Notes: generated by a model from the letters alone, not told the origin. A stretch of 64,000 bases of DNA from an uncultured Gemmatimonadales bacterium (GCA_963817575.1 CAWFOY010000009.1:10780-74779); one strand, 5' to 3'; numbered from the stretch's first letter, positions 1 through 64,000 are shown. Translations and numbers: made by a program.

Positions 1-1568
<1,568 letters not shown>

Positions 1569-1569
<1 letters not shown>

Positions 1570-2381
1570 TGGCCTGGAGCTTCGGCGAGAGTCCGTTCCT
1601 GATCGCCGGACCTTGCGTCATCGAGGGCGATGACCTCATGCGGCAAGTCGGTGAGGCGCTGGCGGCGCTCGGCGAGAAGCACGGGATGCCCGTCTGCTTC
1701 AAGGCCAGCTTCGACAAGGCGAACCGATCGCGCATGGCGGGGCCCCGGGGACCAGGATTGGAGGAGGGCCTCCGGACGCTCGAGCGGGTGCGGGAGGCGA
1801 CCGGGCTCCCGATTCTCACCGATATCCACGACGCGGCGCAGGCCGCCCCCGCCGCCGAGGTGGTCGACGTGCTGCAGATCCCGGCGTTCCTGTGCCGCCA
1901 GACGGACCTGCTGGTCGCCGCCGGACGGACGGGGCGTGCGGTGAACGTGAAGAAGGGTCAGTGGATGCAGCCCGAAGGGATGCTCGGGGCGGTGGAGAAG
2001 GTCCGGGCGAGCGGATCGGCGGAGGTGGCCGTGACGGAGCGCGGCACGTTCTTCGGGTACGGCGACCTGGTCGTCGACATGCGCTCCTTCGCCCGGATGA
2101 AGGCGGCGACCGGCGCACCCGTCATCTTCGACGCGACGCATTCGGTGCAGCAGCCGGGGCAGGGAGAGGGCGGCGCCAGCGGGGGCCTGCGTGAATTCAT
2201 CCCCTCGCTGCTCGCGGCCGCGGCCGTCGCGGGCGCCGATGGATTCTTCCTGGAGACGCACCCCGACCCGGCGCGCGCGCCGAGTGATGCGGCGACGCAG
2301 TGGCCCCTGGACCGCCTCGGCGAGCTCGTCGAGCGCACGCTCGATCTCTGGGCCCGCGCCCGCGAGCGCGTCCGTGCTTGA
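1569..2381 (+). CDS. kdsA: KDO-8-phosphate synthase
   Basis: IAGPCVIE, KASFDKANRS, QIPAFLCRQTDLL, DATHSVQ; ATG at 1569 overlaps the pyrG stop. Confidence 0.97.
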
Positions 2382-2928
2382 TCCGCGCATCGCCAGGCGG
2401 ATCCGGCTGCTGGCACTCGACGTGGATGGCGTGCTGACGGACAATGCGGTGTTCATCGGATCCGTCGGCGGGCAGCGGGTGGAGTTCAAGCGCTTCGACA
2501 TCCAGGACGGCCTCGGCCTCGCCTTGCTCAGGGGCTCGGACATCCGGGTTGCGCTGGTCAGCGGCCGCACGTCGGAGGCGACCGCCCTCCGCGCCCAGGA
2601 GCTCCGGATCGAGGATGTCATTCAGGACCAGGGCGCACGGAAGGTCCCGGCGCTTGGGGCGCTGCTGGCGAGGCGCGGCATCGGCTGGCCGGAGGTCGCC
2701 TTCGTCGGGGATGACCTCGCGGACCTGCCGGTGCTCAAGCGGGTCGGCCTGCCGATCGCGGTCGCCAACTCCGTGGACGAGGCCAAGGCCATGGCCGCCT
2801 ACGTCACGAAGGCGGAGGGTGGCCGGGGAGCGGTTCGTGAGGTGGTGACCATGCTGCTTCGGGCTCGCGGTGAGTACGAAGCCGCGCTGCAGCGGTACCT
2901 CGAGGAGCGCGACGTCGATGACGCGTGA
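2374..2928 (+). CDS. kdsC: KDO-8-phosphate phosphatase (HAD family)
   Basis: LDVDGVLTD, DGLG, GDDLAD, GGRGAVRE; GTG at 2374. Confidence 0.93.
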   Translation: MLDPRIARRIRLLALDVDGVLTDNAVFIGSVGGQRVEFKRFDIQDGLGLALLRGSDIRVALVSGRTSEATALRAQELRIEDVIQDQGARKVPALGALLARRGIGWPEVAFVGDDLADLPVLKRVGLPIAVANSVDEAKAMAAYVTKAEGGRGAVREVVTMLLRARGEYEAALQRYLEERDVDDA

Positions 2929-3883
2929 TCCCGAGGCCCTCACGCAGCTCGGCCGCCGGGTGCTCGAGCTGGAGACCCGCGAGCTCGCCGCCTGCGCCGC
3001 CCGGATGGATGGCGGCTTCGGCCGGGCCGTGCAGTTGCTGGCAGGCGCCAAGGGCCGCGTGATCGTGTCAGGCGTCGGGAAATCGGGCCTGATCGCGCGG
3101 AAGATCGCCGCGACGCTCACGTCCACCGGTACCCCGGCCACCTACCTGCATCCGGTGGACAGCCTGCACGGCGACCTGGGCATCGTGGGTCGCACGGACG
3201 TGGCGATCCTGCTGAGCAAGAGCGGCGAGACCGAGGAGATGTTCGGATTGCTGGCCGCGCTGCAGCGCCTCGGCGTACCGATGATCGCAATCACCGGCGG
3301 CCGCCAGTCGACCCTGGCCAGGATGGCGCGCGAGGTGCTCGACGCCGGCGTGTCAGAGGAGGCCTGCCCCCACGACCTGGCACCGACCACCAGCACGACG
3401 GTCGCGCTCGCCATCGGCGACGCACTCGCGGTGGCGTTGCTCGAGATCAAGGGGTTCCGGCGCGAGGATTTCGCCGAGCTGCACCCCGGCGGCACGCTCG
3501 GCCGGAAGCTCCTCCTCCGTGTGCGGGATGTGATGCTCGAGCCCCAGGGGATTCTCCCACCCGGGGCGACGATGCGGGAAGGGGTCATGGCCCTGGCGCG
3601 GCACCGGGGCCTGGCAGTGATCGCCGAGGGCGGACGGGTCGCCGGGGTGGTCACGGCAGGGGATCTGAGCCGACTCGCCGAGTCCGAGCCCGGGTTCATC
3701 GAGCGCCCCGTGGCTTCCGTGATGACCCGGTCACCCAAGACGGCGCAGGCCGACGAGCTCGCGGCCGCCGTGCTGGGGCGGATGGAGCGACACGGCATCA
3801 TGGCGATGCCGGTCCTGGCGGAGGATGGGAAGATCGTCGGCGTCGTGCACCTGCACGACCTGATGCGGGCGGGGGCGGTGTGA
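2918..3883 (+). CDS. kdsD: Arabinose-5-phosphate isomerase (SIS + CBS)
   Basis: GVGKSGLIARKIAATLTSTGTPA, HGDLG, APTTST, HPGGTLG; C-terminal CBS pair. Confidence 0.95.
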   Translation: MTRDPEALTQLGRRVLELETRELAACAARMDGGFGRAVQLLAGAKGRVIVSGVGKSGLIARKIAATLTSTGTPATYLHPVDSLHGDLGIVGRTDVAILLSKSGETEEMFGLLAALQRLGVPMIAITGGRQSTLARMAREVLDAGVSEEACPHDLAPTTSTTVALAIGDALAVALLEIKGFRREDFAELHPGGTLGRKLLLRVRDVMLEPQGILPPGATMREGVMALARHRGLAVIAEGGRVAGVVTAGDLSRLAESEPGFIERPVASVMTRSPKTAQADELAAAVLGRMERHGIMAMPVLAEDGKIVGVVHLHDLMRAGAV

Positions 3884-4461
3884 GGCAGGAAGGCGGTCAA
3901 GCGGGGAGGCGGGGATGGGGGGGCCTCTCCTGGCTCGCCCTTCTCACCCTTGTTTCGGCCGGCTGTGCCGAGAGCGGGGCCCGGCCTACCGCCGTGGTAG
4001 CTGCGGCGGACACGGCGGATCAGGTGCTCGAAAAGGTGAGGCACCACATTACCGTTGACGGCGTTCGCAAGAGTCTTGTCGAGGCGGACACGGCCTACTA
4101 TTACGAGGGTTCGCAGTCGTTCGAGCTTCGGGCGGTGAAGGTCTCCTTCTTCGGTCTCGACGGATCGCCGACCTCCGTCCTGAACGCGCGTGAGGGCACC
4201 TACCGGGTGGCCAACGGCTCCATGGAGGGCCGTGGCGCGGTCGTCGTCCGCTCGGCGGATGGCAATCGCACCCTCCGGACCGAGCTGCTCCAGTACGACC
4301 CGGCGAAGAACGAGATCTCGACCGATCAGCACTACACGTATGACGAGGGTGGCAATCATCTCGAGGGGAACGGCTTCCGGTCTGATCCGAATTTCCAGAA
4401 GGTCCAGACCGAGCAGCCGCGGGGCAGGGCCGCCGAGGGCGTCCTCCTGCCGGGCCAATGA
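3880..4461 (+). CDS. lptC: LPS export periplasmic protein LptC
   Basis: N-terminal hydrophobic segment with Cys, beta-jellyroll-like sequence, position between kdsD and lptA/lptB. Confidence 0.8.
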   Translation: MRQEGGQAGRRGWGGLSWLALLTLVSAGCAESGARPTAVVAAADTADQVLEKVRHHITVDGVRKSLVEADTAYYYEGSQSFELRAVKVSFFGLDGSPTSVLNAREGTYRVANGSMEGRGAVVVRSADGNRTLRTELLQYDPAKNEISTDQHYTYDEGGNHLEGNGFRSDPNFQKVQTEQPRGRAAEGVLLPGQ

Positions 4462-5777
4462 TCAACCGGCGACTGGTGATCATGCTGGGATTGGCCGCGA
4501 CGCTGCCGGGCGCCGCGGGAGCGCAGGAGGCGAGTCGCCGCTGCCAGTTGCAGCTGGATCATGCTGATCGCGGGTTCGCCGACGGCAACAATTACTTCGC
4601 CGCGGGGGATGTGCGTATCAGCTGTCGGGGGGGATCGGTGCGGATGCGGAGCGACAGCCTGGCGTCCTACTCGAGCCAGATCGTTCACTTCGTGGGGAAT
4701 GTCCGCTACGAAGACTCGACGATGACCATGGACGCCGAGCGCGGTACCTATGTTCGCGCCGGCGAACGCTGGGAGGCCCGCGGGAATGTCCTCACGCGGA
4801 ACCTCCGGAACGGCTCGACGCTGAAGGGGCCGAGTCTCGACTATTACCGTGCCATCCCCGGCGAGCGGGACACCCTCGAGGTGTATGCGATCGGACGGCC
4901 GACGATCAGTTACGTGACGCTCGATTCCGCCGGGCAGCCCAGGGAACCCTACCTCATTGTCGGGGACCGCGTGCGCATGAAGGGTGAAGACCGGGTCTGG
5001 GCGGGAGGCAGGGTCACCATCGACCGGAGCGATTTCGCCGCGCGCGCCGATTCGATGCGGCTCGACCAGGGCGCGGGGCAGGATGGGACGCTCCTTCGCG
5101 GAGCGGAGGTGCGCGGGCTCGGCACCGATACGTTTGCGCTCACCGGCCGCCGGATCGACCTGCGGCTCGAGCAGAGCGAATTGACCTACGTCGTGGCCAA
5201 GGATTCGAGCCACGGCGTCAGTACGGAGTGGGACATCGTCGCAGACACGCTCGCCCTGGATATCAACAGGCAGAAGATCGAGCAGACGCTCGCCTGGGGC
5301 GACAGCACCCGGCCGCACGCCGTCTCGGTCACGTATGAGATCCTCGCCGACTCGCTCGCGCTCGACAGTCCCGCCCAGGTGCTGACGGAGGCCCGCGCGT
5401 TCGGGAAGGCCTGGGTGGCCTCACAGGCCGACTCGGTGACCCGGGAGCGTGATTGGCTCGTCGGCGACAGTGTGACCGCGCAGTTCGCCCGGCAGGATTC
5501 GGCAGGCAAGCCGCGCACCGTATTGAGCCGGGTGGACGCCCGCCATGAGGCCCGCTCATTCTACCAGGTGCGCGACGCGGCCAGGCCGGGGCGTCCCTCA
5601 CTGAACTACGCGCGCGGGGATCGGATCGTGGTCGTCATGCGCACCGATTCGATCGGCGGGGTCGATCGCGTCGAGCTGCGGGGGCAGGTGGACGGAGTCC
5701 AATTGGAGCCCGTGACCACCGCCGCCCGAGATACTACGCCGGCCAAACCGGGCCAGGCCCCTGCGGTGCCGAGGTGA
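4458..5777 (+). CDS. OstA/LptA-like LPS transport protein
   Basis: Signal peptide; repeated ADS/GNV beta-jellyroll motifs; lptC-X-lptB synteny. Confidence 0.7.
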   Translation: MINRRLVIMLGLAATLPGAAGAQEASRRCQLQLDHADRGFADGNNYFAAGDVRISCRGGSVRMRSDSLASYSSQIVHFVGNVRYEDSTMTMDAERGTYVRAGERWEARGNVLTRNLRNGSTLKGPSLDYYRAIPGERDTLEVYAIGRPTISYVTLDSAGQPREPYLIVGDRVRMKGEDRVWAGGRVTIDRSDFAARADSMRLDQGAGQDGTLLRGAEVRGLGTDTFALTGRRIDLRLEQSELTYVVAKDSSHGVSTEWDIVADTLALDINRQKIEQTLAWGDSTRPHAVSVTYEILADSLALDSPAQVLTEARAFGKAWVASQADSVTRERDWLVGDSVTAQFARQDSAGKPRTVLSRVDARHEARSFYQVRDAARPGRPSLNYARGDRIVVVMRTDSIGGVDRVELRGQVDGVQLEPVTTAARDTTPAKPGQAPAVPR

Positions 5778-6943
5778 CCACCCCGACGTGGATGGACGGG
5801 CTGCGCGGCCGCGAGGCTTCGATGGGGCTGGCCCTCGCGGCGCTCGTGAGCGGCGCAGACGACGAAGGTCGGGTCGCCTTCGACAATCTCGTCCTCGCGT
5901 ACCGGAACGCGTTCCTCAGCGGAGTCGAGACGGTGCCCGGACTCCCGCGATCGGAGCTCTCCGGCGAGCAGGTGCGTGACAATCTCGCGCGCTCGGTCCT
6001 GCCACGCCTCGCCGGCGACGGTTGGATCGCGGACGATTCCCGGACCCACTGGGCCCAGGTCCGCGCCACTGGCCCCTGGTGGGCGGAGGCGTCCCGGGAC
6101 CGCGGTGCTGCACTCGGGCTGCTGGTAGAACTTGCCCGGGGCAGCCACGCCCGGCACGAAGCAGCCGCCGTCCGGCTCCCCGGGCCGACCGGGACCGTGC
6201 TGGAAGCCATCGGCCTCTCCAAGAGCTTCCGGCAGCGGACGGTCGTGAACAACGTCTCCGTGAAGGTGGCGCAAGGGGAAATCGTTGCCCTGCTGGGCCC
6301 CAACGGCGCGGGCAAGACGGTCACCTTCTACTGCCTGACCGGGATCATCCAGCCGGACTCGGGACGGGTCCTGCTGGACGGCGAGGACATCACGGAATCC
6401 CCGATGTACCTTCGGGCACGCCGTGGGCTCGGCTATCTGGCCCAGGAGCCCTCGGTCTTCCGCCGTTTGACGGTGGAGGAAAACGTCCTGGCGATCCTCG
6501 AAACGCTGCCGATCCGGGCGGCCGAACGGGCGCAGCGGCTGGAGGTCATGCTGGACGAGCTGTCGATCAAGCACCTCCGCAAGAGCAAGGCGTACGCGCT
6601 GAGCGGCGGGGAGAGGCGGCGCCTCGAGATCACCCGCGCCCTCGTGACAGCGCCCAAGTTCATGCTGCTCGATGAGCCGTTCGCGGGGGTGGATCCCATC
6701 GCGGTCAACGACATCCAGACGATCGTGGCCGGGCTGCGCCACCGGGGCCTCGGGGTGCTCATCACGGACCACAACGTGGAGCAGACGCTGGACATCGTGG
6801 ATCGGGCGTACATTCTCTTTGAGGGGAAGGTGCAGGCGGCCGGCACCGTTCCCGAGCTGGTGTTCGACGACAACGTTGCGAATCTGTACCTCGGACCGAC
6901 GCTGACGGCGCGGCTTCGGGCCCGCCTGGAGAACGTCGCGTGA
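5774..6943 (+). CDS. lptB: LPS export ABC ATPase LptB with ~140-aa N-terminal extension
   Basis: GPNGAGKT, YLAQEPSVFRRL, LSGGERRRLEI, LDEPFAGVDP, ITDHNV; upstream of rpoN. Confidence 0.93.
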   Translation: MTTPTWMDGLRGREASMGLALAALVSGADDEGRVAFDNLVLAYRNAFLSGVETVPGLPRSELSGEQVRDNLARSVLPRLAGDGWIADDSRTHWAQVRATGPWWAEASRDRGAALGLLVELARGSHARHEAAAVRLPGPTGTVLEAIGLSKSFRQRTVVNNVSVKVAQGEIVALLGPNGAGKTVTFYCLTGIIQPDSGRVLLDGEDITESPMYLRARRGLGYLAQEPSVFRRLTVEENVLAILETLPIRAAERAQRLEVMLDELSIKHLRKSKAYALSGGERRRLEITRALVTAPKFMLLDEPFAGVDPIAVNDIQTIVAGLRHRGLGVLITDHNVEQTLDIVDRAYILFEGKVQAAGTVPELVFDDNVANLYLGPTLTARLRARLENVA

Positions 6944-8442
6944 AGCAAGGACTCTCGCAGCACATCGGCATGCGGCAGGAGCTCCGCATCAATCCCCGCC
7001 TCTATCAGGCGATGGACATGCTGTACATGCCGATGATGGACCTCCAGCAGCACCTCAAGCAGGAGCTGCTGATCAATCCGTTTCTCGAGCTGGTCGAGCC
7101 GGACGACGAAGAGCAGGAGGGCACGGAGCGGGAGGCTCAGAAGGAGAAGGACAAGGAAGAGACCGCCAAGCAGGACGAGATGGACTGGGAAGAGATCCTG
7201 CTCAATGGGTTCGAGACCGGCGGTGCGCGGGAGCAGTACGAACAGCTCGAGTACGCGGAACCGGTCACCGTCGAGACCCGCGACCTCATCGATCACCTCC
7301 GGGAGCAGCTCAAGCTGCTGGAGCTGAGCCCCCGCCAGCTGCTCCTGAGCGAGGAGTTTCTCGGCAATATCAAGGAGGACGGCTACCTGGCGGCGTCGCT
7401 CGAGGAGATCATCGGCTCGGTGAACGAGCTGATCGCGGCCCACGCGAGAGGCGAGGCGTCCGAGGAGGAAGAGGACGCGGAGGAGCCGGACGCCGAGGCG
7501 CTTCCGCCGGGCGTCCAGTTGTTCACTCTGGAGGAAGCGGAACAGCTGCTTCAAGTGCTGCAGAACCTCGATCCGCCCGGCATCGCGGCGCGGGACATTC
7601 GGGAGTGCCTGCTTCTGCAGATCCGGGAGCGCGGCGAGACCGAGACGCTCACCTACCGGCTGGTCTCCGAGGCGTTCCAGGACCTCATCGCCCACCGGTG
7701 GAACGAGCTGGCCCGGCGTTTCGGCGTGCCGCCAGCGGCCGTGCAGGCCGCCGCCGATGCGCTGGCCGTGCTGGATCCGAAGCCGGGCCTCAAGTTCGCC
7801 GGGCAGGACGACGGGTACATCCTTCCGGATCTCATCGTCGAGAAGATCGACAAGGAGTACAAGGTCTTCCTGAACGACACCGGGGTGCCGCGGCTCCGGT
7901 TGAGCCGGGCCTATCAGGAGGTGACCCGCGACCGGAAGAAGCTCACGGCGGAGAACCGCGAGTTCATCGCGGCGAAGATGAACAGCGCCACCTGGATGAT
8001 CCAGGCCATCGAGCAGCGCCGCCAGACGATGCTCAAGGTGATGAACTTCATCGTCGACCGGCAGCGCGACTTCTTCGAGAAGGGGATCGAGTACCTCAAG
8101 CCGCTCACGCTCCGCGAAGTGGCCGAAGTCATCAACATGCACGAATCCACCGTGAGCCGGGTGACGAACGAGAAGTACGTGCAGACGCCGCGCGGCGTGC
8201 TGCCGCTCAAGTTCTTCTTCTCCAGCGCGCTCCAGACATCCTCGGGAGAGGACGCCAGCGCGCGCTCCATCCGCGCGAAGCTGGAGAAGATGGTGGCCGA
8301 CGAGAATCCGGCGAAGCCGCTGACCGACCAGCAGATCGTGCACCTCTTCCAGGAACAGGGCATCCAGATCGCCCGCCGCACCGTCGCGAAGTACCGGGAC
8401 CAGCTCGGCATCCTTCCTGCGCGGATGCGAAAGCGCGTATGA
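6940..8442 (+). CDS. rpoN: RNA polymerase sigma-54 factor
   Basis: HESTVSR and the RpoN box ARRTVAKYR. Confidence 0.98.
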   Translation: MKQGLSQHIGMRQELRINPRLYQAMDMLYMPMMDLQQHLKQELLINPFLELVEPDDEEQEGTEREAQKEKDKEETAKQDEMDWEEILLNGFETGGAREQYEQLEYAEPVTVETRDLIDHLREQLKLLELSPRQLLLSEEFLGNIKEDGYLAASLEEIIGSVNELIAAHARGEASEEEEDAEEPDAEALPPGVQLFTLEEAEQLLQVLQNLDPPGIAARDIRECLLLQIRERGETETLTYRLVSEAFQDLIAHRWNELARRFGVPPAAVQAAADALAVLDPKPGLKFAGQDDGYILPDLIVEKIDKEYKVFLNDTGVPRLRLSRAYQEVTRDRKKLTAENREFIAAKMNSATWMIQAIEQRRQTMLKVMNFIVDRQRDFFEKGIEYLKPLTLREVAEVINMHESTVSRVTNEKYVQTPRGVLPLKFFFSSALQTSSGEDASARSIRAKLEKMVADENPAKPLTDQQIVHLFQEQGIQIARRTVAKYRDQLGILPARMRKRV

Positions 8443-9407
8443 GCCTCCCGGCGCGGAGGGGCCCCGTTGACGTCAGTGTACTGGTGCCGGCAAAAGACGA
8501 GGCGGAGAATCTGGCCGAGTTCCTGCGGCTGTGCGCCGAGGCCCTGGGGGCGGCGGCGTTTTCTTTCGAGGTGGTGGTGGTGGACGACGGCTCCCGCGAC
8601 CGGACGGGTGCCGTCCTCGAGGAGCTCCGGGCGACCTATCCGTTCCTGACGGTCGTCTCGCACCCCCGCCAGCGGGGCATCGCGGACGCGCTCCGCTCCG
8701 CGGGCGATGCCGCGCGGGGCGATGTCTTCGTGTTCTATCCGGCCGATCTGCAGTACCTCCCTGAGGACATCCCGTCGCTCGTGGCGCCGATTCTGGAGGG
8801 ACGCGCGGATATCGTGACCGGCACCAAGCAGGGCAAGTATGAGAAGGCCTTCGTGTCGGGAGTGTACAACGCGCTCTGCCGCTGGCTCTTCGGGGTCCGG
8901 GTCACCGACCTCAACTCGGTCAAGGCCTACCGTCGCGAGGTGATGAACCACGTCCCGCTCCGGCCCGACTGGCATCGGTACATGGTGGTCATCGCGGCCG
9001 CCGAGGGGGCGCGGCTGACCTCGCTGCCGGTGCCGCTCTACCCCCGCCGCGCCGGCGTCTCGAAGTTCAACTGGAAGCGGATCCCCGTGGGCGCTCTCGA
9101 CCTGCTGAGCGTGTGGTTCCAGCTCCGCTTCGGGCGCAAGCCACTCCTCTTTTTCGGTGGAGTGGGGGCGATCCTGTTCCTGGTGGGATTCCTGGCTGGT
9201 GTCGTCGCCCTGATCCTCCGGTTCGGGTACGGCATCGGATTTCGGCCGCTTCTGAACCTCGTGGAAACAATGGTGATCAGCGGCATTGCACTCTTCGGTT
9301 TCGGGTTCGTCGGCGAGATGATCGCGGGAATGCGGGAGGACATCGCCGGCCTCCGGCGCGAGGTCGCGCGAGGCGGGCCCGGTGCCGGACCGCTGGATCG
9401 CGAATGA
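8439..9407 (+). CDS. GT2 glycosyltransferase (ArnC/DPM-like) with C-terminal TM helices
   Basis: VLVPAKDE, VVDDGSRD, ADLQ, R.AG.SK; ATGA overlap with rpoN. Confidence 0.88.
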   Translation: MSLPARRGPVDVSVLVPAKDEAENLAEFLRLCAEALGAAAFSFEVVVVDDGSRDRTGAVLEELRATYPFLTVVSHPRQRGIADALRSAGDAARGDVFVFYPADLQYLPEDIPSLVAPILEGRADIVTGTKQGKYEKAFVSGVYNALCRWLFGVRVTDLNSVKAYRREVMNHVPLRPDWHRYMVVIAAAEGARLTSLPVPLYPRRAGVSKFNWKRIPVGALDLLSVWFQLRFGRKPLLFFGGVGAILFLVGFLAGVVALILRFGYGIGFRPLLNLVETMVISGIALFGFGFVGEMIAGMREDIAGLRREVARGGPGAGPLDRE

Positions 9408-11551
9408 CGGAACCCAGCCTGAAGATCCTGCTCGTCACGCACAACTTCCCCCGCCACGTCCACGACATGGCGGGGGCCTTTCTGCTCGCCCTCGCCCACG
9501 GCCAGCAGGCGCTCGGGCACGAGGTACGGGTGCTGGCACCGCACGCCCCCGGCCTCCTGCTGGAGGAACGGGTGGATGGCGTGGACGTGGTGCGGTACCG
9601 ATACGGCCCGGAGGCGGAAGAGACGCTGGCCTACGCCGGGACGATGCACGAGCAGGCGCTCCGCTCCTGGCGCGCGCGGTGGCGCTTGCTCCGGTTCATC
9701 ACCGCGTCGCGGGCCGGCCTCCGCCGCGAGCTGCGCGCGTGGCACCCCGATGTCCTCCACGTCCACTGGTGGGTGCCGGGAGGGTTCGCCGTCTGGCCGG
9801 GCCTCTCCCGCCGCGTGCCGGTGGTCCTGACCTCACACGGCACGGATGTCTTCCTCCTCGACCGCTTTCCCGTCGCCCGTCCCATCGCCCGGGCGATCTT
9901 CCGGTCCGCCCGGCAGGTCACGGTGATCTCCTCCCCACTGGTCCCCAGGGTCGAGGCGCTCGGCGTCCCCAGCGATCGCATCACGATCCTCCCGATGCCG
10001 CTCAGCGCGGAGCGGTTCGCCGGCGGGTATACCGGAGTGCGTGATCCGACTCGCCTCCTGTTCGTCGGGCGGCTGGTGGAGCGGAAGGGCGCGGAGTACG
10101 CGCTTCGTGCCCTCGCGGCGCTCCGGAAGGCGGGCAGGGAGGTGCGACTCACGATCTGCGGGGAGGGTCCCGAACGCGACCGGCTGGAGGCGCTGGCCGG
10201 CGAGCTCGGCGTGGCGGACGTGAGCGAGTTCACCGGCGCGCTGCCCCACGATGCCGTGGCTGAGCTGTACAGGACGAGCGCGGTGCTCGTGATGCCCGCC
10301 GTGACCGATTGGAAGGGTGAGCAGGAGGGCTTCGGCATGGTGCTCGTCGAGGCGATGGCCAGTGGACTCCCGGTCGTTTCGACTCTGAGCGGTGGGATCT
10401 CCGACGTGATCCGGGACGGCCGCTCGGGCCTGCTGGTTGCGGAACGGGATCCTTCCGCGCTGGCAGACGCCGTCGGCCGGCTCCTGGATGATCCGCACCT
10501 GGCCGAGTCCCTCACTACAGCTGCGGCGGCGGACCTCGATGCGCGCTTCGCGCCCGAGTCGATCGCTCGTGCGTTCGAGGGTGTTTATCGTCGGGCGATC
10601 GGAGACGCTAGCGTGAGCGGCGTGCGCACGTGGATCGGTCGCGCACTGCAGGTCGCCGGCGTCACGGCGGCGGCCTGGTATCTCGTGCACACCGGCACGG
10701 TGAACCGGGAGGCGCTCGCCGCGGTGCCCTTCAGATTCGCATTTTGGCCGTTCGCTGTCGCGTCCGTGATCACCGTCGGGACGTATTTCTACCTGGTGAG
10801 GACGTGGGCCGGAAGCCTCCGATGGTGGGGCCAGTCCCTGCCGTACGGCGACGCGATCCGCATCTGGTTCATCACCAACCTGACGCGCTTCGTGCCGGGG
10901 ATCGTGTGGCAGTTCGCGCACGTCGGCACCGAGGCGCTTGCCGCCAGGATTTCACCGGTGGCGGCGGCCGGCGGAATGGTGTTTCAACAACTGGTCCTGC
11001 TCGCGACCGGCCTCGCCGTCGCGGGCTCGCTGGCTCCGATGCTGCCGGGGCAGGGGGCGATCACTCTCGCACCTGGAACCGCGATTCTGCTGGCCTCGCT
11101 CGGGGTGGCAGCCGTGATTATTCTCCTTCCCGTCGTGACCCCGCTGCTGGAGCGCTGGACCTCCCGCGTGCTCCGTCGGGAGATCCCGTGGCCGGCGCCG
11201 ACCCGCGGAGATCTCAGCCGGTACACCGCCGCCCTTGTGCTCCCGTGGCTGGCCTACGGCGTCGCCTTCTGGCTCTTCGGGCGGGCCCTGCTGGGTGAAG
11301 CGGCCGCACCCGCCCTGATGCCGGCCGCGGCGGCGTTCATCGGGAGCTACGTGGCGGGCATCATCGCGGTCTTCGCTCCCGGGGGCCTCGGGATCCGGGA
11401 GGCGGCACTGGTTGCCTTGCTCTCGCCGGGGATCGGTGCCCCGGCCGCGCTCTTCCTGGCGATCGCCGCCCGGCTCTGGCTTGTCGGGCTGGAACTCGCG
11501 ACCGCCCTGGCCGTCCTCGTCTGGCAACGCCGTCGCGGCCTCAACCCCTGA
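9404..11551 (+). CDS. GT4 glycosyltransferase in frame with a lysylphosphatidylglycerol-synthase-TM (flippase-like) domain
   Basis: FVGRLVERKG, EGFGMVLVEAMASG; C-terminal multi-TM region with PGGLGIRE; possible separate GTG start at 10613. Confidence 0.8.
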   Translation: MTEPSLKILLVTHNFPRHVHDMAGAFLLALAHGQQALGHEVRVLAPHAPGLLLEERVDGVDVVRYRYGPEAEETLAYAGTMHEQALRSWRARWRLLRFITASRAGLRRELRAWHPDVLHVHWWVPGGFAVWPGLSRRVPVVLTSHGTDVFLLDRFPVARPIARAIFRSARQVTVISSPLVPRVEALGVPSDRITILPMPLSAERFAGGYTGVRDPTRLLFVGRLVERKGAEYALRALAALRKAGREVRLTICGEGPERDRLEALAGELGVADVSEFTGALPHDAVAELYRTSAVLVMPAVTDWKGEQEGFGMVLVEAMASGLPVVSTLSGGISDVIRDGRSGLLVAERDPSALADAVGRLLDDPHLAESLTTAAAADLDARFAPESIARAFEGVYRRAIGDASVSGVRTWIGRALQVAGVTAAAWYLVHTGTVNREALAAVPFRFAFWPFAVASVITVGTYFYLVRTWAGSLRWWGQSLPYGDAIRIWFITNLTRFVPGIVWQFAHVGTEALAARISPVAAAGGMVFQQLVLLATGLAVAGSLAPMLPGQGAITLAPGTAILLASLGVAAVIILLPVVTPLLERWTSRVLRREIPWPAPTRGDLSRYTAALVLPWLAYGVAFWLFGRALLGEAAAPALMPAAAAFIGSYVAGIIAVFAPGGLGIREAALVALLSPGIGAPAALFLAIAARLWLVGLELATALAVLVWQRRRGLNP

Positions 11552-11562
11552 CTCAGAACGCC

Positions 11563-13890
11563 ATGGCCCCGAGCCTCACACGCCGATTTCCCGCGCTGAC
11601 CGCGGCCGCGCTCTACGCGGCCGTGGTGGCTCTCGCCTTCTGGCCGTTCTGGCAGGGGAAGTTCCTCGTCAATCCGATGAGCGATGCGCGCACCGGGTAT
11701 CCCGTCCGCGAATACGCGGCCGAGTACCTGAAGGCGCACCACGCCTTCCCCGAATGGATGCCGTACACCTTCGGCGGCATGCCCTTCATCGCCAATACCG
11801 CGCATGGCGACACGTTCTATCCCACGTTCCTCCTGCGGCTCGTGCTCCCCCCCGACGCCGGCATCACGCTCGGGTTCATGCTGCATCTCGTGCTCGCCGG
11901 ATTGTTCATGTTCCTCTTTCTCCGGGCCATCCGGCTGGAGTGGGGGGCGTCGTTCGTCGGTGGCGCCGCGTACCTGATGAGCGGGCAAGTGGTGTCGCTG
12001 GTGAGTCCGGGACATGATGGGAAGCTGTTCGTGAGCGCGCTCCTCCCGCTCGCTTTGTTGTGTCTTTACCGAGGCGTGACCCGCGGCTCGTGGCGGAGCT
12101 TTGTTGGATTCGGGGCCACGGTGGGGCTCGCGCTCATCTCACCCCACTTCCAGCTCACCTACTACCTGCTGATGGCGGCAGGATTCTTCTGGCTCTATCT
12201 CGTCTTTCTGAGCGGCGAGCGGGCACCTGAGCATTCCTGGCTCTGGTATACCGGGCTTTTCGCCGGGGCGCTGGGGATCGCATTCGCCTTCGCCGCCGTT
12301 CAGATGCTGCCATTCCTCGATTACCTGCGATTCTCCCCCCGCGGCGCCTCCGGGAGTACCAGTACCGGTTGGGACTACGCCACCGGCTGGTCCATGCCCC
12401 CGGAGGAGCTGCTCGGCGTTCTCTGGCCGGCCTTCATGGGGGTCCTGCAGGACTATTGGGGACGAAACCCGTTCAAGCTGCACAGCGAGTACGTCGGGGT
12501 CGTGGTGCTGATGCTCGCCACGTTCAGCTTCCGGCTCGAGGGCCGGAAGCGCCTCGCCTGGTTCTGGGTGTTCCTGGGAGTGTACGGCGCCCTCTTCGCT
12601 TTCGGGGGGTACACCCCGTTCTACCGGATCCCGTATCACCTCCTGCCGGGCATCCGGATGACCCGGGCGCCGAGCATGATCTTCTTCCTCACCTCGTTCA
12701 GCCTGGCCGCCCTGGCCGCGATGGGCCTCCAGGCCCTGCTGACGGTTGAAGACGCCGTACGGCGGAGGCGCCTGGTCTGGTGGGCCGGTGGGCTCGGAGT
12801 CGCAACGCTGCTCGCGCTCGCCGGTGGCTTCCGCCCGGTGATGGAAGGGGTCGCGATCCCGGAGCGCTTCAGCGGTCTCATCACCAACGAACCGGCCTTC
12901 AAGCTCGATGCCGCCCGCGTCCTGCTCTTCGCGCTCCTCACCGCGGCACTCTGCTGGCGGCGACTGCCTGAGACGGTCTGGGGGCTCGCGCTGGGCGGGC
13001 TGGTTCTGCTCGAGCTGTGGACCGTCGAGCGGCACTTCATCCAGTGGACCCCTCCGGCTCGCGTGAGCTTCGTGGCCGACGGCGTGGTGCAGGCGCTGCG
13101 CCCGGATACATCTGTCTTCCGTGTCCTGCCGTACCAGGTCTACGACGAGAACCGGAACTACCTGATGGCGCACCGGGTCCGATCGGTGCTGGGATACAAC
13201 GGACAGGAGCTCCACCGCTACGACGAGCTGCTGGGCGGGAAGAACATCTGGCAGAACATGGGGAACCCGGCGCTCTGGCGTTTGCTCGCCGTCAAGTACC
13301 TGGTCCTGCCACAGCCGCTGGAAGGGCAGGGGATCGTCCCGATCGCCGGGCCGGTGGCGGCCCACGACGGCCAACAGGTCTACGTGTACCGGTTCGAGGG
13401 CGCCTTGCCATTTGCGTACCTCGTTCCCGAGGCGGTGAAGACGGCGGAGGACCAGATGGTCCCCACCCTGGTGGATCCGCGCTTCGACCCGCGCCGGTAT
13501 CTCCTCGTGCCCGTCGACGGATCGGTCGGCGTCTCCGCGCCCCTCGGCGTGCCGGAGCCGATCGCGGCACCGGTGACGGTCGCATCGCCACACGAGGGCC
13601 ACTATCGATTCGACTTTGCCCCCACGGCCGCGGCGGCCTACCTGTTCATTTCGGAGAACTACTATCCGGACTGGCACGCAGAGGTGGACGGAAAGCCGGC
13701 GGAGGTCGTCCGGGCACAGTACTCGCTGATGGCCGTTCCGGTGCCGGCGGGGGCGACTTCGGTGGAGTTGAGCTTCGCCTCGGCGGCCTTCCGGCGGGGA
13801 CACTTCATCACGCTGGGGATGCTCGCGGCCTTGCTGATCATCGCGGGAACGGGGGTCCGGGGACGGCGGCGGGAGGCTCCCGGTGGCTGA
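11563..13890 (+). CDS. YfhO-family polytopic membrane protein (GT-C-like)
   Basis: W.PY.FGGMP, many TM helices, C-terminal SENYYPDWHAEVDG...VPAG motif. Confidence 0.8.
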   Translation: MAPSLTRRFPALTAAALYAAVVALAFWPFWQGKFLVNPMSDARTGYPVREYAAEYLKAHHAFPEWMPYTFGGMPFIANTAHGDTFYPTFLLRLVLPPDAGITLGFMLHLVLAGLFMFLFLRAIRLEWGASFVGGAAYLMSGQVVSLVSPGHDGKLFVSALLPLALLCLYRGVTRGSWRSFVGFGATVGLALISPHFQLTYYLLMAAGFFWLYLVFLSGERAPEHSWLWYTGLFAGALGIAFAFAAVQMLPFLDYLRFSPRGASGSTSTGWDYATGWSMPPEELLGVLWPAFMGVLQDYWGRNPFKLHSEYVGVVVLMLATFSFRLEGRKRLAWFWVFLGVYGALFAFGGYTPFYRIPYHLLPGIRMTRAPSMIFFLTSFSLAALAAMGLQALLTVEDAVRRRRLVWWAGGLGVATLLALAGGFRPVMEGVAIPERFSGLITNEPAFKLDAARVLLFALLTAALCWRRLPETVWGLALGGLVLLELWTVERHFIQWTPPARVSFVADGVVQALRPDTSVFRVLPYQVYDENRNYLMAHRVRSVLGYNGQELHRYDELLGGKNIWQNMGNPALWRLLAVKYLVLPQPLEGQGIVPIAGPVAAHDGQQVYVYRFEGALPFAYLVPEAVKTAEDQMVPTLVDPRFDPRRYLLVPVDGSVGVSAPLGVPEPIAAPVTVASPHEGHYRFDFAPTAAAAYLFISENYYPDWHAEVDGKPAEVVRAQYSLMAVPVPAGATSVELSFASAAFRRGHFITLGMLAALLIIAGTGVRGRRREAPGG

Positions 13891-14602
13891 GCGCTTCCTC
13901 GTCTGCATTCCGACGTATAATGAACTCCTGACCCTGCCGCAGATCGTACCGGCGGTCCTGCGCCAGGATTCACGCTTCGAAGTCCTGGTCATCGATGATG
14001 CGTCGCCCGATGGCACCGGGGAGCTGGCCGACCGGATGGGGCACGAGGATCCCCGCGTGCACTGCCTCCACCGGACGGCGAAGGAGGGGCTGGGGAAGGC
14101 CTACCTGGCCGGCTTCCGCTGGGCGCTCGAGCGGGATTATTCCCTCGTGTTCGAGATGGATTCGGATTTCTCCCACGATCCGAAGTTCCTCCCCGATTTC
14201 CTGAGGGCGATCGAGCAGGCGGATCTGGTGATCGGGTCGCGCTACAAGACCGGCGTCAACGTCATCAACTGGCCGATGTCCCGGCTCCTGCTCTCGTACG
14301 GCGCGAATCTGTACGCCCGGTGGATCACGGGACTCCCGCTGACCGACTCGACCGGCGGATTCAAGTGTTTCCGTCGCGAAGTGCTGCAGGCGCTGAACCT
14401 GAGCCGCGTGGAATCCAACGGCTATGCCTTCCAGATCGAGATGAGCTTCCGCGCGTGGAAGAAGGGCTTCCGCCTCGCCGAGATTCCGATTGTCTTCGTG
14501 GACCGCGTGGAAGGGCACAGCAAGATGAACAGGAAGATCGTGCGGGAGGCGATCTGGATGGTCTGGTGGCTGCGGTTCCGGGCCCTGATGGGGACGCTAT
14601 GA
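13883..14602 (+). CDS. Polyprenol monophosphomannose synthase (Dpm1/Ppm1-like GT2)
   Basis: IPTYNE, DDASPDGT, GLGKAY, MDSDFSHDP, SNGYAFQIE. Confidence 0.92.
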   Translation: MAERFLVCIPTYNELLTLPQIVPAVLRQDSRFEVLVIDDASPDGTGELADRMGHEDPRVHCLHRTAKEGLGKAYLAGFRWALERDYSLVFEMDSDFSHDPKFLPDFLRAIEQADLVIGSRYKTGVNVINWPMSRLLLSYGANLYARWITGLPLTDSTGGFKCFRREVLQALNLSRVESNGYAFQIEMSFRAWKKGFRLAEIPIVFVDRVEGHSKMNRKIVREAIWMVWWLRFRALMGTL

Positions 14603-15424
14603 GCGGCACCAGCTTCTATAAGATGACCGGCTCGGGCAACGACTTCGTCATGCTCGACGGCCGGAGCACAACGGCGGCGGACTGGAGCGCGGACGCGGAT
14701 CGCCGCGATCTGCGACCGGCGGAATGGCGCCGGCGCGGACGGGCTCGTCATCCTCACGCCGGACGGCGACACGACGGTCCGGATGGCCTTCTGGAACTGT
14801 GACGGGTCCCCGGCGGCGATGTGCGGGAACGCGGCGCTCTGCAGCACGAGGTTCGCCGCGCATCTGGGGCTCGCACCTCCGGCGGGGATGAGGCTGGCGA
14901 CCGGGGCGGGGACCTTTCCGACCCGCTGCGTCGGGGAGGGCCATGAAGCGGAGCTCAATCTCCCCGATTTCGACCTTCCGGCCCCGGTCCCGGGAATGGC
15001 ACTGGCGGGGGGCGAGCGCTGGATCGTCCTGGCCCGGGTCGGGGTGCCACACCTGGTCACCCGGGTCGAGGACGTCGAGTGGGTTGACCTGTTCTCGCGC
15101 GGATCCGCGCTGCGGCATCACCCGGCGGTCGGTCCGGCCGGCGCCAACGCGAACTTCGTGTCCGAACCCATCCAGCCGGGCGGTCCGTGGCTCATCCGGA
15201 CCTTCGAACGGGGTGTGGAGGGCGAGACGCTGGCCTGTGGAACGGGCACGGTGGCGGCGGCGGTGGCCCTGGCGGCTCAGGAAGAGGCGGAGCTGCCGCT
15301 CGTGTTCCAGACCCGCTCGGGGCGGCCGCTGCGGGTCAGCGCAGTCCTCACCGCGGGAAAGGCCGCCCAGGTCTGGCTGCGGGGGGAGGGGCGGTTGGTT
15401 TATCAGGGAGTATTGAGCGCCTGA
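14599..15424 (+). CDS. dapF: Diaminopimelate epimerase, frameshifted near 14694
   Basis: FYKMTGSGNDF in one frame; ICDRRNGAGADG, MCGN, GVPH, ERGVEGETLACGTG in the next frame. Confidence 0.9.
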
Positions 15425-15536
15425 GCTTCCACTTACGGACCCGAGTGGGGTCTGTCCTGTAACACAATAACTCACAATCGCTTATGACGTGAGCCTCAGG
15501 CGGGGGAGCCGGTTCTCCACACCTTTCCACTTCCGT

Positions 15537-15564
15537 ACTTAACATAACATATCTTATACGCCAT
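15537..15564 (-). other. Chromosomal dif site (XerC/XerD dimer resolution)
   Basis: Minus strand ATGGCGTATAA-GATATG-TTATGTTAAGT versus E. coli dif GGTGCGCATAA-TGTATA-TTATGTTAAAT; XerD arm 10/11 identical; intergenic at the strand convergence. Confidence 0.9.
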
Positions 15565-15578
15565 AGGTCTATGCCGAG

Positions 15579-15611
15579 AAAAGGGGCGGAACCCGTAATC
15601 GGCCCCGCCCC
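15579..15611 (-). terminator. Rho-independent terminator downstream of the TPR gene
   Basis: GGGGCGG/CCGCCCC stem followed by TTTT on the minus strand. Confidence 0.65.
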
Positions 15612-15612
15612 G

Positions 15613-15654
15613 AGTCCCCAGTCCTCAGTCCTCAGTCCTCAGTCCTCAGTCCTC
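15613..15654. repeat. Heptamer tandem repeat AGTCCCC + (AGTCCTC)x5
   Basis: Read directly; (CTGACCC)x2 follows at 15662-15675. Confidence 0.95.
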
Positions 15655-15675
15655 GCGTCTACTGACCCCTGACCC

Positions 15676-16338
15676 CTACTGCATCCGCCCTTCGGTCAGC
15701 TCCGCCAGCCGCACGTCCGCCTCGGTCCGGCTGGGCGTGTCCGGGTACTGCTCCCGGATCACCAGGAGGACCCGGGTGGCGTCGGCCGGCTTCCCCGCCG
15801 CCCGGTAGGCCCGGGCCGCGCTCAGCAGGTACTGGGCCTTCAGGTAGTCCACATCCGCCCCTCGAGAGGCCTCCTCGTACGCGGCGGCGGCCTGGTCGAA
15901 CCGCTTCACATTCTCGAGGGCCTGGCCCAGCAGACCGCGGGCCGGGACGGCGTAGTCAGGCTTGGGGTTGGTCTTGAGGTAGTCCTCGAGGCCGACCACG
16001 GCCAGTTCGCTCTGCCCGTTGACCATCCGGACCTGGTTCAGCGTGATGACCGCCTCCCGCGCCGACTCGGTGCCCCGGTACGTGTCGATGAGCTTCTGGA
16101 GCTCGCTGGCCGCGAGCGGCAGGTTCCCCGACTCGGCGGCGTTCCGTGCCTGGTCCAGCTGGATCGCGGCCATCCGTTCCTTCCGCTTGCCGCTCTCGAC
16201 GGTGACCCACGCCCCGAGGGCGATGACGCCGAGGGCCGCGAGGCCCCAAAGCAGGTACTTCTGGTTCTGCCGCACCCACTCCATCGGGTCGGTCTTCTCG
16301 GTCTGCGTAGGGGCGCCCGGCTTCACTGTCGTGGCCAT
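15676..16338 (-). CDS. Membrane-anchored tetratricopeptide repeat protein (YfgM-like)
   Basis: N-terminal TM helix followed by TPR-like helices (YRGT...A, YPDT..A). Confidence 0.8.
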   Translation of the reverse strand: MATTVKPGAPTQTEKTDPMEWVRQNQKYLLWGLAALGVIALGAWVTVESGKRKERMAAIQLDQARNAAESGNLPLAASELQKLIDTYRGTESAREAVITLNQVRMVNGQSELAVVGLEDYLKTNPKPDYAVPARGLLGQALENVKRFDQAAAAYEEASRGADVDYLKAQYLLSAARAYRAAGKPADATRVLLVIREQYPDTPSRTEADVRLAELTEGRMQ

Positions 16339-16386
16339 GGATCTCCGGTACGGCTGTTGGAAAAGGTTCGGACTATCAAGTCGAGG

Positions 16387-16461
16387 TGCCCCCGGCGTGA
16401 TTCGAACACGCGGCCAACAGTTTAGGAAACTGCTGCTCTATCCAGGCTGAGCTACGGGGGC
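16387..16461 (-). tRNA. tRNA-Arg(CCT), CCA not encoded
   Basis: GCCCCCG acceptor stem, D-arm AGCTCAGCCTGGATAGAGC, anticodon loop TTCCTAA, GTTCGAATC T-arm. Confidence 0.95.
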
Positions 16462-16471
16462 AAAGCGCGTA

Positions 16472-16501
16472 AAACTATTCTCGGGGAACCGTGGAAGTCA
16501 A
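16472..16501 (-). promoter_or_regulatory. Putative sigma70 promoter of tRNA-Arg
   Basis: TTGACT-N18-TAGTTT, 10 nt before the tRNA. Confidence 0.55.
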
Positions 16502-16525
16502 GTTGGGAGAGCGAGTTACGGGACG

Positions 16526-16564
16526 AAACGAGGCCCCGCGCGTCCAATCCGACGGCGGGGCCTC
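16526..16564 (-). terminator. Hairpin closing islet 1 transcription
   Basis: GAGGCCCCGC/GCGGGGCCTC stem with a short T tract. Confidence 0.5.
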
Positions 16565-16605
16565 CTCGAGTCCCACGGTGGTCAGCAGGCGAGCCTTGCC
16601 CTTCC

Positions 16606-17352
16606 CTACTCCCAGATCTCCACCGAGAACTTTCGAAGATGAACGCTCAGTCGGCCGATCCCGTCTATCGTGGCGATGGAGATCCCCAATGCCCCGATCC
16701 ACTGCCCCACGGAAAGCTTGTTATTCGAAAACACCCGCTGGTCCGGATCCAACCCAGCGATGCTGAGCGCTCCACTCCCCGCCGAGTGGCCGATCGTGTC
16801 AATGTTGAAGCCGCAATAGGTGTGCTCGAGGACGAAGCGCTTCGCACCAAAATGGCCGTAATCGAGCGGGGTGAGCATGACCTTCGCGTCATCTCGCTGC
16901 AGACTTCCCGGAGTGTTCAGCCTGACCCCATTACGGTCCCGATTGAACTGGCACGTGACGGTCATCATCGGTTCCTGATAGACATCCGGAAGTCCACCAA
17001 GCTTGATGTTCAGGGCAACAGCCCAGGGCTCAGGGTCCGTCGTCGCCGGGTCCAGAGACTCCGGCACCGGCAAGCGCACCGCCTCGGGACGGTCGAATTG
17101 CGTCCGCAGGCGCAGCCGGGTTTGCACGGGGCAGCTGTTTGCGGGAAGCAGCACAAACACCGAGTGCGAGGCGAACTGGGGGGCGTTGTAGTGCCGCGAG
17201 ACGGACATGTTGAGGCCGTTTGAATCGGACGAGCTGCCGACGGTCGCTCCCGCCGAGCTGCCCTGCGTCATGGCCCCCCACCCAGAGACATCAATTTCAG
17301 GGCTGAGATTCCCATCTCTAAAATCGACGGAATAGACCATTATCGCTGGCAT
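16606..17352 (-). CDS. Hypothetical protein (248 aa, beta-rich)
   Basis: GGAG RBS and ATG, co-oriented with the islet; no family recognised. Confidence 0.7.
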   Translation of the reverse strand: MPAIMVYSVDFRDGNLSPEIDVSGWGAMTQGSSAGATVGSSSDSNGLNMSVSRHYNAPQFASHSVFVLLPANSCPVQTRLRLRTQFDRPEAVRLPVPESLDPATTDPEPWAVALNIKLGGLPDVYQEPMMTVTCQFNRDRNGVRLNTPGSLQRDDAKVMLTPLDYGHFGAKRFVLEHTYCGFNIDTIGHSAGSGALSIAGLDPDQRVFSNNKLSVGQWIGALGISIATIDGIGRLSVHLRKFSVEIWE

Positions 17353-17392
17353 GGCGGCTCCGGAGGGATTGGTGGGCGGCGAGCGATTGGGT

Positions 17393-19060
17393 TCAGTGAC
17401 GCGACCACGCCGGGCTCGAAGCGCCCCGTGGAAGGTTCGTCACGGTCACTGGTTCCCCGGTCCCGTCCGCGCGCGCCACGACCAACTGGCCGAGTCCTCC
17501 CCCAGGCGATTGAAACACCAGCCATTGACCATCGGGTGACCACGATGGATGGGCGTCGTAGCCGGTGGCGGGCCCTTCCGAGTGACTGATCGCCATGCCA
17601 TCGTGCGTCACGCTGAACACGCCGCCTCCATCTCGATCGATCACCGTGATCCCGTAGTCAAAGGTCCAGAATGCCAGACGTGCCCCATCGGGTGACCATG
17701 CCGGGCCATTCCCGGCGAAACGTGCGCACTCCCCGTTGCTGCAGTACGGCGGGAGGGGGCGCACGTTGGCGCCATCGGAATCCATGAAATAGACTTGGGT
17801 GAAGACGTCACCCCCGAGATCGAGGATCGTGCCTTCGAATGCGATCGTTGCGCCGTCGGGGGACCACGCAGGTGACTCGGACAGGATCAGTCCCGGGATT
17901 GAGTCCAGCACCTTGACATCGGTCCCGAAGGTGGTCGCGTCGAGGATCCACATCGAATTGCTGGTCAAGATCGCGAGCTTGGCGCCGTCCGGCGACCATG
18001 AGGGATCACCGGCCAGGCCTGAACGCCTCACGGCTCCCGATCCATCGGCGTTCATGAGCCAGGTGCCTGCCATGGAGGAGTCGGCGGAGTCGCCCAACAC
18101 GCCGCGGGCGAACGCGATCTTGGTGCGATCCGGCGACCACGTCGGTGCGAAATCGAACGCCGCCCCACTGGTAAGTTGTGTCACGGTCGCCTGGTCAAGA
18201 TCCAGCAGGAAGATGTGTTGAACGTCGTCGCTGCCCCAGCCGACAAACGCGATCTGCCCTGTCGGTGCCGATACAGCATCCCCGGCTCCCGTCGTGAACG
18301 ACACTTTGGCCGATTTACTGAGCGCCTCGCCATCGAGGTCTTCGATCTCTTGTGTGATCAACAGTTCGTAGTCGCTGTCAGGCGCCAGCGGCTCGTCGGG
18401 CACGAATTCCGCGGTCAACTGCTCGGTGTCGGTGAATTGCACGGTTCCGGTCACCCCGGTGAGCCCCCGCTTCAGCTGCACCGTCGTGCCCGTCAGCGTC
18501 GCCGGGTCGATCGGCTCGCTGAACACGATCACGATCCGTGCGTTGAGCGGCACGTCCCGCTTTCCGTCCGAGGGCTCGGTTCGCACGACGATCGGCGGTG
18601 CCGTCGCCGGGACCCTCACCAGGAAGCTGAGCGCGCTCGACGCGCCTACTAAGGCGACCCCAATTTCGAGCGTGTCGCCGGCGCTGGCCTCCACGGCCAC
18701 AGGATCGAATCCACCCGCCACCATCGGCGTGATCACTGTGGTCCCGGTGCGCCAGTTCCGGATGCTGGCCGAGGTCCCGCCGGGGATCTGGTCCTCCGCG
18801 AGCGAGACGTACGCCAGCGTGGCGACTTCCTGCGAGCCCACGACGCTTGCACCGGCTCCAGAGGCCGACGCCGGCGCGGCGCCCGTCACCGGGTCCGACA
18901 CCACGAACGCTGAGGGCGTGATTCCCGGGGGACCGAAGCTGTCGAAGCCGGAATCGGAATCGGAACTGCATCCTGCTATCCATGACAGCAGTCCCAGGGC
19001 CACCCCGGTCCATCCGATCCGGGGCCGCCAAGTGGAGCAGTCGATGCGCTCAGTGTTCAT
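17393..19060 (-). CDS. Lipoprotein paralog 1: shared N-module + Big_5-type Ig domain + TolB/PD40 propeller
   Basis: Lipobox IAGC; RTEPSDGKRDVPLNARIVIVFSEPID; several P.WSPDG repeats. Confidence 0.88.
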   Translation of the reverse strand: MNTERIDCSTWRPRIGWTGVALGLLSWIAGCSSDSDSGFDSFGPPGITPSAFVVSDPVTGAAPASASGAGASVVGSQEVATLAYVSLAEDQIPGGTSASIRNWRTGTTVITPMVAGGFDPVAVEASAGDTLEIGVALVGASSALSFLVRVPATAPPIVVRTEPSDGKRDVPLNARIVIVFSEPIDPATLTGTTVQLKRGLTGVTGTVQFTDTEQLTAEFVPDEPLAPDSDYELLITQEIEDLDGEALSKSAKVSFTTGAGDAVSAPTGQIAFVGWGSDDVQHIFLLDLDQATVTQLTSGAAFDFAPTWSPDRTKIAFARGVLGDSADSSMAGTWLMNADGSGAVRRSGLAGDPSWSPDGAKLAILTSNSMWILDATTFGTDVKVLDSIPGLILSESPAWSPDGATIAFEGTILDLGGDVFTQVYFMDSDGANVRPLPPYCSNGECARFAGNGPAWSPDGARLAFWTFDYGITVIDRDGGGVFSVTHDGMAISHSEGPATGYDAHPSWSPDGQWLVFQSPGGGLGQLVVARADGTGEPVTVTNLPRGASSPAWSRH

Positions 19061-19084
19061 CCTTGCCTCGGTGTACCCATGATT

Positions 19085-19116
19085 CGTTCAACGGATACTT
19101 GAGCCGTGGTTGCTCA
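19085..19116 (-). promoter_or_regulatory. Candidate ECF promoter copy (GAGCA-N16-CCGT-N3-ACG)
   Basis: TGAGCAACCACGGCTCAAGTATCCGTTGAACG, 24 nt upstream of ATG 19060. Confidence 0.6.
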
Positions 19117-19230
19117 CGGTCGCCAGGCAGGGCTATGGCCGTTGGCAATCATCACACCCCGCTCGCTCCCATCCGCCCGAACCCAGCCGATCGAACCTGA
19201 CGACCCGAAAGCGATCGTCTGCCCGTCGGC
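19114..19230 (-). pseudogene. Orphan C-terminal fragment of a TolB-propeller lipoprotein paralog
   Basis: ADGQTIAFGSSGSIGWVRADGSERGVMIANGHSPAWRP* aligns with the paralog 3 end PDGQAIAFSSSGDIHWISADGSRQGRIIANGQSPAWRP*. Confidence 0.8.
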
Positions 19231-19260
19231 CTCCCCTCCCCCACACACCGGCCCGGTGTC

Positions 19261-20908
19261 CTATCTCCCGGCGACCGGTGAGGAGGCCCCACGCGACCAC
19301 GCCACCTGGGAATCGCTATACTCCGCCAACGCCGGGGCCTCCGCCTCGGGAATCAACTGTTTCACCTCCCCGGTCGAGATGGTCAGAACAAAGATTCGCC
19401 CGGCGATGTGCGTCCCGTCCGCAGATATAGGTCCGGTGACGTGCCCGAACGCGAGCATGCGCCCATCCGGAGACCAGTCGGCGTTTCCGGAATAGTAGGA
19501 GTTTGTGGGGCGGCGATACAGGATCGTTCGGCTTCCGGTGCCGTCCCAGGCGAGGCTGGCCACCACATGCTCACCGGTTGACATCTCCGGTGTCAAACGC
19601 GATCACGGATCCGTCTGGTGACCAGGCTGGCTCGCTCTCAAACCACTCCAGCGGATCATCGACGCTGACGAGAGGGCGAATCTCGGATCCGTCGGCCTTC
19701 ATGATGTAGATCTGCGACGGCACATCGTACCAATTGCCTCCCCGCACGAACGCGATGCGCTGACCATCGGGTGACCATGCAGGCAAGAAGAGGTAGTCGT
19801 CCGGTTGCATGAAGAGTTCGCTGATAAGCCTGCCGAACCCGAATCCCTCGGCGTCGATCACAGCAATTCCCGCCCCAAGACTGACCGCGACCTTCGTGCC
19901 GTCGGGCGACCACGTTGGGTATTCACCTTCCGCCAGCACTCTCTCCCCGGTGCCGTCGGTGTTCATCACGTAGGTCACGGCTGAGGGCGGGCTGGTACTA
20001 AACGACGTCCGATAAAACGCGATTCTCCGCCCGTCCCACGACAAGGCGGGCCGCTCTCCAGTCGTGAGCCACGTGACGCCCGTACCGTCCGCATTGGCAA
20101 CGTAGATCTGGTCTGTACCGGTGCGATCGCTCACGAAGGCGAGCGCCGGGGGAGGCGGAGGTTCCGCGCCCGTCGTGAAGTTCACGGTGAGCGCGGTCGT
20201 GAGCGCCTCGCCGTCCAGGTCCTGGACCCCTTGGGTGATCTCCAACTCGTACCCCGTGGCTGCCGCCAGGGGCTCCGCGGGCACGAATTCGGCCGTGAGG
20301 TGCTTCGCGTCGGCCACCTGCACCTCTCCGGCCACCTCCGCGAGCCCGCGCTTGAGCCGGATTGTCTTGCCGGTCAGCGTCGTGCCGTCGATCGGCTCGC
20401 TGAAGACGATCACGATCCGGGCATTGAGCGGCACGTCCCGCTTGCCGTCGGCCGGGTCGGTGCGCACGACGATCGGCGGCGCCGTGGCCGGGACCACGAG
20501 CAGGAAGTTCCGCGGGCTCGATCCCGAGCTCACCTTGACTGCGATATCAAGCGTGTCACCGGCAATGGCTTCGACCGCGACGGGATCGAAACCTCCCTCC
20601 ACCATCAGAGCGAGGACCGTGGACCCTGTCCGCCGATTCAGAATCGCCGCCCAGGTGCCGGTCGGAATCTCCCCCGATGCGAGCGAGACGTATGCCACCG
20701 GGGCGTCGCCCCGCGAGCCCGTGACGCTGGCGGTCGCACCGGACGGTATGGCCGGTGCTGAACTGGGAATCGGGTTTGAGACCAGGAACGCCGGTGACGT
20801 GTTCCCTGGGGGACCGAGCGTGTCGGAATCAGAGCTGCATGCGCCCAGCCAGGCCACAGCGGCCGACACCAGCACGGCCCAGGCGAGTCCTGCGACGCCC
20901 CGTCTCAC
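19261..20908 (-). CDS. Lipoprotein paralog 2: N-module + Big_5 + TolB/PD40 propeller, frameshift near 19585
   Basis: GTG at 20908 overlaps the upstream stop; lipobox LGAC; PD40 repeats continue in ORF 19261-19596. Confidence 0.8.
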
Positions 20909-23154
20909 GGTCGCCACGCCGGGCTCTGCCCGTTGGCGATGATCCGGCCTTGCCGGCTTCCGTCCGCGCTGATCCAGTGGATATCCCCGGAGGACGAGAA
21001 CGCGATCGCCTGCCCGTCCGGCGACCAGGTCGGCTTGGCGGGTCCGCCCGACACCGCTATCTGCACAAGTCCGGATCCATCGGCGTTCCGTACCTCCACC
21101 ACACCTGAACTGCAGATGCCAAACGACCAGGGGCAGCTGACGACGGCGAGCCGTTGACCGTCGGGTGACCACGTGGGCTGGAAGTAGTAACTGACCGGCC
21201 AGAAGAAGGAGCCCTCGACCAGCGCCGGCTCGACCAGCGCCGTCACGCCCGAGGTGTCAGCATCCACGACGTACACATCGTAGACGAAGTCGTAGGCCCG
21301 CCAGTCGCTCACGAAGGCAATTTTGCGACCGTCGGGCGACCAAGCCGGGTCGGCATCATATCCGGGAAGGACGACAACAGGGGTCACGCCAGTCCCATCA
21401 TCATCCGCGCTAAGCACGTACACATTCTGACTCCCCTCGCCGCTGGCGGCGAAGGCGATCCGGGCGCCGTCGGGCGACCAGGCCGGCGCCTCGACGTAGC
21501 GGCCGCTCGCGCGCCGGACGAGGTTCGAGCCGTCGGCGTTCATGACGAAGAGGTCCGATGAGTCGGCACGCGCACGGATGAACGAGATCCGCTGTCCGTC
21601 CGGAGACCAGGCCGGGTCGCGATCACCCGGACCGTCCGACAGTTGGACCAGGCCGCTCCCATCCGTGCTCACCTGGTAAATCTGCCCATTGCGCACAAAG
21701 GCGAGTTGCCCCGACGGCGGCGGGATCTGAGGTGGGGTCCCCGGATCCGGCGTGCGGTACCACCCCTCTTCGAGGCCGGCCTGGATGAGGATGTAGTTGT
21801 ACGCAATTGCCACGACGGAATCACCGAGGAGTGTGCCGTACGCATCAAACATTCCACCGTCGTCGGCATCGAACTCGACGAAATCGAAACTGATTGATGA
21901 ACTCGCGCGGGTATATCGACCGGTGTAAATCAAGGTGTCGGACACGATGTCGTACTGCAGCTCGAAACGACCATCGTCGCCGAGCAGGTAGCGGGACTGA
22001 TAGCCGGATTGACTGTGGGGTGTTTCCCGCTCGTACACCGCAGCAACTGACAAGATGGGGACGATGACCCGGAACGTGGCGCTGGTCGCAGCCGTGACTC
22101 CGGTAGCCGATGCCGTGAGCGTGTATCCGATGCCGCCCGCGCTAAGTCGCAGATCAGCGAATATCGCCACGCCCTCATTGGGAGCGACCCTCGTCATTCC
22201 CGCGAGTGACCCACCTCCCGGATTCTGGCCCAGCGCGATCGAAATGCTGTCCGTAAACGCCGGCATGGTGTTGCCCAGGGCATCCTGCACGGTGACCTTC
22301 ACTGCAGGGCTGATCGCCGAGTCCTGCATCGCGTCGCCCGGTTGCCCCGTGAAGACCAATCGGAGGGTGGTGGTTTCGCTGGTGGTGAACGCTATGCTGA
22401 TCGAGTCCTCGAGCGCCTCGCCGTCCAGATCCTCGATTCCCTGCGAGACCTCCAGCTGGTAGCCCGTGCTCGGCGCCAGGGGCTGGTCGGGCACGAACTC
22501 CGCCGAGAGCTGATCCGCGTCGCCAAACTGGACTTGCCCCGGCACGTCGGCGAGCCCACGCTTGAGCCGGATCGTCGTGCCGGTCAGCGTCGTGCCATCG
22601 ATCGGCTCGCTGAAGACGATCACGATCCGGGCATTGAGCGGCACATCCCGCTTGCCATCGGCCGGTTCGGTGCGCACCACGATCGGGGGCGCCGTAAGCG
22701 GCACGTAGAGCAGGAAGCTCAGCAGGCTCGCCCCGGAACTCCCCTCGATCTCGACCGCCAGCGCATCACCGGCTATTGCCTCCATCGCGACAGGACCGAA
22801 GCCGCCGTGCTCCATGGGCGTGGTGATCGTGGTCCCACTGCGCAAGTTCCCGATCCTGGCCGAGATTCCGGTCGGGATCTCGCCCTCCGCGAGCGACACG
22901 TACACGACCGTGGCATCGCCCCGCGAGCCCTCGACACGCGCAACTGTGACGGATGCGCCCTCGGGAGCCGGACCGACCACCGTATCCGACACCACGAGTG
23001 GCGACGGTGTAGCCGGCGGCGGGTCATTCCCCGGCGGACTGAAAGAGTCTGATTCGGAGCCGCAGCCCCCCAGCCAACCCAGACAAATGAGAACCAGCCA
23101 GGTCAGGCCGGGCCAACGCCGTCTTGTCGAGTGATTGATGCGGTCTGTGCTCAT
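20905..23154 (-). CDS. Lipoprotein paralog 3: N-module + Big_5 + Ig-like module + TolB/PD40 propeller
   Basis: ATG 23154 with GAGGGA RBS; lipobox LGGC; five WSPDG repeats. Confidence 0.88.
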   Translation of the reverse strand: MSTDRINHSTRRRWPGLTWLVLICLGWLGGCGSESDSFSPPGNDPPPATPSPLVVSDTVVGPAPEGASVTVARVEGSRGDATVVYVSLAEGEIPTGISARIGNLRSGTTITTPMEHGGFGPVAMEAIAGDALAVEIEGSSGASLLSFLLYVPLTAPPIVVRTEPADGKRDVPLNARIVIVFSEPIDGTTLTGTTIRLKRGLADVPGQVQFGDADQLSAEFVPDQPLAPSTGYQLEVSQGIEDLDGEALEDSISIAFTTSETTTLRLVFTGQPGDAMQDSAISPAVKVTVQDALGNTMPAFTDSISIALGQNPGGGSLAGMTRVAPNEGVAIFADLRLSAGGIGYTLTASATGVTAATSATFRVIVPILSVAAVYERETPHSQSGYQSRYLLGDDGRFELQYDIVSDTLIYTGRYTRASSSISFDFVEFDADDGGMFDAYGTLLGDSVVAIAYNYILIQAGLEEGWYRTPDPGTPPQIPPPSGQLAFVRNGQIYQVSTDGSGLVQLSDGPGDRDPAWSPDGQRISFIRARADSSDLFVMNADGSNLVRRASGRYVEAPAWSPDGARIAFAASGEGSQNVYVLSADDDGTGVTPVVVLPGYDADPAWSPDGRKIAFVSDWRAYDFVYDVYVVDADTSGVTALVEPALVEGSFFWPVSYYFQPTWSPDGQRLAVVSCPWSFGICSSGVVEVRNADGSGLVQIAVSGGPAKPTWSPDGQAIAFSSSGDIHWISADGSRQGRIIANGQSPAWRP

Positions 23155-23311
23155 TCGGTCATCCCTCGACTGACCCCTCGACGGACCTGACCGGCGCTTG
23201 CCGGCTTCCACTTCATGGACGTCAAAACGGGGCATAGCCGTCGCCCACGACGGCCCACGGTGCCCGCCCAGGCGCTCAAACCCCGGGGTGTACCGCGCAC
23301 TAACTGATTTG

Positions 23312-25441
23312 CTACTTGTACCAGAAATCGAATCCGACGTAGCTGAGCCCTTGCCCCACCCGGACGCGCGTGGTTGCGGATTGCCACGGGACTAGCTCCC
23401 AGGTTGCCCCAGAGATACTCGGCGCGACATCCACAAGTCGGACATCATACTCCCCTGGGACGGTCACATCGAAGTGCGCGGACCAGGGGGTGTCATCCCA
23501 GGAGGTCGCCCATTCCGTGTATTGAGCGGGCCCGATCGTCGCTTCGAAATGCACGCCATCGGTACTGGTGCCTGCAACCCCGTTCACCTCGATACGCACA
23601 TCGACTCCGCCCCAATACCCGCTGTCGCAGTTGCCCCAGTCATCCGGTGTTGGTGGATCGGGCAACGCCCAGGGGCACCTGTTGACTCCGACCAGCAGGA
23701 GGGGAGCGCGCGGACGCAGCAGCAGGTCCGGCAGCACGGTTATTTCGCCTTCGACCACCTCGACGGTCAGCGTCGTGTCCGAGTAGAGATGCAGTCCGGG
23801 AAAGATGAGGCTCCAGCCGTGCATCACGGAAACCGCGATCGTCCACGTTCCGGCCGGCAGGAGCCCGACCAGGCCGGACCCGTCGCTATAGTAAGGTACT
23901 CGCCGTAGGTGGGTGGGATCTGAGATCGGGGCCGCGAGCATTTGCGGTATGGCGGGAGAGGGCAGCGGCGCCTGTGTTTCGGCATCGAGTATTCTCAGCC
24001 GGATCGAGTCAAGTCCATCCGTCGGAGGCTCCCTCCCCACACCGAAAGTGACACTCTCTACACTCGTGAGTCCGGGGGCCGATGCCACCAGCGTGACCCC
24101 GGTTGCGCCCCCGATTACCCACAAGTCTTCGAATATGGCCACGCCCTGGAAGGCGGGGACTCGCACCGTCCCGGCCAGCACCCCATCGATCGTATGCTCG
24201 CCCAGTGCGAGGGTGATGCTGTCGGCGAAGTCCGTCACAGTATTTCCCAGCGCGTCCTGCACGGTGACCTCGACCGCCGGACTGATCGGTGATCCCTCGA
24301 CCGCACCACTCGGCTGGACGGTGAACACCAGCCGGGTGCCGGGAAGGTTTCCACCAGTGACACTGAACGCCTCGCTCGTGTCACTTGGGACCCCACCGGC
24401 TGAAGCCGCGAGTCGGTACCCGACCCCGTTGACGTCCAGTCGTAGATCGGGGAACGTCGCAACGCCCCCCACGGCTGCCACTCTCATCGTGCCTGCCAGA
24501 GACCCGCCAGCTGGATTCTGGCCAAGCCCAACGGTGATACTATCCGAGAATGCCGCGACGGTGCTGCCCTGGGCGTCCTGCACCCTGACCTCGACCGCCG
24601 GGCTGATCACTGCGCCCGCTAGGACGTTGCTAGGCTGCACTGCGAAGGCCAGATGCAAGGCCGCGGCAGTGGTCGTGGTGAACTCGACGCTGACTGGCTC
24701 CTCGAGCGGCTCGCCGTCCAGGTCCTCGATCTCCTGGGTGATCAACACCTTGTATTCGGTGCTCGGCGCGAGGGGCTCGGCAGGCACGAATTCCGCGGTC
24801 AGTTGACCCGCGTCGGCGAACTGGACCTCTCCGGCTACCTCGACAAACCCGCGCTTGAGCCGGATTGTCGTGCCGCTGAGCGTGTTCCCGTCGATCGGTT
24901 CGCTGAAGACGATCACGATCCGGGCATTGAGCGGAACGTCCCGCTTGCCGTCGGCCGGCTCGGTGCGCACCACGATGGGCGGCGCCGTGGCTGGCACCCT
25001 GAGCAGGAAGCTCAGCCGGTTCGGCCCGGAGCTCACCTCGATCTCCAGGGTGTCGCCCGCAGCGGCCTCCACCGCCACCGGATCGAAGCCGCCCGCCACC
25101 ATCGGCGTGGTCACCGTGGCCCCGGTGCGCAGGTTCTGGATGGTGGCCGAGGTGCCGGTCGGGATTTCCCCTTCGGCGAGCGACACGTAGACCACGGCGG
25201 TCAGCTCGCGGGAGCCCGCGACGTTCGCACCAGTCACGGAAGCTCCAGCGGGCGCCGCGCCCAATACCGTGTCCGACACAAGGAGTGGTGAGGGCGGCGT
25301 CGGCGAGGGGTCATCCACAGGCGGACTGAGGGAGTCCGAATCGGAACTGCAGCCCCCAATCCAGGCCAGCAGGACCAAGGCCAGCCCCGTCCAGCCAAGC
25401 CGGTGCGTCCACGCGGAGAGTCTGATGCGCTCGGTCCTCAT
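23312..25441 (-). CDS. Lipoprotein paralog 4: N-module + Big_5 + two Ig-like modules + unique C-terminal domain
   Basis: ATG 25441 with GGAGGG RBS; lipobox IGGC; two L.F.VQPS...ISPAVEV.VQDA repeats. Confidence 0.87.
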   Translation of the reverse strand: MRTERIRLSAWTHRLGWTGLALVLLAWIGGCSSDSDSLSPPVDDPSPTPPSPLLVSDTVLGAAPAGASVTGANVAGSRELTAVVYVSLAEGEIPTGTSATIQNLRTGATVTTPMVAGGFDPVAVEAAAGDTLEIEVSSGPNRLSFLLRVPATAPPIVVRTEPADGKRDVPLNARIVIVFSEPIDGNTLSGTTIRLKRGFVEVAGEVQFADAGQLTAEFVPAEPLAPSTEYKVLITQEIEDLDGEPLEEPVSVEFTTTTAAALHLAFAVQPSNVLAGAVISPAVEVRVQDAQGSTVAAFSDSITVGLGQNPAGGSLAGTMRVAAVGGVATFPDLRLDVNGVGYRLAASAGGVPSDTSEAFSVTGGNLPGTRLVFTVQPSGAVEGSPISPAVEVTVQDALGNTVTDFADSITLALGEHTIDGVLAGTVRVPAFQGVAIFEDLWVIGGATGVTLVASAPGLTSVESVTFGVGREPPTDGLDSIRLRILDAETQAPLPSPAIPQMLAAPISDPTHLRRVPYYSDGSGLVGLLPAGTWTIAVSVMHGWSLIFPGLHLYSDTTLTVEVVEGEITVLPDLLLRPRAPLLLVGVNRCPWALPDPPTPDDWGNCDSGYWGGVDVRIEVNGVAGTSTDGVHFEATIGPAQYTEWATSWDDTPWSAHFDVTVPGEYDVRLVDVAPSISGATWELVPWQSATTRVRVGQGLSYVGFDFWYK

Positions 25442-25461
25442 GATGCCCTCCCTGCACGCAT

Positions 25462-25493
25462 CGTTGGACGGCCGCGCAATCCCTGGTTGCTCA
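25462..25493 (-). promoter_or_regulatory. Candidate ECF promoter copy
   Basis: TGAGCAACCAGGGATTGCGCGGCCGTCCAACG, 20 nt upstream of ATG 25441. Confidence 0.6.
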
Positions 25494-28400
25494 TCGAGCC
25501 CCACCGACCACAACGAATCCGGCCCAATGAAACGGGTGCCCGGTCGCCGGCAGGCGCAGCAGCTCGCGCTGCGCCTCCGCCAACGCCCGTTCCGGCTCCG
25601 CGCCCGCTGCCAGGCCCCGGTAGAACTCCTCCATCAGGGCGCCCGTTGCCCGGTCCTCGACGGACCACAGCGTGGCGACGACCCGCGCCGCCCCGGCGTG
25701 GAGGAACGCCCGGCTCAGCCCGACCCAGTCATCCCCAGCCGGCACGTCCGCCAGCGCCCCGGAGCCGAGCGCGGTCTGGCAGGCGGACAGAACGATGAGG
25801 TCTGCCGCGAGGTCCAGACCGAAGACCTCGTGCACCTCGAGGCGCCCATCGTGTGCGGCATCGGGCCCGAACTCCACATAAGAGAACAGCGGATTCTGCT
25901 TGTTGAGCACGCCGTAGCCTGCCAGGTGCAGCACCCGCCGCGATGGCGCCTCGCGGCGGAATGCCGACTCGGATGCCGCGGCGCCGGTCAGGACCGTGGT
26001 GCCGGATCCCGTCAGCCGCGCGATTGCCCGAACCTCCCCGAGCGAGGCCGGCAAGGCGTCGGGCCGGGGGGCCAGCGCGAGTGCCCCTGCCGACGCCCTG
26101 CCCTTCCGACGGTTCCCCAGCGCGAGCCAGACCGACGCCGACGGCGTCTGCGCCAGCTCGAACCGCTGCACCAGATACCTCCGGCTCCCCGGGTCGAGCA
26201 GCGCCGCGAAGGGCAGATAGTGCAGCTCGGCGTGCGGAACGAAGATCAGTCGCTTGGCGCCTGCGAGCAGGCCGGACGCGTCGATGGGGGCGATCAGGTA
26301 TTCGTGCAGCCGCCTCAACGGGCTCCGCCATAACGAATCGCCGCGCACGGAACCCCGGCTCTCCAGGGTGCCGCGCGCGAGTTCGACCAGCCTGGCCAGG
26401 TCGGGTCGTCCGACGCCGAGGTCCACAACCGCCAGCGTGTCCCGCCTCACGACGAACGCCAGCGATGCCGAGTCGCTCAGGAGGTACTCGATGAAGACCT
26501 CATCCCCCTCGAGACGGCGCGCGACGTCCTGCCAGGACGCGGGTTCGGCCGTGAGGAGCGACGCCTGCGCCGGAGCGCGATCCCGCATGTCGAGCAGGAC
26601 CGTGGCATAGGCGTCCTGCGCGCGCGTGAGCGCCTCGCGTCTCTGTGCGTCGCCCGGCGACTCACTCGGGCCGCGGAGCGCAACCGGCCCGCTGGGTGCG
26701 CGCTCCGGATCCCGGACCAGCTCGGCCATTCGATGCTGCAGGTCCTGCGCCCGACCCAGGAGCGCCGCCGCCGTGTCCGACGGCGCGCCAATCCGCCCCC
26801 GCATCAACATTTCGAGCATCTCCCGGGCACGCAGCCGTTCGCTGGCGTCGAACGCGCTCCCGGGCCGGTTCCGCTCCCGTTCGAATAGTGCGAGCCGGGC
26901 GTACACTTCCCATTTGTCCGACAGGAATGCCGAGCGGCGCTCCGCCAGCCGGAGCGACCGCCCGGAGCGTTCCACCTCACTGATCGCGGCGCGCAGCTCG
27001 CGCACTGCGCGGTCCGGCGAACCGCGAGCATGCTCCACATTTCCAAGCCCGGCATGAAGCCGCCACGCGATGTCCGGCGCGATGCGATCGGCCAGGCGCC
27101 CGAGTCCGGCGCGATAGAGCGAATCCGCCACCCGCCACCGGCCGGCCTCAGCCTCGAGCGCCGCACGACCCTCGAGCGCGGCGGCGGCTCCCACCGGATC
27201 GCCCAATTCCGAAAGCTCTTCGGCTGCCCGGGTGAATTGACGCGTTGCCCCAGCCATGTCGCCCGCCGCCTGGGCCGCGTAACCCAGCGAGATCCGGGTG
27301 AGCGCGGCCGCACGCATGTTTCCGACGACTGACTGGGTGCGCATCGCGCCGGTCAGCAGCGACTGTGCCTGCTTCGCCTCGCCGCGCTCGAGCAGCAGCA
27401 CACCACGCCCAGACTGCGCCTCGGCCTGGCCGGCTGGATCGGCCGCCCGGCCGTACAGCCCTTCGGCCTGGAGATACAGGCGCTCCGCTTCAGCGAAGTC
27501 ATTGAGTTGGAACGCGAGGTCCGCGCGTGCGAGGATCAGATCGGCTCGCACACCAGGAGGCACCTTGGCGGAGTCGGCCAGATCCTGCGCACGTCGCAGG
27601 AGGTCGACCGCACCCTGCAGGTTTCCCGCGGCGCCGAGCGCACCAGCCAGCGTCCGTCGCACCGCAATGGCTTCGACCACCGGACCCGTGCGGTCGTAGA
27701 TGGTCTGTGCCTCGACCAGCACGCTGCGTGCAGCGGGGTAGTCCCCACGCCGCAGCTCGAGCTGGCCGAGGCCGTGCAGCGCGGCGGCGACATCGGTCCA
27801 GGCCTCGCGCGGGCGCCAGGTCGCGATCGCATCTCGGTACAGCGCCTCGGCACGCCCGAAATCGCCCTCCAGGGTCGCAATGCCGGCGAGGTTCACCAGA
27901 TTCGTCGCCGCGACGGCGTCACGCCCATCCCGGCGATTGATGTCGAGCGCGGCCTCGAAGTGCCGTCGCGCCTCGTCCTGGTCCCCAAGCCTCTGCGCCA
28001 ACAGGCCGAGGTTGTTGTGGTCTGCCGCCAAGCCGCGCCTATCTCCGGTGCGCTCGCGGAGCGCCATCGCCCGCGAATACCGGTCCCGGGCGGCGGCCAG
28101 GTCGCCGCGCTCCTCGCTCACACCGGCTAGCAGGCCGAGGGCGTTCGCTTCGACGCGGGCATCCCCCACCGCGGCCGCCGCTACGCGGGCACGCTCGAGG
28201 TAAAGCCCCGCACTGTCGGCAACTCGCTCGACCAGAAATCCCGCGCCGATGTTCCCCAGCACAGCGGCGACACCTGCGCTGTCACCGATCGCCATCGAGC
28301 CCGCGAGCGCCCGTCGCCAGAGGGCGATAGCTGCCTGGGGGCCATCCCGGCTGTAGGCTGAGACGCCGGCCCGCCGCACGCTGTCCGCGCGGACTTTCGC

Positions 28401-28703
28401 GGCCCGCCGCTCCCCGGGCCACGCCGCGAACCGGTCGACCTCACGCAGGAAAAAGGAATCACGCCACGCGAGCGCATACGCCACCGCCAGGCGGCGCGTC
28501 GCTGCAAGTTCCGTCGTTGCCGACGCCGGGAATCGGACTGCCCTCGCCATTCCCTCGGCGACGGCCTCTCGCACCTCATACGGTCGCGCCCGCGTTTCAA
28601 GCACCAGCTCGGATCCCGATCGGCCCTGTGCGAGAAGCCGCAGGGAATCCGCCCCCGGCGACTGAAGCGCCACGATCGCCAGCACCAGCGGGAAGGCTGT
28701 CAC
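25491..28703 (-). CDS. TPR-CHAT (caspase-like) protein, catalytic His replaced by Tyr
   Basis: Long TPR array (NNLG, NLA); VPHAELHYLPF, HLAGYG, LSACQT, ATLWSVED, HPFHWAGF; GTG 28703 overlaps the anti-sigma stop; hydrophobic N-terminus. Confidence 0.9.
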   Translation of the reverse strand: MTAFPLVLAIVALQSPGADSLRLLAQGRSGSELVLETRARPYEVREAVAEGMARAVRFPASATTELAATRRLAVAYALAWRDSFFLREVDRFAAWPGERRAAKVRADSVRRAGVSAYSRDGPQAAIALWRRALAGSMAIGDSAGVAAVLGNIGAGFLVERVADSAGLYLERARVAAAAVGDARVEANALGLLAGVSEERGDLAAARDRYSRAMALRERTGDRRGLAADHNNLGLLAQRLGDQDEARRHFEAALDINRRDGRDAVAATNLVNLAGIATLEGDFGRAEALYRDAIATWRPREAWTDVAAALHGLGQLELRRGDYPAARSVLVEAQTIYDRTGPVVEAIAVRRTLAGALGAAGNLQGAVDLLRRAQDLADSAKVPPGVRADLILARADLAFQLNDFAEAERLYLQAEGLYGRAADPAGQAEAQSGRGVLLLERGEAKQAQSLLTGAMRTQSVVGNMRAAALTRISLGYAAQAAGDMAGATRQFTRAAEELSELGDPVGAAAALEGRAALEAEAGRWRVADSLYRAGLGRLADRIAPDIAWRLHAGLGNVEHARGSPDRAVRELRAAISEVERSGRSLRLAERRSAFLSDKWEVYARLALFERERNRPGSAFDASERLRAREMLEMLMRGRIGAPSDTAAALLGRAQDLQHRMAELVRDPERAPSGPVALRGPSESPGDAQRREALTRAQDAYATVLLDMRDRAPAQASLLTAEPASWQDVARRLEGDEVFIEYLLSDSASLAFVVRRDTLAVVDLGVGRPDLARLVELARGTLESRGSVRGDSLWRSPLRRLHEYLIAPIDASGLLAGAKRLIFVPHAELHYLPFAALLDPGSRRYLVQRFELAQTPSASVWLALGNRRKGRASAGALALAPRPDALPASLGEVRAIARLTGSGTTVLTGAAASESAFRREAPSRRVLHLAGYGVLNKQNPLFSYVEFGPDAAHDGRLEVHEVFGLDLAADLIVLSACQTALGSGALADVPAGDDWVGLSRAFLHAGAARVVATLWSVEDRATGALMEEFYRGLAAGAEPERALAEAQRELLRLPATGHPFHWAGFVVVGGAR

Positions 28704-29377
28704 GGGACGCCGTCCGGTGCGATCGAGAAGGTGACCGGGGCGGAGGCCGCCCACCGGTCCCAGCCGGTGCGGGCCTCCACCATCCACAGGTAGGTGCGGC
28801 CCGGCTCGAGCGTGGCCGAGTCCGGCAGGGCGAGCATCGTGTCGGAGGTTTCACCGCCAAAAACGATCTCGCTGTTGGAATCGAAGACGATGATGCGGTA
28901 CCGGTCCGCGCCGGGAACGGCCGTCCACCGCAGGAGACTTCCTTCGGCGACGACGCCGACCGGCGACACCAGCATCGGAGTTGCCGCTGGCGAGGAGGTT
29001 CCGCGATGCGGTGGCGGCACCACTTCGACGCGGCGGGGCAGCGCGAAGACCACCAGCAGAATGGCCGCTGCCGTCAGGGGAACGGCGAGGCGGGCGAAAC
29101 GGCGGAATGGATGCATCACCGGCTGCGGGACAGCGACGCGCACGTCCTCGTCGGCCAGCAGCCGGGCAACGGAGGCGACGGCGGCCCGGCAGTGCGGGCA
29201 GCCGGCCAGGTGCGACACCGCACCCTCGCGTGCTTCCGCCGCGAGCGTCCCGTCGGCAAGCGACGCGAGCGTGACCTCGTTGAGGCACTCGGGGCCACGC
29301 GGGGACGGTGCCTCGGCGGCTCGGAGCGAGGGCGCCAGCAGGCGGCGGAGGCGATCGAGGTCTTCGGGGTGGGTCAC
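28700..29377 (-). CDS. Zinc-finger (ZAS/zf-HC2) membrane anti-sigma factor with extracytoplasmic Fn3-like domain
   Basis: HLAGCPHC (HxxxCxxC), TM helix, W..VPGA..Y...L.PG..Y.W.V; GGAGG RBS. Confidence 0.85.
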   Translation of the reverse strand: MTHPEDLDRLRRLLAPSLRAAEAPSPRGPECLNEVTLASLADGTLAAEAREGAVSHLAGCPHCRAAVASVARLLADEDVRVAVPQPVMHPFRRFARLAVPLTAAAILLVVFALPRRVEVVPPPHRGTSSPAATPMLVSPVGVVAEGSLLRWTAVPGADRYRIIVFDSNSEIVFGGETSDTMLALPDSATLEPGRTYLWMVEARTGWDRWAASAPVTFSIAPDGVP

Positions 29378-29421
29378 GCGGATGCGTCCTCCAGGGCGGC
29401 TCGCTTCGACAGATACGTGGA

Positions 29422-29453
29422 CGTTAGACGGCCAGAGATACCCCGAGTGCTCA
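29422..29453 (-). promoter_or_regulatory. Candidate ECF promoter copy
   Basis: TGAGCACTCGGGGTATCTCTGGCCGTCTAACG, 44 nt upstream of the anti-sigma start. Confidence 0.6.
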
Positions 29454-30224
29454 CAGGTCTCCCCGAGGGAGTTCATCCTGCGCCAGTCGTTCCCGAAGCG
29501 CGGCCAGGGCGCGGTACACCCGGTTGTACACCGCCTTGGCGTTCGGAAGCCCGACGATGCGGGCGATGTCGGCGGCGGGAAGCTCCTCCACCACGTACAG
29601 GTGAACCGCCGACCGATCCACGGGATCCAGGGAGGCCAGGATGCGATCGAGGACTGCCTTTCGTCCGGCTGCATCGACCGGGTCCGCTGTTTCCGGTTCA
29701 TCCTCCAACGGCGGTGGCGGTCCGAATTCGCGAAGCACGCGGCCACGCCGGCCATTGGTGACGGACCGGTACGTGGCCCGGAGATCGGCGAGAAAGTCCC
29801 GGAAGGTCAGCCCGGGAGCCTCGCTCGCGCGGAGGAGCTCGTAGGATTCAATGTGACTACGGCGTTGAAGGAAGACGTGCTCGAAGATCCGGCGCCGGAG
29901 GGGTGGCAGCGTGGCGGCGAGGGCGGAGATCCGGTGCCGTCCGTCGCGCTGGCGGAACCAGTCGATTGTGAGGTGGCGGACCACCGTGACCAGCCAGGTG
30001 GAGAATTGAGCCCGGGGATGTGGTTCGGAGGCCCAGATCCGAAGGCGCCGCAGGTCGTCTTCGCGAAGGGCCTCGCAGACCCGGGCGAAGACATCCATCA
30101 CATCATCGTAGTCCTGGGCATAGTGCCGGATGGACGCGAAAATGAGGCGCCGGTACCGGGTAACCACCAGGTCCCACGCAGCCTCCGGCCTGCCTGCATT
30201 CAGCTCGTCGACCCACGGTTCCAT
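29451..30224 (-). CDS. ECF-type sigma-70 factor with an insertion between regions 2 and 4
   Basis: AAWDLVVTRY, FSTWLVTVVRHLTIDWFR (region 2), IARIVG...VYNRVYRAL (region 4). Confidence 0.88.
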   Translation of the reverse strand: MEPWVDELNAGRPEAAWDLVVTRYRRLIFASIRHYAQDYDDVMDVFARVCEALREDDLRRLRIWASEPHPRAQFSTWLVTVVRHLTIDWFRQRDGRHRISALAATLPPLRRRIFEHVFLQRRSHIESYELLRASEAPGLTFRDFLADLRATYRSVTNGRRGRVLREFGPPPPLEDEPETADPVDAAGRKAVLDRILASLDPVDRSAVHLYVVEELPAADIARIVGLPNAKAVYNRVYRALAALRERLAQDELPRGDL

Positions 30225-30301
30225 CCGCGCCAACTATCCCAGGGATGGAAGACCCAATAGCGCCCGGGAACTTCAACTGTCAAGAGAGGACCCGTCGGCG
30301 C

Positions 30302-30832
30302 CTAGACCTCCACGACCACGTGCACGGGAGCGCCGCTTAGCGCGGCCCTGCCCTTGAGCGCGGGGATCTCCAGCAGGAAGGTGTAGCCCACGAGCCGTCC
30401 CTTGAGTTGGGCAACCAGGTCGGCGGCCGCGGCGGCCGTCCCACCGGTCGCAAGGACGTCATCCACCACGATGATCCTGCTGTCCTCAGTGAACTCATCC
30501 CGGTGCGCCTCGAGCGTATCGTCGCCGTACTCCAGCGTAAACACCTTCCGCACTGTCTCCCACGGCAGTTTACCGGCCTTCCGGGCCGGGATGAACCCGG
30601 CACCCAGCGCTGCGGCGATCGCGCCGCCGAGAATGAACCCGCGGGCCTCGATCGCGAGCACGTGCGTCACGCCCTGCCGAAGGAAGGGCTCAGACATCCC
30701 GTCCACCGCGGCCTTGAAGAGCGCCGCATCTCGGAGCACCGGCGTGATGTCCTGGAAGGTGACTCCGAGCTTGGGATAGTCGGGAATGGTCCTGAGCGAG
30801 CCCTTGATTCGGCCTGCTGTCAGCTCTGCCAT
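30302..30832 (-). CDS. apt: Adenine phosphoribosyltransferase
   Basis: IPDYPK.G..FQDIT, EARGF, RKAGKLP, VDDVLATGGT. Confidence 0.97.
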   Translation of the reverse strand: MAELTAGRIKGSLRTIPDYPKLGVTFQDITPVLRDAALFKAAVDGMSEPFLRQGVTHVLAIEARGFILGGAIAAALGAGFIPARKAGKLPWETVRKVFTLEYGDDTLEAHRDEFTEDSRIIVVDDVLATGGTAAAAADLVAQLKGRLVGYTFLLEIPALKGRAALSGAPVHVVVEV

Positions 30833-30864
30833 GGGATGGAATCCAAGTGAAGAGGAATCGCCAA

Positions 30865-31137
30865 CTATCTGATTTCAAACGTCATGAAACGTTCGGAGTC
30901 ATCCGAAATCTCGGTCAAGTCCACATTCGTGACATTCGCCATCGCCGGCCCGCGCCTGAGCCGCGACAGGAAGGCCTCGACCGCGCCATCCGGCCCGGCC
31001 GCCTCCCCCACCACGGCTCCGTCGGGCCGGTTTCGGACCCACCCCACGATTCCGAGCCGGTGGGCTTCCCGGCGGGCGAAATAGCGAAACCCAACCCCCT
31101 GGACCTCGCCCTCGACCACGAAGCCGACGGTTCTCAC
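30865..31137 (-). CDS. acyP: Acylphosphatase
   Basis: GEVQGVGFR, GWVRNRPDG. Confidence 0.93.
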   Translation of the reverse strand: MRTVGFVVEGEVQGVGFRYFARREAHRLGIVGWVRNRPDGAVVGEAAGPDGAVEAFLSRLRRGPAMANVTNVDLTEISDDSERFMTFEIR

Positions 31138-31769
31138 GCCACCGGGCCTCCCCTGCCCCGGCGCCGGCGGTGCCACCACGCGTAGAGGAGCACCAAGGCG
31201 ATCAGCGTCGGAATAATGACCCCGAGCGCCCTCGTGGTATATGCCTGGACGGCGGCTTCGCGGAGTTCGGCTTCGTGTCGGCCGAGCAGCCACCCGATAT
31301 AGACCAGCACTGCGCACCAGAGACCGGCACCGATCGTGGTGAACAGGGCAAATCGGCCCAATCCCATTCGGGACATCCCGGCGGGGATCGAAATCAGGTG
31401 CCGGATGACAGGAATGAACCGTCCGACGAAGGTGGCGATCTCACCGTGCCGCCGGAAGAAGCCCTCCGCCCGGTCCAGGTTGTGATTGGAGACAAGGACG
31501 AACCTGCCGTAACGTCGGAGGAACGGCTCCCCCATATAGACTGCGAAGTAATAGTTGAAGAGCGCCCCGATGAGGCTCCCCGCCGCCCCCGACACAACCG
31601 CGAGCCCGGCGTGCATCCGGCCGGTTGCCGCCAAATAGCCCGCGGGCGGCATGACCAGCTCGCTCGGCAGCGGCAGGAACGAGGATTCGATGGCCATGAG
31701 GACGATGATACCGGGGTAGCCCAGGGCGAAGACCGTCTCGATGAGCCAGTGGATGGCCGCGTCTATCAT
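31134..31769 (-). CDS. dedA: DedA family membrane protein
   Basis: LPSELVMPPAG, GRFIPVIRHLISIPAG. Confidence 0.92.
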   Translation of the reverse strand: MIDAAIHWLIETVFALGYPGIIVLMAIESSFLPLPSELVMPPAGYLAATGRMHAGLAVVSGAAGSLIGALFNYYFAVYMGEPFLRRYGRFVLVSNHNLDRAEGFFRRHGEIATFVGRFIPVIRHLISIPAGMSRMGLGRFALFTTIGAGLWCAVLVYIGWLLGRHEAELREAAVQAYTTRALGVIIPTLIALVLLYAWWHRRRRGRGGPVA

Positions 31770-31778
31770 GCGGAAGAC

Positions 31779-32450
31779 TCAGGCGGAGGGGCGGAAGCCA
31801 AATTCGCCCAGCAGGGGCACGAATCGCACGTCGCCGAGGATGGTGGTCGTAATCCGGTCGCCGTCCCGGCGGAGGAGATGGAGAGTCTGGCGTTCGCGGT
31901 CGCCGATCGGGATCACGAGGCGCCCGCCCGGCTTGAGCTGTTCCAGCAGCGGCTCCGGCACGGAAGGACTCGCGGCGGCCACGAGGATCGCGTCGAACGG
32001 AGCGAAGGGTCGCCACCCGAGCGTGCCGTCTCCGACGAGCACGGTCACGTTCCGGATGCCGGCCTCGGCCAGCGCGGTCCGCGCCGTGGCGGCGAGTTCC
32101 GGCAGGCGTTCTATGCTGAACACGGTCTCGGCCAGCTGGGCCAGGAGCGCCGTCTGATAGCCGGATCCGGTGCCGACTTCGAGGACGCGTTCGCGTCCGG
32201 TCAGCTGCAGCACCTCGAGGTACCGCGCCTGCACCCACGGCTGGGAGATGGTCTGCCCGCCGCTGATGGGCAATGCGGAATCCTCATAGGCCCGGTGCCG
32301 TACGCTGGCGGGAACGAAGAGGTGCCTCGGTACCTGGGCGATCGCCTTGAGGACGGCGAGATCCCGGATGCCCTTGGCCTGGAGCGTATCGACCAGCTGG
32401 GCTCGATACCCACCGTAGCTGTCCCCCGCGCCTACTCTTCCAGCCGCCAT
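31779..32450 (-). CDS. pcm: Protein-L-isoaspartate O-methyltransferase
   Basis: VPRHLFVP, GQTISQP, LEVGTGSGYQTA, VRFVPL. Confidence 0.96.
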   Translation of the reverse strand: MAAGRVGAGDSYGGYRAQLVDTLQAKGIRDLAVLKAIAQVPRHLFVPASVRHRAYEDSALPISGGQTISQPWVQARYLEVLQLTGRERVLEVGTGSGYQTALLAQLAETVFSIERLPELAATARTALAEAGIRNVTVLVGDGTLGWRPFAPFDAILVAAASPSVPEPLLEQLKPGGRLVIPIGDRERQTLHLLRRDGDRITTTILGDVRFVPLLGEFGFRPSA

Positions 32451-33181
32451 CCGGTCACCGTGTCGAGCCGTGGGAAGTCGGTCAGGTCCATGTGGAGGGG
32501 CGTGATCGAGATGTAGCCCTCGGCAACGGCGCGATGATCCGAGTCCTCGCCGCCGGTCCAGGTGATGGTGCCGCCGCCAATCCAGAAGATCTCGCGGCCC
32601 CACGGGTCCTTCATCCGGGTGAGGGACTCGGAAAAGAAGCGGCTTCCAAGCCGCGTGACGCGAATTCCCTTCACCTCGGGCGCGATCAGGTTCGGGAGAT
32701 TGATGTTGAGAATCGTGTCGCTGGGGAACTCGCGCACGGCGACGATCTTCGAGACCAGCCGCGGGAGAACGCTGCCGTAGCTCGCCATCACCGCCGGATC
32801 GCCCCCGGCGAAGGAGATCGCCACGCCCGGAACTCCAAGCGAGACCGCTTCCATCGCGGCCGCGACCGTTCCCGAGTACAGCACGTCCTCGCCCATGTTC
32901 GGCCCGTGATTGACCCCGGAGAAGACAAATGCCGGCTTCTCGGGCAGGAGCGCGTTGATCGCAAGGAGCACGCAGTCGGTTGGAGTGCCGTCCACCTGGT
33001 AGGCGCCGTCGGGCCGGAGCGCCGCGCGGATCGGCCGATGCAGCGTCAGGGAGTGGCTGGTGCCGCTCTGCTCCCGGTCGGGCGCGACGACCGTGACCGT
33101 TCCGATCGTGCGGCAAGCATCGGCGAGCAGGCTGATGCCGGGGGCGAGAATCCCGTCATCGTTACTGATGAGGATGTGCAT
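32432..33181 (-). CDS. surE: 5'/3'-nucleotidase SurE
   Basis: ILISNDDGILAPG, GTPTDC, SGVNHGPN, YSGTVAAA. Confidence 0.97.
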   Translation of the reverse strand: MHILISNDDGILAPGISLLADACRTIGTVTVVAPDREQSGTSHSLTLHRPIRAALRPDGAYQVDGTPTDCVLLAINALLPEKPAFVFSGVNHGPNMGEDVLYSGTVAAAMEAVSLGVPGVAISFAGGDPAVMASYGSVLPRLVSKIVAVREFPSDTILNINLPNLIAPEVKGIRVTRLGSRFFSESLTRMKDPWGREIFWIGGGTITWTGGEDSDHRAVAEGYISITPLHMDLTDFPRLDTVTGWRLEE

Positions 33182-33199
33182 TGGAACGGAATATAGCCC

Positions 33200-33598
33200 C
33201 TACCCCAGCGCCTCATCCCGGTCGGAGCGGGCCGCCGGCTTCTTCCCGTCGAGGATCTGCGCGATTTCCTCGACGTCCCGCCGGAGTTCCTGCACCGTCT
33301 CGGTGCCCATCGCCTTGCGGGCGGTCCCACGCAGCTCACCGGTCCGGCGGTAGTGCTCGATCTTCTGGCGCGCCCCCTCGATGGTGTACTTCTCCGTGTA
33401 GAGGAGATGCTTGACGAGCATGATAAGCTCGACCTCACGGCTCTTGTACACGCGATTCCCCGACCGGTTCTTGGCCGGGTTGAGGAACCGGAACTGGCTC
33501 TCCCAGTAGCGCAGCACGTGCGGCTTCAGGTCGGTGAGGGCGCAGACCTCACCGATCGAGAAGAATTCCTGCATCGGCCGTGGATGACTCACCGCCAT
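33200..33598 (-). CDS. MerR family transcriptional regulator
   Basis: FSIGEV...HVLRYWE...KNRSGNRVY. Confidence 0.9.
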   Translation of the reverse strand: MAVSHPRPMQEFFSIGEVCALTDLKPHVLRYWESQFRFLNPAKNRSGNRVYKSREVELIMLVKHLLYTEKYTIEGARQKIEHYRRTGELRGTARKAMGTETVQELRRDVEEIAQILDGKKPAARSDRDEALG

Positions 33599-34587
33599 TG
33601 CTCCGACTTGAGGGCCCGTTCCATCAACTCTGTCACCGCCTGCTTCGGCGCCTTGCCTTCGAACAGGATGGACGCCACCTGCTGCGTGATCGGCAGCTCG
33701 ACACCGTGACGATCGCCGAGCTGAACGGCGGAGCGGGCCGTATTGACCCCCTCTGCTACCGTCCGATGGGTCGCGGTGTACTGCTCCAGCTTCTGCCCCT
33801 GGGCGAGCGCCACGCCGAGGCTCCGGTTCCGGCTCAGCGCGCCGGTCGTCGTCAGGATCAGGTCACCCATTCCGGCCAGTCCCGCGAAGGTCATCGGCTT
33901 GGCCCCCATCGCGAGGCCGAGCCGGGTCATCTCGGCGAGGCCGCGAGTGATCAGCGCGGCCCGCGGATTGTTGCCGAGGCCCATCCCTTCGAGGATGCCG
34001 GCGGCGATCGCGATCACGTTCTTGAGCGCCCCGCACAACTCGACGCCCGTTACATCCGCGTTCGAATACACCCGGAACCGCGGGGTGGCGAAGGCTTCCT
34101 GAACCGTCTCGGAGGTCGCTTCATCTGCGGCAGCGGCCACCACGGCCGTCGGCTGACCCTCGATGACCTCCAGCGCGAAACTCGGCCCCGAGAGGGCCAC
34201 CACGCGCCGCCCCGGCAGGGTTTCCGCGAGCACCTCGTGCATCAGGAGCAGCGACGACGCCTCGATGCCCTTGGTCGCGCTCACGACGATCGCATCCGAT
34301 ACGATCGACCCGGCCAGCGGCGCCGTCACCGCCCGGACGACATGGCTCGGCGAGGCCGACAACACCACGGGCGCGCCGGCCACCGCTTCGTGCGGGTCGG
34401 CGCAGGCCCGCAGCGTGGGTCCGAGCGTGTGTCCCGGCATGAACAGCGCGTTCTCATGCCGGGAGTTGATGCTCTCGACGACCTCGGCCTCGTAGGCCCA
34501 GATCCGGACCTCGTGGCCCTTCCGCGCCAGCAGGTCCGCGAGGGCCGTTCCCCAGGCCCCCGCGCCGAGGACGCTGATGCGCGTCAT
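33589..34587 (-). CDS. gpsA: NAD(P)H-dependent glycerol-3-phosphate dehydrogenase
   Basis: GAGAWGTALA, SGPSFA, GALKNVIAIA, GLAGMGDL, SRNR. Confidence 0.96.
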   Translation of the reverse strand: MTRISVLGAGAWGTALADLLARKGHEVRIWAYEAEVVESINSRHENALFMPGHTLGPTLRACADPHEAVAGAPVVLSASPSHVVRAVTAPLAGSIVSDAIVVSATKGIEASSLLLMHEVLAETLPGRRVVALSGPSFALEVIEGQPTAVVAAAADEATSETVQEAFATPRFRVYSNADVTGVELCGALKNVIAIAAGILEGMGLGNNPRAALITRGLAEMTRLGLAMGAKPMTFAGLAGMGDLILTTTGALSRNRSLGVALAQGQKLEQYTATHRTVAEGVNTARSAVQLGDRHGVELPITQQVASILFEGKAPKQAVTELMERALKSEQWR

Positions 34588-35204
34588 GCCGCGGGCGGGG
34601 AGTGTCGTCGCGTGCCGAACCGGTTCTCGGTCCCCGCCAGCAGCCGCCGGATATTGGCCCGATGCATCCAGATGATCACCGCCGCCAGGGCGATGTAGAC
34701 CCAGAGGTGCTCTCGCCGTGCGGGATACAGCGCGCGTACGAGCACCGGGAACACTGCCGCCGCCACGATCGAGCCCAGGGAGACGTAGCCGGTCAACCAG
34801 ACCAGCAGGGCCCAAATGACCAGGGCCACACCCACAGCGAGCGGCGCCATCCCGAGCACCACCCCCGCGCTGGTCGCGACGCCCTTGCCGCCCTTGAAGC
34901 GCACGAACACCGAGAACACGTGGCCGACGACCGCGAAGACGCCGCACAGCAGCGGGAAGAGCTCACCCTCGGCCACGGCGGGGCCGATCAGCATCACCGG
35001 GATCGCGCCCTTCGCGATATCGAACAGCCCGACCGGGACCGCATACTTCCACCCGAGGATCCGGAACACATTCGTCGCGCCGAGGTTCTTGCTTCCATGC
35101 TCGCGAAGGTCGATCCCCCGTCCGAGCCTCCCCGCGAGGTAGCTGGTCGGTATCGCGCCGAGCAGATACGACACGGCGAGGGCCGCCACATACCCGGCGA
35201 TCAC
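34584..35204 (-). CDS. plsY: Glycerol-3-phosphate acyltransferase PlsY
   Basis: YLLGAIP, GSKNLGATNV, GGKGVAT, HRANI. Confidence 0.96.
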   Translation of the reverse strand: MIAGYVAALAVSYLLGAIPTSYLAGRLGRGIDLREHGSKNLGATNVFRILGWKYAVPVGLFDIAKGAIPVMLIGPAVAEGELFPLLCGVFAVVGHVFSVFVRFKGGKGVATSAGVVLGMAPLAVGVALVIWALLVWLTGYVSLGSIVAAAVFPVLVRALYPARREHLWVYIALAAVIIWMHRANIRRLLAGTENRFGTRRHSPPAA

Positions 35205-36523
35205 CGTGCGCCGCTCCGTCGCTTGAACTTGAGACGGAGCGGCGCGCCGTGAAAGGACCACGCGTCCCGGAAGCCGTTCACCAGGTAGCGCTCATACGAC
35301 TCGGGGACCGCGTCCGGCCGGCTGCAGACGATGGCGATCGTCGGCGGCGCCGTCCCGACTTGCGAGGCGTAGAGCAGCTTGACCTCCTCCCCCGGCTTTT
35401 GCGGGGGGCTCGAGCGCGCCACCAGCTCCTGCAGGACCCGATTCACCTCCGCGGTCGGCACCCGCAGCTCCCGCGCCTCCGCGACTTCCAGGATCACCTG
35501 AAGCAGCTGATGCACTCGCTGCCCGGACTCGGCAGACACATAGAGGAACGGCACGTACCTGAGGAACGGGGCCTTCTCGATGAGCTGCTCCTGGCCCCGC
35601 CTCGCGGTGTTCGCATCCTTTTCCTGGATCAGGTCCCACTTGTTGACCGCCACCACGAGTCCGCAGCCGCGCTCCCAGGCTTCGGTCGCGATTCGGAGAT
35701 CCTGGGCATGGAGCCCGAGTGCGGCGTCCACAACGAGGACACAGACCTGCGCTCGATCGATTGCACGCCTGGTGCGGAGGGTCGAGTAGAACTCGACGTC
35801 ATCCTCCACTTTAGCTCGCTTTCGTAACCCCGCCGTGTCAATGAAGTTGAGGTTTCGGCCGTGATAGCGCAAGACGGAGTCCACAGCGTCCCTTGTGGTG
35901 CCTGCCTCGGGCGCTACCACTACTCGTTCCTCACCCAGCAGCCGATTGACCAACGACGACTTTCCCACATTCGGCCGTCCGACGACCGCCACGTGGATGG
36001 CCTCCTCGTGCTCGCCGTCTCCCTCGGGAGGGAGTCGTTCGACCACGGCATCGAGCAGGTCGCCGCTCGACTTCCCGACCGAGGCCGAGACCGGCAATGG
36101 ATCACCGAGACCGAGCTGGAAGAAGGCGAGATGGGCGGTCGTGCGCGGCAGCTCGTCGAGCTTGTTCACGACCAGGAGGACCGGCCGGCCCGAACGCCGA
36201 AGCTGGGCGGCGATCTCGGCGTCCACGGGATTCAGGCCCTCCTTCCCGTCGACGACGAACACGACGACGTCCGCCTGATCCAGGGCGAGCTCGACCTGTC
36301 GCCGGATCGCGCGGTCCATGGAGTTCGTGGAGCCCGGCACCAGGCCGCCCGTATCCACGATCCAGAAGCGCCGGCCACCCCACTCCGCATCTCCGAAGTG
36401 GCGATCGCGAGTCGTCCCTGCGTGCTCGGAGACGATCGCGGGACGCCCGCCCAGGATCCGATTGAACAGGGTGGACTTGCCGACGTTCGGCCGGCCGACC
36501 ACGGCGACAGTCGGCTTGCTCAC
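35201..36523 (-). CDS. der: Ribosome biogenesis GTPase Der
   Basis: Two GRPNVGKS G-domains, GTTRD, DTAG, NKWD. Confidence 0.97.
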   Translation of the reverse strand: MSKPTVAVVGRPNVGKSTLFNRILGGRPAIVSEHAGTTRDRHFGDAEWGGRRFWIVDTGGLVPGSTNSMDRAIRRQVELALDQADVVVFVVDGKEGLNPVDAEIAAQLRRSGRPVLLVVNKLDELPRTTAHLAFFQLGLGDPLPVSASVGKSSGDLLDAVVERLPPEGDGEHEEAIHVAVVGRPNVGKSSLVNRLLGEERVVVAPEAGTTRDAVDSVLRYHGRNLNFIDTAGLRKRAKVEDDVEFYSTLRTRRAIDRAQVCVLVVDAALGLHAQDLRIATEAWERGCGLVVAVNKWDLIQEKDANTARRGQEQLIEKAPFLRYVPFLYVSAESGQRVHQLLQVILEVAEARELRVPTAEVNRVLQELVARSSPPQKPGEEVKLLYASQVGTAPPTIAIVCSRPDAVPESYERYLVNGFRDAWSFHGAPLRLKFKRRSGAR

Positions 36524-37797
36524 GCGGCCACCGGCGTGCCGAGAGAGTCTGTGAAACAGTGTGAGAAGCGGATTTCGACCGGCAACTGCGACTGGAGGAC
36601 GTGGGCGTCGAGATCGTCCATGAAGAGACCGTCGTCGTTGATACTCTCGGCCGGCAGCAGGGCGAGGTCGAGGTCCCGACGGTCGCGGAGGGCGGCGAGA
36701 ATGGCCGCGCCCGGCAGCAGGCCCGCCGTCGTCACCGAGGGGCCGAAGAGCGTGTTCTCGAGCGTCAGCAGCTCGAGAGTGGCGCCGGTGGCCTCGGCCA
36801 GTGGGGCGAGCACCTGCGGCATCAGGGCCCCCATCGAGGCGCCGGTCACGACACCGATCCTCCTGCCCCGCCATCCGCCGAGGCTTTCGATGCCGTCCGC
36901 GATCTTCTGCTGCAGGTAACGCACGGAGCCGACGCCGTTCTCGACCTGCTCGAACCCATCGTAGGCCTCGGGCGCGGGCAGGTCGAGATGGGCCCGCAGG
37001 TACAGCTCATCCGCGCCGTGGCACCACGTGATCCCGCGCTCCGCCCGGGCGATCGCGGCATGACGCTCCACCAGCTTCACCGCCGCCCGGCATTCGTCCA
37101 CCGTCGGCTCGCGCACCAGGTGATGCTTGCTGAACTCCGTGAGCCCGACCGGGACCACCGATACACTCAACACCGCCGGGCCGAACCCGTAGAGGTCGTC
37201 CAGGGATTGTTCGAGCACCGCCCCATCATTCACGCCCGGGGACATCACGACCTGCGTATGAAACTGGATGCCGTGCGTGGCGAAATGGCGCAGCTGCGGG
37301 AGGATCTCGGGCGCGGTCGGGTTTCGAAGCAGCCAGCGGCGGACCGTCGGATCGGTGGCGTGAACCGACACGTACAGCGGCGAGAGTCGATACTCGATGA
37401 TCCGCTCGGTGTCGCGCGGCTTCAGATTGGTCAGGGTCGCGAAATTGCCGTACCGGAAGGAGAGCCGGTAATCGTCGTCCCGGATGTAAAGCGTGTCTCG
37501 GAGGCCCGTGGGAAGGCCATCGACGAAGCAGAAATCACACCGATTGGCGCAGCGGCGGATCCTCGGCGGCTCCAGCCCGGCCCCCATCGCGAGGCCTTCC
37601 GGCCTCTCGACATCGAATTCGATCTCCTCGCCACCCGGCTGGCGGACGTGGAGGAGGAACGCGTCATCGGCGGTGAGGAACTCCCAATCGAGGAAGTCCT
37701 CCAGTTCGCGCCCGTTGACGGACAATAACTCCGTCCCGGGCACGAGGCCGAGTTCGTCGGCCAACGAGCCGGGTTCGACAGCATTCACCTTGATCAT
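36520..37797 (-). CDS. DUF512 / PDZ-like putative radical-SAM protein
   Basis: N-terminal PDZ-like region, CANRCDFC, DDDYRLSF, QVENGVG. Confidence 0.88.
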   Translation of the reverse strand: MIKVNAVEPGSLADELGLVPGTELLSVNGRELEDFLDWEFLTADDAFLLHVRQPGGEEIEFDVERPEGLAMGAGLEPPRIRRCANRCDFCFVDGLPTGLRDTLYIRDDDYRLSFRYGNFATLTNLKPRDTERIIEYRLSPLYVSVHATDPTVRRWLLRNPTAPEILPQLRHFATHGIQFHTQVVMSPGVNDGAVLEQSLDDLYGFGPAVLSVSVVPVGLTEFSKHHLVREPTVDECRAAVKLVERHAAIARAERGITWCHGADELYLRAHLDLPAPEAYDGFEQVENGVGSVRYLQQKIADGIESLGGWRGRRIGVVTGASMGALMPQVLAPLAEATGATLELLTLENTLFGPSVTTAGLLPGAAILAALRDRRDLDLALLPAESINDDGLFMDDLDAHVLQSQLPVEIRFSHCFTDSLGTPVAA

Positions 37798-37927
37798 CGA
37801 GGCGAAAGATGTCGCTATCGCCCTGATTTTTCAAGACTTAGGCCTTCACAAGTAATCTGTTTTCGAACCGCACGACAAACTCACGACGGCTTCACCGCCG
37901 ATTCAGTCCCGACAGTTAGCTTGGGTC

Positions 37928-39246
<1,319 letters not shown>

Positions 39247-39297
39247 GTCCGTCGGGTGCGGGCTAGACGCGAACCGGGATTCCCGGGTCGGGGAGCG

Positions 39298-40728
39298 CTA
39301 TCGCGCGGTCCCGAGCCCTGGCCGGTAGAGCGAGGCGATTCGCTGAGCGCGGAATACGTATCCCGGATTGCCGTGAATCTCCCACATCACGTTCCCCGCC
39401 GCGTCGTATTCCTGGACCCGGTTCCCGTTCCCGTACGCCACGAGGAGCCGGCCCATCGGCAGCTGCTGCGTGGACCCGCCGAGGATTGCGTTGACCGGCG
39501 GTCCCGAAAAGTAGGAGCTCGTCAGCTGGGCGGTGTATGCCACCTCGTCCACGACGTATCGCTCGGCATGGGAATCCCCCACGTCGCCGCGATTGTCGAG
39601 CAGTTGCAGTTGACCCGGGCCGACGACCCGGAGTCCGTGCTGGCCGACGAATCCGGCCGCGATCCCGCTGAGCGCGAACTGGTTCCGGAGGCCACCGAGC
39701 CGCCAGAGGACCTCGCCGGTCGTCTTGTCGATCTTGGTGACCTCGTTCAGGCTGCGGAATGAGAGCACCAGGTTTCCGTCGGCATCGAAGTCGATCGAGT
39801 TGCCGTGGGTCCAGTTGACGGTCGCTCCGGTCCGGCTGGCGGGATCGAGGTCGGTGATCTCGAAGTGATCGAAGGGGGTCCAGGCAAACAGGACGGCACC
39901 GTTGGCGGCCAGGTGCTGCACGGCGGTCCCCGTGACGGTCGCGGCCGGCAGGCCGCCGTAGGCGGTCAGATCCATGACCCTGGAGTCATCACACAGCATC
40001 CAGGCGGAGCCGTCGGATTCTTCCACCATCTCATGAAAGCGGGCAATGAGCCCGTTCCCGCACCCGAGCCGGCGAGTCTCATTGCCGAGCGGATCGAACT
40101 CCACCCAGGGCGTGGGATCTCCAGGCGCCGGCGCAATCGGACTTGTCGTATAGCGCCCGGTCGGCTGCACCTGAAAGTTGAGCGTCGGCCCGCCGTCGAG
40201 GTGCCGGTACCAGACGACACGTCCCGTGTTGTCGATCACCACGCCGTAGGGATAAGCCGCGAAGACCACGAACCCCGGGGTTGGGTCTGGTCCACCGGCC
40301 GTATAAGTCGGCAGGTCGGCGGGCAGCGCGCCGGTCGTGAGCAGGAGGGTATCGCCCGGGGTCGACCCTCCTTCCCCGTACGCGATGACCTGCAGCCGAT
40401 ACGCGGTGGCCGGTAGGAGGCCCAGGACCGGGATGTCCGCCGAGTCCGATGGCAAGGACATCATCGGGGTCAGGCTGTCCAGCCCCGCCCCTTCCGTGCC
40501 GAAGCGGACCCTGGCGCTGTCGGCGTCGGCGAATGAGACGCTGACGACGGCCGACAGGACGTTGTGCGGACCGGGTGCGACCGCGGCATGAAGCACGGTC
40601 GGAGGCGTGGGGGGGACTGGCCCCTGCGGCTCGTCGGTGCACGCCACCAGCGCCGCCACGGCCACCATGGCGCGCGCCGTGACGAGCCCATAGCCTCTTC
40701 GCACGATTTGGTCCACGTTCAGGTGCAT
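39298..40728 (-). CDS. Arylsulfotransferase (ASST)-like lipoprotein
   Basis: Lipobox LVAC; FHE, WTHGNSI, GQH, LDN motifs typical of ASST propellers. Confidence 0.8.
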   Translation of the reverse strand: MHLNVDQIVRRGYGLVTARAMVAVAALVACTDEPQGPVPPTPPTVLHAAVAPGPHNVLSAVVSVSFADADSARVRFGTEGAGLDSLTPMMSLPSDSADIPVLGLLPATAYRLQVIAYGEGGSTPGDTLLLTTGALPADLPTYTAGGPDPTPGFVVFAAYPYGVVIDNTGRVVWYRHLDGGPTLNFQVQPTGRYTTSPIAPAPGDPTPWVEFDPLGNETRRLGCGNGLIARFHEMVEESDGSAWMLCDDSRVMDLTAYGGLPAATVTGTAVQHLAANGAVLFAWTPFDHFEITDLDPASRTGATVNWTHGNSIDFDADGNLVLSFRSLNEVTKIDKTTGEVLWRLGGLRNQFALSGIAAGFVGQHGLRVVGPGQLQLLDNRGDVGDSHAERYVVDEVAYTAQLTSSYFSGPPVNAILGGSTQQLPMGRLLVAYGNGNRVQEYDAAGNVMWEIHGNPGYVFRAQRIASLYRPGLGTAR

Positions 40729-42692
40729 GTCACGGCGAACGCGACGTCCGTCGTCGCTCCGAACGTGAGGCTCACCGGTACGTTGTTCGGGCTGGTCACC
40801 GTGCAATTCGCGGGCACCTGATCCAGGACCACGGTATGGGGACCTGGCGGCAAGGAAATCTGGACTTCGCCGGTCGAGGGAATGGCCGCGGTGTAGAGGT
40901 AGTACCAGCCGTAGTAATAGTCGTGATAGAGATCCACGCCGACGAGGTAAGTCGCCGGGGGGTTCGGACCGGTGGTCGTAACCGTCGCGCGGAGAACTGG
41001 GTTGGCGGCACAGGACACCGGGAAGTTCACATAGGTGATCGCCCCAGCAACCACATTCACGGACGTCGGATTGGAACCGCTCACGGTGCAGTTGGGCGCG
41101 ATATCCTCGAGGCCTATCGAGCGCGTGCCGGCGAGCAAGGTCAGCGACACGCCGCTGCCGGAGGTCAGGCCCGACTTGTAGCTCCCGTCTACCGAGACCC
41201 AGTAGCTCGCGTCGACGTCGACCCCGCTCGTCGGCGCGCTGACAACCACCGTGCCGGCGGCAACACAGGCGAGGTTCACCGACACGGTCGTAATCTGCCC
41301 GCTGAGCACGCTGAATGTGCCCGACATTGGACCGCCACTGCAATTCTCGGCTACGTCCCCGAAGTAGTAGTAGTACGAGTCGGCAGGGAGCTCGATCTCG
41401 ACGGTCCCATTCGACGATACCCCTCCCGCCCAGAGCGCGTAATAGCAGTACAAATCGCTGCCGGAACAAACCGAGAGGTAGTACGCATCGTCAGAGTTTT
41501 CTCCCGTCGTCGTCACGATCACGTCGAGCCCGCTGGTCCGCGGCTCGAGCGTGCAGGCCACGTCGAATTCCACGACGGCCGTGTCCCCCACGGCCACCTC
41601 GGCCGTCGCGGGATTGGGATCGCTCACCGCGCAGTTGGATGCGACGTCATCGAGGAGGATGGAGTGGCTCCCCGCGCCCAGGTGTGTGATCACGATGCCA
41701 ACGCCTGACGGCAGCGCGGTCGGCGCCCCCCCATCGATTCGCACGGCGTACACGGGGTCCGGGCTCTGGCCGGTCGTGTTGGCGGTGACCCGGAGCGCCC
41801 CTGTGGTGCCGGTGCAGGTCACCGCATAGGAGACGTGGGCAGTATCCCTGACGACCCCACCGACCTCGATGGTCACTTGCTGCGGATTGGAGCCCGCTCC
41901 CTCGCAGTTCGAGGCCAAGTCGCTGAAGTTGACGCTGTGCGCGCCGCCGGGCACGCCCGTGAACCAGAGTACGCCGTTCGGCACGATGGTCTGAGCGGCA
42001 CCGCCGTCGAGACTGACATCGTAACCGTCCGCGTCGGCGTCGGGACCAGTTGTCGGCGCCGTGACTCTGATTACCCCGGTCTGCGCCGTGCAGCGCACTT
42101 GCATCGTGACGTGGGCGACAGTTCTCACGAGGCCACCGACTTCCACGTTCACCTCGAGGGGGTTCGCTCCGGCCAGGCCGCAATTGCTCGCCGTCCCGGT
42201 GAGGCTGACGGTGTGCGTCCCACCCGGCACCGGCGCGAACAGCGCGAGGCTGGTCGGAAGCACCGGCTTGGCCGGGCCATCATCGAGGCTCAGCTCATAC
42301 CCATCGCCGTCCGGATCCGGGCCGGTTGTCTGGATCGTGACCTCGATAATTCCGGTGATCGCCGTGCAGCGCACCCCGAAGGTGAGTTCGGAGGTCTCCC
42401 CCGGATACACGGTGATCGACTGCGTGGCCTCCGTTGTGGGGGAGCAATTCGGGGCAAGTCCGACCAGCTCGAACGTGTGCTCTCCGGCTTCGATGTCGAC
42501 CCGCACCGAGCCCGAACCCGAAAACGTGTTGGCGGAAGCACCGTCAATCGTGACCACGTAGCCGTCGGGATCCGGATCCAGACCCGCGGCGGCAACCGTG
42601 ATGCGAACCTCCCCGTTACCGGGGGAGGCCGGGTCGTTGCAGGCAATGGTAGCAATGATGCCCAGCAGGAGGGCCGAACGGGGGATTTTCAT
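40719..42692 (-). CDS. Lipoprotein with seven ~90-aa Cys-paired Ig/PEGA-like repeats
   Basis: Lipobox TIAC; repeat pattern G...VT..TTG...D..Y.V..DG...H...L..A.NC...V.F.V.C. Confidence 0.85.
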   Translation of the reverse strand: MKIPRSALLLGIIATIACNDPASPGNGEVRITVAAAGLDPDPDGYVVTIDGASANTFSGSGSVRVDIEAGEHTFELVGLAPNCSPTTEATQSITVYPGETSELTFGVRCTAITGIIEVTIQTTGPDPDGDGYELSLDDGPAKPVLPTSLALFAPVPGGTHTVSLTGTASNCGLAGANPLEVNVEVGGLVRTVAHVTMQVRCTAQTGVIRVTAPTTGPDADADGYDVSLDGGAAQTIVPNGVLWFTGVPGGAHSVNFSDLASNCEGAGSNPQQVTIEVGGVVRDTAHVSYAVTCTGTTGALRVTANTTGQSPDPVYAVRIDGGAPTALPSGVGIVITHLGAGSHSILLDDVASNCAVSDPNPATAEVAVGDTAVVEFDVACTLEPRTSGLDVIVTTTGENSDDAYYLSVCSGSDLYCYYALWAGGVSSNGTVEIELPADSYYYYFGDVAENCSGGPMSGTFSVLSGQITTVSVNLACVAAGTVVVSAPTSGVDVDASYWVSVDGSYKSGLTSGSGVSLTLLAGTRSIGLEDIAPNCTVSGSNPTSVNVVAGAITYVNFPVSCAANPVLRATVTTTGPNPPATYLVGVDLYHDYYYGWYYLYTAAIPSTGEVQISLPPGPHTVVLDQVPANCTVTSPNNVPVSLTFGATTDVAFAVTCT

Positions 42693-42722
42693 GGCTCCGC
42701 CTCCGCGACGATGGATCATCAT

Positions 42723-42754
42723 CGTGAGACGGACGGCGGGTTGACGAATGCTCC
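42723..42754 (-). promoter_or_regulatory. Candidate ECF promoter copy (islet 2)
   Basis: GGAGCATTCGTCAACCCGCCGTCCGTCTCACG, 30 nt upstream of ATG 42692. Confidence 0.5.
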
Positions 42755-42966
42755 GGGGCTCAGCCGAGGGGGAGTCTTTCTCGTCTCTGAGTCCACCTGG
42801 TCTCACGACTGCTAACCATCAAGTGGTGCAACTACACGCGGAAGCCGCCTGTGCGTCCACAGCCGCAGCCGCGGGCGGCAAGGCGAATTGGGACCTGCGG
42901 CGTCAGGATATGGTCGCGGCCCCGAGGCGTCAATACCCTATCAAGCTTGATAGCGAGCAAATGCCG

Positions 42967-42999
42967 AAAAAGCCCCGCCTCGGATGTCGAAGCAGGGCT
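42967..42999 (-). terminator. Terminator after tRNA-Gly
   Basis: Stem AGCCCTGCTTCG/CGAGGCGGGGCT followed by TTTT on the minus strand. Confidence 0.75.
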
Positions 43000-43012
43000 C
43001 GCATTTATTCAG

Positions 43013-43085
<73 letters not shown>

Positions 43086-43095
43086 GTGTGGCGGA

Positions 43096-43124
43096 AAACT
43101 GGGCCGGGCGGGAGACGGTGTCAA
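43096..43124 (-). promoter_or_regulatory. Putative sigma70 promoter of tRNA-Gly
   Basis: TTGACA-N17-CAGTTT, 10 nt before the tRNA. Confidence 0.65.
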
Positions 43125-43146
43125 TCGCCTCCCGCCCTGCCCCGCG

Positions 43147-44559
43147 TTACTTCGCCCGATACCGCCATCCGACGATTCCGCTGCCGACCGCCTCGGCTTC
43201 GACCCGGGACGTCTCCCCCTCCTTGAGCGGCGGAACGATCCGCTCCGAAGTGGCGACGACCGCCTTGCCCTCATTCACGAACTCGAACAGCAGCGTGACT
43301 GGCTTCGCGGCGATGGGCTTCCCGTCCACGGTCTTGGCGGCCCGGCCGGTCGCGGTGCCGGCGGCCCGCGCGCCGCCACTGGTCAGACTGAACTCGTCCA
43401 TCGAAAGCGAGAACGGCATCGCCTCGAGTTCAGTGTAGAGCTTGATGGTCATATCCTGGTTCTTCTGCATCTGGTACGCCTGGGCCAGCAATTTCTTGCT
43501 GCTCTCGTTCATCGGGTCCACTTCGTTCAGCGCCGTGGCGGCCTTGAGCAGGTTGGCCGGATCCTGGGCCCCAAGATACGAGTTTGCGAGGTTGAACAGG
43601 GCATCGCGATTCCACGGCTCACGGGCCACCACCCGCGAAAATGCGGAGGCGGCTTCCGTGTAGTTCTTGTCCCTGAAGAAGTTCACGCCGGCGGTCATCA
43701 GATCCTCGGTCGGGACGTTATCGGCCCCGGTGCTGATCAACTCCCGCTCGATGGCGGCCGCCTTCTCGGCCTGGCCGCTCGCGCGGAGCGCCCGGGCGTA
43801 GCCCTTCCGCGCATCCACTTCGTTCGGGGCCCACTTCAGGTATTGCTCCCAGACCGGAAGCGCCTCGGCATACCGGCCTGCATTGCTCAAGAGCGCCGCC
43901 AAGTTGTAGGTGGCCTGATTCCGCGTCGCCGTCTGGGTCGAATCCGCGCTGGCGATCTGCGCCGCCTTCTGGAAGTACACGATGGCGCTGTCGTTCTGCC
44001 CGGTATTGGTGTACACCACGCCGAGGTTCATCATCGCATTCGTTTCCTGGCGATAGATGCCATTGGCCTGTTGGTACAGGACGATCGCGCTGTCCGTGTT
44101 GCCATCTTTCAGGAACTGGGATCCGGCGTTCACCAGCGGAATCCAGCTGTTCCGGCGGAGGAGCTTGATCTCGGCGGCACAGGCCGGTGCGAGCTGCTCG
44201 GCCCGCGTCAGGGCGGAATCGGCGCCGGGAATGTCGCCCAGCTGCAGATACGTCCGGCCGAGGAAATACCACGCCCCGGAGCTGGCGGATTGGCCCTTGG
44301 TGATCGCCTCCGTCAGCACGCGCTTGGCGTCGCCGAAGATGCGCATCCGGTTCACCTCGACGGACGTCTCCAGTCCGCTCTTCAAGTACGTGGCCCCGCT
44401 GCTCACGAGATAATTGCCCTTCTTGAGCTCGCACGCGGGCTCGCTGTACTTCGGTGGCTGCGCCTTTGCGACGCGATCGTTCTTGATGGTTTCCTGGGCA
44501 CCAGCCACCGCGGCGGTCGCCATCAGGAGCACCAGGCCCGCAAACACCTTCCGCATCAT
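43147..44559 (-). CDS. Secreted tetratricopeptide repeat protein
   Basis: Signal peptide AGA|Q; multiple TPRs (YFLG, NLG, YNLA, FNLA). Confidence 0.85.
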   Translation of the reverse strand: MMRKVFAGLVLLMATAAVAGAQETIKNDRVAKAQPPKYSEPACELKKGNYLVSSGATYLKSGLETSVEVNRMRIFGDAKRVLTEAITKGQSASSGAWYFLGRTYLQLGDIPGADSALTRAEQLAPACAAEIKLLRRNSWIPLVNAGSQFLKDGNTDSAIVLYQQANGIYRQETNAMMNLGVVYTNTGQNDSAIVYFQKAAQIASADSTQTATRNQATYNLAALLSNAGRYAEALPVWEQYLKWAPNEVDARKGYARALRASGQAEKAAAIERELISTGADNVPTEDLMTAGVNFFRDKNYTEAASAFSRVVAREPWNRDALFNLANSYLGAQDPANLLKAATALNEVDPMNESSKKLLAQAYQMQKNQDMTIKLYTELEAMPFSLSMDEFSLTSGGARAAGTATGRAAKTVDGKPIAAKPVTLLFEFVNEGKAVVATSERIVPPLKEGETSRVEAEAVGSGIVGWRYRAK

Positions 44560-45857
44560 GACTCCTTGTTCGCTGTCAGGGGTGCACGCGATTCGCCGGC
44601 CACCCGGTCCTGTGCACGCTGTTGCACTTCACGAGCCACTTCGACCGCGGGGCGGCCGACCCTGCGCGCCGCCCGCGCGACATCTTCGAACTCCGGCTTC
44701 ACGCGGGTTCCGCCCGGACCCTCGACGACCTTCACGCGGACCGCGATTCCCTCGCTGGTATCGACCTCTATCTGCCGCCGCGTCAGAGTGACGCGTTCGG
44801 CCGTCCATCGACGCAGGCCGGCCGTCGTGCTGTGCCGGAAGAACGCCTCCGTCACGGCGGGCTCCGCGGCAGCCTCGCTGACGACTTCGACTCGGAATCC
44901 CGGGCGCCCCTTCTTGGCCTGACTCGCCCAGACCTGCACGTCCAGGGCCCCGGCCGCGAAGAGGGCTTCCCGGAGCGGCTCAAGATACTCCGGGCTCAGG
45001 TCGTCGAGGTCGGTCACAGTCACCACGACCTCGCCCGCCTCCGCCACGGCCTCCGCGATCAGGACACGAAGTGCATTTGGGTACTCCGCGGGATTCCGGC
45101 CGCCCGCGCCCCACCCTGATGCGACCCCACGCCACCGCGCCGGCGGCCTTCCCTCGGAGAGCGCGCGGAGCAGCGCCGCGCCCGTCGGGGTCGTGGCCTC
45201 ACCGGTCACCGGACCGTCGGGGCCGATTTCGAGGCCCTCGACCAGGATGGCGGTTGCCGGCGCAGGAATCGCCATCGTACCGTGAGCCGCACGAACCCAA
45301 CCCCGCCCAAGTGCGACCGGCCGCGAGTATACGGCGGAAACTCCGAGCCGCTCGAACCCCTCGACGCAACCGACGATATCCACGAGGGCATCGAGCGCCC
45401 CGACCTCGTGCAGCGCCACACGATCCGCCGCAACGCCATGCACTCGTCCCTCGGCGTCACCCAGCAGGCGGAACGCTCGCACCGCGCGTTCCCTCACGGC
45501 TTCCGACAGCGGCGCCCGGTCGATCATCGCCACAAGGTCGCCGAGATGGCGGTGCGGCGCATGAGCATGGGAGTGGGCGCGCGCGCCTGGCTCCGTTGTG
45601 CTCCGGTGATCGTGCGGCTCGACCGGCACGGCCGGCTGTTCACGCGCACCACCCGGCATCGTGACCTTGACCTGCGTGCTCCGGATCCCGCAACGGTCAA
45701 CCGGCTCCGTCGTGATGACGACCTCCGGGCACCCGAGCCGGGCAGGCAGCGACCGGATCCAGTCTTCACCGGCCCCGAGATCCACCAGCGCACCGAGCAG
45801 CATGTCGCCGCTGATGCCGGCAGTCGGATCAATGATAGCGAAACGTCTGTCAGACAT
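44556..45857 (-). CDS. larC: Nickel pincer cofactor biosynthesis protein LarC-like
   Basis: GISGDMLLGAL, His-rich stretch, HEVGALD, PAPAT, TPTGAA, KPEFED. Confidence 0.88.
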   Translation of the reverse strand: MSDRRFAIIDPTAGISGDMLLGALVDLGAGEDWIRSLPARLGCPEVVITTEPVDRCGIRSTQVKVTMPGGAREQPAVPVEPHDHRSTTEPGARAHSHAHAPHRHLGDLVAMIDRAPLSEAVRERAVRAFRLLGDAEGRVHGVAADRVALHEVGALDALVDIVGCVEGFERLGVSAVYSRPVALGRGWVRAAHGTMAIPAPATAILVEGLEIGPDGPVTGEATTPTGAALLRALSEGRPPARWRGVASGWGAGGRNPAEYPNALRVLIAEAVAEAGEVVVTVTDLDDLSPEYLEPLREALFAAGALDVQVWASQAKKGRPGFRVEVVSEAAAEPAVTEAFFRHSTTAGLRRWTAERVTLTRRQIEVDTSEGIAVRVKVVEGPGGTRVKPEFEDVARAARRVGRPAVEVAREVQQRAQDRVAGESRAPLTANKES

Positions 45858-45877
45858 AGACTTGGAAATATCGCCCC

Positions 45878-47068
45878 TCACGGTCCTCGAAGCAAATCCA
45901 CCGGATTCCGATACAGCCAACCCGCGCCGGTGTTGAACGCGATCACGGTCTCCCCTTTATCCAAGACCCCACGGCGTACGAGTTCGGCCGCCGCGACGAT
46001 CGCCGCACCGCCCTCGGGAGAACAATCCACGCCCTCTTCGCGCATGAGCCGGGTCGCTTCCGCCTGCAGGGCGGCATCCTCGACCGCCACCGCCCCGCCT
46101 CCCGTTTCGGCAATCGCGCGGAGCATCAACCGATCCCCCAAGGGGGCCGGCACCCTGAGCCCGCTCGCGACGGTCTGGGGATCGACCCACGGCTCGCACC
46201 GATCCCGGCCCTGCTCCACTGCCCGAACCACCGGAGCGCATCCAGTGGATTGCACTGCATACAGCCGTGGGAGGCGCCCTTCAACCCATCCGAGGACCAA
46301 CAGCTCGAGGAAGGCCTTCCACATTCCGATCAGGCCCGTCCCGCCCCCGGCCGGGTAAAGGATCGCGTCCGGGAGCCTCCAAGACAGTTGAAGGGCGAGT
46401 TCCAGGCCAAGCGTCTTTTTCCCCTCGATCCGGTAGGGCTCGCGCAAAGTCGAGAGATCATAGGCACCTGACTCGGCCGCCCAGGCTCGACTCGCCTTGC
46501 CGCAATCCCCGATATGTCCCCCCAGGAGGACGAGGTCGCCCCCATATGACACGATCTGGGCCAGCAGGGTCGGAGGGGTGGAGTCGGGAGCGAAGACCCG
46601 TACAGGGGCCCCAGCGCGCGCTGCATAGGCTGCCGCCGCCACCCCGGCGTTGCCCGCCGTGGGCAGGGTAAACCGGTCCGCGCCCGCGGCGGTGGCACGG
46701 GTGATGGCCGCGCTGAGGCCTCTGGCCTTGAAGGAGCCGGTGGGATTCGCCGATTCGTCCTTCAGCAGAAGGCCAGGAAGGCCGATCCGGGTGCCGGTCC
46801 GAGGGATCGCGAGCAACGGAGTATCCCCCTCCCCGAGCGTCACGGGATCCTCGCCCGGCATGAGTGGGAGAAACTCACGGAATCGCCACATGCCCTGTCG
46901 CCGCCGCATCTCGTCGCGGTCGCTTAGGCCGGGCTTCCGGCCTCGATAACGGACCAGCCACGGTTGGCCGCAGTCGCAGACGGTGGGGAGCCCTTCGGCA
47001 CCCCGGGTGTTGCCACACGCGGCGCATTCGAGGTGCCAGTCCAGCTCCTGCGGCGATCGGACGCTCAT
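45878..47068 (-). CDS. thrC: Threonine synthase
   Basis: TLGEGDTP, NPTGSFKARG, GNAG, EGKKT, FNTGAG. Confidence 0.85.
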   Translation of the reverse strand: MSVRSPQELDWHLECAACGNTRGAEGLPTVCDCGQPWLVRYRGRKPGLSDRDEMRRRQGMWRFREFLPLMPGEDPVTLGEGDTPLLAIPRTGTRIGLPGLLLKDESANPTGSFKARGLSAAITRATAAGADRFTLPTAGNAGVAAAAYAARAGAPVRVFAPDSTPPTLLAQIVSYGGDLVLLGGHIGDCGKASRAWAAESGAYDLSTLREPYRIEGKKTLGLELALQLSWRLPDAILYPAGGGTGLIGMWKAFLELLVLGWVEGRLPRLYAVQSTGCAPVVRAVEQGRDRCEPWVDPQTVASGLRVPAPLGDRLMLRAIAETGGGAVAVEDAALQAEATRLMREEGVDCSPEGGAAIVAAAELVRRGVLDKGETVIAFNTGAGWLYRNPVDLLRGP

Positions 47069-48889
47069 GACTTCCCCTTCAGTTCTCCGAGAATTCGCTC
47101 GGCGAGCGTCGCTGAGAAACCCGGCACCGCCGCGATTTCCGCCGCGCTCGCGCTCCTGACGCCAGCCAGGCTGCCGAATCGCTCCAGCAGTCGAGTGCGC
47201 TTTGCGGGGCCGATGCCGGCGATGTTGAGCAGCTCCGAGGTGACCGTTCGCTGCGTGCGCCGCTTTCGACTGTACGCCACGCCGAAGCGGTGGGCCTCGT
47301 CCCGTGCGCGCTGGAGCAGCCGGAGCGAGGGCGCGCGCCTCGGGAGGCGGAGGCTCTCGCCTCGCCCCGGCACGAACACCTCCTCCTCGCGCTTGGCCAG
47401 GCTCACGATGGGCAGGGAGGTCAATCCGAGGCTATTGGCCGCCTCACACGCCGCGCCGAGCTGCCCCTTCCCGCCATCGATGACGACGAGGTCAGGCAAC
47501 GGCTTGCCTTCGTCGCGCCGGCGCGTGAAGTAGCGGGTCATGACCTCGTGGATGGCTGCGTAATCGTCCTGCTGACCGACGCCCTGAATCTTGAACTTCC
47601 GGTACTCGGCCTTCCGGGGCCGGCCCGCCTCGAACCAGACCAGGGATCCCACGGTGTCCCGTCCCTGGTTGGTCGAGATGTCGATGCAGATGAAACTCCG
47701 CGGCACGATGCTGAGACCGAGATCGCGACCCAGGGCATAGACCGGGTCTTCGGCGCGTTCATCCGTCTCGAAGGACTCGATGCGCAGGCTCTCGAGCAGG
47801 TGGCGGGCATTCTGGTCGGCGAGCTCCAGCCAGCGTGCGGCCGTGCCGCGCTGCGGAACCAGGAACTTCACCTCCGGCGTGAGGACTTCGAGGCCCGCGA
47901 TGTCGGCCGGCTCGAAGGGAAGGATTACGCGCCGGGCCCGGTCCGCCACCGGCAGGTAATACCGCACCAGGAGCGCGCTCAGGACCTCCGGGTCCGGCAC
48001 CTCCTCGACGTTCTCCAGGAAGCGGTGCTCGCGCGAGGTGACCTTGCCCTCCCGGATCCGGAACAAGACCCCCACCGCATCATCACCATCCCGGGCGAAG
48101 CCGATCACGTCGGCGTCACCGGTGCCGATGACCTCCACCGCCGTCGGGGCCTCGACGCGATCAAGCCACCGCAGTGTGTCCCGAAGCTCACGGGCGCGCT
48201 CGTAGTCCTGCCGGTCGCTCGCGGCGGACATCAGGTCGCGCACCCGGCCGCGGACATCCACGGTGCGCCCCTCGAGGAAGGCGAGCACCTCATCGATCAT
48301 GGCGCGGTACGAAGCCTCATCCTGCCAGCCGACGCATGGCGCCTTGCACCGCCCGATATGGAAGTCGAGACAGGGACGCTCCCGGCGCTCGCGCGGGATG
48401 TCGTCGGTGCAGCTCCGCACCGTGAAGATCCGCCGGATGAGCGCGAGCGAGCGCCGCATCAACGAGACGTCGGTATACGGGCCGAAGTAGCGCGCGCCGG
48501 GCAGGTCCCGGCGCCGCGTGACCAGCACCCTGGGGAACGGATCCCGCACCGTGACGGCGATGGACGGATAACTCTTGTCGTCCTTGAGCTGGACGTTGAA
48601 CCGGGGCAGATACTCCTTGATGAGGTTGTTCTCGAGGAGCAGCGACTGCGCCTCGTCGGGCACCACGATGGTCTCGACATCGGCGATCTGGCGAAGCAGG
48701 AGCTCCGTCTTGGCGCTGAGCGCCAGAATCACCGGAGAAATAGCTGCGCACCCGGCTCTTCAGCCGGGCCGCCTTCCCGACGTACAGGACCCCGCCCGCG
48801 GCGTCCTTCCACAGGTAGACGCCGGGGCCGTCGGGGAGGGTGTCGAGCTTGCGCTGGAGTGCTGCGGGAAGCAGTCGCGGATCCGTCAT
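47065..48889 (-). CDS. uvrC: Excinuclease ABC subunit C, frameshifted near 48725
   Basis: [20 protein letters not shown] in one frame; LENNLIK, KDDKSYP, DGGKGQ, RDEAHRF, HhH in the next frame. Confidence 0.92.
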
Positions 48890-48898
48890 CGGCACCGG

Positions 48899-50449
48899 TC
48901 AGTCGCGGGAGCCTGGCCTGGTCGGCATGAACCGGCCCAACAGCTCCCTGGCCTCGCTCACGCCCATCGCGCGAGCCAGACCGAAATATGCGATGCCGAA
49001 GGCACCAAGTACGAGGATGGCGACGGGAATCGGCGGCCAGGAACCCACCAACAGGAGCACCCCCCAGGCGACGCCTGCCGCGGCGCCGGCCGCCATCCAG
49101 AGGCGGCCGAGCAGCTCACGGGGCACGCCGGTCGCACCAATCCGCGCGCCGAGACTCCGCCGGAGGAGGCTGAACTCGAGCCAGCCGGCGAGCCCGGCGG
49201 ACGCGGTGAGCCCTGCGGCGCCCCACCGGGAGTCGATCAACAGCAGCTCGGGCAGGCGGAGCGCCGCGAACAGTCCGAGCGCCGCGGTGGCCGCCACGCG
49301 CACGATGGCGAACTTCAGGGGCGTTCGCGTGTCCTGCAAGGCGTAGAACGCGGAGGCGTAGAGGCGGCCCATGGTCGAGGCGAGGAGTCCGACGGCCGAG
49401 CCGGCGAGAATCCCCCACACGTACAGGGTGTCCCCGCGACGGAATTGCCCGGTCTGGTAGAGCGCGCCCGCCACGACGTGACCGAGCGCGACCAGAGCCA
49501 TCGCCGAAGGGACGACGAAGAAGGCGATTTGACGGAGGCCGGGACCGAGGCGGGCCCGGAGCTGCGCGGCAATCTCGTCAGCGCTGCCTCGCGCGCGCGC
49601 CATGGCAGGGAGCTCCGCGGCCGAGACCGACATGCCGAAGAGACTCACGGGCAACGTGTAGATGGACTGGGCGTAGCCGATGGCCGCGACGGCGCCGGTG
49701 GGCAGGAGCGTGGCGATGAGCTCGTCCACGAACGCGCTCACCTGCACGACGCCACGGCTCACGAGCGCGGGCGCAAAATTCCGGAGGACGGTTTGCACGT
49801 GCGCGGTCCGCTCCCGCAGGCGGAGTGTGAGCGCCGGCGCAACCCGACGGACCGTGGGCCACTGGACGAGCACCTGGAGCAGGCTCCCTGCCACGCTGCC
49901 CCACGCCGCGGCAACGGCCAGCGGGAACTGTCCCAGCCGGCCGCCGAATGCCATGAGGCTCCCGATGATGACAAGGTTCCACGCGACCGGCGCAGCGTAA
50001 CTGAGGAAGAACCTGCGGTGGGAATTGAGCACGCCGAGGCACCAGGCGGACATCACGAGAAGCCCTGCCCCCGGGAAGAGGATTCGGACCAGGCGGATGG
50101 TCAGGTCGCGTTTGGCGCCATCAAACCCCGGGGCGATGAGGGTGACGAGGACTGGTGCCGTCAGCACTCCAACCACCACCATCGCCGCGACGGCGATCGC
50201 CAGGAGCGCCCCGATCGCGCCTGCGGTGCTGTCCGCGTGCTCCTGCTCGTCCCGGCCCAGGAGTCCGGCGTAGACCGGGATGAACGAGGCGGAGAGTGCG
50301 CCCTCGCCGAAGAGGTTCTGAAGGACGTTTGGAATCCGGAACGCGGCGGTAAACGCGTCCGCTGCATCGGAGTTGCCGAGATAATGGGCGAAGGCGCGCT
50401 GGCGCACGAGGCCCAGCACGCGGCTGAGCAGAATGCCGGCGGCGACCAT
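48899..50449 (-). CDS. murJ: Lipid II flippase MurJ
   Basis: SRVLGLVR, DAFTAAFRIPN, GEGALSASFIP, FYALQDTRTP. Confidence 0.95.
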   Translation of the reverse strand: MVAAGILLSRVLGLVRQRAFAHYLGNSDAADAFTAAFRIPNVLQNLFGEGALSASFIPVYAGLLGRDEQEHADSTAGAIGALLAIAVAAMVVVGVLTAPVLVTLIAPGFDGAKRDLTIRLVRILFPGAGLLVMSAWCLGVLNSHRRFFLSYAAPVAWNLVIIGSLMAFGGRLGQFPLAVAAAWGSVAGSLLQVLVQWPTVRRVAPALTLRLRERTAHVQTVLRNFAPALVSRGVVQVSAFVDELIATLLPTGAVAAIGYAQSIYTLPVSLFGMSVSAAELPAMARARGSADEIAAQLRARLGPGLRQIAFFVVPSAMALVALGHVVAGALYQTGQFRRGDTLYVWGILAGSAVGLLASTMGRLYASAFYALQDTRTPLKFAIVRVAATAALGLFAALRLPELLLIDSRWGAAGLTASAGLAGWLEFSLLRRSLGARIGATGVPRELLGRLWMAAGAAAGVAWGVLLLVGSWPPIPVAILVLGAFGIAYFGLARAMGVSEARELLGRFMPTRPGSRD

Positions 50450-50478
50450 CGCCGCGGGTCGGCGGCGGGACGGGAGAT

Positions 50479-50760
50479 TCAGGGTGCGGAACGGGGTGGC
50501 AGGGAGGGCCGGCTGGCGGTGTCCTCGAGAAGGCGTTGCAGGAACGCGTTCTCATCCTTGAGTCCTTCGATCGCCCGAGTGAGGTCATCCACCTCGCTCT
50601 CCAGCAGCTCGACCCGCTTCGCGAGCTCGAGGACCCCGGGCGGCGTGTTCTCCGGCCCCTCCATCCGGCGCGCGATGGCGCGCCCGATGGGAGAGTCAAG
50701 CAGGATGGTCAGGACGGGCACCATCACAGCCACGAGGAGTATCAATCCGATCCAGCCCAT
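50479..50760 (-). CDS. Small membrane-anchored coiled-coil protein
   Basis: TM helix, SPIGRAIA, heptad region; fits between bshC and murJ. Confidence 0.75.
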   Translation of the reverse strand: MGWIGLILLVAVMVPVLTILLDSPIGRAIARRMEGPENTPPGVLELAKRVELLESEVDDLTRAIEGLKDENAFLQRLLEDTASRPSLPPRSAP

Positions 50761-50769
50761 GAGTCGAGT

Positions 50770-52287
50770 CTACGCCGGTCGGTCACCGCGCTCAAGGGCG
50801 GCGCCGTACCAGGAATGGATCTCGGCCGCGAGCGCGGGCAGCAGATCGGGACCGTACCGCGCCAGGAACGGCGCAGCGGTGAGCACCCTTTCTTGCGGCT
50901 TGCCGCCGGGAAGCAGGGCAGTCCGGGCCCGATCGACCTGTCCAAGCTCAGTCTCCTGACGCCGCTTCAGGTGCTGAATGAGCTTCTTCTCGGCATCCTG
51001 CGTCCCGGTGAGCGCGCCGTGCCGCAGCACCTGGATCGGGCGCTGAAGGGTCGGATCCACATCGCGCGCCACGGCTTCGAGGGTCGTGTAGCCGCGCTCG
51101 ATGGCCGCGCGCAGGTCGGCGAGGGCGGCGGAGGCCTCGAGCGGGAGCTGGTCGCGCACCAGCCGCGTCTCGAGCCGGCCGCCCGGCTCCAGGAGCTCCG
51201 CGATTTCGACGCCGAACTTCTCCAGCACGCGGTCCACTCTCGGCTCGACGAGCATGCCGGACCACCGCGGCACCGGGAGCTGCCGCGGGACGCCGAGCGC
51301 CGCATAAAGGGGCGCGCAGAGCGCCAGGTACCGGAGCTCTCCGGGGCCTGCGACATACGCGACGGTCGGGAGAAGCGCGCTCTCAACGACCGGCCGGAGC
51401 AGCACATTCCCGGAGAACCGCTCGGGAGACCCATCGGCCATACGCTGGAGTTCGGCCTGCGTGAATCGCTCCCCGCTCCGGCGGGTGGTGAACGCGTCCC
51501 CGTCGCTGATCAACCGGTCCCGCCCGAGGCGGCCCTCCAGCATGACGAGAGTGGCCCCACCGCCGACGGGAACCCCGGCATCAACCCCTTGAGCGGCGAG
51601 CTTCGCGGCCTGCTCGAGCAGCAACTGCTCGAGGCCCCCTGCCTCCGAAAGCGCCCGCGTGATGACGGGCGCCGCTGCACGCTTCACCGCAGGGTGCGCA
51701 CTGTCGACGCATACGATGCCGAAGGGAGCCAGCACTTCGGCCAGGGCGCCGCCGAATGCTGCCGCGACGGTCCTCTCCGCGCGGTAGTGCCGGGCCAGCC
51801 AGGCCAGGGTCTCGTCGCGATGGTCGGATGGTGGAAGGTCTCCGGCGAGGGCATCGAGGGCCGCAGCGATCTCGGGTCCGAGCAGCTCCCGGGACATCGG
51901 CGTCAGGGGCGCATCGGCCGGCCGTTCCCGGAGGACGTGAGTCCGGAGGGTGCCGTCCACCCGAAGCCAGGACGCGTGGTTTGCCTCGTGGAAATCGTGG
52001 TCGTCACCGGCCAGCCAGAACACCGGCACGACAGGACGCTTCCACCGCGCCTCCAACTGACGGGCGAGGGAGGCGGCGGAGAGGGCCTTGTGGATGGTGT
52101 AGAGGGGGCCGGTGAAGAGGCCTGGCTGCTGGCCGGTCGTCACCGCGAGGGCGCCGGGCTGTCTCAGGCGGCGGGCCAGGTCATGGCCTGGCGCCACGAC
52201 AGCGTCGACCGGGATGGCCGGCAGGTCGCCGTTCCTGGGGATAGGTGTGTCGACGTCGGCGGGTAGGGGGGTCGCGAGAAAGCGCAC
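50770..52287 (-). CDS. bshC: Bacillithiol biosynthesis cysteine-adding enzyme BshC
   Basis: TGQQPGLFTGPLY..HK, VFWLAGDDHD, SGNVLLRP, AGPGEL.Y, PQER. Confidence 0.92.
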   Translation of the reverse strand: MRFLATPLPADVDTPIPRNGDLPAIPVDAVVAPGHDLARRLRQPGALAVTTGQQPGLFTGPLYTIHKALSAASLARQLEARWKRPVVPVFWLAGDDHDFHEANHASWLRVDGTLRTHVLRERPADAPLTPMSRELLGPEIAAALDALAGDLPPSDHRDETLAWLARHYRAERTVAAAFGGALAEVLAPFGIVCVDSAHPAVKRAAAPVITRALSEAGGLEQLLLEQAAKLAAQGVDAGVPVGGGATLVMLEGRLGRDRLISDGDAFTTRRSGERFTQAELQRMADGSPERFSGNVLLRPVVESALLPTVAYVAGPGELRYLALCAPLYAALGVPRQLPVPRWSGMLVEPRVDRVLEKFGVEIAELLEPGGRLETRLVRDQLPLEASAALADLRAAIERGYTTLEAVARDVDPTLQRPIQVLRHGALTGTQDAEKKLIQHLKRRQETELGQVDRARTALLPGGKPQERVLTAAPFLARYGPDLLPALAAEIHSWYGAALERGDRPA

Positions 52288-52289
52288 GA

Positions 52290-53006
52290 TTACCGCCGGC
52301 GCCCGAGGAGAATTACCCGCGGCGAATCGGCGGTGAATGGGCCGCCGTCGTAGTCGCCGAACCCGGTAACAGGTTCAAGGCCGGCAGCGCGCATCATGGT
52401 CTCCAGATCTCCCCGCTCGAAGAGTCGCACGCGCTCGGTGAAGCACCGTCCGTCCGCTGTCCGGATCTCCTTCACCACATACCGACCGGAGTGCGTCAGC
52501 CGGCGAGTGATGCCAACCCGCTGGCCACCAAGCACGCCCTCGGTATGCGGCAGAAGCGTGGACCGGACGGTGGCCGCATTGAGAAAGTCGATCGCGAACC
52601 ACCCCGCCGGCCGGATGGTCGCCGCCATCTCCGCCAGCGCGGTCGTGTGCTGCGCGTCGTCGGCGAAGTAGCCGAAACTGGTGAACAGGTTCACGGTCAG
52701 GTCCATCGTGCCCGGGCGGATCGGCAGCGCTCGCATGTCGGCCCGGACGAGAGCCGCCCCGGTCACCTGTCGGGCACGGCGCAGCAGGCTGGCCGAGAGG
52801 TCCACCCCCGTCACCGAACCGCCCGCCAGCTCCAGGGCCCGTGCGTGGCGACCCGGACCACAGGCAACATCGAGCACTCGCCAGCCGGGTTCCCAGGAGA
52901 CAGCACCCCGCAGGAGCGTCACGAGCCGCTCGGCATCCGCGCTGTCGCGGTGCGGGTAGAGGGCGAGGTACTCCTCGCCGAACCACTCTCGAAACCATTC
53001 AGCCAT
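52290..53006 (-). CDS. Class I SAM-dependent methyltransferase
   Basis: WF.EWF..Y..LY.HRD, LDVACGPGRH, NLFTSFGYF. Confidence 0.9.
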   Translation of the reverse strand: MAEWFREWFGEEYLALYPHRDSADAERLVTLLRGAVSWEPGWRVLDVACGPGRHARALELAGGSVTGVDLSASLLRRARQVTGAALVRADMRALPIRPGTMDLTVNLFTSFGYFADDAQHTTALAEMAATIRPAGWFAIDFLNAATVRSTLLPHTEGVLGGQRVGITRRLTHSGRYVVKEIRTADGRCFTERVRLFERGDLETMMRAAGLEPVTGFGDYDGGPFTADSPRVILLGRRR

Positions 53007-53481
53007 CGGGGCCCGCCGGTGCGCCTTTGTGGTACGGTGTGCCTCGCAGTATGGTCGCGGCGCGATAGAGCTGCTCCACGACGACGACTCGTGCCAGCTC
53101 GTGCGGCAGGGTAAGCGGACCGAGGCTCCAGCATTCCTCGGCGCGCCCGAGCACCACGGCATCGAGACCGGTTGACCCGCCGAGCACGAGGGCCAGCGGA
53201 CGCGACTCCTCCTGCCAGGTCCTTACTCTGCCCGCCAACTCCTCGCTCGTCCACCCGCGCCCGCGCCGTGCGAGCGCCACCAGCCGGGCCCGCGCCGGCA
53301 ATCGCTCGAGCAGGCGTCGCGCCTCTTCCGCCTGCTGAACGGCCCGGGTGGGAGCCCGGGCCGCCTCGCGCACCTCAATCTCGTGCACGTCGAAGAATCG
53401 GCCGAGCCGGCGCAGGTAGTCGTCGCAGGCCGAGCGCAACTCGGGGCGAAGCCGGCCGACGGCCAGCAGCGTGACGTTAAG
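52999..53481 (-). CDS. rlmH: 23S rRNA m3Psi1915 methyltransferase; no canonical start at the expected position
   Basis: [39 protein letters not shown]. Confidence 0.9.
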
Positions 53482-54784
53482 CGTACAGTCCGCGCAACCG
53501 GTGAACCGCCGCGACCCGATCGATCGACAGCATGTACGACGCCACCCGCATGTTGACCGCGTGGCGGTCGGCCATGCCGGCGACTTCGTCGAACGAGCGC
53601 CTCATGATCCGCTCGAGCCGGTTGTTCACGGTTTCTTCGTCCCAGAAGTATCCGCCGCGGTCCTGCACCCACTCGAAGTAGCTGACGGTGACCCCGCCCG
53701 CGTTGGCGAGGATGTCCGGGATGACGAAGATTCCTTTTTGCTCCAGGATCGCGTCGGCGCCGGCCGTCGTGGGGCCGTTGGCGCCCTCGCAGATGATCTT
53801 GGCCTGGATGTCGCCGGCGTTCTTGCTGGTGATGACGTTCTCCAGCGCGGCGGGCACAAGAACGTCGCAATCGCACGTCAGGAGCTGTTCGTTGGTGATT
53901 CCTTCGCCCTTGGGATACCCGGCGAGAAACCGATTCTCCCGCACCCATGCCTGAACGCTTTCGATATCGAGGCCCTTGGCGTTGTACACGCCGCCCGACT
54001 TGTCGCTCACGGCGACGATGACCGCACCCTCGTCGGTCAGCAGTTTGGCGGTGATGGACCCGACATTGCCGAAGCCCTGCACCGCGACGCGGGCGCCCTT
54101 GATGGGCATGCCGAGGCGCTTCAGCGCTTCCTTGGTGACGATCATGCATCCGCGGCCGGTGGCCTCCCGGCGGCCCATCGATCCGCCCATCTCGACCGGC
54201 TTGCCGGTGACGACTGCCGTCACGGTGTGACGCTTGTGCATGGAGTAGGTATCCATGATCCAGGCCATCACGCGCTCGTTGGTGTTCACGTCGGGCGCCG
54301 GGACATCTGAGTCGGGGCCGAGCGTGTCGATGATCGCCGAGGTATAACGGCGCGTGAGGCGCTCGAGTTCGCCGGTCGACATCGAACTGGGGTCGCAGAT
54401 GACACCGCCCTTCGAGCCGCCGAAGGGGATATTCACCACGGCGCACTTCCAGGTCATCCATGCCGCCAGCGCCTTCACCTCGTCGAGCGTCACGTTCAGG
54501 TCGAACCGAATCCCGCCCTTGGCCGGTCCGCGGGAGGTGTTGTAGAGCACTCGATATCCAGTGAAGACATCGACGTCTCCACCATCCCGCTGCACCGGAA
54601 CCGACACGATGATCTGCTTTTCGGGATGGCGGAGGACCTTGTACAGCCCCGCATCGAGGTTGAGCCGCTTCGCGGCGTAATCGAAGCGGGACATCATTGC
54701 CTCGAACGGGTTCTCCTCACCGAGGAAGGTATCCTTCTCGGGGCGCACCATGTCGTGGCTCGGGCGGGAACTGACGCTGCTCAT
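53477..54784 (-). CDS. gdhA: Glutamate dehydrogenase (Glu/Leu/Phe/Val dehydrogenase family)
   Basis: [39 protein letters not shown]. Confidence 0.93.
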
Positions 54785-54818
54785 AGTCCTCTCCGGTCGA
54801 TCCGGATTCCGGGGTTGG

Positions 54819-55862
54819 CTACCATTTTTCCACGGGGGTCGCCACCGCGTCCAGGGCCGCGACGAATTCGGTGTCCCCCTCCTCGAATCGCACATCCAGT
54901 ACTGCCACCAGCGGCTCGGGGGCGCTGGCTGGCCAGCGGTCCCGGAGCTTCACCGCATCCTTCGCGGTGAGAACCACATGATCGGCCCGGCGGGCGGCGT
55001 GCGCCAGCCAGGCGACGTCCTCGTCACGGAACGCGTGGTGGTCCTTCCAGGTGGCCACCTGGACCTGCGCCCCCGTGCCCTTCACCTGCGCCACGAAGGC
55101 ATCGGGATCGCCGATGGCCGACGCCGCGACGACGCGCCGTCCGCGGATCAGATCCACCGGTCGCGGTTCGCCGCTCACCAGACCCTCGAGATGGTGAAAC
55201 CCGAGGTGTGCCACCGCCACCGGTCCGGCCATCCTGCCCTGCGCCTCTCGCGCGAGGAGCAGCGCGGCCTCGGCGGTGGCCCGCTTCCGCGTCACCACCA
55301 CGACATCGGCGCGCGCCATCGCCCCCCACCCTTCCCGCCAGGGACCCGCCGGGAGCAACCATCGGACGGCACGGCCCGCCTCTGCACTCAGGACCAGGAC
55401 GTTCAGGTCGCGGCGAACGTCGAGCCGCTGGAACGCGTCGTCCAGCACGAGCACCTCGGCACCGTTCGCGAGCGCTCGCTCGGCACCAGCCACGCGGTCC
55501 GGATCCGGCACGACCACGGCCTCCGGCACGTCGTGGCGGTGCACCAGCGCTTCGTCCGCGCCGTAGCCGCGCAGCAGGATCCCCGGCTTGAGCCCGCGCG
55601 CCGCGTAGTGCTTCGCGATCCACGCCGCGATCGGGGTTTTGCCGGACCCGCCGACGGTCAGGTTCCCGACCGCAACGGAGGGGAGCGGGAGGTCGTGGGT
55701 CGGCAACCAGCCCCGACTGTACGCGACCCGCCGCACCGCCATCCCGGCGCCCCACAGCCCCGACGCCGGCAACAACGCGAGGCGTGCGAGCCGCGCGTCG
55801 AGCCGCCGGCTGGTCCACAGCCAGCGGATCAGCCGATGGGTGTCGCCGCGCCGCTGGGCCAT
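54819..55862 (-). CDS. lpxK: Tetraacyldisaccharide 4'-kinase
   Basis: [39 protein letters not shown]. Confidence 0.93.
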
Positions 55863-56488
55863 TGGGCCATCCTTGTGACCTCGTCCATGGCGGCGACGGC
55901 CCGCACCTGCGCCGCGGCCAACCCCGCCCCCCCCGCTTCCACTCCGAACGGGCCGCCGTAGGCCACGCGGATCCGGCTGAACGGCTTGGGCACGCAAAAC
56001 CGATCCCAGGAATTTAATCGCCAGGCCGACTCCGCCTCGGCGTGCACGGGCAGCACCACAGTGCCCGAGCGCTGGGCGGCGGCCAGCACGCCCGGCTTGA
56101 TCTGCCGGCGCGGGCCTCGCGGGCCGTCCGGCGTAACCGCCAGCACCTCGCCGGCCTCCAGCTCGCGGACCGCGGCGAGCAGAGCCCGTGTGCCTCCGCG
56201 GGTGCTCGAGCCGCGCACGAGGCGGAATCCGATCCGCTCGGCGAAGTCGGCCAGGTACTGCCCATCCCGGGCCTCGCTCACCACGATGACCGCATCCTGC
56301 CGGCGGTGCCACCAGAGCAGCGGCAACAACGCCTCGTGCCACAGCATGCAGGCGTAGCCGGGGGCGCCCTCGTACAGCGCATCCCAGCGCTCCTGCCCGA
56401 TGACGTCGTAGCGCCAGGTCGAGGCGAGCGCACCCGCCACCGGTGCCCCCAGGGCCGCTGCCACCCGGGGCGGGACCTTGATCCTCAA
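55829..56488 (-). CDS. DUF374 acyltransferase (LpxJ-like)
   Basis: WH, S..RDG, VRGSSTRGG, TPDGPRGP, SWDRF..PKPF; between lpxB and lpxK. Confidence 0.85.
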   Translation of the reverse strand: MRIKVPPRVAAALGAPVAGALASTWRYDVIGQERWDALYEGAPGYACMLWHEALLPLLWWHRRQDAVIVVSEARDGQYLADFAERIGFRLVRGSSTRGGTRALLAAVRELEAGEVLAVTPDGPRGPRRQIKPGVLAAAQRSGTVVLPVHAEAESAWRLNSWDRFCVPKPFSRIRVAYGGPFGVEAGGAGLAAAQVRAVAAMDEVTRMAQWPSGAATPIG

Positions 56489-57603
56489 GAGCCGAGGACC
56501 TCCGCCGCGAGCGCCGCGACCCGGCTCGCCGCCCCTGGCGTGCCCAGGTGGCTCCGAACCGTCGCCAAGCCGTCGAGCTGTGCCCGGCGCGCCGGACTGC
56601 CGGCGTCGAGCAGCGGGCGCAGGGCGCTCACCAGCCCGTCGACGGTGAGCCGATCCTGGAGCAGCTCGGGCACGATCTCGCGCCCGGCGATCAGGTTGAC
56701 CAGGCTCACCCACCGGACCGTCATCACCCTCCGGGCGACCGCGAAGGTCAGCGGATTAGCCCGGTAGGCAACCACCATCGGGACGTCGGCCATCGCCGCC
56801 TCGAGCGTCGTCGTGCCGGACTTGGCCAGGCACGCGTCGGCGGACGCGAGCACGAGGCGGGGATCATCAGACAGCAGAACCCCGTCGGGATTGGGGTACG
56901 CTCCGGCGGGCGTGGCTGCGACCACAACGGCGTCGCAGCGGTGCTCGTCCCGCAGCGCCGCCGCGGCCGCCGTGAAGATGGCCCAGTGACTCCGGACCTC
57001 CTGCCGGCGGCTTCCCGGAAATACCGCGAGCACGCGCCCCTCCGCGGGAAGCCCGAGCGCGGCCCGCGCCGCTGCCCGGCCCGGTGCCGGAGGCCGATCG
57101 AGCAGTGGATGTCCCACATAGGATGCGACCAGGCCGACCGTCGCGAAGAAGGCCGGCTCGAACGGCAGGATCACTGCCAACCGATCGACCGCCGCCTCGA
57201 GCGCCCGGGCCCGCTGGGGCCGCCAGGCCCAGAGTTGCGGCGGGATGTAGTAGAGCACCTTGGTTCCGGCCCGCCGAGCCGCACGGGCGACTCGCACATG
57301 GAACCCCGGATAGTCGATCGGGAGGTATAGATCGTATTCCCGCCTGCGAAACGCGTCCCGCAGCTCCCGATACAATCCGACGTGCTGCGGAAGCTTTCCG
57401 ACGATTTCCACCAGGCCGATGGCGCTCAACCGTTCCATCGGGTAGCGCACCCGCGCCCCCGCCGCGGCCATTCGGGGCCCGCCGACCGCATCGATTCGGG
57501 CATCCGGCCAGCGAAGGCGGAGCGCCTGAATGACTTCCGCGCCATGCAAGTCGCCGGAGGGTTCCCCCGCGGAGACCAGGATTCGCGGAGCGGCGGCGAT
57601 CAC
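56485..57603 (-). CDS. lpxB: Lipid-A-disaccharide synthase
   Basis: AGEPSGDLHG, IDYPGF, PQLWAWR, VGHP, PGSR, SGTTTLE. Confidence 0.96.
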   Translation of the reverse strand: MIAAAPRILVSAGEPSGDLHGAEVIQALRLRWPDARIDAVGGPRMAAAGARVRYPMERLSAIGLVEIVGKLPQHVGLYRELRDAFRRREYDLYLPIDYPGFHVRVARAARRAGTKVLYYIPPQLWAWRPQRARALEAAVDRLAVILPFEPAFFATVGLVASYVGHPLLDRPPAPGRAAARAALGLPAEGRVLAVFPGSRRQEVRSHWAIFTAAAAALRDEHRCDAVVVAATPAGAYPNPDGVLLSDDPRLVLASADACLAKSGTTTLEAAMADVPMVVAYRANPLTFAVARRVMTVRWVSLVNLIAGREIVPELLQDRLTVDGLVSALRPLLDAGSPARRAQLDGLATVRSHLGTPGAASRVAALAAEVLGS

Positions 57604-58556
57604 GGACTGCGCAAAGACGCGGTGACGCGAAGCGCCAGCTCGAGCGCGGCCCGGCCTTCGATTCCCGAGACGCCGCGATTCGGCGCACCCCGCAGCGCCT
57701 GCACGAACTCCGCGAGCTCCAGGCGCAGCGCATCTCCTTCCGGCGCATCCAGGGGAACGGCCTCGACCACGTCGTCCAGACTCGTGCCCGTGCCGCGCTT
57801 CCAGTCGGGCCGCACCCGGAGGAAACTCCCGGTACCACTCGCCAGATCGAGCGAGAGATACCCTCCCTCCTGGTAGATGCGGATCCGCCGGATGCGATCC
57901 CGTCCCACCCGCGAGGCCGTCACGGTCGCGACGCTCCCGCCGGGGAGCTCGAGCCGTGCGTTCACGAGGTCGGGATGGTCGGAGAGCACCTGGGTGCCGA
58001 TCGCGCGGACATCCGAGACTTCGGGCGCCCCGCTCAGGGCGAGGACCAGATCGAGGTCGTGAATCATCAGATCGAGCACCACCGAGACGTCAGTTCCCCG
58101 GGGCGAGAACGGGGCGATGCGCTCCGCCACGATGTAGCGGGGTGCATCCACGAACGGCAGCGCGGCGCGTATGGCACGGTTGTAACGCTCGATCTGTCCC
58201 ACCTGGAGCGGGACCCGGGCGGCCTGCGCGGCCGCAATCAGCGCGTCGGCTTCGGGGAGCGAAGCGGCGATCGGCTTTTCCATCAGCACCGCCACCCCGC
58301 GTTCGAGCGCCTGCAGGCCGACTTCCGCGTGCCGGGACGTGGGAACGGCGATCGACACCCCTTTGACCCGCGCCAGCAGCGCGTCGACATCTACCACAGC
58401 GGCGGTGCCGACTTCCGCCGCCACCCGGGCCGCCGTTCCGGAGTCGGCATCGTAAACTCCGACCAGTTCCGCACCCTCGAGCGTCGAAAGGTGGCGTGCG
58501 TGATGGCGCCCCAGCGCCCCGACGCCGATGACCCCGACGGGGACGCGGGCCGTCAC
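57600..58556 (-). CDS. Gfo/Idh/MocA oxidoreductase, GnnA-like
   Basis: GVGALG..H, EKPIA, ERYN, DVSVVLDLMIHD; located between lpxA and lpxB. Confidence 0.85.
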   Translation of the reverse strand: MTARVPVGVIGVGALGRHHARHLSTLEGAELVGVYDADSGTAARVAAEVGTAAVVDVDALLARVKGVSIAVPTSRHAEVGLQALERGVAVLMEKPIAASLPEADALIAAAQAARVPLQVGQIERYNRAIRAALPFVDAPRYIVAERIAPFSPRGTDVSVVLDLMIHDLDLVLALSGAPEVSDVRAIGTQVLSDHPDLVNARLELPGGSVATVTASRVGRDRIRRIRIYQEGGYLSLDLASGTGSFLRVRPDWKRGTGTSLDDVVEAVPLDAPEGDALRLELAEFVQALRGAPNRGVSGIEGRAALELALRVTASLRSP

Positions 58557-59329
58557 GCCGGGACTCCCCGGCCGGAGGACTCGACGAACGCGATGAAGCG
58601 CTCCACCTCGGCGGTCTGCGGGAGATCGATGCGCGCCCGCTCGACGGCCTGCGACAGGTTCAAGTCCGAGTTGAAGAAGAGCCGGTATGCCCGCTTGAGC
58701 GCGGAGATGGTCTCCGCCTGAAAGCCCGCGCGCTGGAGCCCGATCGAATTGAGGCCGTACAGCTCCATCGGATTGCCCACGGCCTTCACGTACGGCGGAA
58801 TGTCCTGATTGACCCGCGTGCAGCCCCCGACGAACGCGTAGCTGCCGATGGTGACGAACTGGTGGACGGCGTTGAGCCCGGAGAGGATGGCGTTGTCGTG
58901 GATGGTCACGTGCCCGGCGATCTGGGTCCCGTTGGCGATCACGACATTGTCGCCAACCCGGCAGTCATGGGCGATGTGCACGTAGGTCATGAAGAAGCAC
59001 CTCGCGCCGACCACCGTGCGGCCGGTTGCGACGGTCGCCCGGTTGATGGTCGAATACTCGCGGATGACCGTATGCGCGCCGACCTCGACCCAGGTCTCCT
59101 CGCCCTTGAACTTGAAGTCCTGCGGCGGGCTCCCCAGCACGCTCCCCTCGCCGACCTGGACCCCTTCCGCCAGCCGGACGTACCGTTCGAGGGTCACCCG
59201 GGCCGCCAGACGGCACCCGTCCCCGACCACCACGTCCGGCCCGATGATCGCGAATGGTCCGACCTCCACCCCGTGGCCGAGCTCCGCTCGCGGATCGACG
59301 AGCGCTGTGGGGTGGATCGTGTGCGTCAC
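58553..59329 (-). CDS. lpxA: UDP-GlcNAc acyltransferase
   Basis: IHPTA, PQD.KFKGE, IRE..TINR, HIAHDC, HQF, GLNSIGL. Confidence 0.96.
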   Translation of the reverse strand: MTHTIHPTALVDPRAELGHGVEVGPFAIIGPDVVVGDGCRLAARVTLERYVRLAEGVQVGEGSVLGSPPQDFKFKGEETWVEVGAHTVIREYSTINRATVATGRTVVGARCFFMTYVHIAHDCRVGDNVVIANGTQIAGHVTIHDNAILSGLNAVHQFVTIGSYAFVGGCTRVNQDIPPYVKAVGNPMELYGLNSIGLQRAGFQAETISALKRAYRLFFNSDLNLSQAVERARIDLPQTAEVERFIAFVESSGRGVPA

Positions 59330-60600
59330 CGGTCCACCACGCGGGCCATCATTTCAGCCTCCGCCGCGACCTGCCCGTCCACCAGGGCCACACCCTTCAT
59401 CCGGCAGGTCTTGCCCCGGAATTGCAGCATCTCAAGCTCGAAGCGCAGCTGATCACCGGGAAGTACCGGCCGGCGGAACTTGACGTTGTCGAGCGACATG
59501 AAATACACGACCTTCTCGCTCCGCTCGTCGACGAACGAACCGAGCAGCAGCATCCCGCCCACCTGGGCCATCGCCTCGATGATGAGCACGCCGGGCATGA
59601 TCGGATGGCCCGGGAAGTGTCCCTGGAAAAACGGCTCGTTGATCGTGACGTTCTTGATGCCGACGATGCGCCGCTTGCCTTCGATCTCGATGATGCGGTC
59701 CACGAGGAGGAAGGGATAGCGGTGCGGAATGATGTCGAGGATCTGCCCGATGTCCATCGCGATGCCACCCTCGCGCTGGCCGGTGCGCGCGATCGCCCGG
59801 GCGAGGGCGATGTTTCCTTCGTGACTCGGCCGGTTCGCCACCACGTGCGCCTGCACCCGCCCGCCGACGAGCGCCAGGTCGCCGATGAGATCCGCGGCCT
59901 TGTGGCGCACGAACTCATCCGGCCAGCGAAGCGCGCCTTCCACCAGCCCGGCGTCGGACAGGACGATCGAGTTCGCGGTCGTCGCGCCCTGGATCAGCCC
60001 GCGCGCCTTGAGCCCGTCCACTTCGTGCAGGAAGCCGAAGGTTCGGGCGCGGGCCAGCTCCCGCCCGAACTCCTCGGGAGTCACGTCGTAACTGCCGGCC
60101 TGGCGGCCGATGAGCGGGTGAGGAAAGTCGATGGTTGTCGTCACCCGGAGCGACTTCGCAGGGGAGACCACGTAGTTGGCGTCGCCCTCCGTGACGGTGA
60201 ACGCGGCCTGGATCCGGTAAGTGACCGCATCTCCCTCCTGCATCACCTCGCCCGCCCCGCGGAGGGCCTCGAAGTACGGTGCGAACGAGCCGTCCATGGC
60301 CGGGGGTTCGGGGCCATCGAGATCGATGAAGAGATCGTCGATCTCGAGCGCGCCGACCGCCGCGAGGACGTGCTCGACGGTGTGCACGGCTTCCTCGCCT
60401 CGACCGAGGACCGTGCGCCGGTCGGTGGCCTCGACCTCTTCCAGGCGCGCCGGAACCTCAGGATTGCCCTGCAGGTCGGTCCGCCGGAACACGACCCGGC
60501 GGCCGGAGGGGGCCGGGCGAAAGGTGACGGTTACGGTGGTGCCGGTGTGGAGCCCCGTTCCCTGCACCGTCGCCGTCTGCTGGATCGTCCGTCTACCCAC
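59326..60600 (-). CDS. lpxC: Bifunctional LpxC deacetylase / FabZ dehydratase
   Basis: G.GLHTG, TVEH, ARTFGF, RHKAADLIGDL; then PHRYPFLLVD, GHFP..PIMPGVLIIEAMAQ. Confidence 0.95.
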   Translation of the reverse strand: MGRRTIQQTATVQGTGLHTGTTVTVTFRPAPSGRRVVFRRTDLQGNPEVPARLEEVEATDRRTVLGRGEEAVHTVEHVLAAVGALEIDDLFIDLDGPEPPAMDGSFAPYFEALRGAGEVMQEGDAVTYRIQAAFTVTEGDANYVVSPAKSLRVTTTIDFPHPLIGRQAGSYDVTPEEFGRELARARTFGFLHEVDGLKARGLIQGATTANSIVLSDAGLVEGALRWPDEFVRHKAADLIGDLALVGGRVQAHVVANRPSHEGNIALARAIARTGQREGGIAMDIGQILDIIPHRYPFLLVDRIIEIEGKRRIVGIKNVTINEPFFQGHFPGHPIMPGVLIIEAMAQVGGMLLLGSFVDERSEKVVYFMSLDNVKFRRPVLPGDQLRFELEMLQFRGKTCRMKGVALVDGQVAAEAEMMARVVDR

Positions 60601-61627
60601 GGTGACCTCGCTTGGTGACCAGGCTTTCCAGGTCGTCGATGATCCGCGCGACGCGATATAGCGCCGCCTGTCCACGCAGGAACTCACGATGCGCCCGCGC
60701 CGGGGAGCCGCTGACATCGGTTTCCGGGGGCACGTCGCCGGTGACGCCCGCCTGTCCCCCGACCCTCGCCCGGTCGCCGATCTGTACGTGATCGCCCACG
60801 CCGACCTGGCCGGCGAGGATGACCCCGTCCCCCACCCGCACGCTGCCGGCGAGCCCCACACCCATCACCAGCAGGCACCCACGGCCGATACGGCAGTTGT
60901 GGGCGACGTGGACGAGATTGTCGATCTTGGTGCCGGCGCCGATCACGGTGTCGTCGATGCTGCCCCGATCCACGCAGGAATTGGAGCCGACCTGCACATC
61001 GTCCTCGAGGACGCAGCCTCCCACGTGCGGAATGGCGTTGAGGCCGTCCCGGTCCGGCAGAAATCCGAAACCGTCCGCACCGATCACCGCTCCCGCCTTG
61101 AGCCGGACGCGCCGGCCGAGCCGGGCCCTGCGATGGCAGACCGCGTGCGGGCCGATGTCGCTGTCGTCCCCGATGACCACCTCATCCTCGATGATGGCCC
61201 CGGGCCCGATGCGGCAGCGGGCGCCGAGCCGCACATTCCGTCCGACCACCGCGTGCGGGCCGATGCTCACGTCCCCGGCGAAGGTCGTTCCTTCTCCGAT
61301 TCGTGCGGTGGGATCGACTCCCCACGATACCGGAGGCTCCGGGAAAAGGCGCTCGACCACGAGCAGGATGGCCCGCCCCGGATCCCCGACCACGATCCGG
61401 GTGGACGGCCCTTCGGCCTCACCGGCGTGTTCCTCCCGGAGCAGGACCGCGCCGGCCCGCGACGCGCGGAACTGGCTCAGGTACCTCGCCGACGCGAGGA
61501 AGGACAAGGTCTCGGGTCCCGCGCGGTCGAGCGCGGCGACCCCACCAATCGAGGCCGCCCCTTGGCCAAGCAGGCGGCCGCCGACAAGGTCGGCGACCGC
61601 CTGCGCGGTAAGCGTGGCCGAAGTCAC
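60593..61627 (-). CDS. lpxD: UDP-3-O-acyl-glucosamine N-acyltransferase
   Basis: Hexapeptide repeats, IGADGFGF, DRG, KIDNLVHVAHN. Confidence 0.95.
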   Translation of the reverse strand: MTSATLTAQAVADLVGGRLLGQGAASIGGVAALDRAGPETLSFLASARYLSQFRASRAGAVLLREEHAGEAEGPSTRIVVGDPGRAILLVVERLFPEPPVSWGVDPTARIGEGTTFAGDVSIGPHAVVGRNVRLGARCRIGPGAIIEDEVVIGDDSDIGPHAVCHRRARLGRRVRLKAGAVIGADGFGFLPDRDGLNAIPHVGGCVLEDDVQVGSNSCVDRGSIDDTVIGAGTKIDNLVHVAHNCRIGRGCLLVMGVGLAGSVRVGDGVILAGQVGVGDHVQIGDRARVGGQAGVTGDVPPETDVSGSPARAHREFLRGQAALYRVARIIDDLESLVTKRGHRG

Positions 61628-61631
61628 GGCC

Positions 61632-62162
61632 TCAGCTGCCGCCGGCCTTCAGCGCGTCGATGACCCGTTGCGTCAGGTCCAGCGATCGGTCGGCCGCCAC
61701 GATGCCTGATCCCGGCGACCCCACGTCGAAAATGATCGCATAGCTGCCGGACGCCCGGATATTCTCGATCACCCCGTTGACCTTGGTCTGGATCGGTTCG
61801 AGGAGTTCCCGCTCGCGGCTCGAGGCCTTCTGCTGCAGCTCCTCCATCCGGCGCTCGAGGCTCTGCTGCTGGCCCTCCAGCTCCTTCCGCTTGGCGGCGC
61901 GCGCGGTCGGGCTGAGCACTACGGAGCTCTGCTCGAATGCCTGCGCCGCCGAGTCGAAGGAGGCCTGCAGCTTCTGCACTTCCACCCGGTAGCCGGCGAC
62001 CTCTGCGGTGTACAGCGACTCAGCCTTGGCGTAGCCCGGTGCGGCCTGTAGAATGGCCCGCGAATTGACGAATCCGATCTTGATCCCAGCCTGCGCCGCC
62101 ACCGAGCCGGCAGAGAGGCTGCCCAATAGAATCAGGACCAGAACCTTGACGAAACGCACCAT
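61632..62162 (-). CDS. skp: Periplasmic chaperone Skp/OmpH
   Basis: Signal peptide, KIGFVN, coiled coil, DLT..VI; between bamA and lpxD. Confidence 0.88.
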   Translation of the reverse strand: MVRFVKVLVLILLGSLSAGSVAAQAGIKIGFVNSRAILQAAPGYAKAESLYTAEVAGYRVEVQKLQASFDSAAQAFEQSSVVLSPTARAAKRKELEGQQQSLERRMEELQQKASSRERELLEPIQTKVNGVIENIRASGSYAIIFDVGSPGSGIVAADRSLDLTQRVIDALKAGGS

Positions 62163-62202
62163 TGCGAACTCCCGCTCCTTAAAAGGATCTCGGCCACGCC
62201 GA

Positions 62203-64000
62203 TTAGAAGAAGTTGCCCAGCTTGAAATGGAACTTCCAGCCGGGGTCGGGCCGGCCCAGGAAGTCGATCTTGTCGAATCCGTAGGCCAGGTCGATTCCAA
62301 TCGGTCCCAGGGGGGACACTAAAGCTACCCCGAAACCCGCCCCGCGGAACAGCCGGGTGGGGTCGAACTGATCCGGCGTCCGGTAAACGTTTCCTGCATC
62401 GAAGAACGTGTTCACGTACAGCGATTGGCTCATCCGGGCGCCGAATTCGACGGTGAACGAGGCGTACGACTGGCCGAACGCGTCGGGGCTGGCGGTTCCC
62501 CCGCTGGCCGCCGGGTCATATCCGTCCGGAGTGATCGAGAATTCCTCGTACCCGCGCAAGGGCAATCCGTACTGCACGCCGCCCATCGAATACAACTCGG
62601 TGAAGAACGGGCCGGCATCGCCGAAGATGAAACCGGTCTTCGTCGTGAGTCCGAGGACGAATTGGACGCCGCCACCGAGTTGCTGCTGGGCGCCCCCGCC
62701 CAGGGTGGCGACCGGCGCATACCAGCGGCCCTCGACGTCGACCTTCCGATAGTCGCCGTCGCCGCCGAGCGGGCCGCCGTTGAATTCGAGGCTGGTGTTC
62801 ACCTGGTGGCCACCGGTGGCGAACGGCAGTCCGACCCGGGTGTCGCGCACCACGCTGAACCCCAGCGAGGAGCGCGTGCAGGACTCGCAGCTGTAGCGCT
62901 CCCGCAGGTCCTCGGACCCGCCCTCGTAGCTGATCCGCTGATAGCCGTAAGATGTGAAGAGCCGGGTGTACCGGGCCCCGAGGAACGGAAACCCGAACTG
63001 CAGGCTCCCGCCTATCTGACGCCGCCGGCCGAGGTCGCCCACGACATAGCGCTGCCGCGAGTTGAACAGGGCGATGGTCCCTGAGATCCGGCTCGCCTGA
63101 ATCGACGGGTCGGTATAGGACAGGGTGAAGTCGTTGATGTTCCGGCCGAATTGCCACTGGAACTTGCCGCGCTTTCCCCGCCCGAAGAGATTCGGCTCCT
63201 CGAGCCCGATGAACCCGCCGAGGCCGGTGCCCTGCCCCAGCGACGCCCCGAAATTGATGTTGCCGGTGCGCTTTTCCGCGACGCGGAAGGTGATGTCCAC
63301 GTCCACGTTGTTGGCGGTGGGGTCGACATCGGGCGGCGGCAATGGTTGTTCGAAGAATCCCAGGTTCGAGATGTTCTGGTAGGAGCGGATCAGGAGGTCG
63401 CGATTGAACACCGCGCCTGGCAGCAGCACAATCGCGTCGCGGATCACGCGCTCGTGCGTGACATCGTTGCCGACGATCATGATGCGGTTGATGGTCGCGA
63501 CCTGCCCCTCGTCAATCCGCCACTGCAGGTCCACGATGGGCGTGCCGTCGGGCGCCATCCGGCGGCTCTGCTCCGGCTCGATCCGCGCGTAGATGTAACC
63601 ATTGTTCGCGTACAGGGTCTGCAGCCGCTCGGTGGCGGCTTCCCAGGCGGCCTGGTTGAAGGGCCGGGGGGTGATGGGGCCCGTGGCCGAGACGGCGAGG
63701 ACGCCGCCGAACGGGTAGAACTGCGCGATCTCCTCGGTGGAGAACCGTCGGTTCCCCACGATATTGAGTGTACCGACCTGGTGGATTCTGCCCTCGTCCA
63801 CCGTGAGCGCCAGCGTGGCCTTGCCACCCGCGCTGTCGGCGATGAGGGTGTCGCGGAGAACCTGGAAGTCGATCAGTCCCTTGGCGCCATACCAGCCCGG
63901 GAGGCGCTCCCGCAGGTCCTGGTCGAGGCGGGAATCGTCGTACTCACCCTTCTGGAACCACCAGAAGCCCTCGGGCTTCGTCTTCATGTGGTCGGCCAGC
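62203..64000 (-). CDS. bamA: Outer membrane protein assembly factor BamA (5' end outside window)
   Basis: POTRA motifs (I.GN..T...VIR), NLFGRG, LRGY, SPLGPI..D.AYG, terminal Phe. Confidence 0.95.
   Translation of the reverse strand, partial: LADHMKTKPEGFWWFQKGEYDDSRLDQDLRERLPGWYGAKGLIDFQVLRDTLIADSAGGKATLALTVDEGRIHQVGTLNIVGNRRFSTEEIAQFYPFGGVLAVSATGPITPRPFNQAAWEAATERLQTLYANNGYIYARIEPEQSRRMAPDGTPIVDLQWRIDEGQVATINRIMIVGNDVTHERVIRDAIVLLPGAVFNRDLLIRSYQNISNLGFFEQPLPPPDVDPTANNVDVDITFRVAEKRTGNINFGASLGQGTGLGGFIGLEEPNLFGRGKRGKFQWQFGRNINDFTLSYTDPSIQASRISGTIALFNSRQRYVVGDLGRRRQIGGSLQFGFPFLGARYTRLFTSYGYQRISYEGGSEDLRERYSCESCTRSSLGFSVVRDTRVGLPFATGGHQVNTSLEFNGGPLGGDGDYRKVDVEGRWYAPVATLGGGAQQQLGGGVQFVLGLTTKTGFIFGDAGPFFTELYSMGGVQYGLPLRGYEEFSITPDGYDPAASGGTASPDAFGQSYASFTVEFGARMSQSLYVNTFFDAGNVYRTPDQFDPTRLFRGAGFGVALVSPLGPIGIDLAYGFDKIDFLGRPDPGWKFHFKLGNFF

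Follow-up and report, generated by a model that had tools for sequence, protein, structure and literature searches.

The closest known system to the locus described here is DdvS/DdvA from Myxococcus xanthus, in which an ECF sigma factor is paired with a transmembrane zinc anti-sigma factor carrying a periplasmic TPR-CHAT module (PMC6061681, PMC11506125). The mapped DdvS promoters have the form GTAA-N16-CGT (PMC6061681), and the reported occurrence of fused proteins resembling DdvA is confined to Myxococcota and a single Comamonas species (PMC6061681, PMC11506125). A TPR-CHAT protein is also found in the type III-E CRISPR craspase, where Csx29 occurs with Csx30 and the ECF-like CASP-sigma (PMC10028731). 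In Escherichia coli, the sigma-E-dependent promoter rseA P3 lies inside rpoE and drives rseABC (PMC8595263). ECF (group IV) promoters are described as combining an AAC-type -35 element with a CGT-type -10 element across a 16-17 nt spacer (PMC6061681). The main text of the 2021 ECF re-classification makes no mention of CHAT or Gemmatimonadetes (PMC7826278), and our literature search found no paper on an ECF sigma factor, its promoter or a CHAT-linked anti-sigma factor in Gemmatimonadota. Regulation in this common soil phylum appears little studied.

We analysed a 64-kb stretch of DNA (the window) from an uncultured Gemmatimonadales bacterium. As in DdvS/DdvA, a sigma gene is followed by a single-pass zinc-motif anti-sigma factor and a TPR-CHAT module, here predicted to lie outside the cytoplasm, and one promoter motif, a candidate here, precedes several nearby operons with the same geometry (GTAA-N16-CGT for DdvS, GCAA-N16-CGT here). 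In contrast to DdvA, the anti-sigma factor and the CHAT protein are encoded here by two translationally coupled genes, although the two are fused in the related loci L019 and L102, where a single open frame (1333 and 1321 aa, respectively) encodes both. Additionally, DdvA keeps H862/C907, whereas 46/49 orthologues of the CHAT protein have Tyr or Phe at the catalytic-His position. The described DdvS regulon contains antiviral defence genes (CBASS and type III-B CRISPR), while the predicted targets here are Big_5, PD40, Big_2, RCC1 and ASST lipoproteins; PddvSA drives ddvS, while the sigma gene here lacks the motif. The sigma sequences are not close, and a sequence search of solved structures with the sigma, anti-sigma and CHAT proteins returned no match to DdvS/DdvA, giving weak matches only.

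The other systems share separate features with this locus. Like craspase, it ties a TPR-CHAT protein genetically to a sigma factor and its inhibitor, but it lacks CRISPR, its CHAT protein is apparently exported, judging from the sequence, and the catalytic His of Csx29 is aligned with Tyr. Like rseA P3, a candidate promoter, whose sigma dependence is predicted, overlaps or adjoins the 3' end of the sigma gene in 69/78 loci, and separate transcription of the anti-sigma gene would give negative feedback. Neither the motif nor the proteins are related in sequence to those of the rseA P3 system, and E. coli has a sigma-E-dependent promoter also before rpoE, whereas the corresponding autoregulatory position is without the motif in 61/74 loci, including this genome. 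Generic ECF promoters resemble the element in their bipartite build, their rigid spacer of 16 nt and a -10 element that contains CGT. They differ in that the -35 element here is GAGCA(A/G)T rather than GGAAC-like, the -10 element has a long conserved extension (CTCAyG), and the sigma factor appears to have an extra domain.

Genes of the locus

The genes and candidate promoters are listed in Table 1. The sigma factor matches Sigma70_r4_2 (E 5.7e-11), Sigma70_r2 (E 1.2e-4) and the sigma70-ECF model TIGR02937 (59 bits against a cut-off of 42.9), with ~90 residues between the two Pfam domains. In the defining ECF architecture these are the sole domains, with a short variable linker between them and sigma-3 absent. 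[quoted passage not shown] In the fold search with the full-length protein, the best matches were to three-domain sigma factors (S. aureus SigB, E 2.5e-4; WhiG; sigma-28) and the next to ECFs, with TM-scores low throughout, and a sequence search of the PDB gave weak ECF matches. Because of this apparent, unusual middle domain, promoter geometry is not simply transferable from two-domain ECFs.

Table 1. Coordinates of genes and candidate promoters in the window.
Feature	Position	Strand	Description
Candidate promoter P1, TGAGCAC-N15-CCGTCTAACG	29422..29453	-	30.5 bits, rank 1; orthologous site in 69/78 loci
Candidate promoter P2, TGAGCAA-N15-CCGTCCAACG	25462..25493	-	24.2 bits, rank 3
Candidate promoter P3, TGAGCAA-N15-CCGTTGAACG	19085..19116	-	19.4 bits, rank 4
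Candidate promoter P4, GGAGCAT-N15-CCGTCTCACG	42723..42754	-	29.1 bits, rank 2
Possible housekeeping-type promoter of sigma gene, TTGACA-N18-TATTGG	30254..30283	-	Read from sequence; -10 match weak
ECF-type sigma factor, 257 aa	29451..30224	-	Pfam Sigma70_r2 and Sigma70_r4_2; TIGR02937
Anti-sigma factor, 225 aa	28700..29377	-	N-terminal HxxxCxxC zinc motif, one membrane helix, small outer domain
TPR-CHAT protein, 1070 aa	25491..28703	-	Pfam CHAT (E 2e-63) and TPR
Lipoprotein 4	23312..25441	-	Big_5 Ig-like domain; first gene downstream of P2
Lipoprotein 3	20905..23154	-	Big_5 and PD40 beta-propeller; 157 nt after lipoprotein 4
Lipoprotein 2	19114..20908	-	Big_5 and PD40; start overlaps lipoprotein 3 stop (GTGA)
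Lipoprotein 1	17393..19060	-	Big_5 and PD40; downstream of P3
Repeat-rich lipoprotein, 657 aa	40719..42692	-	First gene downstream of P4
ASST (arylsulfotransferase-family) lipoprotein, 468 aa	39298..40704	-	Pfam Arylsulfotran_2 (E 3.8e-22)

The anti-sigma gene adjoins the sigma gene, so that, judged from its sequence, a putative cognate anti-sigma factor is co-encoded; its match to Pfam zf-HC2 (E 3.8e-4) is under the gathering score, and it matches RslA weakly (3hug_B, E 0.014). The GTG start of the TPR-CHAT gene overlaps the anti-sigma stop codon (GTGA), and the encoded N-terminus is hydrophobic and signal-like. Its CHAT domain aligns with Csx29 (E 5.7e-5), with the catalytic Cys kept and a Tyr at the catalytic-His position, opposite the His of the Csx29 'CHG' motif. 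Among 49 orthologues this position is Y in 33, F in 13, and N, S and H in one each, while the Cys is present in 49/49.

Lipoprotein 2 reads in three frames, which implies two frameshifts or assembly errors. The gap before lipoprotein 3 contains no motif of its own (no matrix match >8 bits in 157 nt). The repeat-rich lipoprotein has no Pfam family and shows internal repeats in blast, and the ASST lipoprotein gene starts 14 nt past its stop codon.

Four copies of a bipartite element

The initial annotation had reported four minus-strand copies of GAGCA-N16-CCGT-N3-ACG, with identical spacing, before the anti-sigma gene, lipoproteins 4 and 1 and the repeat-rich lipoprotein. All four 32-nt strings are present at the positions it gave, and the window contains exactly four matches to the pattern where 0.01 are expected (100 dinucleotide shuffles, of which 0/100 reached four). 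The entire assembly, 2,785,399 bases in 16 contigs, contains five exact matches, the four window sites and C11:245778-245808. The looser forms of the pattern are at background: 17 matches were found with <=2 mismatches against 10.8 expected, the short core GAGCA-N16-CCGT is no commoner genome-wide than its reversed control, and in five relatives it is rarer than that control.

A genome scan, which the same annotation had proposed, was performed with a weight matrix built from 55 non-redundant sigma/anti-sigma junction sites taken from other genomes only. This matrix puts exactly these four sites on top of the 2.79-Mb assembly (30.5, 29.1, 24.2 and 19.4 bits); the next-best match scores 16.7 bits and the reversed-genome control maximum is 17.7 bits. 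P3 is the weakest of the four, above the reversed-genome maximum but below the single control match in the related loci, at 20.6 bits. Two further candidates were rejected. C11:245778-245808 scores 12.0 bits, inside the control range, and a one-mismatch site at 20931-20901 is in another register and derives from the conserved C-terminus of lipoprotein 3. The C11 match lies ~130 nt upstream of a peptidase-like lipoprotein gene.

The initial annotation's interval of 20-44 nt from the motif end to a start codon was borne out, with 44 nt to the anti-sigma GTG at 29377, 20 nt to the lipoprotein 4 ATG at 25441, 24 nt to the lipoprotein 1 ATG at 19060 and 30 nt to the ATG at 42692 that opens the repeat lipoprotein/ASST operon; a GGAGG-like Shine-Dalgarno sequence lies upstream of all four likely starts. 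In three copies the leading TGA is, as claimed, also the stop codon of an upstream gene: that of the sigma gene (29453-29451), overlapped by the -35 element of P1, that of the CHAT gene (25493-25491) at P2, and, at P3, the one closing the final fragment of lipoprotein 2 (19116-19114). Those genes are operon neighbours, however, and not unrelated as had been stated.

Could the four matches be chance, or functionless leftovers of gene duplication? The pattern was defined only after the sites were seen, and the lipoprotein genes behind P2 and P3 are paralogues whose sites have part of their spacer in common, so these two sites are not mutually independent. Against this, the genes after P1 and P4 are unrelated, the expectation by shuffling is 0.01 matches, all four sites come back with a matrix that was trained on other genomes, and the element is conserved across 80 species-level genomes despite diverging spacers. 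We regard this explanation as having almost no chance of being correct.

Conservation and targets in related genomes

The element consists of a -35 element, (T)GAGCA(A/G)T, and a -10 element, (G/T)CCGTCTCA(T/C)G, with 16 nt from GAGCA to CCGT, equal to GCAA-N16-CGT. The core as initially annotated is exact at the junction in 54/78 assessable loci, with one mismatch in nine more, and was present in 6/6 full-length orthologues from the first set of relatives. The terminal ACG did not hold as a triplet, only its A being near-invariant (53/55 junction sites). Columns outside the site-picking criteria are also conserved, namely a T at +6, and G(T/G) and CTCA(T/C)G flanking CCGT on its 5' and 3' sides, respectively. 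With the matrix, the sigma/anti-sigma junction carries a site of >=16 bits in 69/78 orthologous Gemmatimonadales loci. The spacers diverge between loci and sigma orthologues are 44-75% identical, so the loci are not near-identical copies of one sequence. The genomes are kin, however, and counts across them overstate independence. A motif ~43 nt inside the sigma coding region accounts for seven matches, and a >600-aa open frame lies downstream of 1/59 junction sites with a called downstream ORF.

Positional enrichment at homologous loci, another check proposed at the outset, was found at the junction and beyond it. In 1.15 Mb around the sigma orthologues there are 138 matches >=16 bits, against one in the reversed control. 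Of these, 76 are away from the junction and 72/76 are on the strand of sigma. An open frame follows 73/76, comprising 54 target genes, 12 sigma genes and seven anti-sigma genes. Of the target genes, 45/54 are lipoprotein-like, and Pfam analysis of 51 targets found Big_5 in 22, PD40 in 17, Big_2 in 15, RCC1 in 12 and Big_1 in 11. P2-equivalent sites come after CHAT orthologues in other genomes, and G001, a genome of the same genus, has a site orthologous to P4 with a score of 33.3 bits. A contiguous cluster in G052 comprises the CHAT gene, two lipoprotein genes that each follow a motif, and an ASST homologue.

As the initial annotation had noted, the sigma gene itself is not preceded by the motif here, and its 300-nt upstream region scores -9.6 bits at best. 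In 13/74 loci a copy of the motif stands 50-122 nt ahead of the sigma gene, and the remaining loci score <=6.7 bits there. The possible housekeeping-type promoter upstream of the sigma gene (Table 1) was not called by the consensus promoter scan; in sigma orthologues, TTGACA-N16-TATATC lies ~53 nt upstream, and 28/74 have <=3 mismatches to the consensus. The consensus scan of 16000-31000 found one promoter-like and six terminator-like sites, both at shuffle level, with none of either kind between the sigma and anti-sigma genes.

The base following CCGT covaries between the junction and target sites of a genome, and with a sigma-2 residue. Within genomes, a junction A goes with a target A in 11/13 cases and a junction C with a target C in 39/41. 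When residue 83 of sigma, a sigma-2 residue, is H or Y, A follows CCGT in 10/13 junction sites, compared with 2/51 when it is R. The covariation may rest on one or two clades.

These data bear on whether the motif belongs to a different alternative sigma factor encoded elsewhere, the local sigma gene being merely a neighbour of its targets. There are ~11 sigma-like candidates in G000 at first look, and the local sigma gene has no copy of the motif in front of it. Additionally, in a presence/absence test of 61 genomes, the 13-base pattern gave 27 matches in the eight sigma-bearing genomes and 102 in the 53 without the sigma, similar to the reversed-control counts, so presence or absence of the pattern alone does not track the sigma factor. 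Two high-scoring matches in 'sigma-less' genomes (G001, G052), among the best of their kind, sit at contig ends, one beside a truncated CHAT gene and one at the end of a 2.9-kb contig. A different sigma factor is nonetheless very improbable, given that the sites exceeding the G000 control maximum, four in number, are all within 13 kb of the local sigma gene, sites in other genomes cluster beside sigma and on its strand, the motif precedes orthologues of the local sigma in 13/74 loci, and one of its sigma-2 residues varies in step with a -10 base.

Conservation alone cannot tell which molecule reads the element, and CA(T/C)G after CCGTCT overlaps an ATG in many orthologues, as might fit an operator bound by a regulatory protein or a signal acting at the RNA level in 5' leaders. 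We consider such a role very improbable. A constant distance of 16 nt between two short boxes, whose spacer is free in sequence, is the geometry of a promoter, and the boxes are neither inverted nor direct repeats of one another. No conserved regulator gene lies beside the sites except the sigma/anti-sigma pair, and the Shine-Dalgarno sequence and start codon fit 20-44 nt downstream of each site.

A predicted sigma regulon of lipoproteins

From these sequence comparisons, it is very likely that the four sites are the cognate promoters of the local ECF-type sigma factor, driving the anti-sigma and TPR-CHAT genes together with Ig/beta-propeller lipoproteins, including the distant ASST operon. 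The regulon initially proposed, comprising the anti-sigma factor, CHAT, lipoproteins and an operon 12 kb away, is supported by sequence-level tests, among them the top-four ranking, the 69/78 junctions, the 76 further sites near sigma orthologues, the 45/54 lipoprotein-like targets, the 13/74 autoregulatory sites and the ASST gene beside the CHAT cluster in G052.

In the proposed circuit, a housekeeping-type promoter probably drives the sigma gene, and transcription would read through into the anti-sigma gene, since no terminator-like site lies between the two. RNA polymerase carrying this sigma factor would recognise P1-P4 and start transcription a few nt after the -10 element. Free sigma would fire P1 to make more of the zinc-type membrane anti-sigma factor and the translationally coupled, exported and caspase-like TPR-CHAT protein, and sigma-driven production of its own inhibitor would act as negative feedback resetting the switch. 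Firing of P2 would yield lipoproteins 4, 3 and 2, that of P3 lipoprotein 1, and that of P4 the repeat lipoprotein and the ASST lipoprotein, giving a set of exported Ig-like/beta-propeller lipoproteins as the output of P2-P4. The CHAT protein would act on the anti-sigma factor outside the cytoplasm.

A more specific version of this circuit seems doubtful to us. An ECF-derived three-domain sigma factor under pure negative feedback would be gated by a secreted, His-less CHAT 'pseudo-caspase' that does not cut the anti-sigma factor but senses or scaffolds on its outer domain, the output being a switchable coat of Ig/beta-propeller lipoproteins. If true, this circuit would be related to the sigma switches of DdvA and craspase but would work without proteolysis.

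The TPR-CHAT/sigma link, recently described for DdvA and craspase, is extended to a split form without the catalytic histidine, and one may ask whether such systems require proteolysis in the first place. Possible uses of the motif are as an orthogonal promoter/sigma pair and, in metagenomes, as a marker by which the lipoprotein regulon could be annotated. For Gemmatimonadota, the analysis provides a promoter consensus open to testing, a regulon predicted to consist of exported Ig-like/beta-propeller lipoproteins, and a circuit layout in which a constitutive sigma gene would be combined with a sigma-driven inhibitor.

Four motif copies in the window

The initial annotation had described four 32-nt strings sharing the pattern GAGCA-N16-CCGT-N3-ACG and proposed them as a regulon of the local ECF sigma. 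All four strings were found exactly as given on the minus strand (sites P1 to P4, see table). The pattern has 4 matches in the window versus 0.01 expected, and none of 100 shuffles yielded four. The four-site observation is real and far beyond chance. As reported, the motif ends 44, 20, 24 and 30 nt before the start codons of the anti-sigma, lipoprotein 4, lipoprotein 1 and repeat-rich lipoprotein genes, respectively, and a GGAGG-like ribosome site is present at each of these start codons. The TGA leading three of the copies is indeed a stop codon, but it terminates the sigma gene, TPR-CHAT and the final fragment of lipoprotein 2, not unrelated genes as had been stated.

Features of the sigma locus and of the second, distant islet (scores from the weight matrix of junction sites in related genomes)
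Feature	Coordinates	Strand	Score (bits)	Remarks
Phosphoribosyltransferase	30832-30302	-		First in transcription order
Sigma factor	30224-29451	-		
P1	29422-29453	-	30.5	Before anti-sigma
Anti-sigma	29377-28700	-		HxxxCxxC motif, one membrane helix
TPR-CHAT	28703-25491	-		GTG start overlapping anti-sigma stop; hydrophobic N-terminus
P2	25462-25493	-	24.2	Before lipoprotein 4
Lipoprotein 4	25441-23312	-		Big_5
Lipoprotein 3	23154-20905	-		Big_5 + PD40
Lipoprotein 2	20908-19114	-		Start overlapping lipoprotein 3 stop; three reading frames in succession (20908-19571, 19602-19261, 19260-19114)
P3	19085-19116	-	19.4	Before lipoprotein 1
Lipoprotein 1	19060-17393	-		Big_5 + PD40
P4	42723-42754	-	29.1	Second islet; before repeat-rich lipoprotein/ASST
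Repeat-rich lipoprotein	42692-40719	-		Second islet; no Pfam family
Arylsulfotransferase-family (ASST) lipoprotein	40704-39298	-		Second islet; 14 nt past repeat-rich lipoprotein

The successive frames of lipoprotein 2 imply two frameshifts, and the gene could be a decaying paralogue or reflect an assembly error in this metagenome-assembled genome. Downstream of lipoprotein 1 (15676-17352, minus strand) lie a 248-aa open frame without a family and a 220-aa TPR protein with a weak YfiO/BamD-like match.

Across the whole assembly (2.79 Mb, 16 contigs, 68% G+C, rated 76.8% complete), in which the window spans C9:10780-74779, the full pattern matched five times, at the four window sites and once on another contig. 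Allowing up to two mismatches gave 17 matches versus 10.8 expected, the core GAGCA-N16-CCGT occurs 27 times, and in five relatives it was rarer than its reversed control. Because the loosened patterns are not rare, the signal consists of a few good sites and not of a general excess.

Conservation of the motif in related genomes

Sigma orthologues were present in 7 of 60 relatives searched. All six that were full length carry GAGCA-N16-CCGT 0-14 nt past the sigma stop, with unrelated spacers. A wider scan, limited to a single genome from each species, yielded 80 loci whose sigmas are 44-75% identical; one is labelled Chloroflexi and the others Gemmatimonadota. At the sigma stop of the 78 assessable loci, the exact core was found in 54 and the core with one mismatch in nine; four of the 15 loci with neither have the same boxes separated by a 15-nt spacer.

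A weight matrix was built from 55 non-redundant sites at this sigma/anti-sigma junction, none of them contributed by the source genome. Its consensus is tGAGCA(A/G)T-N12-G(T/G)CCGTCTCA(T/C)G, and conservation extends to columns that had not been used to select the sites. The A of the originally proposed ACG holds in 53 of the 55 sites, three bases past CCGT, while the following CG is merely (T/C)G.

As a non-circular test, this foreign matrix was run over both strands of the entire source assembly, where the window sites took ranks 1 to 4. The fifth-ranked match scored 16.7 bits and the best in the reversed genome 17.7. P3 is the least secure of the four, since one reversed-control match among the related loci scored as high as 20.6 bits. 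The fifth exact match to the pattern, C11:245778-245808 (minus strand; L001:7779-7809), scored 12.0 bits, equal to background, and is probably a chance occurrence rather than a regulon member; a gene for a peptidase-like lipoprotein, with a weak LapA-type aminopeptidase match, follows it after ~130 nt. As far as a 76.8%-complete assembly shows, the predicted regulon in this genome comprises these four promoters.

Over the 1,150,474 bases that surround the 80 sigma orthologues, the matrix found 138 matches of at least 16 bits, versus one in the reversed control. Sixty-two were junction sites and 76 lay elsewhere, 72 of the latter on the strand of the sigma gene. An open frame follows 73 of these 76: 12 sigma genes, 7 anti-sigma genes and 54 other genes. 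For the seven anti-sigma matches, the predicted promoter falls ~43 nt within the sigma reading frame. In a subset of orthologues (L041, L054, L057, L059 and L060), the sigma stop and the anti-sigma start overlap as ATGA, and these loci have a motif ~43 nt within the sigma gene as well as one upstream of it. A lipoprotein-type signal begins 45 of the 54 other target genes. Pfam families among 51 targets (3 from the window) were Big_5 (22), PD40 (17), Big_2 (15), RCC1 repeats (12), Big_1 (11) and fn3 (5).

The initial annotation had placed the ASST operon, 12 kb away, in the same regulon, and gene order in relatives agrees. In the genome G052, a contig opens within the CHAT orthologue; downstream come two lipoprotein genes, each preceded by the motif (23.7 and 33.4 bits), followed by an ASST homologue. 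A relative of the same genus has a P4 orthologue (33.3 bits) where a short contig ends. Together, these arrangements tie the second islet to the same unit as the sigma/CHAT/lipoprotein cluster.

Probable link to the local sigma and predicted circuit

Across 74 loci, matrix scores upstream of the sigma gene (300 nt) are bimodal. Thirteen have a site of 16-30 bits located 50-122 nt upstream, the classical autoregulatory position of ECF sigmas, and the remainder score at most 6.7 bits. The source genome has no motif there, as originally noted (best score -9.6 bits). Within genomes, junction and target sites mostly share the base past CCGT: an A at the junction is matched by an A at the target 11 times out of 13, and C by C in 39 of 41 cases. 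This base also varies with residue 83 of the sigma-2 region, being A in 10 of 13 sites where the residue is H or Y and in 2 of 51 where it is R. The pre-sigma sites, the base agreement and the residue 83 covariation link the motif to the local sigma and not to another factor. Because these genomes are related and the A-type sites may represent one or two clades, the latter two are suggestive and not statistical proof.

The reading of the motif as a promoter of the local sigma is supported at the sequence level by the matrix ranks, the sites around sigma orthologues and the covariation. We consider it highly probable that all four sites are such promoters, which the local sigma is predicted to read; the transcription start position is likewise a prediction.

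Many sigma orthologues (L028, L032, L036, L038, L044 and others) share a strongly conserved TTGACA-N16-TATATC ~53 nt before the start, and 28 of 74 loci differ from TTGACA/TATAAT at three positions or fewer. This element probably serves these Gemmatimonadales as a housekeeping-type promoter. The source genome has only TTGACA-N18-TATTGG before its sigma gene, which a consensus promoter scan did not call. A terminator scan gave no terminator-like site between the sigma and anti-sigma genes. The two genes would be co-transcribed at a basal level, and the sigma-dependent internal promoter would raise anti-sigma and CHAT expression once sigma is free. A comparable promoter in E. coli is the sigma-E-dependent rseA P3 (PMC8595263); E. 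coli also has a sigma-E promoter before rpoE, for which the sigma gene here has no equivalent.

The sigma and CHAT proteins and known systems

The sigma passes the ECF superfamily model. In a full-length fold search, three-domain sigmas (SigB, WhiG, sigma-28) matched best, followed by ECFs, all with low TM-scores, so we call it ECF-type without claiming two domains. [quoted passage not shown]

The CHAT protein aligns with Csx29 (E 5.7e-5), retaining the catalytic Cys and having Tyr at the catalytic His of the CHG motif. Among 49 CHAT orthologues (in L026-L105) the Cys is kept in all, and the His-equivalent position is Y in 33, F in 13, and N, S or H in one each. All 49 also have a His four residues upstream. 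The protein may be a pseudo-protease or may use this upstream His. In two related loci, a single open frame encodes anti-sigma plus TPR-CHAT (L019:7457-11455, minus strand, 1333 aa; L102:5561-9523, plus strand, 1321 aa), which supports the two working together.

Among described systems, DdvS/DdvA of Myxococcus xanthus is the nearest, and four 5'-RACE-mapped promoters with a common GTAA-N16-CGT are reported for it (PMC6061681). The logic and promoter geometry are the same, with GCAA-N16-CGT here. DdvA keeps its dyad, H862/C907 (PMC11506125), and the 45-residue spacing equals that of the corresponding positions here, Tyr930 and Cys975. Unlike in DdvA, anti-sigma and CHAT are split here and the catalytic His is absent; unlike the defence genes described for DdvS/DdvA, the predicted targets here encode lipoproteins, and most members lack positive autoregulation. 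The DdvA paper places the fused architecture only in Myxococcota and one Comamonas species (PMC6061681/PMC11506125), and the L019 and L102 fusions have this DdvA-like form. Craspase/Csx30/CASP-sigma, as described, is another link from TPR-CHAT to a sigma, but it is CRISPR-bound (PMC10028731). Our literature search found no paper on this sigma/anti-sigma/CHAT module in Gemmatimonadota, and the main text of the ECF re-classification paper mentions neither CHAT nor the phylum (PMC7826278). The predicted regulon is ready to test in the under-studied Gemmatimonadota, and its CHAT module would represent a histidine-less relative of CHAT-gated sigma switches.
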